Shown here: positions 1-64,000 of the stretch, one piece after another
Position numbering within the stretch: the stretch's first letter is position 1
Layout of the letters: each line of letters starts with the position of its first letter
From: Ginglymostoma cirratum
Lineage: Eukaryota
Assembly (NCBI GenBank): GCA_024137785.1
Contig: JAHRHZ010000267.1
Location: forward strand, 14,149,454-14,213,453
DNA: 64,000 nucleotides
Direction: 5' to 3'
Notes under the pieces: model-generated
Told to the model about the DNA's origin: nothing
The model's database searches: none
The model's input: the letters and a program-made list of their open reading frames with translations, nothing else
Position numbers and translations under genes: made by a program

Positions 1-1431
1 GTGTCTGACAGGACAATTCAATTTAGTGAGATCTGTGCTAATGTTTCTAAACTACTTGTTCAATAAGAAACAACCGCTAGTAACGATTCACAGGACAGAC
101 AGATCTGCCAATTTTCTCGCAAGCATGCAGACAATTGTAACGAGCAATGTGACCTTTCTGAATGTCACACATCACAAAATCTGGTGACACAAAGCGACAG
201 GGCGTCAAAATAAAAGAAGGCATGCTTTTTTGATACTGTTATCTGTGCAAACGTGTTGTGATATACATTATATAAAGAAAATTCATTACATTTTGAAGGT
301 AGAATCAAAGTGAAAGGCCATTGTGTGCATCGAGACCAGTCTGCATCATAGTGTTATATATTGTGACAGGATGATGAATGCCATAAAACACAATGCCATC
401 CCAAATTCACTGCCGGTTTACTGAGGTACCTAGTGTAAAATACATTAATTAATATTGTTTCAAGTCAAGTCCGACATTTCAAGTTATAGTTGAAAAACAA
501 TGGGTGGATGCAACCCTGAAGTAGAAACAATAAAGAAAACAACTGAAAATGACAATCAGCTTTTCTGCTTGCTACATCAGACCTGATTCTTGATTTTGTA
601 ATTGTGAGTGTGTCGGAATCGTTTGGTTGTAATTTTAAACTTCCCTACAGCTAAGCCCCTCTTCTAACATTTCCTGCTACCCCACTGCTGCCCAACACTA
701 AGCATGCCATAACAGCGGGGTGGACAAGTGTATGAACAGTAACGTATGTTGGGCAGTGGATAAACTGCGAACACTGCAAATCGCAGTCCACAGAGCTTAA
801 TTTATCAATGGCACGTAGTTGAGACCCAATCTGCACAAAGCTGCAGTAATCGTAGCTAAGCGCCCAAACAAGCAACATATGAGTGCTTGATCCTGTAATT
901 CACTGGACAAGAATTACATTGACTGTGCTGATCAAAAAATAATTCCCATTCCTCAGAAAAGCAGGCAGGTTTGGTTCAATGAACACAGCGTGAATTCGCC
1001 CATAGACTGAAGCTGAGCAGTTTTGGGAAGTAACTCAGAAGCCAATGCACCAGCAAAAAGGATGGAGTCATTGAACACCATCTCAACAGAATGATAGTGG
1101 AAGGCAAGAGACCTGTGAAAGGCACAACAGTGAGAAGAAAGCAATTAGAAGATGATTGCCTCCAACTAAGTAAGCGAAGGACCTTAATTAACTCTTGTGC
1201 ATTCCTGTTGATTCTTACGTTTCTCTCAATGCTACTGTCCTAAATCTACTAAATTTGCTCTATCTAGCCTTCAGAGCTTTTCCATCACCATTCAGAACTA
1301 GGTCAGGCTGGTTCCAAAGGTATCTGCTGTCATTTTTGAAAGCATCTCCCCCACCCATCAGCTGTTCCTCCAGCCCAAGACCTTGGTTTTACCTTTCAGC
1401 TGCACTGGCTTCATAATATTCACAGTATGTG

Positions 1432-1537
1432 GACCCAGGGCTTCATTCTATGCTCCTTCATACTGTGTTCAGCTGACACGCTGACCCAGGGCTTCATTCT
1501 ATGCTCCTTCATACTGGGTTCAGCTGGCACGCTGACC
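1432..1537. repeat. 51-bp tandem duplication (2 copies)
   Basis: gacccagggcttcattctatgctccttcatactg(t/g)gttcagctg(a/g)cacgct at 1432 and 1483, with 2 mismatches. Confidence 0.9.
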
Positions 1538-1689
1538 TGAATTTTTAGCAGCTGAGCTAATTTGGCCAAAATTCTGAAGTGTCCCCGAAAGCCATATAAA
1601 TGATGCTCTGCAGATACTGCATTATTTGCCATCATATTCCTTGAGGTCACTGAAGTTTGCACACGCAGTTGATGACATGATTCTTTCTT

Positions 1690-2160
1690 GTTGTCTGTCT
1701 TCCATTATTCCAGTCAGTTAGACTGTCTGTCTACTTGGTTCTGTTTTTAAATATCCAGAGCAGCTCTATCAATAGATACTCTTCCCATCTCGCGGGATCA
1801 CCTCCAGAGTTCCCCAAGGATCCAACCATGGCCCTTTCTCTTGGCATCAAAGTTTGTAAAATTGGGGTCAACTTTCCCATCTGTATTACTGATTAGTCCT
1901 GCTCCTTTACAAGTGCTCCCAGCTCCTCCAAGTACTCATGGCGATCAAAGTGTTGACTTTGATATCCAGTCTTGGGTGAATCATAACTTCCTCCAGCACA
2001 ACACTGAGAACCAAAATCCATATCTTCTGCTGCAAACTCCATCGTCTCCTCATTGATTCCATTCCCTTGCTGCGGCAGTCTGTTTGCAAGCTCAGATCCT
2101 GTTCAACCACAAGTGAACTTCTGACCTCTCCATCAATAGGACACTCAAGTTACGCTTTTG
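1690..2160 (+). mobile_element. Decayed L2-type LINE reverse transcriptase fragment
   Basis: agagttccccaaggatccaaccatggcccttt reads as a degenerate GVPQGS-LGP RT motif, followed by IQSWVNHNFLQHNTE, resembling I..WM..NFL.LN..K. Confidence 0.55.
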
Positions 2161-2189
2161 CAACAAGTTGCACCTATATGCCTAACACT

Positions 2190-2540
2190 GACCTTTGGCA
2201 GAAGCTTTTCTGTGTGCATGTGATAAAGTACCACACAATAGACTTGTTAGGAAAATTCAAACCATGGGATGGCAAAGAGAGTGGCTGAGTGCACAGAACC
2301 AAAAGTGGCAATTTGCCATGTTTCAGACTAGAGGGCAGAGACAATAGTGACTATCAGGGATCATTTTGGGACCGCTATGGTTTTTGATATATGTTAATTC
2401 CTTGGACTTGAGTGTACACAGTGTAATTCCATTCTTGGAAAATGTCCAAAACTCAGAAGAGTGCTTAACAGAGAAGAGGATGGTAAGAGGTTTGCATCTG
2501 CATGCGCCAGTTAGTGGAATGAACTTCAATGTGAGATAGT
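2190..2540 (+). mobile_element. Decayed CR1 LINE RT fragment
   Basis: FDKVPH-like gataaagtaccacac, PQGS-LGP-like caggggatcattttgggacc and W-M-FN-like tggaatgaacttcaatg occur in the expected order. Confidence 0.5.
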
Positions 2541-3399
2541 GATGACCAAGTTCCTGATTCCAAATCAGTCTGTATTCATCCTGGGGTTGGAAGGTCCCAT
2601 CTTTCCCTCTGCCCCCACCCCCCAAAAGGAGGGAAAAGATGTAGACAGTTTTATTAAGAGACCAACCTGCAAACTAATTGGGGGAGAAAAAGTCAAGAGG
2701 AACTGCCCTCCCCCTGACAAAGAAGAGCAAAGGAGCACAAGGACGGTAACAAAATTGGCTCGGACTGAGGAGGCAAGCTTGGTTTAGTGAGAGAAACTTG
2801 CTTATCTTAAACCTGGAAACAGGATCAGATAGCTGGCCAGTAACATTAAGCAAGCTCACTGATAAGAACGTAGACAAATGGCAGACAGGAAAAGAGCAGC
2901 TGGTCCATTTAACATGCTTGACACTTATGATGCCTGGGGATTCATTAAGAAAACATGTTCTGACCCAGCAACCATGTAATCACTTGAAAATGACAAATAA
3001 AACAGAAACAAAAAAACGGGTAAATAAGAGGAAAATTAAATTTTCTCCAATCTCTTTCAAGCGATCACCTTCACCGTGCACATATTAAATATTAATTCAC
3101 CTACTTTTTAAACTTGTCACTTTCATATTTTTTCTGTTGATGAGGAGGGTTCCAGAGACTGTTGAATCAAGTGGCTGATTACACTTTTTACACTGTATGT
3201 TCACTGGTTACATGCAAAATAGAATAGCTTAATTTGGAGCTAGACATTTCTCATCAAAAGTTTCACATCACTCAGAAAGTTTGAAAAGGTATACGTGAGG
3301 AACATAAAACTAATTCAGATCATAAACGTCATGGTAACAGTATCTTAAAACTGTGCATTGTGCAACACCGATAGATGCCTGAATGTAAGATGCTCAGGC

Positions 3400-3990
3400 A
3401 ATATTGAGAACAGACCCCAAGAAAGGTCTGAGGATATGGGTGAGGGTCAGGCAGGATGTGGTGTGGGATGCGGAGCAGAAGTTTGGATATGCTGATAAAA
3501 TGTGTGCAGAGTGGAAGGCAGGAGGCCTGTCAGAGAGACCCGAGTAATAGAGACTGGAGATTTAAAAAAATAGCAATAATGAAGTCAGCAATGTCTGAGA
3601 TCAGTGTGGAAGTATATATATTGATAGACGTGGATGGGTAGAATAACCTTTTTAATGACGAGAATACGAGTTGGATTCAAGCAGAAATGAAGGTTTCACA
3701 TCTTGTTTCATCAGTCTGAGGCTATTGCTGTGCATGAGTCAGTGGTGAGTGTGCGCGGAGAACCAGAGACAATGGTTTTTGTCTTAGCCTCATACAGAAG
3801 ACTGCATTTAGGATCGATAACATAGACTTATGGGTGCTGGGAAAGATGATGGAGAAGTTGAACTTGGTATCATCAATATACAGCTAGAGAAAATCAAGCA
3901 TTGACGTTTTGGGAACTTGAAGTCAGAGTGCGGAGGTGGTGTCATGGTCATTCCTAAAGCTGTTTGAGACATGGACATGACTTACATTTT
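3400..3990 (-). mobile_element. Decayed L2-type LINE fragment
   Basis: Purine-rich + strand with remnants colinear with reverse-oriented L2 ORF2; highly degenerate. Confidence 0.35.
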
Positions 3991-4579
3991 TTTAAAAAAG
4001 AAGGCAGCAATACGAAACATTGAAAATAAACCGTCATGAAAATGCGCTCCAGAAAGTCAGACAACTTCTGTTTTGGTTTCTGAAGATGGAGAGAGAAACA
4101 ATAAGTGAGGAGTTCATTAAAATGCAAATTGGTCTGTCAGGTCTATCACCAATTCAAAATGTCAATGACTGCCAGCTCTATAAAGATGGGATTTCAAAGA
4201 AAGTGATTCAATGAGAGTAGTCATAACTGAAATGTTGATGGTTCATTAAGTATTCTTCCACAGTGTTTTAGTTACTTTGGTTTCCGTTGTGTGGACCGTG
4301 GAATACGTAGATACTGACATCACATGACTGAAACTGGCTGGTAAAGGAGCAAACAGCTTAATAATTCACAAGGGGAACCCAACCAGGCAGTCTAGATCAA
4401 GCATCTGATTGAGAGATTATCCAGCAAAAGAAAGAATGCCAGCTCAAAATGACAGTGATCTCAGGCAGTGAAAATGGCACAGAAACCAAAATTGCTGGAG
4501 AAACTCAGCAGCTCTGGCAGCATATGTGGAGAGAGAGAACAAAGGTTTTTCTGTGACACTCAGTTCCTGTAAATGAGAA

Positions 4580-5200
4580 TTGGATGCAGTTGACTGTCAT
4601 GGAATGTAAATAGTCATTGGTCACAATGCAAGCATTTGGTTTGTATTGTGGGTGCAAACTGCACCTTGTAATCGTTTTGTCAGTGTTTGTTTTTGCTGGC
4701 TGTGAATAAGAGCTCCCCTTTGGAATTGCCCATTTGCTTGCCTGTATCTTGATGTTCCCCACCTGGACAATAAAAAGCTGCAGGTCAACTGTGGGCATTG
4801 GAGACAGGGTGTTGGTGACCAGAAGAGGGTGTTTAGACAAGGTGTAGCTAAGATGTTGCTTTGTGTTTAAACACTGATAATGTTGAGAGAATATGAGGGA
4901 GTGTCAGCCATGCCAGCTATGTGCCATGACCAGTCAGTCTTTATGGTGATGGTGCCATTGCATTACTGGTGAGGGGCAGTACCTGATTTTCATTGCTTGG
5001 CCAGATGTATGGCAGTCTTCTAGAGATGGCATGAACATCAGGGATGCTAGTCTTTTGGACGATGTGCTGTAAATGGGGAATATTCCTTGAACTGCAGGTG
5101 GTAGAATGGGCCTAGAATTAAGCGAGTGGGCAGAGCTCCAGGGGCAAGGTAGTTTGTTAACGAGGCAAATTTGGTGAAACACAATGAGAGATCTCACAAG
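4580..5200 (-). mobile_element. Decayed CR1-clade LINE fragment
   Basis: Resembles the reverse-oriented LINE family also seen at 52310-54460. Confidence 0.35.
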
Positions 5201-6449
5201 GCATCACAGAAACCACACCACAACCGCCCCCCCCCGCCGATAAGAAACTCAATGAAACTAATACAGCCAGATTCAGCCCATTGGTACTTGTAGGATTTTG
5301 TTTTGTGCAAAATTGCTGCTATGTTCCCCCTCTTACATTAGTAATCGCTTCAAAAGTATTGTATTGTAAATCATTCGAAAATGTCTGGTGGTCATGAGAG
5401 CTCCTGTATATTTGCCTTACCAGCTGTCTCTTTTATCAGTATTCCTTCAGTCTGGTATAGCACACATTTAGCATTGGTCTACGTGTGATTTATAACTCAA
5501 AGTGAGCTGTGTAACAATTTGAAATTTGCAGCATGACTAAAATTAATTGGCTGCAAGTCTTCCCTCTCAATAATTGCCTCAATTGATCTTTTATAGTTCA
5601 TTGGTGTAAAAGATTTATTGCCATGTTCTGCCTGTGTCAGGATTTGCAAACTAATGTAAATACCACTGAAGCGCAGCGTAGCACCTAGTCTGCAATCTTC
5701 TCCGAGGTGGATACGTCAGCATTTAAAATTCCAGCTAGTCAGAGTATCCCCTCAAGACCCCTGAATGCCTAAAGTCTGTGTTGTGCTGTGATTTAGGTGA
5801 AAACAAACATTGTTGCCTCTGCCATAAAGTGGAATGTCAAATTTATTTTTCCTGACATAGGAGAATCCATCTAGTGGCCCAGGAGAGAAATGACAAATGT
5901 TGCAGTCATTCCTGGTTATGTGTCTGAGAGTGTAATTTGAGATCTACATTACAATGATGTTCATCATAAACAATGCAATACCTTTCAACAGTGGAAAGGA
6001 AGTCTCTAAACTTACTGAGCACTGATAAGTAAACAACATTTGCAAGGTGTGAAATCAACCTGCCTGAAGTGTAATATGAATTAGACTCAGCTAAAATCTT
6101 TGGGAAAAAGAAGACTGTACGTACCACTAATTGGGTCAGAATTGTCCCTCTTCAAACTACAAGCTATGATTAATGACAACTATTGATGTCAGCCAACACT
6201 GCAATTTGAACTTGCATGACAAATTTATTGAGTGAGCATTTCCTAACATTTTGTGGTGAGGATCGCACGCCATCTAACAGAAGCAAGGAAGCTGTTTCTT
6301 CCTGACATTACAAGGCATGATCCCGTATTCTCTGTGAGGTACTATATTCAACAGGAGCATGGATTGAAGGACTAGAGACCCAGAGTTTAATCCTGTATCT
6401 GATCTATCAGTGGAAGCATTCTTCCCTGCAACACAGCAGGGTTCCTGCA

Positions 6450-6760
6450 CAAGCTCACTCCAGAGACTTGAGCAGATTATTTAGGCTGACAATTGAGTGC
6501 AGTACCAAGATAATGCTGCCTCGGTTTTCAAGTGAAATTTTAAACTCGTGCCTTTGCAGGTGGAGCTAAAAAATCCTATGACATCAATTGGATAAGGATA
6601 TGGGAGGGTTCCCAGTGTCCTTGTCAACATTTATCCTTTAAACAATACCTGAAAACAGATGATAATTCATTTCATTGCTGGTCATGGTCCCTTTTGTCTT
6701 GGTGCAGAATTATACAGCAATGACTACATCTCAGAAATATATAATTGACCATTGTTACAT
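6450..6760 (+). mobile_element. Deu-domain SINE (SacSINE1/AmnSINE1-related)
   Basis: cactccagagacttgagca...aggctgaca...gtgcagtac...caggtgga...aaaaatcctatg...gtgtccttgtcaacatttatcc is colinear with the copies at 12960 and 44985. Confidence 0.65.
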
Positions 6761-9351
6761 TTTGTCATACAAACGTAGAATGTAACTTCTTTCTTTTTAT
6801 GGCCACTATGAATGCAGTTCTCTGCAGGGTATATGAGACTGCCAAATCAACCGTAAACAATTGCACAGGATACTTTAGCCAGAGTGACAATGGCAAATTT
6901 GAATGACTTTGTTAAGAATTTGTTGAATGTGCCTTTTGTTGGTGTGATGTGGGTATCGGCAATATATTGTCAGGAATGGGATCCCGCCAGCCATTAAGTT
7001 CTGCCGATCACATTAACAGGACTGTGGTTACTTTACTTTGAAAATTCACATCTGATTACAGCCTTTCAGCCACATTGTCTGATCATTATTACATTGTCCT
7101 CTGTGGGAACTTGCTGCATGCAGATTGACTGCTGTGTTTCATAGATTATCACAGTGACAACACATAAAAAGTGCTTACTTGACTCCTCTCTGTCTGTCCA
7201 TCCTCCTTGTTGACCCTACTTGTTCTTCCATCCTTGTCTCGCTCTTCCCCTGTTCCTCTAGTTATTTTTAATCAACCTGTTTGAACATGCTCACCTTCTG
7301 GCCCAGAGGCAGAGACACTAGCCTTGTGCTGCAAAAGAATTCTCCGCTGTCCCTGTACCCTCTTCTTATTTAGGAGGAATTATAGGATTGATCATCAGTT
7401 GCAAGTAATCTATCAAGCAGGGTAAGGTGAAAGATGAAACACAGCTAAATGCTGCATTACAATGTTAGCAACTGTAACAGCAGTATTCAAATCACAAAAG
7501 CACAACACCGAACAATTATCTGTTTTAATTGGATAAGAGATTTAAGGAAGCAGATAAGTTTTCTTTTATTACATTGGGAAGGCTTTTTTCATATCAGATG
7601 TAAAAGCGCATCTATTGTATATCAATAGATGCTCAATAATCAAGTCGACAATTATTTTGAATAGTTGTAATGACATCAAAAACATTGATAATGCATCAGA
7701 TTTGTTAATACCAGCAGAAATCCTTTGATTGAATTATTGCTGTAATTGCCTTGATGACCATTTTTATTATTCATGCTTGATGTTCCTTTTACCAATAAAA
7801 TAATTTCTCTCCATAGCATTCTGCAATTAGTTTGAATATTCACCACGGGATAACAAAGGTCCAGTAAAGAATATGATGGTGATCTATCGGTGAATGATGT
7901 TGAGGATGTTTATTGTTTGAAGAGCAAAGGATCTGACGTGGTGAATACACCTCCCAAAGTTCTCTCAAGAATGGAATGAGGATGGCGCTTGACATCCTTA
8001 TAAATGCCATAAATAAATTGAACCTAACGTGTGGCATGACTTTTGTGAGGCAAGACTTAGTGTGTCTGAGATACAGCATGTGTTCATACCTTTGCTACAA
8101 TTTGTCATGATCCTTTGTTGAAGTAACATCTTGAGCCCCGTGACCTTGCAAGGTTGGAAAACTGATGGACCAAAACCAATGAGAGAGTGATTTTTACTCA
8201 CAAGCCAGAGAGTAGCTTTCGCCAGGCTTTTGAAGTAAGCAGTTGGGGAGCAGGTGGTGGTGTGGAATAGCAACTTCAGAGAATGACAAGACAAGACAGT
8301 TTAGGACATGGACAGACCACCAGCATTGCATGTGGACTGTAAAGTAGTTTTCAAACACAAAAAGACAAAAAAAAAGTAGTTACAGAAAAGAGCAGGGGAA
8401 TGGCTGTATGATGGAGCCAGCACAAACTCCATCTGCATCCTTCTATGTTTCTGCTTGATCCAAAAATGACGTGGACTTTTCCATATTTTTAATGCATGGA
8501 CCTAGCTCCATGCTCCAGATGATTGAATACTTCTGGTGTAATGAACAATGAAAAAGACATTTTGCATTTTATGAGTGCTGTTTAAGACATATATAGACGT
8601 TTTTCTGTCTTGTAGTGTTCAGTGGGGTAGTATAATCGCTGTCCTCATGAGATTCACAGTCCATCACATCCAACTACACTGAAGAGGATAAAGTGACAAA
8701 GTTGTGCTAGTGAATACGACTTGACCCTGGTGGAGTGCTTTGGCTGGTGGTTATTTTGTGGGTTAGCTGGGTGACACAAGTGAGATTTTATTTGTGCTGC
8801 TGATGTTCCACAATGTTTAGGGGCAGCCTTGGTGAGAGGGGAGTTGCCATGGTTACAGCTGAGCACTCACTAATGGTGAGAATGAGCACATAGCTATTTG
8901 ATTTATTTTTAAACGGCCAATGATTCAGAGAACCTTGCTCTGGTCAGACTGTTATCACTCATCCATGGACAAACCCTGTAACCCATGAGGAACGAACCAT
9001 GGCCTCAGCCTTGCACATTACACAAAAAGTGATTATTTTAATATGCAGCCTCAGAAAAACTATTGCAACAGTTTCCATGAATTGAATGAAGCTTCCCATG
9101 TTAAATCTTCAGCTGAACCGTGATCACTTACAAGTACTTAAAGTTTGCACCCAGTGTACGTGTGAGTCACTTGCCTACGATGCAGACAACTGTATCTTTA
9201 ACAAACAAATAGTCTTCCGTCTTTGGATTTTGAGACTGAGTGTAAACTGAGTACAGTCTGATAGGATGAAAACCTCTGCTGAGTCAATGTCTCCTGAACA
9301 AAAAAGATTTACCAGCTATCATCCAGTATCTATGTTGCCTTATGTGTGCCC

Positions 9352-9666
9352 AGCTCAGTAGTTAGCACTGCTACCTCACGCGCCAGGAACCCGGCCTCGA
9401 TTCCACCCTTGGGAAACTGTCTGTGTGGAGTTTGCACGTTCTCCCCGTGTCTGCGTTGGTTTTTTCCGGGTTCTCCGGTTTCCTCCCGCAGTCCAAAGAT
9501 GTGCAGGCTAGGTGGATTGGCCATGCTAAATTACCCATAGTGCTGAGGGATGTGTAGATTAGGTGGGTTATAGGGGGATAGGTCAGGGTGGGATGTCTGA
9601 GAGGCAGTGTGGACTTGTTGGGCCGAAAAGCCTGTTTCCACACTGTAGGGATTCTATGATCTATGA
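9352..9666 (+). mobile_element. HE1-type tRNA-derived V-SINE, near full length
   Basis: A-box-like gctcagtagttagc, B-box-like ggcctcgattcc, V-domain tgtgtggagtttgcacgttctccccgtgtctgcg, and CR1-like tail cctgtttccacactgtagggattctatga. Confidence 0.88.
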
Positions 9667-10479
9667 AAATTGACCATAATGTCAAATAACAAAAAAAAAT
9701 AGATTGGCAAACTGCCCAAGGATCAGTACATTGTTGCTGTGCATATTGGAAATGTTGCATTAGTGCTCTGGAAATACTCCAGTGAGGTAGGATTCAGAGA
9801 TGGGGTAATAGTACAACCATTCCACTGTGTTCTAATTGTTTATATTTAACACAGACAAGTATTCCATTTTGCACCATCTAGTAGAAAACAAATAAATGTT
9901 CCCTTTTGTTGGGACAGACCAGGGAAACTTTGATTGCATCTTCTACTGCAGTTAGGAGTGTCTGATGACCAGATTAGATGCTGTTTGTTCCATTTGTAAG
10001 AAGTGACATCTTGATATTAATAAGCACAAAATATTACACCCAAACCTAATGTTATATGCATGGAAAGGCTCTTCTAATTTTGTGAGTTAATTCTGAGTAA
10101 ATTGAATTAACAATTTTTGGGTAACCCATTCCTTCCTTTGATTCTCCTTTCAGAATCACATCATTTAAATAAAGTATTGCACAAAGATGAAGGTGCATGC
10201 GGTTTAAAAAAGTATGACACCTCAATAATTAAGGTATTGTTTTAGTAATACATTGGATATTGTGAATACATTGGATAATGTGAATGCATGAATACATAAT
10301 GCAAATGTTACACTGAGTGCGCTGGAAAGACAAATCAAGTGAATGCAGTGGAAAGTCAGAGAAAATTCCCTTCCTGTGGGGATCTTCAGGTCTGAAAGTA
10401 AAAGATGAGCTGGTATAATATATATATATGAATTACATCTATTTTACAGTTTAGAGTTTGAACTGGTGGCATATGGGTG

Positions 10480-11293
10480 TTGGTCTGTATGTATGGGTGG
10501 GGAGTTTAATGATTAAAAGTATTAGTATTCCTGGAGGCATCATTTTAGAAACAGTATGAGAGAGAGAGAGTTCCCAGATTGATCATAGGAGGTTGTTTAT
10601 ATTGTGAGAGTCTTATCATCAGACAGAGTAAATACTGAAAAATATTAGTTGGCATTGGGTGGAGAAAAATCAGGTCTTTTTAAACTTAAGGAAAAAAAGC
10701 TGTAGCTTGGAAAGGTTTTTAGGTCAGCTCATCAAAGTCGTGGTTGTCGTTAGACATCAGATTACAGTTTTTCCTGAAGAAAAGAGCTAGGAATAGCTTA
10801 CCTCAGTGTAAGAGTTGTACTTTGAAAGTTCCATACCAGAAGCATTTGTTTAGAACTCAGAAGGGTTACTTGAAGCTGGCAACGTCGAGGCTCCATGTTA
10901 TGACCGATCAAGGAAAAAAAACTATCAAACTCTCAAGGTTAGAAATTGAAAGAAACAAACAAATCCAACCTGTAGATGTGATAAAGGCGGGATCGCTCTC
11001 TGGTATTTGAGTAGTGTACAATGATGGTGTTGATTAGTTGGGATTCTATTTTTACTGTGTGTTTCAAAATCATTTACATTGTGCTACTTATAATTGGTTT
11101 AGTTTATTCGATTTTGCATCATTTCTTTTGCATAATGACTTTTATTGTTAAAACCAAATCTGCAGCATTGTCTGTTTATGTTTCAGTGAAAAACCATACC
11201 TCTTTAAAGAAATAAAACAAAATGTAATCTATCAAGCAAGATTTCAGTCTGGGATCTGACTTGTCCAGTAATAACTTCGGCTGAGATTATAAC
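10480..11293 (+). mobile_element. Probable solo LTR of a Gypsy-type retrotransposon (5' end uncertain)
   Basis: Ends in LTR-like ...gggatctgacttgtccag...gattataACA, with an internal (AG)n and U-rich region and no coding remnants. Confidence 0.35.
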
Positions 11294-11624
11294 ATCAGAA
11301 TGGACCTTATTGTCTCTATCTGCTCGTCACAATGAGCATTCAAATGCAATTTTATAGGCTTTCCATTTCAGGGCAGCATACCTTCGTATGATGTTCAGAA
11401 TTATGAGTAGTCCTTTACCTGTCAATTCCTATTGTCTGACAACAAGCAGTACAAACAAAATTGTGCCATGTTCCCATCACTTTGTTTTTTTAATCTTCTA
11501 ATCTCTTTTTTGCCTCTTCCCCTAAAGGCACTACCACACACTTGGGTTCCAGGAACATTTCTCCAAGATCTCACCCAAGTGAACACTTCCTTATATGGAC
11601 TAAGGCAGTGAGTTGCAATAGGCT

Positions 11625-11807
11625 CAGAGATAATAGGAACTGCAGATGCTGGAGAATCCGAGATAACAAGGTGTAGAGCTGGATGAACACAGCAGGCCAA
11701 GCAGCATCATAGGAGCAGGAAGGCTGACATTTCGGGCCTAGACCCTTCATCAGAAAAAATGATGAAGGGTCTAGGCCTGAAACATCAGCCTTCCTGCTCC
11801 TGTGATG
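11625..11807. mobile_element. Penelope-derived fold-back element (family A) with two hammerhead-like cores
   Basis: Inverted arms centred near 11756. The minus arm carries the element 3' terminus; the plus arm is truncated. TSD caataggct (11616-11624) / cagtaggct (11814-11822). Confidence 0.8.
11726..11753 (-). ncRNA. Minimal hammerhead-ribozyme-like motif
   Basis: Minus strand reads CUGAUGA-A-GGGU CUAG GCCC-GAAA-UG-UC: intact CUGAUGA and GAAA boxes, a 4-bp stem II and a GUC triplet. Confidence 0.65.
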
Positions 11808-11937
11808 TATTTTCAGTAGGCTATTGACTGTGCGAGGCTGCATGACAGTGAAAGACAATTACATGGTGATTTGACCAGAAGCACTGACAATCATTTTAAT
11901 CAAATTATGTGGTTGCTATTTACTTTCCCAGTCCATA

Positions 11938-12272
11938 TTTGATCAGAGGATTAGATAGGGTGGGCAGTGAGAGCCTTTTTCCTCGGATGGTGATGGCTAG
12001 CATGAGGGGACATAGCTTTAAACTGAGGGGTGATAGATATAGGACAGATGTCAGAGGTAGGTTCTTTACTCAGAGAGTAATAAAGGCGCGGAATGCCCTG
12101 CCTGCAACAGTAGTAGACTCGCCAACTTTAAGGGCCTTCAAATGGTCATTGGATAAACATAGGGATGATAATGGAATAGTGTAGGTTAGATGGGCTTCAG
12201 ATTGGTTTCACAGGTCGGCGCAACATCGAGGGCCGAAGGGCCTGTACTGAGCTGTAATGTTCTATGTTCTAT
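11938..12272 (+). mobile_element. CR1 (HER1-like) LINE 3' end, 5'-truncated and relatively young
   Basis: Open frame IRGLDRV..ESLFPR...RGHSFKLRGDRYRTDVRGRFFTQRVIKARNALP is the CR1 ORF2 C-terminus, followed by the tail gggccgaagggcctgtactg...ttctatgttctat. Confidence 0.9.
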
Positions 12273-12959
12273 TGTTAGAATTCTAGAGCAGCGACTTTAG
12301 GTTTAGAAACTGATAAAAATCATACAGTAAATATTATTTTCCCCTCCTCATCGTACCTTAGTAAATAAATGAATGCACTGGGAGTGGAAAGATTTGTTTT
12401 TGACCCAGCTACTTAATGTCATCACTTTTAAGTCATAGGCTAACTGTTCATACAGCTGCCATATCTGAAGTAGAATAGGTTTGTGCTTGTACTGAATTGA
12501 ATCATTTTCGAACATGTTCTTTAAGTGTTGTTCAAAAAGTTTATTTTTGACCTATTGACGTGCAGTGTGAAAAAAAAAAGCTACGTTGTTTTGCAAAAAA
12601 ACACTAACTTGATCAGGCCTCACTTACCCTGAAATTGAAATGGTGCAGAGAAGATTAACATGCTTTATTCAGCATGGCCATTGTTTTCACTTTCCCCTTC
12701 TTTAGATGAAAGGCTAAAAGTTAATGTCGGCAGTATCAGTCGATGAATGGTCATTTGTATGGTGTTTTCTGCCCAGCATTTTAATGAAGGCACCAACTGC
12801 TTATTTAAAAACGTTTTCAATAAAAGTGAGGCGAGAGGAGGATTTTGCAAGCAGCAATCATTCATTAATAGTGCCAGAAGCCATTTCCTGTCTGCGAAGG
12901 GAATTGCCTCCATTTGAATTAGCTGACGGTGGTTAGTGCAGCAGATGATTACAGAGTGA

Positions 12960-14255
12960 GCCAGCTTTGGCTCAGTCATTGGCATGCTTGCCTCGAAGGT
13001 AGTAGATTGTGACTTCGAGTCCCACTTCAGAGATTTGAGCACATAATCCGGGCTGACACTCCAGTGTGTCGAGGGGGCTGCTGGCATGCAATCCTTAGGA
13101 TTAGAGTCTCCTCTCTCAAGTGGGCATAATGAAATATCCCACAAAAAAATTCAAAGACAAGGAGATAAAAAGGGCTGCAGATGCTGGAAGCCAAGTCATT
13201 GAAAACCAATACTGTGAAGTCTCTTCTGAGGATACCCACCTTGAAGGCATTTTTCCTCCTCCCTTCGAGGACAGCTCAGTGAGTCTCTCCCCCACTGCAA
13301 CTGCCTGGTTGTCTCCTCTGCACTGAAGATCTTCAGCCACAATCTGAAGCAGTCTCGATAGTACAGCCCTGTCTCCTTCTTCAGTGTTTGTCTACGCAGC
13401 TAGTTCATCCCCCATGGACTCTAAATAACTTTCAGACCTTCACAGTTTAGTCCCAACCATGACAATCGTTGCCCAAAGTACCTCCAGTGCCCCTGGAAAT
13501 AGTTCTCCCTATGGATTCTCAGCTTCACACTCTCTGCCATGCGTTGACACCTTCTGTCCCTGCATTCGGCATGCCCCAGCTCAGGACCTCCCTCTCCCAG
13601 ACCTGCAGAGGACCTCTACTGTTCTTTGTCCTCAGCAGAGTCCACATCCTCAACAAATGCCTTTTCTCTGTCCTATCGGACATCAAAGACTGCAATTACG
13701 CCAAGCTCTCCCACACTCACCTCCAGACACAGACCTCCTCAACCATTCAGCATCCTAACCTGATCTCTGACATTCTCTGCGATCAGCTCGCATCATTAAC
13801 CATGCGGGTGCTCCAACCACACCTAATTACCATGTGACTGCTGCTATCACCATCTCTCCTACCGTTCCCCCAGCACCACCCCTCTCCCTCTATTTATGTC
13901 TGGGCTTCCCTCCCCTCCCCAGTCCTGACGAAGAGTTTTGGCCCAAAACATTGACTTACATGGTCCTCGGATGCTCTCTGACCTGCTGTGCTTTTCCAGC
14001 CTCGCATCCATTATCTCACAATTCAAAAGCAAGCTGTGAAATTGTTGGCAATATTAATCCATCAGTTGAAATCACTGAAAGAGATTATTTAGTTGTTATC
14101 AGGTTACCGTTTGAAGGACCTTGTTGTGTCCAAATTGGCTTTGTTGTTCCCTAGATTTCACTGTGGCTTAGATTTCCAAAGTGTTTCATTAGATGTAAAA
14201 TGCTTTGGGATGCTCTGAGGTTGCAAAAGGTTCTATTTAAATGCAAGTCTTTCTT
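12960..14255 (+). mobile_element. Deu-domain SINE split by a Penelope insertion (SINE parts 12960-13155 and 14020-14255)
   Basis: tRNA-like head and Deu core lie before 13155; the 3' part, ending atttaaatgcaagtctttctt, resumes at 14020. Confidence 0.7.
13156..14019 (+). mobile_element. Penelope-like pLTR/ORF N-terminal remnant with a degenerate hammerhead
   Basis: A short inverted terminal piece (13156-13195) is followed by decayed ORF-start sequence (SFFSVCLRS*FIPHGL), a pyrimidine tract, CTGACGA...CCCAAAAC near 13925 and a family A-like tail. aattcaaa is duplicated at 13148-13155 and 14020-14027. Confidence 0.65.
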
Positions 14256-14330
14256 ACAGGCATGTTTTTAATTATCTGCTTTATTGAAGAGCTTTTCCGA
14301 ATCAGGGTTCTGTCAATAAATTTGCGTGCT

Positions 14331-14563
14331 ACCAAACAGAACAGCTTCTTCCCTGCTATTGTTAGACTTGTGAATGGTCCTTTCAAATTTGACGTTGATC
14401 TTACTGTTTGTGCACCTTCTCTGCTGTCGCAACATTGTCTTCTTCATTCTGTCCTATTACTCTTATGCACTTGTATGGTATGATCTGCTTGTACTGCACA
14501 CAAAACAAAACTTTTCATTGTTCCCAGGTACATTTGAAAATAATGAATCAAATCAATCAAATC
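14331..14563 (+). mobile_element. Rex1/Babar-type LINE 3' end
   Basis: NSFFP-encoding aacagcttcttccct followed by a 3' UTR ending in (aatca)n. Confidence 0.55.
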
Positions 14564-17500
14564 AGGAAAAAAAGTGCTGAAGGGGATTTGGGAGTGGGAT
14601 TAGAGGTTGCGGAAAGGTAGAAATGCAGGTCAATTAGTTTGGGAAACATAGGAATGTGAAACAAATGCCTATTCGAGAGGGTGAAGGAGAAGTACACAAA
14701 AAGCTATTATAAATAAATAGTAAATAAAATTGCCTAGGCAAGCCTTCTTGTTCAAATAATTACTTAGGTGTTATTGAATTGGATTTTGGAGTACTTACGA
14801 CAGATCTAATGTTAATTCCAAGTAACAGTGAGGTTTGGAACAAGACTGCTGAACCAGCGTTTAAGCACAGTCAGTTCAGTGCAGTCAAGTTCTGTGGAAA
14901 TCAATCCCATCTCCAACTCGATTTAGTCCCAAAACTCATTTCACTTAACACCGTTATCAGCCATCTTAGAAAGCAGGCCTATTCTGAACTGGACTGAAAC
15001 CACAGTCTCAAAGGTAGAAGTGTGTGTTTAAGAACACTGTGATAATGTACTGTTCTGAATCAATTTTCAGCAAGGGCAGTGAATCATATTTAAATATCAA
15101 GCAGTGCTTTCACTAAATGCTTTTCAAGTTCCAGGGCAAATGAAAAATGAGGGATGAAAGCCAAGCTAAACCATAGGTCCTTTCTCCAGAACTAGCCTCA
15201 GCATCTAATTTGGATGCTTGTTTTACCACGGGCACTTATGGTGCAAATTTTGTGCAGCAGCTAAATTAATCGTTTTGTTTTAATTCCTTTCGAGGATGAC
15301 AACTAAATCAAATATGTTAGATTCACAACATAAAGGCCACTCAGCATTTAATTTGAAATACTGTCAGTGTGATTACTTGCTTAAACAAAATCATAGTGCA
15401 ACTGTACTCTTTTCTGAAACAAATTAAAAATCTTTATGGGACTGATGGAGCTTGCAGTGCTAGATGATTTTTATTGCGGTCTCAAAATTAATCGTCATCT
15501 TTTATAAATTGCATGTAAGGAGTGCTGTGGCTTTAAAGAGTGAAGGTGATTACTGATTATAAGAATGGAGCTTCTTATTTACAAAGAAAAATACAGTGGT
15601 GTTCTGTCGTATTAGAGCCTCCTTTTAAAAAGCAGCCAAAAAGACTCATGATTAATCTTGTTTTTATTCATAGTGAGAGCTGAGCTGATATCATCAGGAG
15701 ACCTGGGACCAGGGAAGAATCAGATATTGAACAAACAGTGTAAAGGAAGTGAATTGACCATCAGTTAAAGTGATGAGATTGAGGCATGTCAGCATAATGA
15801 CTGCACCCCCGTTAAGAACTACCTCCTCACACTGTCAGATTCAATAATTCTCCTGTACCTGTCCATTGAGTGTGATGATCAAGGCCGGTACAGTTTTCAT
15901 AGAATAAAGTTAAGAATCAGAGATACGAATGTAAAAACACTGCAGATACTGGAAATCAGAAATAATGCAGGATAAGTTGGAAATGCTGATCAGGTCTGGC
16001 AGCAATTACAATGAGAGGAGCCGAGTTAATGGGCTGGATTTCACCAGCTTTCTGATAACAGACTGGGAAGCCTCACTGTAATAATGGTAGAAGGCATCAT
16101 GAGAGAAATCTGACATCTTCACCCTGCTACAGAATATTCTGAGATGGTTAGGTGGGTAATGAAACCAATGTGTAGTCCAAGTAAGCCCCAATTCCCACAG
16201 TGTCCTCCTGGCAAGGACTCCAGGTAAACCATCATTGTGGGACAGGTGGAGGTGGTGGTCTGTCAGAGGCTCCTCCACTGTCAATGGCTACCCCCACTGC
16301 TCCCAGTTCTGCTGCTGGAGAGTTCACCCCTCCAGTAGCCACGACCTGTCCAGCTAACCATGACACTCTAAGTGAGAAAAATGCTTCCCTTTTCCGAAAA
16401 AGGTGCCCTCCCCTTCCTGCAGTTTCAGCAGTGGCCACCTCTATTGGTGGAGCTGCTGGCTGTTTTAATGGAGGATGAGTGGCGATCACCACAGCGACTA
16501 CTTAAGGGCAGCAAACAGTGAAGTGTTGACCAGAGTCCTGCTGTCCATCTGCACAAGGCCCATCTTTCATTCTTGGCAGGGGCACTGGTTACATTTTGGA
16601 GAATTTTAGGTCAACATATCAGGTATGTGACCTTTTATCAGAAGGTTCTCCAAAAGAGCTCTTAAAAATCTTCAGAGTCCGTTGAACTCTCATAGTTACG
16701 TAATATGACGCGTTTGCAAAATGATATGCAACACAGTCTTTGGATTACAAGAAGAACACTGTTATAATTCTTAATTCAGTTTATATCTAACTGCTAGTGT
16801 TCACTAAGAATGAACAACACTGTTAGCTAAGTAGTACTGTACTGCATTGGTTTAATATGAACAATTTCCTGTATATTTCTGCAAGGTGGCCTTGCAGAAT
16901 ATGACTGCTTTAAACTTTTGACAGGATCGCAGTTTGCTCGAGATTAAACAAGATTCAGCAAAATTTCAGACCATTTGCAGACATAGACACTTCCGACTTA
17001 AATTTTGGGAAGTTAGAGGACTGCTAGACATTTTTTTCGAAATGATCTCAACCGTGACATGGTGCCTTGGGATATTTTAAATACTGCGGAACAGTCACCA
17101 GGTCATTGGTTGTCTGTGACCTAGCACACTAGGAAATGGCAGATTGATGAATGTGAAACATGAAGAAAAGTGGTGATTTTGAGAGCTAAATGGTTTGAAT
17201 ATCTTGCTCCAGAGACATCAGCAATTAGAACGGTCAATAGACATTGTATTGTGAGCATAAATCATCTTGATGCTCGCAATTAGATAAGTAATTATTAAAT
17301 TGCATAGGATATGACATAACCTGTGCTGAATGAAGCAGGGTGGATCAGCATTGGCCTCCAGTTCCATTCCACTCCTGACCCAAGTGGGAAGATGTGGGAG
17401 TGTGGTAGAGCCCAGGGGAAGAAGGCTGTGCGGTATGTGGGGATGAGAGTGAGTCAAAAGGTAAAAATCAGTCTGAAATGTTCAGCCTTGGTGATCCTTT

Positions 17501-17715
17501 GCCCTTCTGAGTTGGCAGCTATATGGTAGCATTTTTGTTTTCAACTTTGGGATTAGGGTCTGGAAGGACATTCACATATTATCAATACCTGTAGTGTCTT
17601 GCCAAGCAACTTCAGAGGATAGTTTGAGGATCAGCCACATCCTGTGGGTATTCATTTGGTAGAGAATACAGGTCAAACTGGCAGGTTTTCTAAAGGATTT
17701 TAGCTGATCATCTTT

Positions 17716-17960
17716 CAAAAACAAAAGCAAAATACTTTGAATGCTGGAAATCTGAAACACGGAGAATTCTGCAGAAATTCAGCAGATCTGGCAGCAGCTG
17801 TGGAGAGAGAGAAAAGCAAGTGTTAACATTTCGAGTCTGGAATGACTGTTCTTCGGAACTAGTCAGGACTCCAGTTCTTGAGGAAGTCATTCCAGACTTG
17901 AAACATTAACACTGCTTCTCTCTCCATAGATGTTACTGGCGCTGATGACTTCTGTCAACA
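17716..17960. mobile_element. Penelope-derived fold-back element (family B) with two degenerate hammerhead-like cores
   Basis: Inverted arms gtgttaacatttcgagtctggaatgact / agtcattccagacttgaaacattaacac flank a spacer of about 12 nt. Inserted into a reverse-oriented SINE. Confidence 0.75.
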
Positions 17961-19829
17961 CTTCAGAACCTTCACTGTCACTGATGTTACTTACCAAGTT
18001 TTATTAAAGTGGGTTCAGATTCTCCAACTGCCATAGCAGAATTTGTACTTATGCTTTGGGTTATTAGCCTAGGCCTGCAGGATTATTATTATTAAAGTGA
18101 TATGTGGTATACCACACAGGCCTATGAACAGATCTCAACCCATCCATTCCATCAGCAGCAGATCTTAATCAAACTGCTTCTAACTGCATATTGATATAAC
18201 ACTGAAATGCTTATGAAATAAGTAGTAGACAGACATATTAAATGTACCAGTATGGGTAAGGAAAGGAATTAGTAATAAAGCCTGCACGGTACACATACCT
18301 CTAGAGATATTTATTATGAAACCATCTGATTGGAGTGCCTATTTTTAAAATAAAAGCTACAATATTTATCGCAATATTTTAATAAAAGCTGGTCCAAGCA
18401 GAATTTAAGTTGGTAAGTCAAAGAATGTTCAAGATATAATCATGTAGTGTTGCATAAAATTAAAATAATCTACTTTATACAAGCGTATAGGTTTCTTGTT
18501 GGTGAGCTTTGAGTAATTTGGTTTAATGTTTTCGATGAAGTTTTTTTTAAATTTGGCTGGAATATTTGAAGCCATAGTTTGGGATATCTAGGTTTATTTC
18601 AGTATTTAATCACTAATCTGTTTGAACTTTAGAAGGGATTAATTTCTTTCACCTTTTTTTAGTTGGTAAAACTAAATGCAGAAGATTGACACGTGGTGGA
18701 TCTGATGCAGGAACAAGAAGATCTTACAGGGTGTGGGTTTTGTACTGGGATTGACACTCAGCTCCTAAGGCTGCATAATAGTTCATATGTTTCATGGAAA
18801 GCCCAAACACCTAAAAATTTCAACATAGTAGACTGGAAACTCAAAGGAACACAAAGCAGATGATGAGCTATGCCTAAAACATTAGTCCAACATCCCTATA
18901 CAATACTGGTCAAATGGCCAGGTATTTGTAGTGGTTTCTTCTTTTTCCACCTTCCATTTAATTTTTATGATCCAAGCATCAAGCAGTCATATATATTTAT
19001 GATGATAAAAACTGTGAAAGCAATTCATTTGAAAATTCAATTAGAGACAGGGGGCCTGGTGGTAATGGAACAAGTCCTCGAGACCTTGCTGTCTTATTAA
19101 AACACCAGCCAATACTTTATAAATCTTAAGGGAATAAATTCCAGAAATTGCTTACACTTGAAAACATACCAGTGTGTCTGCTTGTGTGTAGCAGCTCACA
19201 ATATTCCTGAGCCTTACTTACCTTCTATCTTAATTGCATTTAAAATATGTGCCCTTACGATGGCTGTTCTTTAAGTGCAATACCACATGGTTTTATAGGC
19301 TAAGCGCTGCAGTTCACTTGACTGGATTTACGAACAGAGGGACAGCTAGCACCTGCCGTGAATCTCAAGCGTGGTTTTGTGATAGTAATTACGAGAGGAA
19401 GGTAACAGCTGAAGTGAATTTTGTGCTGGCTGGAATCATTTGGCTGTAGAAAAGTAACATGTACCTTGCAAGGATGCTATTTTGCTAAATGTGACATTAT
19501 GTTCTTATAGGGTCACTTGTAATAAGTGCTGTTGAAGCATTATTTTCTCTGCATGCCAAGGCAGTCTGGATTGGGTTGGCTTGGTAAATGATGTACATTT
19601 TGTTTCCTTTTGTAACTTTGGCTGTTTTGCTCTTATTTATCATTTGGAGAATTAATATGCTAAGACATTGAGGTTAAAAAGTCAACACCTTGCACTCATT
19701 CTCAATCCTTCCAACTTTTGCAGTGGATTTTCATAATATGCACTTAGTGAACAGTCCTGACCTCTTCTCTCCAACAAAGTCCAAGAGTGGCTTGATGGAA
19801 ATCCACATAGGTGCAGGAAACTATGTTTC

Positions 19830-20050
19830 TGCCTGTGGGGATTCCAAAACTAAGGGTCATAAAGATAATATACTCACTCTTAAACGCATGAAGAAATTCA
19901 GAAGCAAGTTTTACAGTGATTAGAAAGTGGAACTTGGGGAACATGTTAGGCAAAAATCATGACAAATCCATTTAAAATAGAAGCTAGATAAATACTTGAT
20001 GTAGAAAGAAATAGAAGGATATGTTGATAGAGAGAGATGGCTTAAGGTGA
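19830..20050 (+). mobile_element. Decayed CR1 3' fragment
   Basis: SKTKGHK motif and ctagataaatacttgatg...gaaggatatg, typical of the CR1 end. Confidence 0.5.
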
Positions 20051-20454
20051 GTAGAGGTTCACATGGGGAGTAAACACCCACATATACATTTTTTAAATTC
20101 ATTCATGGGATATACATGTCACTTGCTGGACCAGTATTTATTGTCCATCCCTAATTGCCCTTGGACTGAGCGGCTTGCTAGACCATTTGAGAGTGCAGTT
20201 AAAAGTCAACTACATCGCTATTGGGCCAAATGGCTCTGTTCTGTGCCATTAATACTATGAATTAGCTCATCACTTGTTTACTGTTTTCCAGCATAACATG
20301 AACTGTAATTTTACAGTCATTCAAATCCATTCAGATACAATGAAGAAAGGAGAATCATATGAGAACTATATAATACTGACTTCATGTTATGAAAATGCGT
20401 ATGATAATTTGAGATGATAATATTACAGTTGGCTTGACAACATCTAGATTGGTA

Positions 20455-21410
20455 GTGCTGAAGATTTCTGCTCAAGAACTAGTCACATTCATAGCTAAGC
20501 AGTTCCAGTGAAGCTGCAACATTGGTATTGACCTGACTATGTGGAAAATTAACCCATGTGTATCCTATCCACATAAATCCATCCAACCCATTACTGCATC
20601 CTCAGTCTACTCTCAATCATTGGTGAAGTGATGAAAGTTGTTATCAACAGTGCTGTCCAGAGGGACTTATAAAGCCACTGCACATTGAAGATTAGTGTGG
20701 GTTCCACACTGCCACTTGGCTCCAGATTTAATTATAGCCTTGGTTCAAGCATGGACAAAATATTTGGAATCCGGAAGTGAGGTGAGGGTGACTTTCCTTG
20801 GCATCAAGGTGGCATTTCAGTGAATGCGGCATCAAGGAATACTCGCAAAATGAAGTCAGGAAGAATTGGGGAGAACAATCCACTAACTGGAGTCATACCT
20901 AGCTTAAAATAAGATGTCATAGTTGTTGGAGGCCAATCATCTCAGCCCCAGGACATCTCTTGTGGGAGTTCCTCAGATTGGTTTTCTCAGCCCAACCACT
21001 TTCACCTGCTTTATCAATGACTTTTTCCGTATCAGAATATCAGAAGTGGGGATGTTTACTGTTGATTGCACACAACAATTCAGGCACTCCAAAGTAGTCT
21101 GGGCCCACCTGTAGCAAAACCTAGATGACATGTGAGCTTCAGCTGATACGTGGCAAATTACATTGATGTCACACAGATTCCAGGCAATGACCATCTCCAG
21201 CAGGAAATAATATAACCAGCTCCTCTTGATATACAATACAACTACTGTTGTTTAGTTTTCCAGCAACAAAATCCAATTTACAATTGTTCAGAAGCTGAAC
21301 TGGACGAGCCATATAAAAACTGTGACTGTAAGAGTAAAATCGGAGGCTGGTAGTTCTGCAATGTGTAGCTCACCTGCTGATTCCTTGATGCCTGTCCTCC
21401 ATCATATCCC
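20455..21410 (+). mobile_element. Decayed CR1-clade LINE RT region
   Basis: Remnants of WK...V.P.HK, SLLSII..VME, GVPQ..FLSPTTFTCFIND and W...F. Confidence 0.7.
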
Positions 21411-22455
21411 AAAATCAAATTAGAAAGCAACTTACATCAATTTAACCAGCTTTGATCCGTTCCAGTGCTCAGGGAAAAAGTTGTAGTGCTGTTATGCCCT
21501 ATTACTATTGTCAATTATTTGAAAAATATCTGGATTTTGCCATGTGATTTCTTCATGTGAATTCTGACATGCCTAATTAAAGTATTTTTGCTGTAAATAT
21601 AGTACTTCACAAAACATAATTGATAACTGGCCCTTATTAACAATGGCTATCACTATATGTGAGATTATACAGAGATTAATGAAGGACATACTTTGTTAAA
21701 AGATAACGCTCAGGTGATATGACCTTCACTGATGAGGAGTGGCGTAAATTATTTTTTAAAAATTGTGAGACAGTAAGGTGAGGATGTACAGAATTAAAGG
21801 GAAGCATAGCTGTAGGTTAGGAAAGATGAGTACTTTATAGTCAGAGCTAGAGTAAATAGTGAAATCCTAAACTAGGTAAAAGAGACAAGACTGGGGATAG
21901 CAGTCAATGGAAGGAGCTAAAGCAGGCTGAGGCAATAATCTGCATCTAACAAACTACAGTCTAGGTGGGAGAAACTGGAACAATGGAAGGGACTTGGCCA
22001 AATTTGAGAGGAGAGAAATGGGGTTTCCAATAATCTGTCAAGATGCTCTCCATATAAAGTAATTAAGTTGTTTGTTGTAATGGTGGAAATCCTGTTGAAG
22101 AGAACCATTAATCCAATGATTATAGAAATCAAATTTGGTTGAAATTATGTGGCACACATTGAGCAGGAAAGAATATTTTGACTTTTTTTTAACCATTTAT
22201 CTTTGGCACTTCCTTCCAGAATAGAGAACTAATTGCTGGGAGAGTGTTTTACAAATGCCATTCCCCTGCAAGTGCCTCAGCCTTTGTTGTTAATGTGAAC
22301 AGTGAATGATGAGTTGGAGTAACCCAATAGTGCCGGATGTTGCCACGATCTTACATACAAACTGGCTTTCCTGTACGGACACGGCAGGTGGCCCTGATTG
22401 TACGCAACCAACACTGATATTTCCTCCCTCTCCATATCCTAGGAGACAGTGAGTA

Positions 22456-22803
22456 CAGCAAACGTTTTATTAACTGGCACCTATGGGACCAAAAGTGTGC
22501 CAGTTGATCAAATATTCCATTTGATCAAGAGGTCCAATATAGAAAACAGACAATGTGATAGGAACATAATGCAGTGGTTATACACATCACTGTTTGCAGC
22601 ATAAATCACTAAATAATATTGCAACTTTGCCTTAAATAAGACTTACAGGCAGAGAGCCTTCTCTCTCGCACCCTCAACTGACTGTTCGGACATCTCAAAG
22701 ATAGTGATAATATAGTAAACCTCCGGTAATTCAGATGTAATAATTTTTGGTGGTTTATCGAGAGTGCCAATTCATAAGGTGCCAGTTAAAATAAAGTTTG
22801 CCG
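22456..22803. mobile_element. Tc1/mariner (Tigger/pogo-like) MITE
   Basis: TIRs of about 30 bp, cagcaaacgttttattaactggcacctatg / cataaggtgccagttaaaataaagtttgccg, flanked by TA at 22454-22455 and 22804-22805. Confidence 0.8.
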
Positions 22804-23575
22804 TAATACCTTGGCTGCAACTCTGACTTCAGCCAATGGGCCAGGGATTGAAGCTGAGAATTTGCTGCTCTGTTTGACCATCTGGCACAATTATCCAGCT
22901 AACCTGGAGGGGAATTTTTTTCTCACCCTCTTCTGCCTCTGACATTTTAGTTATCACATGCAAATTGTTTCCAGAATTTGCTTAGAATATATATAACTTC
23001 TCAAAGGGGAAAATTTTGGAATAATATAGACTTTAAAAACAGGTATTAAATGCAGAGATGCTTGAAGTCTGAAATTGAAAAATATATCCAGAAATACGTG
23101 GTGGGTCAGGTAGAATCTATGGAAAGAGAGGTAGAGTTAGCATTTCAAATTGATGCCCATAGCCAGAACAATTTTCATTCTGACCATATAAAACCCTGTT
23201 TTATGAAAAGCTTTTGCTTCATTTCACTTGCAAATGCATAATTGAAATTGTTTTGTTGTCTCAACAAGCAGCTTTGTAAAGAACTCCAAACATACTCCAC
23301 CGCAAGCTTGCTTCCCTACATTTGAAATGAATAGCAAGACTGCAGATGTCAATGAGCTTATCTATGAGAATGATATCTCACTGGCAGTCAATTGAAAATG
23401 AACAGCCGTGATTAAGACCAGGATGGCTTCTATTTATGGAGTTTCTTTAAGCAAAAATAAATGACTTTTTAGGACAGGAATGGTAAAAAGGGCTTAAGTA
23501 GTACTGCTGATTACAATGTATATGATTTCAGAATGTTGTGATATTTGTTTTCACACACCTCTCTTTTATATTTAG

Positions 23576-23634
23576 TCAGAAAATTACTCCATCGAATCAA
23601 GCTATGTAAACAGCAGGCAGCACCTCATTAAAAG
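23576..23634 (+). CDS. pcdh19: Protocadherin-19 internal coding exon (59 bp; equivalent to human exon 4)
   Basis: Polypyrimidine tract plus acceptor ctcttttatatttAG and donor AG|GTAAGT. Translates SENYSIESSYVNSRQHLIK(S), matching the PCDH19 segment NYSFDSNYVNSRAHLIKS as I recall it. Phase 0/2 fits the next exon. Confidence 0.93.
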
Positions 23635-24231
23635 GTAAGTCGCTCTTTCTTTTGCAGTATTGAACAGGGTAAGTGTATTCAGGAAGCCTTCTGCCAATTG
23701 GTTTTGGTGTCCCTTTCGGTATTGTTAGGAGGTCTTCACTATAATCCTGACTTTGCATGATTTGATCACATCCTCAGCTGACTTAATGCTGTTTTGAAAC
23801 ACTGGTCAGTCTTTTCCAAGCAACAGACTCGCTTCCTGCAGAATAAATGACCTCAATATCAAAATTTATTCAATGCTGCAACCACCTAGAATCATTTAGT
23901 CAGGGGGAAACAAAACAGATGTTTTTTTCACTGACAGAGAGATTTAGATCCATTTTGGTCTGTCAGTCAAGGCGACACCTAGCCCTGAAGAAATGAATAA
24001 AGAAAAGGGATTTTACAGAAGGCAGCTCAAAGCACGCTGAAGCAAGGTGCACAAATGGAAGCTATTTAGAAACCTCCCTACCAGCCTTCAGTGGGACATA
24101 ATGTCTGGTCAGAGCAGCAGGGAAAATTGCAAGTGGGTTATTCAGGGAATTAAATCCAATGGTGGCAGACAAAATAACAGCTTCCAAGTGCAGGGTCGTG
24201 CTGATTCAATATCTTCTTAGAGTTTTAAAAC

Positions 24232-26130
24232 TGTAGTGATTGTAGCAAGGTCAGCCAGGTGGACCTCGTAGAATATAGTTCCCTGGTTGGGACTGTAAAC
24301 CTGGTCCAATCTGGGAGCTCTGGCTGACAGATATAAACAGAAGTGGCAGAGGTTCTTATCACTCTGACTGCTGGCTGTGAGGGAGCTGGATCAGTGTCAA
24401 GGACTCTCCACATGTCAACAAAGGGCATCTTGGTGATGGGAGTTATTTCAGTGGCAATGGGAGAAAAAAAAATGCTTCAGAAGCAACTCGCTGACAATAG
24501 TCATCTTTGAGTTGGGGTAAGCATTCGTGGCATCATGCCATTATTTGGTAAGCTTGATTCGTTGAATCCTGCTGTCAATGACTGGACCCAGTATGTGGAA
24601 AAAATGTTTTTTTTTTAGCCAAATGACACTGGGGGCGTATGAAAAACAACAAGTAATTCTCTTGATCGCTCGGAGACCACAGCTTTTTCATTCATTTGGA
24701 TCACAACATTTCCTGAGGCACCAGATACGAAACCAATCAAGAGTTGACAGATTTGGTTAAGGTATATTATGACCCCAAGCCACCTTTAATTCTGAAACGC
24801 TATAATTTTTACTCAGCAGTTTGAGAACCAGGGAAATCCTTATGGGGATTTTCGATGAGGTTGATGCCTAATAGAGGCATGTGACTTTGGTTTAAACCTT
24901 AATGAGATGCTGAGAGACCATTTAGTACATGGGATTAATGATGTAACCATGCAAAAGTGCCTACTAACTGAAGCTCAACTGGACTTCAAACAGGCACTAC
25001 AACTGGCTTTATCATTTAAGAACGTGGCAAGTGGAGCTTGTGAGTTACAGGGTATTCCGAGGAAGTGGCCACCCTCGCCAGTATGACTGAGCTTGGGGAA
25101 CACCACTTGAGTGAATGCAATTGCGTAGCCTCACAATCAGGACATATCCTGAACAGAGGAACTCTGGGTCAGCCCACAGCAAAACCCCAAAACAAAGCCA
25201 AGCCTCAGCCAAATGGTTAATATTTTCTTCAGGATCCGGGCCAGCAAACCATTGTCGACGTTAATGGTATGCCCACTGGAGACAACAAACGAGCCCTGCT
25301 AGACCTAAATTGAGAAGAGAACTCATAGGTCGGTATCCAGGAGAGTGCACACCCTGGAAAGCCCACCTGTATCTGGCTTGGAATAATTATATTGCTGAGC
25401 AACATCCAAATCAGAACCAATCAAAATAAATTGTTACAGAGATAGTAAGAACTGCCGATACTGGAGAATCTGAGATAACAAGGTGTAGAGCTGGATGAGG
25501 ACGGCAGGCCAAGCAGCATCACAGGAGCAGGAAAGCTGACATTTTGGGTCTAGACCCTTCTTCAGAAATGATTTCACTTCTGGTTCATACCATCCGAGTA
25601 CCCTTACACCTGCTATTGAAAAACTCACCGGCAGAGAGCCTTCTCTCTCGCACCCTCGGAAATGGTCTCGTAGCCAAGACGTGGCTTTGAGGGAAGTGAA
25701 GAAGCAGCTATCATTGTCTAAAGTGTTGGCACACTGTAATCCCAAGCAAGATCTGGTGCTGACATGCGGTACCTCCTCCGTAGAGTATCGAGGTAGTGTT
25801 GGTTCACAGATGGCCCAGTGGAGAGGAACGCCCAATAGCATATGCTTCCCAGACTTTGGCTGATGCAAATACGCACAAATAGAGAAGGAAGGTTCGGCGA
25901 TCATCTTTAGTATGAGAAAGTTCCACCAATACCTTTACGGATGTAAACAGCTAGTGGTGATGGGGGAAACAAAAGGGCCATCACAACCAGAGCTGAAACC
26001 TTTTCAGACCCAATGAGACCAGATCGCTGTAGAGGACAGCATTTTATTATGGGCAGCAAGAGTGATTGTCCCGAGTCAAGTAAGGTGCTGGACTTTGGCT
26101 GAACACCACCAGGGTCATCCAGGGGTTTAA
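24232..26130 (+). mobile_element. Gypsy (Mag-like) LTR retrotransposon remnant: 5' LTR 24232-24450, then gag and pol fragments
   Basis: TG...CA LTR followed by PBS-like TGGC. gag starts MPLFGKLDSL.PAVNDWTQYVEKM at 24535 and includes EMLRDHLVHGINDVTMQKCLLTEAQLDFKQALQLA. RT/RNase H linker PLHLLLK...W...ALREVKKQL...VLAH.NPK.DLVLTC. Multiple frameshifts and deletions. Confidence 0.8.
25437..25567 (-). mobile_element. Family A hammerhead-bearing Penelope-derived element (single arm) nested in the Gypsy remnant
   Basis: Near-identical to 11625-11755. Minus strand CTGAAGA-A-GGGTCTAGACCC-AAAA-TGTC (GAAA mutated). Confidence 0.8.
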
Positions 26131-26689
26131 CCAATGCCCCTTGGCCCACATCTCCTTTTGAGCCATGAGCTATGCATAACTAGGACACAGGCCCTTATCT
26201 GTTCCATGTTCCTCCTTTTGTATCTTCTCACTCCCTATTTGGGCCCCCTTAGTCAATGAAAAGTTAAGGAGCAGCCTTCACTCAAGCATTGACCATGAAA
26301 GCTTTGTTTGAAGTTGTTTGAAGCCACTGATACTCCACATTAGAAGGTGGACAGTGGGCAAGAGATGCAAGGGTACTGTGTTTCACTAAGTAAGATCTGC
26401 TTAACTTGGCCACACAAGCTAGAAATTGTAGAGAGTCTTTTCTTGGAGCCATGAAAACCTGATCAAATCTGGAGCCCAAGAAGTCAGTTCCTATTGTTGC
26501 ACTTAAAATGATTGTCCAAGACAAATGGCAGGGCTTTTCAATTTTCATTTTTTGAAAAAAAAATTCCAGTTAATGTAAATGTTCAAGCATCCTCTGTCCA
26601 TGGTGCTGGATCAGAATAATTTTGTGAAAAATTTGAAAGGAGGAGATTGTGGAAATTGGGTCAGTAATCCCTAGGGTTTAGGAAAACAA

Positions 26690-27080
26690 GGGATGATCTT
26701 ATTGAAACAAACAAAAACATGTTTTAACATGCAAAACAAAGAACTCAACAGGGTCGATACAGAAAGGATGAATCTTCTGGCTGGGGAAAGCAGCCCCGAG
26801 GAGACACAATGTCAAATAAGGGGGAGTCAGTTTAGGATTGAGAAGTGGAAGAATGTCTTCTATCAGAAGGTACAGAATCTTTGGAATTCTCTATCCCAAA
26901 GGGCTGTGGAAACCCAGCTATTGAGGATGTGGAAGACAGAGATTGCTGGACACCTAGATACTAAATGACATCGACAGATATGAAGATAACATGGGAAAAT
27001 GGAATTGAGGTAGATTATCATAGCCAGGATCTAGAGCAGGCTGGATGGGCTGAATGGTACACACTGCCTCTATTCCAAAT
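26690..27080 (+). mobile_element. CR1 3' end fragment
   Basis: LNRVDTERM...FYQKVQNLWNSLSQRAVE in the ORF track, followed by a CR1-type tail. Confidence 0.75.
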
Positions 27081-29262
27081 GTAATCTCCTATTTTCTGAC
27101 TCACCTGAGATTGAGAACCTTGTAGCTAGACTCAAGTTGGGACTTAATGGGACTAAGTACCAGAACAGGAAGTTTACTTATCATTGAGCAATCAGAAGAT
27201 CATGAAATGTTTTTTTCCCACTTGAACCTGCTCTCATGATCTGAATTTTTTTACATATATTTGAGCCCTTGCTTAAAACTAAAATAATAATAACAATAAC
27301 TTCAGCATCCACTCAGGGGAATGCAAAATGATTTTTAGTCTTTAGGATGCAAAAAAAAGATTGTGTTCTAGAATAACACTGGTGTGGGTGCTATTTTGTT
27401 GAATAAATTTATGGAAAGTTTTGAACAAGGCAATTTCAGATTCAGCTTAAACTCTCCGTTTCTCCGCTGAATGACTGTAAATTTTTCATGTAGCAACTGT
27501 AAACCGGTAGAAACACACTGCTCCCCAGACCGTTAATGAATCCAGATGTTTCCCAAGCAAACTAAAGTAAAATTCTTAATAAGCCATATTATTTATTTCA
27601 AGGCTACAATCCTCCCTGAACACTCTGAATGCAAGATGTCTTTGCTTGTCAACTGGAATGCATTTTGAATCTCTTGTCAGATATAATTAACCTTCTGCTT
27701 TCTCAGGCAGCTATAATACTTTTTGTACAAAGTGGGCTGGTGAATAAGACTAGGCAAACTGCTGGCTACCGCACTGACTCTGTGCTGCACTTGATAATTT
27801 ACAATGCAGACAGGTCATGAAGGATCCTGTTTCTACAGTAACACATCTCACCTCAACATTCTAAATTATAACAGATCGGAAGTGGGATGAAACGTTTGAG
27901 CTGGTGACTTTGCCATAAACTGCACTAAAAAGTACCGTTCCATTCTCATTGCTCCAATCACGTTTACCAAGCATTGGGCTGGATGTATTTTACGCAAATG
28001 GACTTCATCTGAGCCTCACTATCAACAATGACAGGGGACATGTAACTGGATTTATCAGAGCAGTTGTCCATCCACCTTCCCTCTCCAATTAGCCGCAGTG
28101 TTCAATGGCAACCCAACCAGCAATGAATTCACAGAGAATTCATGGAGGACAGGACAGTCAGACTTGTTAGAGGATATAAAGGTGGGTACAGGAGATCACC
28201 TGCCCCTTACAGCCCCCCAGCCTGATCCTCCTGGCAATTGGCATTACAGGTAAATAAAATCAGGAACAGTGTACAACAAGCTGCTGACCCACTAGTGCCA
28301 GTTTGACACTCCTCGCAGAATTGGCAACACCTACAGTGTTGGAAGATCGAATTTCACGCAATCTTAAGGTTGCACTCCCAGTGAGATTCTGACAAATCCC
28401 AATGAGGAATGGACTGGAGGAGCATATTAAACCACTTAGAAAAACATCTCAAGTGTGAAACATTCAGTACAAATCACAATTACCAACAACAGTGAGAAAA
28501 TATCAATGCTGGAGGAGGGGAGTAATGACCTACATGTATTTGTGTGTGGGTGTGTAACTATCTTCCTCCTCCATTGGCTACCTTAATTACAGGCTCTATC
28601 CCTCATTGTAAACCCTGTGTAAAAAGCATCTTGCAAGATTTTTATTATAAACAATAGTATAGATATGATGTTCTATCATGAAGGTTGTGGCAGAAGGATA
28701 TGCCATGCATTACGTTCTCATCTGAAGTATCACTTCTCATTCATCATTTATAAACAATCTAACCTGAAAATAAAGTCAATTATCTCCATCTGATTTTTTA
28801 AAAATTGCTACTTTCCTACTTAAAGCTAATCTATATCCCGCAGCAGGCATCCAGTAACAGTGGATTTTATTTTAACCAAGCTCAGGTAGACAGGAGGTCA
28901 CTCGTCGGCCAAGTTTGAAAATACAGAATTGAGATGAAAATGACAAGGCCTGAAGATTAGAAATAGTGTAGTTTTAACACAAATAATTTGTAGAATGATG
29001 GATTTGAGCGTATAAGCTAAATTTGCTTTGCCGTATTTAGCAACAGCCACCCTTTACAGGTTGGGGGAAGGAGATTCATTGGAGAAAAGGAAAATGACCT
29101 CTCGACTTTGATATATTTTGACACAGTGTGATATTTGGCAATATATTTTTGATGGGTTTCGACGTGAAGCAATGTGTATTGCAATGCATTTCTTTTCCAT
29201 AAGGAGAGCATTATCTGATACTGCTAGGCATGACAATAAATCAGTATTGCTTCACACTCCAG

Positions 29263-29435
29263 TAGTTCCACATTCAAGGACCTGGAAAGAAACAGTCTCA
29301 AGGACAGTGGACATGAAGAAAGTGACCAGACTGACAGCGAGCATGATACGCATCGGGGCCTCTATTGCGACACAGCTATCAATGAAGTGCTAAATACAAC
29401 TCACAATTCCACTGGTTCTCAGGTACCTGATCAAG
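29263..29435 (+). CDS. pcdh19: Protocadherin-19 internal coding exon (173 bp; equivalent to human exon 5) with the delta-protocadherin CM1 motif
   Basis: Acceptor cactccAG and donor AAG|GTAAG. Translates (S)[57 protein letters not shown](D). Phase 2/1 joins both neighbouring exons in frame. Confidence 0.96.
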
Positions 29436-29994
29436 GTAAGATGATTAAAGCAATGTTGCTACAGTCTCTAAAGAATTGGCAGGTACAATGCATTTCTTCT
29501 TTTGAGAACACTGTTACCAGTCAAGATATGTTCTATATTTGTTTATTTACCTTTGATTTATTGAGAGGTATTTCTTGCTCAACAAAACTTTGTTCAAGTT
29601 AAATAATGTATGAGGTGCCCTTTGCACTATTTTAATTTGAATTCACCGATAATTTAAATTAAGTAATTTAGCATTTCGACTAGAGGTCCAATTTCCTGGG
29701 CTAATATGTGAAATGTTTTCATTAAATTCAAATAAAAATATTTGTTGTGAATATTTTAAAATATATACTTTATACATTAACACTTGTAAAGCAGATTGGT
29801 AATTCACTTGGAATTGTTAAAATGATAGTTTTTACAAGATTTGCATCAAGCTATTGTTCCAGGGTTCAAGGCTTTGTGTTTTCCCTTCAATCAAATGATT
29901 TGTCATCAAAATTCACTTTTCATTTTGTCACACTGCTTCAGGCTATTTCAGTGTTATTTGATAGTTTTTTTTGTTCACTGAAACTGTACCTTTA

Positions 29995-30300
29995 ATTATA
30001 TTTTTCATTTGTTCTTGGGATATGGGTGACACCCACAAGACTCCATTTATCGCCTGCCTCTTTTTGCCACTGAGAGTGGAATGGCCCTTCTCTATGAACT
30101 GCTGCACTGTTTGTGGAGATCATGCTCCCACAATAGAGTTAGAAAGTAACATCCAGGATATTGTTCCAGCAAATGGAAAGAGCGACACTTGTCAAAGTCA
30201 GGATTGTGAGTGACTTGAACATGGAGATGTTGATATCCCCAAGACATGTTGCTGTTGCCCTTGGTGGAACAGGGCACAGAGAAGGAAATGCTGTAGAAGT
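29995..30300 (-). mobile_element. LINE 3' end fragment (CR1-clade family also at 52310)
   Basis: ttcatttgttcttgggatatggg...catttatcgcc, colinear with 52310-52620. Confidence 0.5.
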
Positions 30301-30899
30301 ATCTTATTTTTGTTAATATGAATTGAGAATTTGTAAGCTATTTGCTTTTATGAGACCAACATGCACAAGAGTATTGTAGATAATTTAGCGGAGGTTACCC
30401 GGGAGTAAAGATTATGATTTTTTTTGTTAAAATATGATATTAAGCAGACTGTGCAAATTTTAGCCTTTGGATCATTTTTGTTTGAGTATTATCTGATACA
30501 TATGGTGAAGTTAAATTAAGAAAGCTAATTTTCCCAGCTATCTCAATGAAAAAAGAGAAAACTCATTTGGTTTTGACATGTCTGCATCAATGTGCTTCTA
30601 TAGTATATCACCATTCTCACTTAATTTATCAACAACAATATCAGTGTGAGTCCTGCAAAATCTGGCAGGCCAGATGTAAATGTGTTATTTCAGACATGTA
30701 GATATCTAATACTTAAGGATGAATATCAAAGCCTTGGAAATGATATTGAGATTACTAGAATCATACCAAGAATGAGGAACCTCAGCAATCAGGAAACACC
30801 AGGGAAGCTGTTTTGTCTTCCTGAGAACAGAGAGGCTCAGGGCAGGTTTACTACAATGTCAACTGGTTTATATGGTGTCATTTTTAACAATGTCCTAAG

Positions 30900-31560
30900 G
30901 TTCTTCTCAGGTGTGTAAATGGATTAGCATTTCATGCTGGGCCACATAAGAAATTATTCAGAAAATAACCAAAAGCTTGAACAAAGATTTTAAGGATTGC
31001 TTAAAACGTGGAAAGGTAAACAGAGAGGGTTTCAGAGTGAATTCTGGAGTTTAGGAGCTTGACAACTGAAAGCACACTTCTCTGGAGAGGAGAGCTGAAA
31101 ATAGAGGATGTTCAAAAGACTCAAGTTAGAGAGACATCGAAGTCTCAGGATGCCTTATAGTTAGAAGGGAATGCAGAGATATAAAAGACTGTGCCACTGG
31201 AGCGATTTGAAAAGAAGGCTGAAAATTTTAACATTAAGAAGATGCATAACTTGGAGTCAGTAATGTTTAAGGTTATGAGTTAGGAGATGGACATCAGAAC
31301 CTTTAATGAGTTAGGTTCATGGAGGCGAGAATGACAAAAGGTGGCCTGGCCTGCACTGGAAGAGCCCAGTCTAGAGGTAACTAAGGCATGGATGAGTGTT
31401 TCAGCATGGGATGAACTGAGTCGAGATAAGTGTGTGACGTTATAGAAGTGGAGGTAAGCAGTCTTGGTAATGGGGCAGGTATGTGGTTAGACGTTCAACT
31501 CAGGTTCAAATATGACTGTTGTGAAGAGTCTAATTCAGCTTCAGACTCGGAGGAGGATGG
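30900..31560 (-). mobile_element. L2 LINE 3' region, decayed
   Basis: Reverse-oriented L2-like ORF2 end (agtctagaggtaactaaggcatggatgag reads LIHALVTSRL on the minus strand). Confidence 0.65.
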
Positions 31561-31562
31561 AG

Positions 31563-31802
31563 TCAAAAACAAAATATTGTGGATGCTGGAGACCTGAGAT
31601 AAAAGCAAAAGAGTGTTGAAGAAACTCAGTAGGTCTGGCAGCATCTGTAGAAAAATAAAATTAGCATTTCTAGTCTTTGAAACTGGTGACTTCACACTTG
31701 CCAAAGATGAATGAGGTGGAATTGAAATGTTAATTGTTCAATGCTGTCTCCACAGATGCTGATAGTTCAGCTGAGTTTCTCCAGCACTTTCTGTTCCTAT
31801 TT
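31563..31802. mobile_element. Old family B fold-back element
   Basis: Inverted arms gaagaaactcagtaggtctggcagcatctgtag / ccacagatgctgatagttcagctgagtttctccagcac; hammerhead cores eroded. Confidence 0.65.
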
Positions 31803-32093
31803 AAAAGGATAGATTGATAGGGAGTGGAATTTTTAAGAAGAGGCATTTTCACAATTATATGATTTTTGCTACAGTATTTAAAAAGAAACTATTATCACTG
31901 ATGAATTCCATGGTGACCAGAGGGTACAGATTTAAGTCAGTTACCCAAAGAGGAGAGTAGACAACTTTTTACTGAGAATTGTTATGGCCTCGATTGGGTG
32001 ACAGGAAAAAATTCAGTAGTAACTTCCAAACTGGAATTGGATGTACACTGGCAGGGCTGTGGAGAAAGAGCAGGACAATAGGATCAGTTGATT

Positions 32094-32153
32094 CAGAGAT
32101 AAAAAGTACTGCAGATGCTGGAGATCCGAGATAGCAAGGTGTGGGGCTGGATG
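32094..32153 (-). mobile_element. 60-bp 5'-truncated family A insertion inside a decayed CR1 tail
   Basis: Perfect 17-bp TSD aataggatcagttgatt at 32077-32093 and 32154-32170. Confidence 0.85.
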
Positions 32154-33574
32154 AATAGGATCAGTTGATTAACGCTTTTAGACAAAAGATGCAATGGCTC
32201 AATTGGTCTTTCTCTGTGTTGTAAGACTCTATGATATGATTGGTTATCTATTGTCTCACCATGTCATTGGTCTGCTGCAGTGCGCTGTCGATCTGTCTGT
32301 AATTAACACTGACATGTCTGACATCAGGTAACATTTTATGATGATCACATTCTTGAATCTCCCCTGAATTCTCAGTATGCAGCCAAGATATCAGCTGTTT
32401 CATTGTCTTATTGCTTCCATACTTCATTGAATTTGAGTTCAAATTAAGCAAAGGAATGCACTTTCCCTATATCCAGACAATGTTTTAAAACTACATTTTT
32501 CACCTTATTTGATTGCATTTCCCCTTGAAGAATGGTTATTTTAAGACCTAGCTTGCAGAAGATGTCAATTAACGTATATCAAACATTGGACCAACAGGGA
32601 ATGATTCCACTGAAGTTCCCATAGCAAATGTACTGTTGTCCATGGAAATGTCTACATCGGGAAATTACAAATAAAACAAATTCTTGCCTCTGTGCTTCAT
32701 ATATAATTAAGAGCAGCTTAGGAGTATCTTACATAGTTGAAATTTTCCTTACTGTCAGCTCATCTGCGATCACAATGAACAGGTGGGTCAAACCCAGACT
32801 CTCTTGCTATCATTGGCTTACCCCACAATACACAATGCACAGACTAAATCAGTCATTGAGACCAGTTATTACAGATAAGAGAAGGTGGTTTGCTCAGTTG
32901 ACTGGGTAGCTAGATGTGAATTGCATTCAAGCCAACAGCATGGAGGTTGGTCCCTGTTCCAGCTGAGATAGACTTGGGGTTTGGCTCCCTATCCACCTGT
33001 AGTACAAAATGATGATTCAGCAAACAATCGCCAAAGACCTGTCTTTAAACATGGAATTAAAGATGACAAGAAATAACTCATTTTATATGGCAAATTATCT
33101 GAAAGTGATTTCCCATGTGCTATAACATCTCCTTTGGCTGATCCATGGATACTTTCTTAGCAAGCTCACAGCTAACAGCAAACAAAAGCACTCTGGAATT
33201 TGAACCAAAAGCACATTTGCAGTGCTTTCACACTATGCCGACAAGTTGAAATTTTCATGGTAGGTTCAGCCCATTTTCCAGAGCAAAAGTAAAAATATTC
33301 ACTAAGAAACACTTGTAGGAAAACATAGTAATGATGAGAAATTGGAAATGACACAGCTATTGTTGAGATGCAGTGAATATCTTCCGGATGAGCCAAAGTA
33401 TCAAAGCCTTGAGGTCAACAGCACAAGTCCTATAGGAACCATGATATGCATTTTACACAAAATATGGGAAACAAGGGTTTCTTTAAGCTTATCTAAATGT
33501 GATAGGTTAGGTGAGTGAATCCACAGGAATACCAAATTAATTGCAATTATTTCCAGTTTGAATTTCCTATGACC

Positions 33575-33735
33575 ATAGATCATAGAATCATAGAATCCTT
33601 ACAGTGTGGAAACAGGCCCTTCAGCCCAACAAGTCCACACTGACCCTTGGAGCAACCCACCCAGATCCCTAATCTACACATCCCTGAACACTACGGGCAA
33701 TTTAGCATGGCCAATCCACCTAGCCTGCGCATCTT
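33575..33735 (-). mobile_element. HE1-type SINE 3' fragment
   Basis: catagaatcatagaatccttacagtgtggaaacaggccc...gcatggccaatccacctagcctgc is the reverse complement of the 9352 SINE tail. Confidence 0.8.
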
Positions 33736-33769
33736 CTGTGAAGGAATATCGAATCTCTTGAAGGCAATA

Positions 33770-34090
33770 AACAATAACAGCAATAGTCTGCAACCACGTA
33801 GGATCCTTAACCTAATAAAGCATTGTTCACATACACAGAAACAAAATTGACAGTAAACCAAAAAAGAACACATTTAACTCAGGTGTCCAAAAGCTTTTTT
33901 GGAGAGCTCAGTTTTAACAAGTGCCTTAAAAGGAGGAAAGAGAGACAGAAAGATTTTAGAAGAGAATACCAAAGCTTAGGGCTCAGAGCGAAGAAGCTAA
34001 AAGCACTACCATTAATGTATTGGGGCAAAGCGGGTGAGGGATGCACAGGAGGTTAGTGTTGGTGAAAAGCTGAGTTCTCGGAAACACCAG
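33770..34090 (-). mobile_element. L2 LINE 3' end fragment
   Basis: Colinear with 30900-31150. Confidence 0.45.
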
Positions 34091-34783
34091 AAAGAGCTTG
34101 GTGCTGAGCCAGGCTTCCTCTTGTACTATTGATTCGGATAGTGATTTTTGTGGTTCAGGTTTGGCTTCAGGCTCAACAGCCTTGGAATGAGTTCAGAATG
34201 AATCAAATATCTGCATCAAGGTTGCTTTGTTCAATGCTGATTAGCGCTGCACTAACGTGGAAGGACATACAGTTGCGTGTTGTACAAAATACAAAGAAAA
34301 ACAAAACATTTCTGAGGTTGCCCAGTTTCTACAAATTGCCAGTCAGAGCTAATGGGAAACTGTGTACAGCCTGTGGCAGAGTTTTACCTGTCAGCGTGTC
34401 ACTGACGAGTACGAGTAATAACTCTCAGAAAGGCATGCTGAGACTGCACCAACCTAAATGTGCCAGATGTCTGACATTAATCTAGTGTGTAGTATTTTGT
34501 AACAAGTTGCTCACTCGAAAAAAAAATAAAAGAAGGCATATTTTCCATACAGGAACACAGCAATTTTCCCGGTAGCTTTATCAATCGGTTTGTTACACCT
34601 TTCTGCCTATGAGTCTTTTGGAGATGGGCAATTGAGCACATTGTTAATACGGGTGATGAACATTTTTCACCTGCTGTGTGAGCTGAGAATGCATGGATAA
34701 ACTGAGGACTTTCGCTGGACTTGCGCAAGCAGCTGTATGGAGCACCAGTATAGTTTTGACCACTATTAGAACTAAAAGATTTA

Positions 34784-34917
34784 TTTAAAAACCGAAAGAA
34801 CTGCGGATGCTGTAAATCAATTCTGAGGAAGGGTCACTTGATCCAAAACGTTAACTCTGACTTCTCTCCACAGATGCAGTCAGACCTGCTGAGCTTTTCC
34901 AGCAATTTCTGTTTTTG
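34784..34917. mobile_element. Family B element: inverted 3' terminus joined to a forward hammerhead arm
   Basis: 11-bp TSD taaaagattta at 34773-34783 and 34918-34928. CTGAGGA-A-GGGTCACTTGATCC-AAAA-CGTT-AAC at 34823. Confidence 0.8.
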
Positions 34918-35293
34918 TAAAAGATTTAGTTGCTACCTTCCTCCCTTTCACCCAAATCTGAAGTCACCGGGATTATTTTTAACCATCCATGCAGTGGATA
35001 ACTATCTATTTAAACCTTTTGCAATGAATGGAAATGGAAAAGAGACAGGATGAAAAGTGGGAAGTCTAGTCCACTGCCACCCAAATGGGACCAGTTGAAA
35101 ATGATCCCTTTGAACCTTGAATCCAAGTGTTTTAATGTAAGATTATTGACACAAAAACACTGAGACAGATACAAGAAAGTCTTGGATATGTTTTTATTTC
35201 TGAATAGTGCTATATAAGCCCAAGTAATACTTTGTGTTATGGTTGCCTTCCAGAAATTTGATCTAGTTCCATGACTGTCCAGTAAAGTGGTAC

Positions 35294-35520
35294 CAAAACC
35301 AGAAATTGCTGGAGGAGCTCAACAGGTCCAGCAGCATCTGTGGAGAGAGAAGAGAGTCAATATTTTGGACCCAGTGACTCTTCTTCAGAATATCTTCTTC
35401 TCTGAACCTGAAATGTTAAATTTGCTTTCTGCACAGATGCTGCCAGACCTGCTGAGTTTCTCCAGCAATTTCTGTTTTTGTTTCAGATTTCCAGCATCCA
35501 CAGCTCTTTGTGTTTTGTTG
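35294..35520. mobile_element. Family B fold-back element (complete terminus on the right arm)
   Basis: cagaaattgctggaggagctcaacaggtccagcagcatctgtg is inverted relative to cacagatgctgccagacctgctgagtttctccagcaatttctg. Confidence 0.78.
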
Positions 35521-37825
35521 ATTTATCCTAATGTTTTCAGTTGAAAGCCTTGATTTCAATGTTTAAATTTCTCCTAGTTCTCTCTAAAATTCAATCAATG
35601 CAAAATATAAAAATTACAGTGGTATAGAATCTTTAAGTATAAAACACAAGAAAAATCAGGAGCAAAAAAAGGCCATTTGGCCTTTTAAAACTTATAATTT
35701 ATTACAACAAATGTCTGCATCTTAATATCCACCAATACTTTAAACACTCCTAGTGTTTGTTTCCTCTATTCTACAAAACAGATTTTACCAAATACTTAGT
35801 ATTGAATAAAGAGGTTCTTCCTGATATTCATACTTAAATCTGTGTTTGAGTAATTTTCAGCCATGTCCTCTGGCATTACATTGAAATAATATTTCGGTTT
35901 TACTATATCAACACCATTTAGTATACATTTTTTCTGATTACTGTACCGTGCTCCTTGACAGTTTTCTTTCCAGACTGTAAACATCGGATTTCTATCATCT
36001 CTCCTCAGATCTCATCTCTCGATGTTCCAACTTTCAGTGATGTGGTATCTTTTGCAATAAGTGTGGTCTGACTAGTATCTCAAAATACTTCAAAGTAGCC
36101 CCTGTAACCTTGTCCTGATCTAGTTACATGTTCTGACATTACATTCAGTTTTTTTTAAAAGTGGTTTGGCTATGCTTATCCATTTCTTAACGATATTAAT
36201 GTTTGTTTGTTATTTTGGCTGTGCAGTGTAAGTGTCCTGTAAACCTTTTTCTCCATCCTGTAACTCGATTGTTCAATCGGTTTGAGCATTGTCAGCAAAT
36301 CTGGTTTGGTTGGAGTCAGGGAGCTGAGACTGTGCTATGTCTATGACTCAGCTGTAGCAGAATGAGTGAGTGGGTTGAAGCAGAGCTCGATGACATAACT
36401 CAGCCATTTTAAAATCATATAATCTGTCTCTCCACCTCCATCATTAATTACTACGTTCACATTTCCAAAGCAAACTGGATTTTCTCCGACCAGTTCAGTG
36501 GCCCCCATTTAAGTTATTGCTGTTCAGTTATTTCTCTGGCTTAATTCTTATAATAGCTCCCATTCATTTCCTTAGCATTGATTGCAGTCTAATGAAAATG
36601 TAATTGTCAGAATCAGACTTGTCACCAAACACCACCCCCCCCCACCCCCTCAAATGTTGCTGCTGTTTGCATGCTTGACTTTTCCTGTGAAATTTCACCG
36701 ATGCTCTGCAATTTTTCTGCAAAGCTGACCAAATTTCTTGAAATACTCTTCGGCAGTCACAATATTGGAAAACCAGTGTAATATTCCATTTAGCATTATC
36801 AGCTATACCCGTTTCCAGGGATGTGTGTACACTTTATGTTAAGTAGACATTGCCTAATGCATTTGAAATGGATCCCAGATAAACTGTCACCTACACTATA
36901 TCTGATTAAATAATGCAATCTGACCAGCACTCTGTTCAATGTTATGTGTTTTATCTAGTTAATTATCTACAGTTTAAGGTGAATTATGTCGGAAATCATG
37001 GTCTAGTGAGTAAATGCAGCTCTACAAATCCATTATTTATATATTTTACTTAAAGCACAAAATTTGGTCATTAACATTTTGCCCATCAGTTCATGTGAGA
37101 GTAATTTTTCTGCAGTGTTACAACCATAAAGGACATCAGCTTCAGTTGAAAAATTGCACAAGCCGAATGAAATGTGCTCCAGGCTGTTGAGTGAGACAAG
37201 GGAGGAAATAGCAGGGCTGCTGGCAGTAATTTTCAATGCCTCTGGCCACAGGAGAGCTACCTGAGGACTGGAGGGCAGCCAATGTGGTACCGTTATCAAG
37301 AAGGGCAAGGGATTAACCAGGAAACCACAGGCCAGACAGTCTGTTTCTCAATAGTGGGGAAACTATTGGAACCAATTCTGATGGACAGAATTAATCTGCA
37401 TTTGAAGAGGCAGGGATTAATCAAGAACAGTTTCCTTAAGGGAAGGTCTGTCTGAACAGCTTGATTGAATTTTTCAAAGAGGTGACCAAGTGTGTAGATG
37501 AGGGCAATGCATTCGATATAGTCTACTTGGAATTCAGCAAGCTTTCGGTAAGATCTCACACGGGCGACTCTTAGTGAAGATAAGAACCTGCAGGATCCAA
37601 GGAAATCTGGCTAATTGGAAACAGAATTGGCTGAGTGACCAGAAGCAGAGCATGATGGTCAAGGAGTGTTTCTATGACTGGAAGCCTGTACCCAGTGGAG
37701 TTATTTAGTGATCAGTGTTGGAGTCCTTTAAGTTTGTGGTATTTATAAACAATTTAGACTTGAATGTAAGAGGATTGATCAGTAAGTTCACTGCAAATAT
37801 TAAAATTAGTGAGGTTGGAAATAGT

Positions 37826-38300
37826 CATAGAATCATGGAATCTCTATTGTGTGGAAAGAAGCCATTTGGCCCATCGAGGGCACACCGATCCTCCGAAGAA
37901 CATCTCACCCCCTACCCTATCCTCATAACCCTGCATTTACTATGGCTAACCCACCCACCCTGCACATCCTGGGACACTATGGGACAAATTAGTATGGCCA
38001 ATTCACCTAACCTGCACATCTTCGGACTGGAGGAAACCAGAGTACCTGGCAGAAACCTATGTAGGCACTGGGAGAACACACAAATTCCACACAGTTAACA
38101 CTGCTGCCTCACAGCACAAGAGACCTGGGTTCAATTCCAGCTTTGGGTGATTGTCTATATGGAGTTTGCATCGTTCTGCCTGTACCTTTGTGGGTTCCTG
38201 CTGGGAGCTCCAGCTTCCAAAAATGTGCAAGTCAGGTGCATTGGTGATGCTAAATTGTCCCTGGTGACTGGGGATGTGCAGGCTAGGTGAGTTACCCAGG
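37826..38300. mobile_element. HE1-type SINE as an inverted pair (minus 37826-38094, plus 38094-38300)
   Basis: V-domain present in both orientations. Flanked by ggaaatagt (37817-37825) and ggaaatggt (38301-38309). Confidence 0.75.
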
Positions 38301-38534
38301 GGAAATGGTGAAGGGGATAGCTTTAGATTTCATAATGATACAGATCGGCTGATCAGCAGCAAATGGAATTCAATCCAAATAAATGAGGTGATGCACTTTG
38401 GCACGACAAACAAAGCAAGGGAATACATTATGAACGGTAGGATCCTGGGAATCACCAAGGATCGGAGAGACCTTGGCGTGCATGTTCGCTTGTCCACTAA
38501 GGTTGAGGGACAGGTAGATAAAGTGTTTAGCGAG

Positions 38535-38810
38535 GCAATGGCCTAGTGGGTTTTATCGCTGGACTGTTATTGCAGAAGCCCAGTTAACGTTCTGGGGACC
38601 TGGGTTCAAATACCGTCACAGCAGATGGTGGAATTTGAATTCAATAAATATCTGGAATTAAGACTCTAATGATGACGATGAATCCATTGATTGTGAGGAA
38701 AAACCCACCTGGTTCACTAATGTCCTTACCTGGTCTGGCCTCCATTTGACTCCAGACCCACAGCTCTTAACTTCTCGCTGGGCAATTAGGGATGGGCAAT
38801 AAATGTTGGC
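38535..38810 (+). mobile_element. tRNA-derived SINE (second shark family) nested in CR1
   Basis: A-box tggcctagtgg, B-box gggttcaaatacc, tail gggcaattagggatgggcaataaatg. Confidence 0.7.
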
Positions 38811-40692
38811 TGATAATATTTATTAGCTGAAGCTTAAGAGCAGGGGGTTATGCTAGAACTGTATAAAAGGGTGGTTAGGCCAAAGTTAGAGTATTGTGTG
38901 CAATTATGGAATCATAGTATTGGAAGAAAGCGATGCACTGGAGATGGTGCAGATGATATTAACCAGGGTATTGCCTTAAGCTGGAGATTTTTATTTATGA
39001 AGAGAGATTGGAAGGACAGGGGTTGTTATTCTTGGAGCAGAGGAGACTAAGTTGGTACATGATTGAGATGTATCCTGTTATGAACAGGAAAGACAAGACA
39101 GGCAGGAAGGAACTTTTCCTCTTGATGAAGGGATCAGTAGCTGAAGGACTTGGATTTAAGGTAGGGGGCAGGAGGTTTAGATGTGGTGCGAGGAAAAATG
39201 TTTTCACCCAGAAGGCAGTGAGAATCTGGAACTCGCGGCTTGTAAGGGTGGTAAAAGGCAGAAACCCTCATAACATTTAATAAGTATTTAGATGTACACT
39301 TGTGATACTGAGGCACACAAGGCGATGGGCCAAGTACTGGGAAATGGAATTATACTAGCTTGGTGACTGCTTTTGACCAGCGCAAACAGGGTGGCCAGAA
39401 GGGCCCTTTTCTACGCTGTAGACCTCTGACTCTCTCATCCCTTCATTGACATGAAATTCGGAGCTACTGATGAGAATACACAAGCTCAAAAAAACTGCAA
39501 TTGGGAAAAATGTAGGATGAATGAAGACATGCCTGCTGGTTCCAGATTGCTAGCCTTGGGTTGTTTACAGCATCCGCAGTTCTTTTGGTTTTTATTGGAT
39601 TATTAACATGTGCCCACTGGAGCCCTCAATATGGATGAATGTTCAGTCATTAGCTGACTCTATATATATCCAGGGAAATTTATTTGGCATGGATAAATTG
39701 CCTTTCCTAGGTTAGCATTTGATATCTTTTTGAATGGTTCTTCCATTAGCTAATTTTCAGAGACTCCCACCCATTTCCAAGTACAGTGTAATCCTTAATT
39801 TGTGATAATGCATAAGAAAATTTTGCAATTTGAATGTTAGTCCACAGGCTGCATTTTATTATGTCCTGTGAATTTTTTAAAAAAATTATAGAACTTTAGA
39901 GCTGAAATCTAAGACTCCATCATACATCATATATCAATTGGGTTTTTTTAAGTACTTGAGGGTTTCTCATCCTTTAATCCTTTAATCAATTTAACAGATA
40001 TTTTCATTTGCAAATTATTCACAACTTTGCGTTGAACAAGATTTGGAAGATAATTTTCTCACAGTTTATTTACCTTCAGTGGATCAATGAGCAGGGCACT
40101 GCTGTGTTCACATTTACAGTAATCTTAAAGTTAATGATTAAATAGCATTTGAAGTTATTATTTTGATGCAAAAAAATTCTACTTTCAGAGTTTTAAGGTG
40201 GTGTATCACAATGGTAGCATGTTTTAATCTGATTGGCATAAAACATGTGGTCTTTCTAGATTATCCAAAACAACACATTTTTCCTTCACACAATAACTGT
40301 TGTGTGTAACTGGTGACTCACCAGGTTATTAGCAATTTCCAGAGCACTGTTGAAGATCAGACTGGTAATCAGGCAGTTCTAATACTTTTCAGTCAGTTCA
40401 ACAGCTTGGAATGGACAAAATGTCCGTAATCTTGATTGACAAAGCATTTTGGGCACTGCAGTCTGCTTGGATCTGTCTGGAGGAGATTTCACAGGCAACC
40501 ACATTCTTTTACAAAGGAACAATAGGCTGGATTTTATGTATCCTCGCTGGATACATTTGGGGTGGGGTTTATATGTCCTGCTGGTTAGCTCATCACCTTC
40601 CCAATTAGCTCTGAACTCACCACCATAACCGGCTTGGGTGGGTGAGTGGGTGCCCAAATGGTTGCCCTCATATCATATTAGCCTGGATATTA

Positions 40693-40986
40693 TCACAGAA
40701 TCCCTACAGTGTGGAAAAACAGGCCATTCAGCCCATCAAGTGCACACTGACCGTCCGAACAGCACCCCACTCAGACCCATTCCATCCCTGTGACCCTGCA
40801 TTTCCCACGGCCAACCCACCTAACCTGCACGTCTTTGGACTGTGGGAGGAAACTGGAGCACGCGGAGGGAGCCCATGCAGACACGGGGAGAATGTGCAAA
40901 CTGCACACAGACAGTCACCCAAGGGTGGAATGGAAGCTGGGTGCCTGGCGCTGTGAGGCATCAGTGCTAACCACTGATCTACCATG
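40693..40986 (-). mobile_element. HE1-type V-SINE, near full length
   Basis: Reverse complement of the 9352-9666 element; the ORF track shows the same NCLC.VCTFSPCL pseudo-translation. Confidence 0.88.
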
Positions 40987-41159
40987 TTACGTGGTAATAC
41001 ACTGGCTTAGGCAGTCTGGATGGAGTGGACAGACCATTTATAATGACCTATACAAAAAATAAGAAAGGATGGTGGGAGCAGTGCCATGTGGGCATAGAGG
41101 GCAACAACCCCCTCCCACCCCGACAAACAAACTATCCAGCTTCCTTCCAGGGGTTCAAG

Positions 41160-41834
41160 TAAATAGTTCCTTGAAAGTTGTGTCACAGTAGACAGGTGGT
41201 AAAGAAGGTGTTTGGCACACCTGCCTTCATTGCTCACATCATTAAGTATAGGAATTGGGATGTCATGTTGAAGTTGTACAAAACATTGGTTAGGCCACTT
41301 TTGGAGTACTGTGTATCCTGCTGTAGGAAGGATATTATTAAATTGAAGAGGATACAGAAACGATTTATCAGGATGTTACTAGGACTGAGGGTTTTGAGTT
41401 ATAAGGAGAGGCTCGATAGGCGGGGACACTTTTCACTAGAGTGTAGGAGGTTATAGAGTGTAGGACCCTGATAGATATTTATAAAATCATGAGGGGGATA
41501 GATAAGCTGAATAACAAAGGTCTTTTCCCTAGGGTAGGGTAGTTCAAAACTGGAGGCCATAATTTTAAGGAGAGAGGAGAATGATTTTAGAGGGACCTGA
41601 GGGGCAACCTTTTCACACAGAGGGTGGTTTGTATATCGAATGAACTGCCAGAGGAAGTGTAGATGCCGGTACAGTTACAAAATTTAAAAGACATTCAGAC
41701 AGGTACATGATTACCAAAGATTTAGGAGGATATGGGCCAGGCACAGGCAAATGGGACTAGTTTAGTTTGGGGAAATCTGGTCAGCATGAATGAGTTGGAC
41801 CGAAGGGTCTGTTTCTGTGCTGTATGACCCTATG
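41160..41834 (+). mobile_element. CR1 LINE 3' region
   Basis: VMLKLYKTLVRPLLEYCV...LKRIQKRFIRMLLGL..LSYKERLDR.G.FSLE.RRL, followed by the tail ggaccgaagggtctgtttctgtgctgtatgac. Confidence 0.88.
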
Positions 41835-43459
41835 CCTTTCAGAATCTGGCCTCTCAACCTGCTCTGCTCTGTCCTGAGGTCTAGGATCTCTCTTCATCAT
41901 AAAAACTCCATGTCCTACCTTCTCAGGGCAGCTAGGATCCACCTCGTCTCTTTACCCAAAATACCTGCAGCACCCTGACTGACCTCTGGCGTTGCCAGGA
42001 GTGGTCGAGCTGCTGTCCCAATCAGATTGGTCAACAGCTCCTGAGGGTGAGACGTCCTGCTAAGTGAAAGGTGGCGGCCCCACTATTAACACTTCCCTCA
42101 GTGTTTCATCGTGGCAGGGTGGGCTCACAAGAATCAAGTCAGCTTCCAGCCAACCTTCCTTTGGGAGGGTGTGGCCTAATATCCAGCTGACTGTTTCCTC
42201 CATATTGTGCTTCTAAGTGGGTAAAAGTCCTTATAGAGCAAATGTTAGTTTACTTGCAGCCTTCTGATAACATTATAGCATTCCTATAAAAGGCAGTATT
42301 TGGCTTTCTTTGATTTTCCCAAAACGATTACTCACGGTTTCTACACAGTGGAGTCCCAGATTTGATCCACCTTTGTCAGATTAGCATACTGGTCAGAAGA
42401 GCAGGCGAGGTGACTAAAGGGAAGGAAGAATGCTGAGCAGGGAGAAGGAGGAGTGTGCTGAAGATGATCAAGTGAGGAAGAGGTGTTTAAACAATGAAGG
42501 CTATGTTGTGCGTTTGTTTTAGCGAGCAAGAGTTAAATTTCAGATGCGGCAGCAGAGGTCGTGTGAGAAAATTATACAGATTGGAGAAAAGAACCAGCTT
42601 AAACTGCGACTAGTTGAAGTACTTGTGTGAATAACGAAAGTGGGCTTACTTAAATGGAAACTCTTAGCCTCCTGTTAGCACAGGCAGTCTGATGTTCGCA
42701 CAATCAATAAAAATAGCTAATGAATAGGAAAACACAGAGACAGCTTGAGAAACCTTGATCAGACCTCTGCCTTTTTTTCACTGAACAAAAAATATTTTCC
42801 TTTAGTTCCATGGTTTATGTGGCAAAAGATGAGAGATTGCAAGGAGGGGAATGTCATCATTTACTATACTATCCAGTCACAGTACCTAGTGCTGCAAAGG
42901 CTTGCAATCACTGATGTTGCTGAATATATCAGAGAGACTTGCTTTGATTAATTGCCATAAACAATATTTCATATGGCACAACATAGTGTAAAATTGGAAT
43001 TTAACCATGCATGCTCTATATCGTCAGCATGGCGGATGTGAGAAGTATTTGGAGGGATATAGTTACGTGACACTGACAACTATGTTTCCAAAACAGCGGA
43101 AATGCTTCCAATCAGAAAAGTAGACTTGGCCCAGGATTGTGTCAACAAAGTGCCATTCCAAACATTCAAACCAGAAATCTGCACCACTTAATGCACTCTC
43201 TTTTATGTTCCTTATATAATTACATTGAAAATTTAAAGTGCCACCAACATGCATGGATACCGCATACAATTCAGATGAAGCTGTTATTGGTGAAATCCAA
43301 CAGTGCCGCTTTAAGAGAATTTCCTAATCAAACAGGGAGGTTCTTCATCGTAGCCAGAACATCCATACATCATTATTGTTTGTTGAGACTAGCTTAATCA
43401 GAGAGCCACATTTAATGGCATTTCTCATGGTTGCCTCTCATTGCCTTGTACGCAAGAAT

Positions 43460-44290
43460 TAAGAACATAACAACAGTCAGATTTGGAGTAGGAGCAGAGC
43501 AAGCCATTCAGCCCCTTAAGCCTGCTCCACTACTCATCAAGATCATGGCTGATCATAATCGCATCTCCACATCCTGCCTATCCTTGATAAGCTTTCATTC
43601 CCTTGCTTAACAAGAATCTGTCTATCTCTCCCTTAAAAATATTTAATCACTCTACTACCACCAGCTTTTCAATATTTCATCTAACATCTGTTTTTAATGG
43701 GTGAGCCTTAATTTTTAAAGACACACACAGTTCTAGATTCGCCCATAAGACCAATCACCCTCATTTACTTGTCAAACTCCCAAAGGATCTTAAATACTTC
43801 AAACCAATTACCTGTTACTGTTCTAACCTCCAGCAGATACAAGCCTATCTTTTCCTTCATTTCCTTGTAAGAGTAGCCCTCCCTTTTCTGATATTAGTTT
43901 GGTAAACCTTCTCTGAACTGTCTCCAACTTACATCCTTCCTCAAATAGGAAGACTAATACTGTGCACAGTCCTCCACATACAGTGTCCTACATAACTGAA
44001 ACGCATCCTCTATTTTTGCATTCAAATCTCCTATAAATAACGTTACATTAGATTTCCCAATTACTGCAGTACCAGCACACTAACCTGCAATTCATGCACA
44101 TACACAACCAGATCCCTTTGCAACTCAGGGCTCTGAAATTTCTAACCATGTGGATAATATACCTTTTATTTTTTATGCCATAATGAATAATTCCACATTT
44201 CCCCATATTGTAATCTATTTGTCACATCTTTACACACTCCCTTAACCTATTTATTTCCTTTACCAACTCTCCTTAATCCTCTTCACAAAT
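43460..44290 (-). mobile_element. CR1 LINE 3' region, decayed
   Basis: Starts with the reverse tail aagaacataa...ggagtaggag...gccattcagcccc...cctgctccac...aagatcatggctgatc. Confidence 0.7.
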
Positions 44291-44984
44291 TTCTTCCCTG
44301 TCTTCATTTTCTTACAATGATTGATTGTCCCGTTTGCCCTGCACTATACCTCACCCAGGTTGCCAGGTTCTTTATCTCACTTTTCCAGCCCCGTCTTCTG
44401 TCCTCCCTACGCTCCTGCACTCTTCCATGTGCTGACCCGCTCCAGAACCCTTGATCATTACTAACTTGCCGGTGGAGGTCCTGAGTCTTTGGGCAGACTA
44501 ACGTTCTTCCTCTTCCCTCCATTGTGCGGTACAGTTAAACAAGGAAATTGACTGATTTTATGCACCATTGCTCAAAGCTTGATTGACACTTATCACATTT
44601 TATGATTATGAACAAGTGTCACAAGATTCTCAAGCGCTGCTGACTTTATCCAAGAGCAGGACTTCATTAAAAACGGTTTCAGACTAATGTGTATTCGTGG
44701 CAGGCCAGTGTACCACAATTACACACAGGCTGGTACAGTGCTCAACATGTCACAAACACTCCATCTTAACCCAATGTCAAGAAATTGAAATTTTATATAT
44801 CCCACCTAATTAAGTCACGTGCTCTGGTAGAGTCCTTAAAATCTCTCCCTTGATATCAATGCAGATAAAACCTAAACAATGCAGGTCTAGGAGAAACAGA
44901 CTTTGTGATTATACAGCACTGTTGACAGCATCAGGAATTTGACAGCCAATTAAATACTTTTAAAATGATAGTCGCTGCTATAAA

Positions 44985-45320
44985 CTAGGAAATACTACAG
45001 CTAATTGGCACAGACCACACTCCCATAAACAATGTGATGATGACTGGATAATCTACTTTGGTGATAGTCATTGAGAGACACATATTTGGTAGCATAGAAG
45101 GGAAATCTCCTCTTCTTCAAAGCGATGTCCATGGGATGTATCACTAAACTGATCAGAGCTGGTTTAATACTCCATTTCATAGGCAGGAACTCTGAGAGTG
45201 AAACTTTCCCTGAGAATTGAACTAGAATCTCAGATTTTCGCCACAGGTTTCCTGAACCTACAAACCTCTGACTGAGTGACATGACTGATGCCATTGAACT
45301 ACAGCTGACACCCACAGGTA
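44985..45320 (-). mobile_element. Deu-domain SINE, decayed
   Basis: Reverse complement colinear with the 6450 and 12960 copies. Confidence 0.6.
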
Positions 45321-46554
45321 TTGGTGGGGCTTCAAAAAGTTACAGGCAAATAGACACTTGGACCAAACTCCAGATTCCAGTTTAAGCACAAGTGTAACCT
45401 TGGATCTCTGTCACCTGCTTTCCAGCTGGCATGTGTTAGCTGAGAAACTCTTACAGTATTTGCGATGAAACTTCTAACAATCATTTGAAAACCTTAATTT
45501 ATTGAAGGCAAATGTGGAACTCTGTTTTAGTCCTGGCTGCAAGCCTAACCAGCTAAGCATTTAAGCTTCTCTGCCTTTGCATCTCCAGTTGTAAACGTCA
45601 ACCCCAAAAAAATTGGTGACGTCATGTACACTTTACAGCAATGACCAGGTTTTGGCTGGCATTCAATGTCATTCATGATTTCGAAATTTGTTCTCAAGTT
45701 CCCACTGCCCCTCCTGACATCTCTGCATGCCTGCAGCAGGACATGTGATGGGCTTTCTGAGCTCCCGACGGAACTGATTGGTAAAGCATTCTAACCCCAT
45801 TGGGAAGCAGGACATCAAAGCCCCCATTTAAAACGCAGCCTCCAGTTCGGTTTCATGGTGGGGTGTTTTTGTTTTACTTTCTTTCAGATGGTTCTTTCAG
45901 TGGGAGATGGTGTCAGAAGTTTCTGGGATAATAATGGTGCATTTGTGGCACCCGTCATTATTTGTTTGTAAGCCAAATGTAGAATCTTGCAGTGAACATT
46001 TCATGCAATACGATTGGTAAAATGAAGTGTCCGATTAATGTCGGAAGTCATGCCAAGGTGCACCATTTGAGCAATGTTTTGTCCTGTCTCATTCTCCGTG
46101 TTGGCGCTGTCAAAGTGTTTTGATGTCACGGCTGCCCAATTTTTACAGGGTAAAAAGAATGGAAAATTGCACAGCGGCTACAGCATACAGCTTTAAAACT
46201 CCATTTCTGCATCACGATAAATGTGCAGCTTGGTAATAAATTACTATGCATTTTATCTCGATTATGATTGAATGAGGAATTCTATCAACTATGGCAAAAA
46301 AAAACAGTCAGTTTGCAAATCTTTCTTGCCACAGCCCATTTAATCACTCATTCAACCATCTGAAGAAAATAGCAGGGGGAAAAGCATGTGTATTTATATC
46401 CCAACGTGATTAGACTTCTGAATTCCTTCACACTTGAGTCAAAAATCTGCAAATTGCTGTTATTAGGTGAAATTTGACAGTGGATTATTTACGTTACTGA
46501 GCAGAACAAGATGAATGGCTGTATGAATGTTTTTGTACTTTTGCATTTAAATGT

Positions 46555-46890
46555 TGCACTTGAAGAGGAATTCAGCATACTGGGCATAGTCTCCAAAAGG
46601 TGGATAAAGGATTTGGTAAGATAGACAGGGAAAATTGATTTCATCTGATGGATAACTTCAGTAAAGAGGAGCATAACCTTAAAAATGGAGCTAGGCTACT
46701 CAGCAGTGAAGTCACTCCTTCAGGCAAAGGGTAATGGAAATCTGGACCTACTCCCTCAAGAAGCTGTTGAGGCTAGATGAATTGAAAATATCAGAATGGA
46801 GGCTGACTGTTTTTTGTTCAATAAAGACTTGAACTGATGTTGAACCAAGGAGAGTAACTGGAGTTGTTACAGACCAGCCACAATGTTTTA
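46555..46890 (+). mobile_element. CR1 3' fragment, decayed
   Basis: RG.HNLK and F.QRV..IW..LPQ.AVEA remnants. Confidence 0.55.
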
Positions 46891-47769
46891 AATATTCTTT
46901 CACTGGATGTGGGCAGCTCAGGCAAGGCCAACAGTTGTTCCTGTTCCCTAATTGCCCTTGAAAATTAAACAGTTGAAGAAGTTAAATGGCTTACACACCT
47001 GCTCCTATGGCTGGAAATGCAAGAAGGTGTTTTCGTGTGATTCACTTGCAACAGAATTGGCAAATGCATTCAGGCCATTGGGAGATGGATTGATAAAGTG
47101 AGCATTCACTGTAGCACGAAAAGAGGTTGCCTTCCTTAGGCTGCAGTTTGTCTTAGCTAGGGAGCAAAGTAGAGAATCACATATTTACTTATATATTCAG
47201 TGCCGTGCCTGAAGAGAGATTGCTTAATGCAAGATGTCAAAAGTCGAAAATGTGTTCCATTTTCTCGCACTGTTAGTATTGAGAAACACACAAATTTGTT
47301 AATAAAATAAATAAATTGCAGAATATATCTGGGGTTGCCTAAATTGATTCAATGCATTCGAATTTTTATTTTTGATTTGAGATGGGATTCTGTACTCAGG
47401 TTAATCAGTGCTGGTAAATGAAGTCCCATGTTTTGTGTGCCTGTCAAGCATTTCCAGGTCAGATATTGAAAGAATACAGGCCTTTCAACTATACCGCAGC
47501 CATGCACCTTAACCCTAATCTTAAACTGCCTAGAGCAGCACTGTGGCTCATTTAATTTCACCAGTAACCCAATGGCACTGCTGAATAAAGCCATTAATCT
47601 ATTGCTTATTGCTGAACGTAGGCAGTTCTGTACCGTGTGGACTTGTACTGAATTAGAACCAGACCAGTTGAACACATTACAGGTTTAAGAACCTTATTTG
47701 TGTTGGTTGAGGAAGCGACTCCCTCTTTTCACTCTGAACTGAATGGAAACACAGCACTTTGGCAAAAGG

Positions 47770-48310
47770 GAGAGATAGTAGGAACTGTAGATGCTCGAGA
47801 GTCTGAGATAACAAGGTGTAGAGCTGGATGAACACAGCAGGCCAAGCAGCATCAGAGNNNNNNNNNNNNNNNNNNNNNNNNNNNNNNNNNNNNNNNNNNN
47901 NNNNNNNNNNNNNNNNNNNNNNNNNNNNNNNNNNNNNNNNNNNNNNNNNNNNNNNNNNNNNNNNNNNNNNNNNNNNNNNNNNNNNNNNNNNNNNNNNNNN
48001 NNNNNNNNNNNNNNNNNNNNNNNNNNNNNNNNNNNNNNNNNNNNNNNNNNNNNNNNNNNNNNNNNNNNNNNNNNNNNNNNNNNNNNNNNNNNNNNNNNNN
48101 NNNNNNNNNNNNNNNNNNNNNNNNNNNNNNNNNNNNNNNNNNNNNNNNNNNNNNNNNNNNNNNNNNNNNNNNNNNNNNNNNNNNNNNNNNNNNNNNNNNN
48201 NNNNNNNNNNNNNNNNNNNNNNNNNNNNNNNNNNNNNNNNNNNNNNNNNNNNNNNNNCTCTGATGCTGCTTGGCCTGCTGTGTTCATCCAGCTCTACACC
48301 TTGTTATCTC
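47770..48310. mobile_element. Family A fold-back element spanning an assembly gap
   Basis: The arms on either side of the gap are exact reverse complements. TSD actttggcaaaagg (47756-47769) / actttggtgaaagg (48312-48325). Confidence 0.75.
47858..48257. other. Assembly gap (400 N)
   Basis: Run of N. Confidence 0.99.
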
Positions 48311-49936
48311 TACTTTGGTGAAAGGACCATGTTGTAAATCTCAGCACTAGCCACTCTCCATTCAATGAACGTTTTACCCCTGGTGTTAGCAGCACAAACA
48401 ATTGATTACCCGTTTCATTTGAGTGGTGAAGGTGACTTTTGTAAGGTACTCATCGTTTATCACACATGAATTACAAAGCTGACCTAATTCCTGGAATAAA
48501 ATATTCTGCTATTCCCATTGTGTCATCTTTTTACTCATTTTGAGTGAAATGTATAATTTGTAAATCTGGGAGATGCTTTCAATCTGACATCACTACAAGA
48601 TTTAAGGAAACACAAGCCTATCACCCAATGCAACTTTGAAACTGCAAATCAAAGTGATGCAGAAACAGCAAGCTATGATTTCCCATTGGCTTTCTGCCCC
48701 ACAGCAAAGCGCAGCATGTGTATCAAGCTGTAGTTTGATATTTCCTAACCACTGGACTCCTTTAAGGCCAAGATGCCATGCAGGTATTGGCAAAGATCGA
48801 CTTCGTTCTGGATCAGTAGACTTAAACTGAATTTGACCAGTCATATAAATTAAGTTCCTGCCAGTCTCAGTCGCTGAGACCAGTGGAAAATATTTAGTTA
48901 TTTCTTCCTAGGATGTTCTGATTGTTGGTTCTCCACAATTAGACATTCGAATACAGTGTCACAAAGCCAGCAGTCCAAAGACTGGAATTGCCCAGAAACA
49001 GGATATTTTTCTCTCCTAATACCAACCTGCAACTGAGTAAATGCAGGGATGAAGAGGCCATTCTTGAGCTAGTCGTATAGGACTTATATCGGACGGTATC
49101 TGCAATAGTTACCTGAGTCCGTTGCAGTGCATTAAAATCTGCATTCCCTCAATCCTCCCTATTCTTCAGACTCAAGGCTGCACACTCCACTAGTTGGGAA
49201 CATTCTTGTTGCCAACCCGGTTGCTTTTATTGGATATGATCAGAAATCAGCTGTTTTTCCCTGTCTGCCTTGTTGAAGTCCAAATGCGTGCTCTTTTCCT
49301 GCAAGAATCACTCTACTTTAATACTGATAGGTCTTTTTAAAAACTGTACAACTTTTAAATCTTTAGTGTTTCTGCCTATATCGATTGTAAAGATTTGTGC
49401 CATGCAAGCATTCCCTGTCCCATGTTCCGAAACCCTGGTCATTTTTATGACGCTGGTGATCAATACGCAGTGTGTGACAGAGACAACTTGTGTAAAGGAG
49501 TTGATCACAAAATATGGCAGGGCCTCAGTCCTGAAGGTGGAAGATATGGGGTGCTGTACCTGTAGAGAAATTGCCAGGCAGCGAACAAGACCAGGTTCGC
49601 TCTCTGCATCGATAGCTGCATTGATATAATTTTAATGGGGTTGTTGACAAATCATAGCAATCAATTAGTCCACAACAGACTCAAACCGACATTTATAATA
49701 CAGAAGGAGGCCATTCAACTCATCAAAATCTCTTGTTTCAAACAATTCAAAACTGGATCCCTCTTCCATGCTTTCTTCCTCAGAGCAATGATTTTTTCTG
49801 TGCTTTAAAAATGTATTCAACATTTTCCTTAGACGTTAAAATTGTCTCTGCTGCCACAACTTTGTGGTAAAGCAGCCCATGCTTTAATTACCTTGTGAAA
49901 AACAATGTCCTAACCTCTCCCTTTCGTCTCGCTGTA

Positions 49937-50151
49937 AAGGCAGTTCCCCTGCTTGCGAACGGGTTCTGTTCTTGAGTTTGTTCACAAATCATTTTGTACA
50001 CAAGTCGGAACACAGTGCAGGACAATATAAAACAGTTGTTCACAACTACGATCACTCAAATGTCAGATCTTTAAAATTACACTCCTGTATGGGATTGTAT
50101 TTATAAGTACGAGTGCTCATAAGTGGGTGTCTGGAAATCGGAGACTCCCTG
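49937..50151. mobile_element. Degenerate Tigger-like MITE
   Basis: TA-aaggcagttcccctgcttgcgaac ... ggaaatcggagactccctg-TA imperfect TIRs. Confidence 0.5.
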
Positions 50152-52309
50152 TAATGATGTGAGGACATCCCCATTTGTGGATTGCTTTGAAATCCAGAGA
50201 TAGCAAAGTCACCTGTTCCTCCCAAGCTTGCTGCGTTTGATAGATGCCATATCTCCACTCACTCATAAGCTGTATTCCAAAATGTTATTTTCAATGATGC
50301 CACAAGCTTACTAATTTTTCTGGGATCTCCTGATACCATAGCGCATTCACCATTATAACAGCAATGCAGAATTGACATTGATGAGGATGACTCTGCAGTG
50401 CAGCATAGACAAAAAGTACCTGCCTGGGAAGAAGTGTATCTATTATTCAGACCTCTGTTCAGAAAGGTTATTAGCTTCCAGGATGGAATGTATTTTTAAA
50501 AAGATTGAACCTTGGAGGATCAATGGAAGAATCACTCCAAAATACAACAGGAGATGACTTTATTTTTATGACATTGTTCATGATACATTCTCAAACCTTT
50601 ACTTTGCATAATTAACATCATGATGTTGTCAGAAAAGTAAGAGCTGTCCAGCATTCCAACACTGAATGAGTGTAGGAACGAATTCAGAAAATACCTCTTA
50701 TATTTTCATATAATCGTCTTACATCACTGACATCCACTTCCAGCAATACAGCTGGGCTACAAATAGGTCCTACAAATGCCACTGTGTAACCAACCAGTAG
50801 AGTGATATCTCAAGTTAACACTTAGATATTCTCACTATCTGAAAGGAAAAAGGTCAGCTCCATTCAGCAGCTCTCTGAAAGGCTATCATAGAAATTATAA
50901 ATTAGCACACCATTTGTATACTTTATAGACTGTACACTTTACAGTCAGTGTCTGTTCACAATCACGTTTGAACAGTCAGCAGCAAATAATGTTTTTACTG
51001 TTAAACTCAATTGGTGAGAGGGCTAGAGTATGGTAAGGAGTTACATTAGTGGTGCAGGTTTGATCCCTTTCCCAGCTGTGCTAGTACATGGGGGCTGTCA
51101 GTTTGTCTTATCCATGCGGGATGTGGAGTGGCGTTCCTCAAGTCATGCATAAAACCACTTGTCTCTTTAACAGAGCGAGATGCTTATGGGCCCTTGTGGA
51201 CTATGGTTAATTACCTCACTTTGGTAAAAGAAAACATTATAATTTGATAGATTGTGTCACAACAACGCTCAGTAACTGAATGTGTTTTGCCCAAATGAAG
51301 TAGTCTACCTTGTACTGGGTCACTTGTAATGAGTTGTAATTGTTAAATCAATTCTTCTGTTAATTATGTTGCAACTTCTTGGGTATTTCAAGTGAACATT
51401 TTTCAACAAAATATTTTAACGGGGGTTTTCAGTATCTAAAACTTGAACTCCAAGTATTATTTGCTTAAAAAATAAGGGCTAATCAAAATTCACACCTTTA
51501 TATTAATGCTGATCAGTTTAACATCACAACCATTTGGATGAATAGTTTCCAGTTTCCGTATGCTAATCATCAAACATTGAATTAGTCTTTATAGATAAAA
51601 ATTTCAATTAATAGCATATTTGCCAATGCATATATTTTGCTACCTGTATTCATGTACATGTTCGTGTAAGTGTTCATCATAGGATTATTAGACCAAATTC
51701 CTCTTTTAAACATTTAAACTGGTTATCCATTGATAATGAAGAGGAAGCTCTGATTTTAATTCAAGATGGGAGTTGTGTGGCTATGTACATATTGCAGATC
51801 TCAGTGATGAGAAGCCTAGAAACTCCTAACTCTTGAGCTACCTCTATTATGGTCCTATTAGTATCCTACCCAACCCAGTGAGAAACAGCAACAAAGTAGG
51901 TTCAGCATAGAATGATTAAACAGGAGAATTCACAGAACTTTCTGGGCCTCTTCTGGCCTGGCTTCTCTTCCTGTTAGGTTGCTGTAAAGGGAAAACCAGA
52001 ATGATGGCATCATCAGGGTATGATCTGTATCTTTAACATAGAACACAACTAGCTTCCACTGGATGTCCTTCTTGTCAGCTGTAGTTGCAGATAAGGCTTA
52101 TGTGAGCAATTGGGTGGATTTAATATTGACCCTCATTTGACAAATAGACGTCTGCTTAGCATCCTCCCATGGGCTTACCTTTTTTAAATTTGAGATATTG
52201 GGCAGCAATAGGATATCCGGTGCACTGTCCAAAATGCTGGAAGTACTAAACAATGTGGGTGCTACGTAAAATAGGAATGTTTGAAAAGCAACACTGTTGT
52301 TTCTTTTTT

Positions 52310-54460
52310 AACCATGCTGGGATTTGAATGTTGATGAACTGTCCAGCAGTAATTGTGCATCCCTTATTGACCTTGAGAAGGTGGTTGGAAGCTATTTCTT
52401 GAATCAGTGCGGTCCATGTTGTGTAGATACACTCTTAGTTCTGTTAGAAAAGAAGTTCCAGGAATTTGAGCTAGTGAAGTTGGAAGAATCAATATATATT
52501 TTCAAGGCAGGATAGTATGCATCTTAGGAAGGAACTTGCAGATGGTGCCATTCCCTTGCGTCTGCTGCTCTTGTCCTTCTAGCTAGGAGAAGAAGTGAGT
52601 TTGGAACGCGCTGTCAAAGGAGACTCACTGAGTTGCTGGTGTAGATGGTACATGCTGTTGTCAGTATGTACTGATAGTAGAGAGAATGAATGTTTAAAAT
52701 AGTAGATGGGGTGCCAAACAAACAAATGACTTCGTCTTAGGTGGTGTTGCCCTCCTTGAGTGTTGTTAGAGCTGCACTCACCGAGGCAAGACGGAACTGT
52801 TCCAACAAAGACCTGACATGGGTCTTATCCATGGAGGCATAATATGGAAGACAGAGTTGAATTTATTCATTGCAGAATTTTCAGCCTTGATCTACTCTTA
52901 TAGCCACAGTACTCCTGTGGCTGCTATAGATTCTGGTCATCAGTAACTCCCACATGATGTTGTTGCTGCGGGATTTGTAATGGCATTGAATGTCAAGGGG
53001 ATGGTTAGATTTTCTCCTGTAGGAGATGCCACTATCCAGCACTTGGTTTGATGTGGAAGTTACCTGCTACTTTCAGCCCCAGCTTGAGCATTGCCCAGGT
53101 CTTTCTGGTTGTGGGCCTTAACTACTTCAGTATTTGAGGTACTGAATGCTGTATATTCACCAATGAATATCGCCACTTCTAATCTCATACTGGAAGGAAA
53201 GTGATGCTGCCCTTGCCTTCTTCATGAGATTTTGAATGTGGCAGGAGTTGGAATGATGGATAGCAGTAGCTCGTCAGAGCTTCTGCCTGCCCTTTGAAGG
53301 ACTTATAGAAAGGTAACGGGCATGTAAGTCCCACTATGGTATTCAGTCATTTAGAGGCCGAAATAAAGCAATAGAAAATTGTTGCCTTGGGACACTTCCT
53401 TGATGAAAATGTGTAGTGATACCCTGGGGATTAGGGATGGGCAATTAATATTTGCCTAGCCAGGGATGCCCACATGTTGTGAGTGGGCAAAAAAAATGTT
53501 AGGAACCATATCTATAATGAGATCTGGATCCAAGTGACCCCTGGTGGAACTAAAATGATCATTTGTACATAAGTTATTGATAGCATTCAGTGACATCTTT
53601 CATAATTTCACTGATGAGCAAGAGTAGACTAATAGGGTGGTTCGAATTTGCTCAGCTTTTTATCGGCAGGACAAACTTAAATAATTTTGAGCATTGCTGG
53701 CTAGATGCCAATGTACCTACACTGGAACAGTGTCGCCAACAGCACAGCTAGTTCTTGAGCTCAAATCTTAGATACTTCAGCTACGGTGTTCTTAAGATGC
53801 AAAGCCTTTGTGACATCCAGTGCCACCAACCCCATCTTGATATTATGTGGACTGAATCAAATTAGTTGAAGACTGGCAACAGGAATCTCAAGGGGAGATT
53901 GAGATGGATTATCATCTCCACACGTCTGGCTGATTTTGGTTCCAAACACTTCAGGCTTGTCTTTTGCTAGGTCCCTCAATCGTTGAGGGTGGGGATACTT
54001 GTGGAGCACTCTTTCTTGGTTAGTCTTTTTATTATTCACTATCACGCGTGACTGGTTATGGCAAGGCTTAAATCAGGTCTTTTGGTTGTGAGATCATCGG
54101 AGTCCTGCTTACAGCATGCAGCTTCCACTGTTATAGTCCTGTGTTGTCACTTCACCAAGTTAGCATCTTATTTTTCAGAACGCCTGGCGCTGCTCACGCA
54201 CGCTCCTACACTCTCATCCAATCAGGGTTATCCACTGGCTTACTGATAATGATGCTATGAGGAATTTGCCAGACATGACGATGCAGATTTTTAGTTCAAA
54301 ACAATTCACAGCACTGAATTTATCCTATTTAACACAGTAGTGGCATACACAATATGAATACAGGAGTTTGTCTCCACAGGGACTATGTGGCCACCATTCA
54401 TACCAATGCTACCACAAGCAGACGTGCTTTTGACAAGTAAATTGGTAGGTGAAGTCAACT
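52310..54460 (-). mobile_element. Decayed CR1-clade LINE (reverse), interrupted
   Basis: The reverse complement is colinear with the + strand fragment at 20455-21410 and extends to a 3' end near 52310. Confidence 0.65.
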
Positions 54461-55542
54461 AAATTTTCCCTACATTATGATAGTTATATCTGTTTGGTAG
54501 CTGTCTTTCTACATAACTTCACATCGAAAAGAAGTTTAGCATGCCTTATTTCCATTTGTCACTACATCCTCATCATTCTGAAAACTCCAGAGCAGCTTTT
54601 ATTCATGTGTTGCCTCTACCTTGAAATGAGCCAGGATTAGTCCATGTACATATTTTAATGTCATTCCCCGTACTTACTTCATGAGATTTTGGCAGTATCT
54701 CAGGATTTGAAATGATGGAAAGCAGTAGATAGTAAGCGCTCCTTTAAAGGACTTATGGAAAAGTAACAGGCATGTGAGTCCCAGTGCAGTATTTTTTTCA
54801 TTTAGAGGCCAAAGCAAGAACAAAAGGAATAAAGAGCAATTTGTCTAAGAAGGAGCAACCCACAGAATTCTTAACACACTGATCCTCGTTCTCAACTCAG
54901 CCTCTCCTGTGACCTCCCATGTAGTGCCTGTACCAAATGGTCAAACCACATTATCCAGAAGCTCATAATTTAAATAAAATTCAGGGTCTTGATAAGCCAA
55001 ATGCACTGTTTATCCTCACAATCACAGACTTGTTGAATTAGCAATAAATATTTTGAGCTATTATCAAAAAGTATTTTATGCTTTATAATCTTTTCCGAGC
55101 AGTACAGTTGTGAAGTATTTTGGCTTTAGGCAAGTGTATTCGTAATTTGTCAATATAATACATCTCTGAGATCTTTCTAAGGGATTTTAAAGTATTAAAC
55201 GGTAACCAAGAGTGACTATTTTTGCATATTAATGTAATATCCAGGAGCAGTAGCTCTATGAATATTCTTGACAGCTGCTAAATAAGCAAAATATTTGCAT
55301 CATTCAGCTAATTATTCTGCTTGGACTTACCGTCAAGCGAATCAGAAGAAATGTTTGCTGAAACTTTTACTTCTTTTCAGGGCTGTATTGCATGCTCTTG
55401 CATCAAAAATACTTCTTTTCTAGTGTAATTTTGTTTTAATTAGATATGCCCTATGACTAACTGATAGTTACAGGATTATTCTAATACGATACAAACTGGC
55501 TTCACCTAGCACTTCCTAATGAGTCAACATCACGCTTTCGTT

Positions 55543-55915
55543 AGACATAACAAGAACTGCAGATGCTGGACTCAGAGACAACACAGTGTGGAGCTGGAGG
55601 TACACAGCAGGTCAGGCAGCATCTGAGGAGCAGGAAAGCTGACACTTCGGGCCGAGACCCTGCTTCAGAATTCATTAGGAAGTGCTGGGTGAAGTCAATT
55701 TTTATTGTATTAGAATAATCCCGTAACTATCAGTTAGCCGTAGGGCATGTCTAATTTAAAGAAAAAACAAACATTTACACTGGAATAAAAGTATCTTAGA
55801 TGCAAGAATGTGCAATACAGCCCCGAAAAGAGGTAAAAGTTTTCTGAAGAAAGGTCCTGGCTCGAAACGTCAACTTTCCTGTTCCTCTGCTGCTGCGTGA
55901 CCTGCTGTGTTCCTC
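55543..55915. mobile_element. Family A fold-back element with captured inverted flank (arms 55543-55670 and 55842-55915)
   Basis: Two opposed hammerhead-bearing arms enclose 55672-55842, which is the reverse complement of 55361-55522. Degenerate TSD catcacgctttcgtt / catcatattttgtt. Confidence 0.82.
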
Positions 55916-57873
55916 CATCATATTTTGTTTACCAGTTTTTAAAGTAATGAATCTCCAGTTTATGATAGGTTAGGTATTTCTGTTATGGAAAAGCAAGAAT
56001 GCATTTAGAGAGCGTCGAGATTTTGTTTACAAGAATGCAGCATCTTTGTGTGATCTAAATGATAAGGCAAAAAACCTTGCATTTTGCTTTTCTGCTCAAT
56101 AACCTTAAAAGTACAACACACTGGGCTGGATTTTGCCTCCCCATGAGGTGTGTTTTAGTGGGAGAAATGCAAAATATTATCTTCCCAACCACCTCTAAAT
56201 TTACCCACCATAATGTGGCCTGCCCACCAAAGTTTAGTGACTAATTACAGGACAGTTGAGCTTATTACCAAACTAATTTCACTCTAAAAAGCCCCTTTGT
56301 TTTTTTTTCAGCAATTTAAAAGTTATTTTTCGACAGTTGATCGCTGGCTTTTGCTTCCTTTTTAATATTATGGGGGTAATTTCATTTTCCTGGTGGAGAT
56401 CCTTGCCTGGATAGAACAAGTGCTAACGCGAAATAACATGTTTGGTTTAATTTCAACATGATCATAAAATGGCATGCAGCCAAAGCTCCAATCCACTATT
56501 GCCCATATTAGTTAGCAAGGTCAGAACATGCCTTCAATAATGTGCACATAGTGCACAGGGAGCTGTACAATAAGTCACTACTGAGTATTTTGTCCCTCAA
56601 CCCCAGGTAAAACAGCTACTCTATCTTGTTTCCTTGACATACCATGCCAAGGGATGCAATAAGCGCTGAATTATCTTAATGGTATTCATTGTTATTGAAT
56701 ATCCATGACAGAAATGCCATGTCAATCAGTATTCCCATCTCAGTGAATCTCTGGGGCCCATTCCAAACAGAAAACAGTTTGTTCTGTGCAGTCAACCAAT
56801 TCATCTGGCCACTGGGGAGGAAGACTTAATAAAACATCACAGGAAGTATTAAAGCCTGCTCTCCCCTAAATTCTTTAACAGTTTGCTGCTGCGGAAAAGG
56901 GATCATTTTTACCTTAATGGAATACTGACTGATAAAAGTTTTGAATTTTTTTTTGTGCAACAGAACCTATTCCAGAAGTAAATAGAAGTCTTATAATTGA
57001 CAAATTTATATTGACACTAAAATGCTTAAGGGCAGTAGATAGTAGGTTAATGCATAGATGAGTGCAAAGCTGTTTACAAGTCCCTGTAATAGGACCAAGA
57101 GCATAGTGTTGAACCTTATAGATGGTAAACATCACTGGTCATGGATTTGTGTACATACAATAATGTATATATAAAATATATATTCACATATATTCATATA
57201 TAATACTGCAATTAAGCAAAATGGGTGGCCCTAGCTTGCTGATGAACATCATTCTTTGTGAAACACAATTATTGTACAATTAAACATGAGGAGGATTTAA
57301 ATTCTAGCCCGAGAAAGATTATAAATTCTCTTTGCTTATATAATTAGTTTATTTGTGAGCCAAATCCAGGGTAGTTCGGGGATACAAGTACTGAAGGCGC
57401 TGGTAGATGCCAGAATCAGTTCATTAATTGGCAACAGTGGGAGGTGGGCTTGAAGTCACTCTCTTGGGTTAATTAGTCCAGTTGTGAGCGGCATTTTCTG
57501 AAATCAGTGATCTCTAGCCAGCACTGCTGAGCAGCTGCTTACTGAAAGTGTGTTGTCAAAGTTGCTCTAATATAAAGGGCCAGCATGTGCACCACAGCAG
57601 GAATCATCTGGTTTGTCTACTACTCACCTACTACATGCACATTTAACTCCACAAATCTGCATACTAGTGTCCCAATGCTAATCAGCATAATGACACAAGT
57701 AGTTGTGAACAACTGCCCACACATCGATTCCAAGAACCAGTTGACCTCCTAACAAATTTCGCTGAAAGCAACTGAGCATTTAATCTCAAAAATAAGCATT
57801 TTAAGACAATGACGAAGCAAAATAATCAGGATCCTTGGTGGGACAGGGGTACGGTTTGCACTATGATACTCAT

Positions 57874-60018
57874 CATGATGTGCAAGTGCTGATGTTGGAC
57901 TGGAGTGGACAAAGTCAGTGGTCACAGCACACCAGGTTAGAGTCCAACAGGTTCATTTGAAATCACAAGCTTTCAGAGCATAGCCCCTTTGTCAGGTGGT
58001 GAGAGGGAAGAGTACACAAAACACAAAATTTATAGGCAGAGAAATCAAGGGCGGAGAGATCAAAAGATCATACAAGTGGTGTGACTGGAGTGTCGAATAG
58101 TAAGTCTCTGCAGGTGACCAAGAGTATCACAGTGTGTGTAAAGTGTCAACAGCTGAATAACAAGTGAAGGGATGACCTATAATCTGATTAAATGAGGCAG
58201 TGAGATAATTACAAAGAATTAAAAATAAGGTGGTGCAGGTGACGAACTAAATGACTGGGATAACATGATAGGTATGAGAGTCGTATGCTGAGGGTCTAAC
58301 CAAAGTAGCGAGTAATCCAAAACTACACAAACTAATTAAGGTAGAGAGATCATAGCAATTTACCAAGGTAATGGTGTCAAAACAGGACAGTAAGGAAGGT
58401 TTTGCAAATACAGAACAGTGTGGTGGGTTCACGTGTAATGCAACATGAACTCAAGATCACAGTTGAGGCTGTCTTCATGGGTACGGAACTTAGTTGTCAG
58501 TTTCTGTTCAGCGATTCTGCATTGTTGTGTATCTCGATGCCTGCCTTGGAGGACGCTTACCCGAAGATCGGAGACTGAATGTCATTGACCACTGAAGTGT
58601 TCCCTGACTGGGAGGGAATATCCCTGTCTGGTGATTGTTACACAGTGTCCATTCATCTGTTACCGTAACGTCTGAATGGTCTTTGCCAATATACCATGCT
58701 TCGGGGCATCCTTGCCTGCAGCGTATGAGATAGACAACATTGGCTGAGTCTCATGAGTATCTGCCATGTACATGGTGGGTGGTGTTCCCATGTGTGACAG
58801 TAGTAATTACAACAACCTTCTCCTCCTCAACCCCATCAGAAGACAGACACGGAATACGACCAATAGAGTACCCTTTGCCGTCCAGTACTTGCCCAGAGCG
58901 GAGAGACTACACCATGTTCTTTGCAGCCTTCGACATGTCATCAATGATGACGAACATCTCGCCAAGACCATCCCCACACCTCCATTGCTCGCCTTCAGAC
59001 AACCGCCAAACCTTAAACAGACCATTGATTGCAGCAAACCTCCCAGCCTTCAGGAGAACATCGTCCACAGCACCACACAACCCTGCCAGGGCAGCTTCTG
59101 CAAGAAATGTCAGATCGTCGACATGGATACTACCATCACACGTGGGAATACCACCCACCACGTGCACGGCAGATAGTCACGTGACTCAGCCAATGTTGTC
59201 TATCTCATACGCTGCAGGCAGGGATGCCCCGAAGCATGGTATATTGGCAAAGACCATTCAGACGTTACAGCAACAGATGAATGGACACTGTGTAACAATC
59301 ACCAGACAGGGATGTTCCCTCCCAGTCGGGGAACACTTCAGTGGTCAATGACATTCAGACTCCGATCTTCGGGTAAGCGTCCTCCAAGGCAGGCATCGGG
59401 ATACACAACAATGCAGAATCGCCGAACAGAAACTGACAACTAAGTTCCGTACCCATGAAGACAGCCTCAGCTGTGATCTTGAGTTCGTGTTGCATTACAC
59501 GTGAACCCACCACACTGTTCTGTATCTGCAAAACCTTCCTTACTGTCCTGTTTTGACACCATCACCTTGGTAAATTGCTATGATCTCTCTACCTTAATTA
59601 GTTTGTGTAGTTTTGGATTGCTAGCTACTTTGGTTAGACCCTCAGCGTGCGACTCTCATACCTATCATGTTATCCCAGTCATTTAGTTTGTCACCTGCAC
59701 CACCTTATTTTTAATTCTTTGTAATTATCTCACTGCCTCATTTAATCAGATTATAGGTCATCCCTTTGCTTGCTATTCAGCTGTTGACACTTTACTCACA
59801 CCATCTGATACTCTTGGTCAACTGCAGAAACTTACTATTCGACACTCCAATCACACCAATTGTATTATCTTTCGATCTCTCCGCCCTCGATCTCTCTGCC
59901 CATAAATTCTGTGTCTGTGTGCTCTTCTGTCTCACTTCACATGATGAAGGGGCTACGCTCAGAAAGCTTGTGATTTCAAATAAACCTTTCGGACCATAGC
60001 CCTGGTGTCATGTGATTT
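57874..60018. mobile_element. Penelope-like element (GIY-YIG endonuclease region plus 3' pLTR) as a 2.1-kb inverted repeat
   Basis: Arms about 57923-58805 and 59128-60017 are reverse complements. The + strand encodes RVPFAVQY...PPLLAFRQPPNLKQ...C...CKKC...NVVYLIRC...WYIG...PVGEHF with stops and a frameshift. TSD ctatgatactcat (57861-57873) / ctatgagactgat (60019-60031). Confidence 0.9.
59937..59973 (+). ncRNA. Degenerate minimal hammerhead motif in the Penelope pLTR (mirror copy at 57964-57998, minus strand)
   Basis: UCAC-AUGAUGA-A-GGGGC UAC GCUCA-GAAA-GC-UU-GUGA, with stem I UCAC/GUGA and palindromic AGCU stem III. The mirror copy reads CAC-CUGACAA...GAAA-GCUU-GUG. Confidence 0.6.
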
Positions 60019-60228
60019 CTATGAGACTGATTAGTTTTCACATTCACGGGCACTGACACTGTAAGACCTTCAAACGTGTGTGTCACTGTCTTTGGGAACA
60101 GCAAGTAGGAAAGAGTAGTGCAGGTTATTAACCAAGTCTTTTTTTGACCAGGTCTTGGAACATAAAGATCAAATTACCTGTGTTATTCAAAATAATAATG
60201 TTGTTTCATTATCTTGCTACCTCCCCAG

Positions 60229-60824
60229 ATCAGAACGAACATTTTACCTGCATAGAGGAATGCCGGATTTTAGGTCACTCAGACAGATGTTGGATGCCAC
60301 GGGTCGCTGTAGCAAGCCGTGCCAAATCACCTGAACGTGGAAAAAATGTTATTGCACTGTCGATAGAGACCACCACTGTGGACTCTGAACCCTATGAGAA
60401 TGGCAGCTCAAAGAGAACTTTTGCAACTTTTGGCAAAGACCCCAGGGATCGCATCACTGAGAATGATAAAACAGATTTAAAAGGAAAGAGGACATTTGAT
60501 CTACCCATCTGTAGCCCGAAAGTGAACGGCTCAGTCTCCAGCAGCCAGGAAACCAGTAACGGTATTGACATTTCAAGCCCCGCCAGCACACCTGTGCATT
60601 TGGGCAGCCCCTTGTCTAACAGGCCTGCAGTCACGTACTCTGTGATGCACTGCCCAGTAACGTGTGATCTCGACCGACCTGTCAATCCGGCCTCCTCACA
60701 TCTGTCAGAGCCAGGATCCAGGGAAGCAGACTCAGAGCATGTCCAAGAGATCAACCACCTCCTGCATGATTGCAGGGAAAAAGACTCACCAGGCATTAAA
60801 CGAATACAGGACATTGTGCTGTGA
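60229..60824 (+). CDS. pcdh19: Protocadherin-19 terminal coding exon (CM2 motif, WIRS motif, C-terminus DIVL)
   Basis: Acceptor ttgctacctccccAG at 60227-60228, phase 1. Encodes DQNEHFTCIEECRILGHSDRCWMP (CM2), NVIALSIE, KRTFATFGKD and SPGIKRIQDIVL, then TGA at 60822-60824. Colinear with the PCDH19 C-terminus. Confidence 0.96.
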
Positions 60825-63800
60825 TCAGTGGGCACCACCCATAATGCAGATAAATATTAACACCTTGACAGTTTGTTTTTCGCCTTCCTTCAATTTCATA
60901 TATGGCTGTATTTAAATGCTTTTTTTTCTAAGTGTACTTTTTACTCCCAATATTTTAGGACATTTTTCATTGGCATAGACAGAGTGGGGAAACTCTTAGC
61001 ATTTGAGCTCCCATGCAATTCCAAAATTAAATTCACCAAAATTGGATCAGATTAGATCAAACTACATCCATACAAATGCAGTTGTTTCAGATGCATTGAA
61101 GGACATTCTGTGCAGGCCAGTATAAGTTACAGCAAGCTTCAAATTGTAAGTGTGGCAGATATGGCTTATATCTTGAGAAGCTGCACTGAGAGGACTGGCC
61201 AAAGTAAAGTTAATTTTCAAAAATATGGAAAGTAAACCAGAATTCAAAGTCTTCTAACTACATTTCATGACTTATTGCTTATTCCAGTTTTGTAAGGCAA
61301 GCCATCGTAAGCTTACATCCCACAAAAGTACTATAGCTTCAGCTGTACTAATGGCATTATACGGTTTTTGTTAAGTGGATTCTCTTCCATAGTCTTCCTG
61401 TATGAAGTGAGTGACAGTCATTGTGTAACTTGTAAAAGCACAGTAGAACTGATTCAAGTACCCAATACCACCTCCAACCGCACCCAACACCCCCATCACT
61501 CATCCCGACATGTAACTCAAAGGTCTGAGACAAAATGTTCTGTAACAGAACGCTATTCCGTCTCAATAGAGGGATACCCCTCTAGCTTGCAGTATGAGAT
61601 ATTATATATGTGCAACTGACGGCACCACACATGAATGGCGAATTGTGTTCCATTCAATCAGGTGCCTATGTCTTATAAATATCCCCTGACTCTGCTAGCC
61701 ATAATTACACTCATGATACAAGGGGCATGCTGAGAAATATCAGCACTCTCACTTTATAAATAAGAATTTTATATTGATGTATTAATAAATGTAAAATGTT
61801 GATTATTAGCATGGGTACAGAGACAAAACAGTACCCATTCCAGTGAAGCAGTCTGATATATACTGTTGATGTGGCACATTACTGAGCTTCTTTGTGTCTT
61901 GAAGTATGTGGCATCATACCAGTTGCAGGGCTGAACTTATTCCAGAAATTGAAAGCAGGAAAAGAAAACATTATCTATTGGAATAATTATTGAGGTGGAA
62001 TTGATCATCATGGAAATAGTCCATGTACTATTTAAATGCTGTAAAACTCTTCAAAATATTTATTAAAATTTTAAAGTCGTCTAGCCTCTTTGTCAAAAAA
62101 CAATTCCCTTCAATTAAGCTGATAGTGTGTCTTACAGCCAAAGCGTCTACAGAATATTCATACACAGTGTTCAGAGGAGGTGAATCTTCATTTCAATCCA
62201 TTTTTTTCAGAATGTTATGAATTTGTTATGAATTTCCTGTTTTCTAAATTAAAAGTTCAATTCCCACCCAGCGAATGAGGCGCAGTGCCATACAAGGCTG
62301 ACACACCCACTTTGAAAACTTTTCTGAGCTTGTCAATGGTTGTAAATCTGAAATTATAAACAAGAAGCTGCACTAATTGGTTTATTTTTTAAATATTCGT
62401 CAAAGTTGAAGTATTCTAGGTCCAGTTTTTTATATGTGTTCAGGCGTTCACTGAGATAACAACCTAAAGATGACTTTTACAGGACAAGCTTTTTGCCACA
62501 AATTGACCTGTTGATATTTGGGATGTTAATTAATTAGGATCAACGGGTTATATAATTAGAAAAATAGGCCTTATGATCACAACAGCTATTAGTTGTGCCT
62601 TCAAGTTGTATGACTTTGTACTATCCAGTGATGAGTAGATCACTATTATATGTTCTGAGGTGTATAGTTGACAGGTCATGATTTTTTGGGTGGTGGGGAT
62701 AAGGGGAGGTGTTAATAAGAGGCAAATTGTAAATAAATCTGAGGAACTAGCAGCTGCCATCCCTCAATTTGTGCCTGTTGTTACAACTTTGATAATGGTT
62801 AAATCTCCAGAACAAGTCCCAAGTTTTAAAGGTTTGTTCATTTGGCACTGTCTGCTGTTGACGTCTGAACTGTCATAGTGTTAATATTTGTAAATTTGAG
62901 TACATTTTCAGGGTGGCCATTTATTGCTAGTGCATTTAATTAAAATGTTCTGCAAGACTGATCCCCATGTTTGCGATCAGTTGTAAATCTTGAATGAACT
63001 CAAAAACCTGCAGCAAGAGAACAACAGCAAAATAAACCACAGAGACTACAGCAGCACAGTAGAGTCCCATTGGCTGCCTTCGTGTTTTTAGTCCAAAAAT
63101 CCCAACAGAGACAAACAATCAAAAACCCACTTTCCAGTGTGTATAAGAAGGTTTATCAGTTTAGAGGCAGGTCACTTGGATTCCCAGCAACCATCATCAA
63201 GGTCAATCAATTGCAATTCTTCACACAGCGCTTTGCAGAGGAGTGAACTGCTGTACCATTTCTGCCTTTGAGAGCATGTCCAACTCAACCTGCCACTGAC
63301 TGTAGTACTCAACTTTCAAAATGCAACGTTTAGTACCAATCAGAAAGGAATGGCGGTGGCAGTGGCTCGTAAGCCAGGCAAAATGGAGCAACACAGAAAC
63401 CTGGCGACAAAGAAATCACTGAGCATCAGAGTCCAAGTTGAGAGGGAGGAGTCAGCTGTTGGAGGTCTACCTGCCCTGATGGTTTTATGAATGACGTATC
63501 ATGTTGACCAACTGCAGAAGAATGATCATGGAAAACTAAGAAAGGAGCAGTTAAATTTTGGGAAACTTCTACAGCTTGCCTACTGCTTGCAAAACTCTAA
63601 TTAATATAATTCCTACATTGCTTTGAGTAGTTCATTTTTTTAATAAGTGCAATGTCCGCCAAACTCAATGTCTGTTGATCTGTGTCTCTCCAGTTTATCT
63701 GTCAAGTTTCACGCTATTTCCATCCATATGATAAGTCCATTCTGTAGCAGTGCTAACTAATTCACAACATGCAACTCCTTGCCTTTGTTAGTTTCAATCT

Positions 63801-64000
63801 GAAGGTCTTTTGCATAAAGATGTGTAGTTTAATGAGTGGGGCTGTTTCTATCATTTTAAAGGAGAGCCAACATCCTTTTATTGGAATATACATTTTTATA
63901 TTAAAGATCCTGGCAGGCATAATGTAGATGGGGAGGGCTTAAGTGCGAAAATGAATGATGTGAGAACAGTTTTCCTGGTTAACCCTTTGAGGACTAAGGT
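60825..64000 (+). other. pcdh19: Probable pcdh19 3' UTR (end undefined)
   Basis: Follows the stop codon, is AT-rich and contains no repeat I can recognise, unlike the introns. Candidate AATAAA at 61784-61789. Confidence 0.55.
61784..61789 (+). promoter_or_regulatory. Candidate polyadenylation signal AATAAA
   Basis: Canonical hexamer about 960 nt after the stop codon. The AT-rich context makes a chance match possible. Confidence 0.3.

Follow-up and report, generated by a model that had tools for sequence, protein, structure and literature searches.

The mirror-image inserts in a 64,000-nucleotide stretch of the Ginglymostoma cirratum genome (the window) are 5′-truncated insertions, that is, the 3′ ends, of autonomous Penelope-like retrotransposons encoding a reverse transcriptase (RT) and a GIY-YIG endonuclease (EN), and their head-to-head arms probably formed by twin priming on one RNA at two start sites. 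An inverted arm, a tail, a target-site duplication (TSD), and a hammerhead are already published features of Penelope elements; what is new here is evidence on the mechanism only.

Relationship to Penelope-like elements

In families A and B, the long copies have homology to Penelope open reading frames (ORFs), in line with the origin proposed in the initial annotation. The EN region of family A matches Pfam GIY-YIG at E=0.0012, which is below Pfam's cut-off, long copies of family B match the EN region at 25 to 33%, and family C matches P0004, in which RVT_1 is found at E=5e-9. An ORF for RT followed by a GIY-YIG endonuclease is represented by P0004, by positions 58835-59498 of the window, and by family A and B copies; the broken EN pieces of the window had no match in Pfam, and a PDB search gave no significant match. 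Further traits shared with Penelope-like elements are an optional 30- to 40-bp tail on a single end, an inverted 5′-truncated copy with a TSD, and a partial tandem leading from an upstream pLTR into the ORF, of which the L200 tail running into the ORF start is the single clear case. The 3′ ends are bimodal, lying at 0 and about −34 in families A and B and at about −40 in family C. Judging from the domain order, the elements may belong to the Penelope/Poseidon clade.

MITEs, for which equal terminal inverted repeats to both ends and a uniform length were required, were rejected: the arms are unequal in length and at both ends, and they have homology to a retroelement. The earlier view of the inserts as RT products rather than MITEs was thus sound, and in annotation the short palindromes belong under Penelope 3′ ends, not under MITEs or new ribozyme elements.

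Insertions in the window

The initial annotation had assigned one fold-back layout to nine named places. Penelope-end sequence indeed lies head to head at all nine (Table 1), but 13156 and 34784 are not fold-backs, as the inverted piece there is a tail only and scarcely overlaps the other arm. A full-tail arm is paired with a tail-less arm at five loci (31565-31795, 34787-34918, 35294-35515, 47771-48310, and 57874-60020); three second arms fall further short of the end, by 80 nt at 11625, 79 nt at 17716, and 52 nt at 55543. The claim of one TSD per pair held in part: among the seven short pairs scored, a TSD score of 7 was reached at 11625, 34787, and 47771 and not at 17716, 31565, 35294, and 55543, and two further TSDs were recognized by eye, at 13156 and 57874. 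A ribozyme motif on both strands had also been proposed; the hammerhead core region occupies both strands only at 11625, 17716, 55543, and 57874, and none of the window copies passed the strict hammerhead descriptor.

Several loci have additional structure. The center of the 47770 locus is a gap of 400 N, which hides the arm starts, and a 53-nt identity there is possibly an assembly artifact. At 55543, the segment between the arms (55672-55842) is an inverted copy of the host flank at 55361-55522. The first 322 nt of the tail-less arm of the 57874 element (58806-59127) are absent from its tail arm, scoring 22 against that arm and 359 against family C.

Table 1. Penelope-related features of the window
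Feature	Position	Strand	Remarks
Family A arm, full tail, start 3 nt before CUGA	11625..11756	-	95% to subfamily A1 yardstick
Family A second arm, hammerhead core only	11760..11807	+	
TSD of 11625 pair	11613-11624 / 11811-11822		10/12
Inverted tail alone, old family A	13161..13192	-	Read by eye
Old family A copy, internally deleted	13211..14017	+	blastn 69% to L200 ORF start, 77-82% to family A end; ORF 5′ region (13211-13653), then 3′ UTR, decayed hammerhead, tail-less end
TSD of 13156 locus	about 13146-13161 / 14018-14033		13/16, by eye
Family B-like pair, decayed	17716..17932		Tail arm 17716-17860 (-), second arm 17872-17932 (+); TSD not found
Family B pair	31565..31795		Tail arm 31565-31655 (-), tail-less arm 31742-31795 (+); no recognizable hammerhead, no scored TSD
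Family B inverted tail alone	34787..34819	-	97% to B1 tail; single 14-bp TSD (13/14) around this tail plus the following body
Family B body, hammerhead start to tail boundary	34816..34918	+	
Family B pair	35294..35515		Tail-less arm 35294-35390 (-), tail arm 35399-35515 (+); TSD not found
Family A pair	47771..48310		Tail arm (-), tail-less arm (+); 14-bp TSD (12/14)
Old family A pair	55543..55917		
Family C tail-bearing arm	57874..58805	-	88% to family C yardstick
Family C tail-less arm	58806..60020	+	
TSD of 57874 element	57861-57870 / 60019-60028		9/10, by eye
Penelope ORF C-terminal part (linker + GIY-YIG-type endonuclease), broken	58835..59498	+	tblastn 74% and 63% to P0004 residues 422-642; one stop, one frameshift
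Single truncated family A arm with tail	32095..32155	-	Perfect 15-bp TSD
Single family A arm with tail, start 5 nt before CUGA	25437..25570	-	TSD not found
Single tail-less family B fragment	4479..4535	-	
Single family B fragment	15939..16004	-	
Single family B tail	39564..39593	+	

Pair layout and target-site duplications

Across 811 kb of called bases from the same genome, we counted 67 head-to-head pairs, among them 44 of tail/tail-less, one of tail/tail, and four of tail-less/tail-less composition. One shared TSD (score ≥7), mostly of 12 to 15 bp, encloses 34 of the 44 tail/tail-less pairs, a score reached by chance in 2.7% of 600 shuffled flank pairs; the other 10 had no clear TSD. Each pair can thus be read as one insertion event, as originally suggested. 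Ends also occur alone inside a TSD (8/45 tail-less and 7/47 tailed singles), and there are insertions consisting of a tail only plus a body, such as the one at 34784.

The two arms of a pair are not nested in a fixed order. The 29 gap-free tail/tail-less pairs with a TSD divide into 13 whose tail-less arm extends >10 nt farther 5′, 8 whose tail arm does so, and 8 with equal arms; in the 10 youngest pairs, the tail-less arm is the longer in 5 and the tail arm in 2. Perfect palindromes often have central assembly gaps, and because gap-centered palindromes (5/44) were dropped, the gap-free set is biased to short overlaps. Another 30 young loci were kept out of the counts because their 5′ extension broke at repeats and many had gapped centers; they are the same in kind as the counted pairs. 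An assembly artifact was rejected for the gap-free pairs with unequal arms and TSDs.

The initial annotation had the cDNA snap back, and self-priming, in which one strand folds back and copies itself into the second arm, was also proposed in PMC3846280. It would explain why the arms of one pair share one template, is compatible with the equal starts and with the longer tail arms, and could leave the few-base overlap seen at some junctions. We nevertheless regard it as quite unlikely, and as already contradicted, barring frequent central deletions after insertion: the tail-less arm is often the longer at its 5′ end and carries sequence that is missing from the tail arm, the two parts of tail-only plus body insertions scarcely overlap, the 57874 element has unique sequence on both arms, inverted host flank occupies the center of 55543, and tail-less ends are inserted alone with a TSD. 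An antisense version fails on the eight pairs with a longer tail arm.

A single template is also suggested by the variants. Non-consensus bases common to both arms occur at 0.023 per site in 26 pairs, against 0.011 when permuted (0/2,000 permutations as high). Where both arms reach the start zone, both stop in 14 pairs and both pass in 5, with 1 mixed pair where 8 were expected (p=0.0002). Unless both RNAs came from one source locus, this concordance and the excess of shared variants speak against two-ended priming by a protein dimer carrying two RNA molecules, one per target end. Such a dimer would make strand displacement unnecessary, and the anole protein has been predicted to dimerize (PMC11167929); on balance we consider two RNAs unlikely.

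The start of the short arms

The arms start 3 to 5 nt before CUGA, so that the larger sample bears out a start just 5′ of the motif; the peak is not at the cleavage site. Family A3, with 30,099 exact hammerhead cores and many stop-free ORF matches, is young and therefore a good natural data set; the upstream match ends between −3 and −7 in ∼45% of these cores. To place the arm starts at the hammerhead's first bases fits as a description and leaves the cause unsettled. Likely, the short copies derive from RNA with a 5′ end 3 to 5 nt before the hammerhead core, and whether the peak marks a transcription start in the pLTR is close to a toss-up. Long A and B copies with differing spacers have TATA-like hexamers ∼30 nt upstream of the start and an initiator-like CA at it.

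As for the start peak only, it might instead reflect the hammerhead's own 5′ boundary, either an RNA end protected by fold or protein or a stop of the enzyme, a reading that we hold as a tentative second choice. In families A, B, and C the starts fall on the 5′ strand of stem I, and family D has a small excess at −6..0 despite a TATA-like box at −48, with no peak 30 nt downstream of that box, so that the TATA+30 prediction was unconfirmed there. Against this boundary reading stand the TATA-like hexamers and the initiator-like CA, as well as the weakness of the family D peak, with 7/90 copies (∼8%) versus 45 to 60% in A and B.

In the unstranded poly(A) RNA reads X23, a depth step mirrors the genomic copies, with no start or end peak; RNA read set X24 comprised 19 reads. 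Opposite-strand joints near −4..+1 in X23 fit head-to-head junctions, and library fold-backs could produce them too. A splice acceptor was rejected as the cause of the peak: B and old A have an AG, young A and C do not, and there is no conserved upstream exon. An extra G before the short arms, as a cap signature, was not enriched.

So sharp a start would also suit short units that spread from master copies of their own as non-autonomous, SINE- or retrozyme-like families; the D. virilis element has an internal promoter (PMC2377424), so that short copies might be transcribed. We find this improbable: the 48 short and 30 long copies of family A are intermingled in all three subfamilies. The family A tree, poorly resolved with its 89 columns, has 21 label changes against a shuffled mean of 24.3 (44/500 shuffles as low) and two groups in which short and long rows are identical, and at this low resolution the short units form no lineage distinct from their autonomous partner. 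With identical ends on ORF-bearing copies, and with both kinds intermixed, the short units do not look like separate families, and their description as tiny non-autonomous elements is not supported.

The hammerhead motif

The motif is a minimal type I hammerhead with the core CUGANGA / GAAA / UH, stems I and II, and a palindromic stem III, and the larger sample agrees with the proposed combination of this core with ACGU or AGCU in stem III. The descriptor matched 42 times in the 811 kb and never in five simulated sequences. In 63 copies, 88% of stem cells are paired, compared with 28 to 53% after swapping stems between the four families, across which compensatory changes affect both sides of stems I and II; the covariation asked of the motif is therefore present. 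The base pairs were counted on motif-anchored rows because the MAFFT hammerhead alignment was out of register for family C. Rfam has no model matching these minimal hammerheads, and neither the window nor a pristine young copy gave a match to a hammerhead family. Only 1 of 126 family A arms starts at the predicted cleavage site, which is no excess, and the 6 of 93 in family B are not above adjoining zones. If the ribozyme-bounded units first envisaged are taken to be bounded by cleavage, the family A starts do not support them; the ribozyme would be a passenger rather than excise the unit.

A proposed twin-priming model

We favor twin priming because the tail-less arm often reaches beyond the tail arm, ends occur singly, and the arms share a TSD. 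In the order of priming, displacement, and repair that we infer, the element endonuclease would cut both target strands 12 to 15 bp apart, and each freed target 3′ end would serve as a primer on the same RNA, with reverse transcription starting at the outer end of the ∼34-nt tail from one and at its inner end from the other. Each cDNA would extend a variable distance toward the RNA 5′ end; where they overlap, one would displace the other, and repair would join the two free ends, often with filler bases. A stricter, programmed form, to which we give as much credence as doubt, has one RNA with two fixed starts 34 nt apart, one per end of a 12- to 15-bp staggered cut; the tail would then be the inter-primer spacer, and the very numerous solo hammerheads of animal genomes would be copies of the transcript 5′ end from start site to tail.

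Non-nested arms could also result from central deletion after insertion, and mixed sense and antisense self-priming could give either asymmetry. The shared variants may stem from the timing of subfamilies or from conversion between the arms at a later stage.

A Penelope protein assayed in vitro cuts and extends each of the two strands and starts at two tail-defining sites (PMC11167929). The origin of the Penelope inverted repeats and of the one-sided tail is called unresolved in PMC8557442 and PMC11167929. By our counts, twin priming is to be preferred to the self-priming idea in the literature, and its predictions are testable in the existing in vitro system.

Comparison with known systems

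The inserts share with endonuclease-bearing Penelope-like elements (PMC3846280, PMC8557442, PMC2377424) the head-to-head inverted copy, the one-end tail, the one TSD, the RT and GIY-YIG ORF, and TATA and initiator-like motifs in the pLTR. They differ from the rotifer elements in a TSD of 12 to 15 bp rather than 8 to 10 bp, and tens of thousands of copies permit counts, which oppose the self-priming model of PMC3846280. With the anole Poseidon element PAc in vitro (PMC11167929) they have in common two reverse-transcription start sites bounding the tail; PAc also has a hammerhead in its pLTR, which is not needed for insertion. In the parts consulted, inverted insertions are not derived from the two sites, and the long ORF of family A starts downstream of the tail in L200, not inside the hammerhead, unlike in PAc.

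The minimal type I hammerheads of metazoan Penelope (PMC4209133) have the same core, extra base after A9, G-C first pair of stem II, 4-bp stem I, and palindromic stem III, with nothing essential different in the parts consulted; opposite-strand motif pairs 100 to 700 bp apart and many solo motifs are already reported there. L1 twin priming (Ostertag and Kazazian 2001, as described in PMC2246262) likewise has both sides of the break priming on one RNA, with an inverted part within one insertion. The present elements have a fixed second site, ∼34 nt away from the first, and in most cases a palindrome results from the overlap of their arms. The L1 site, by contrast, is variable and the overlap small. 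Finally, non-LTR retrozymes (bioRxiv 10.64898/2026.07.22.740005) are also short hammerhead-bearing sequences related to Penelope pLTRs, yet they form head-to-tail tandem arrays, whereas the units listed here are head-to-head pairs or TSD-bearing singles.

Paired arms are single insertions

To the window we added 1.4 Mb (200 kb adjoining it plus 24 arbitrarily placed 50-kb blocks), giving a sample of 1,464,000 bases, 811,229 of them called and the remainder N. Blast against a reference sequence for each Penelope family matched 154 pieces of family A, 128 of B and 20 of C. Counting 5′ ends from the C of CUGA and 3′ ends from the element end, the pieces showed two 3′-end clusters, one at the full end and one ∼34 nt short of it. 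Among 67 head-to-head pairs (arms <450 nt apart), 44 combined one arm bearing this ∼34-nt tail with an opposite-facing tail-less arm; one had two tails, four had none and 18 included an arm with another end. Target-site duplications (TSDs; score of at least 7), mostly 12 to 15 bp long, flank 43/67 pairs overall and 34/44 tail/tail-less pairs, compared with 2.7% of 600 shuffled flank pairs. Since TSDs are shared, and since all six long insertions with a TSD (1.5 to 3.1 kb) are tail/tail-less, each pair is one insertion event.

The initial annotation had proposed a single layout for nine window sites. Head-to-head Penelope ends are indeed present at all nine, yet with more variety than claimed: five hold a clean tail/tail-less pair, at three the second arm stops early, and at 13156 and 34784 only the tail is inverted, with tail and body hardly overlapping at 34784 within one 14-bp TSD. 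A common TSD around both arms was recovered for three of seven short window pairs at threshold and at two further sites by eye, but not for the remainder. The 57874 element is a broken, truncated family C member, about 70% identical to P0004, a Penelope protein with an RVT_1 match that resembles family C; named homologues of the window protein come from sharks. At 55543, 162 nt of host flank recur as an inverted copy between the arms, as would be expected from templated repair joining two free ends, at a site lacking a TSD that would confirm one event. Many young palindromic insertions carry 400-N gaps at their centre and thus break the assembly.

Formation of the second arm

If cDNA snapped back on itself, as first suggested, the tail-less arm must lie within the tail arm. 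Of the 44 tail/tail-less pairs, 29 carry a TSD and are free of a gap at the centre. In 13 of these it is the tail-less arm that extends more towards 5′, in 8 it is the tail arm, and in the other 8 the two 5′ ends differ by no more than 10 nt (17, 11 and 11 of 39 without the TSD filter), counts from which gapped perfect palindromes are lost. Together with 322 nt of family C sequence at 57874, present in the tail-less arm and missing from the tail arm, this argues against snap-back. Deletion after insertion is a caveat as a source of non-nested arms, and a mixture of self-priming routes, self-priming being the mechanism proposed in PMC3846280, is a possible origin of the asymmetry.

The two arms of a pair come from one template, because they have excess variants in common (0.023 vs 0.011 per site; 26 pairs) and agree on whether they stop at the start zone (both stop in 14 pairs, both pass in 5, mixed in 1; p=0.0002). 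Single insertions with a TSD occur for both tailed and tail-less ends. Two primers on one RNA would yield both arms, and fit all arm observations. Biochemistry of an anole protein agrees: in PMC11167929, both strands are cut and extended, two start sites bound the tail, and the ribozyme is not needed. At one locus, L188, the filler at the arm junction consists of about seven telomere-like TAACCC units.

Arm starts

Arms were said to begin just 5′ of CUGA, and this held among arms with a defined 3′ end: 47/78 A arms reaching the −7 to +2 zone stop there, as do 35/50 B arms. The A stop rate is 0.060 per base in this zone, 0.020 just inside and 0.001 to 0.007 in other zones. Exact matches to subfamily A3 across the 4.36-Gb assembly fall from 30,099 for the core to 27,672 (to −3), 21,073 (−4), 18,644 (−5), 16,461 (−7) and 14,987 (−14). 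Self-cleavage was rejected as the setter of this boundary, and with it the idea of units bounded by ribozyme cleavage, since only 1/126 A and 6/93 B starts lie at the predicted cleavage site (+28 to +30).

In long A and B copies a TATA-like hexamer precedes the start by ∼30 nt, with CA at the start itself; in long C copies such a hexamer lies 32 to 37 nt upstream. PMC3846280 also describes TATA plus initiator in a pLTR. It is about an even bet that the peak marks a transcription start. If a transcript begins there and has hammerhead and tail at both ends, its 5′ end would give rise to short copies and its 3′ end to long ones. Counting against a transcription start is family D (711 exact cores, 90 examined), with a TATA-like box at −48, 7/90 starts at −6 to 0, and no peak near −18 in these 90; nor did unstranded poly(A) RNA reads show a peak at the start. 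A structure-defined end is a somewhat less probable reading.

Short units and the hammerhead

Short units were taken for tiny non-autonomous families. They share ends with long copies reaching >2.2 kb upstream into reverse transcriptase and endonuclease homology (A) or into endonuclease homology (B), and every A subfamily holds both kinds; the tree, built from 48 short plus 30 long copies of A, has 21 label changes (shuffled mean 24.3; 44/500 shuffles as low), with weak resolution from 89 columns. The short units thus look like by-products of autonomous elements rather than separate families; internally deleted A copies retaining the ORF start and 3′ end are candidates for true non-autonomous derivatives. 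A3 is young, as nearly all of the best 148 matches to a 257-residue piece are stop-free and its long copies, with the same inverted arms, are mostly 98 to 100% identical to the reference at the 3′ end. In L200 the tail leads directly into the ORF start, a known partial tandem. The A3 ORF (L200, L179, L197) has a long N-terminal extension with Pro/Thr/Ala/Asp-rich repeats, variable in number, ahead of the conserved part.

The predicted hammerhead stood up at sequence level. A minimal descriptor, which itself selects for the core, gave 42 matches in the sample vs 0 in five simulated sequences, and in 63 intact-core copies pairing holds in 88% of the cells of stems I and II. Representative stems pair at 88% within a family and 28 to 53% between families, and both sides of the stems vary: the first stem I pair is U-A, C-G or A-U, the third of stem II G-C, A-U or U-A. 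Stem III is ACGU or AGCU. The strict descriptor was passed by no window copy, and the motif claimed for both strands has its core region on both at four window sites only. In family D stem II is longer and the start peak only weak, while both kinds of 3′ end and inverted partners occur as in the other families.

Genomic setting

The elements may sit in a long intron of a protocadherin-like gene: a 230-codon frame with the motif HSDRCWMP resembles a last protocadherin exon, and has no significant Pfam match. A dispersed ∼300-bp repeat is probably the shark HE1 SINE.

Coordinates of features in the window and sampled loci
Feature	Location	Strand
Fourth hammerhead-bearing Penelope family (D)	L110:2329-2370; L201-L290	− (L110)
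Inverted duplicate of host flank between two Penelope arms	window 55361-55522 and 55672-55842	
Internally deleted A copies	window 13211-14017; L077 9529-9900	
TAACCC units at arm junction	L188, about 360-400	element orientation
Central 400-N gap (example)	window 47858-48257	
230-codon open frame	window 60132-60824	+
Dispersed ∼300-bp repeat	window 9352-9666, 33575-33746, 37821-38307, 40692-40980	
Direct repeat, ∼140 bp, 75% identical, unrelated to Penelope families	window 53220-53362 and 54677-54813	

Relation to known elements

No paper on these shark families was found in a search with most subscription journals, Repbase and Dfam outside its range. The elements belong to a known kind: PMC3846280 and PMC8557442 describe inverted pLTRs, one-sided tails and TSDs, the latter paper leaving the mechanism open, and it is the evidence on mechanism that is of interest here. 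Twin priming, in which both target ends start reverse transcription on one RNA, is known for L1, as described in PMC2246262; papers checked for twin priming in Penelope elements deal with L1 or telomerase RNA. The predicted hammerheads match the minimal hammerheads of PMC4209133, where opposite-strand pairs were already reported.
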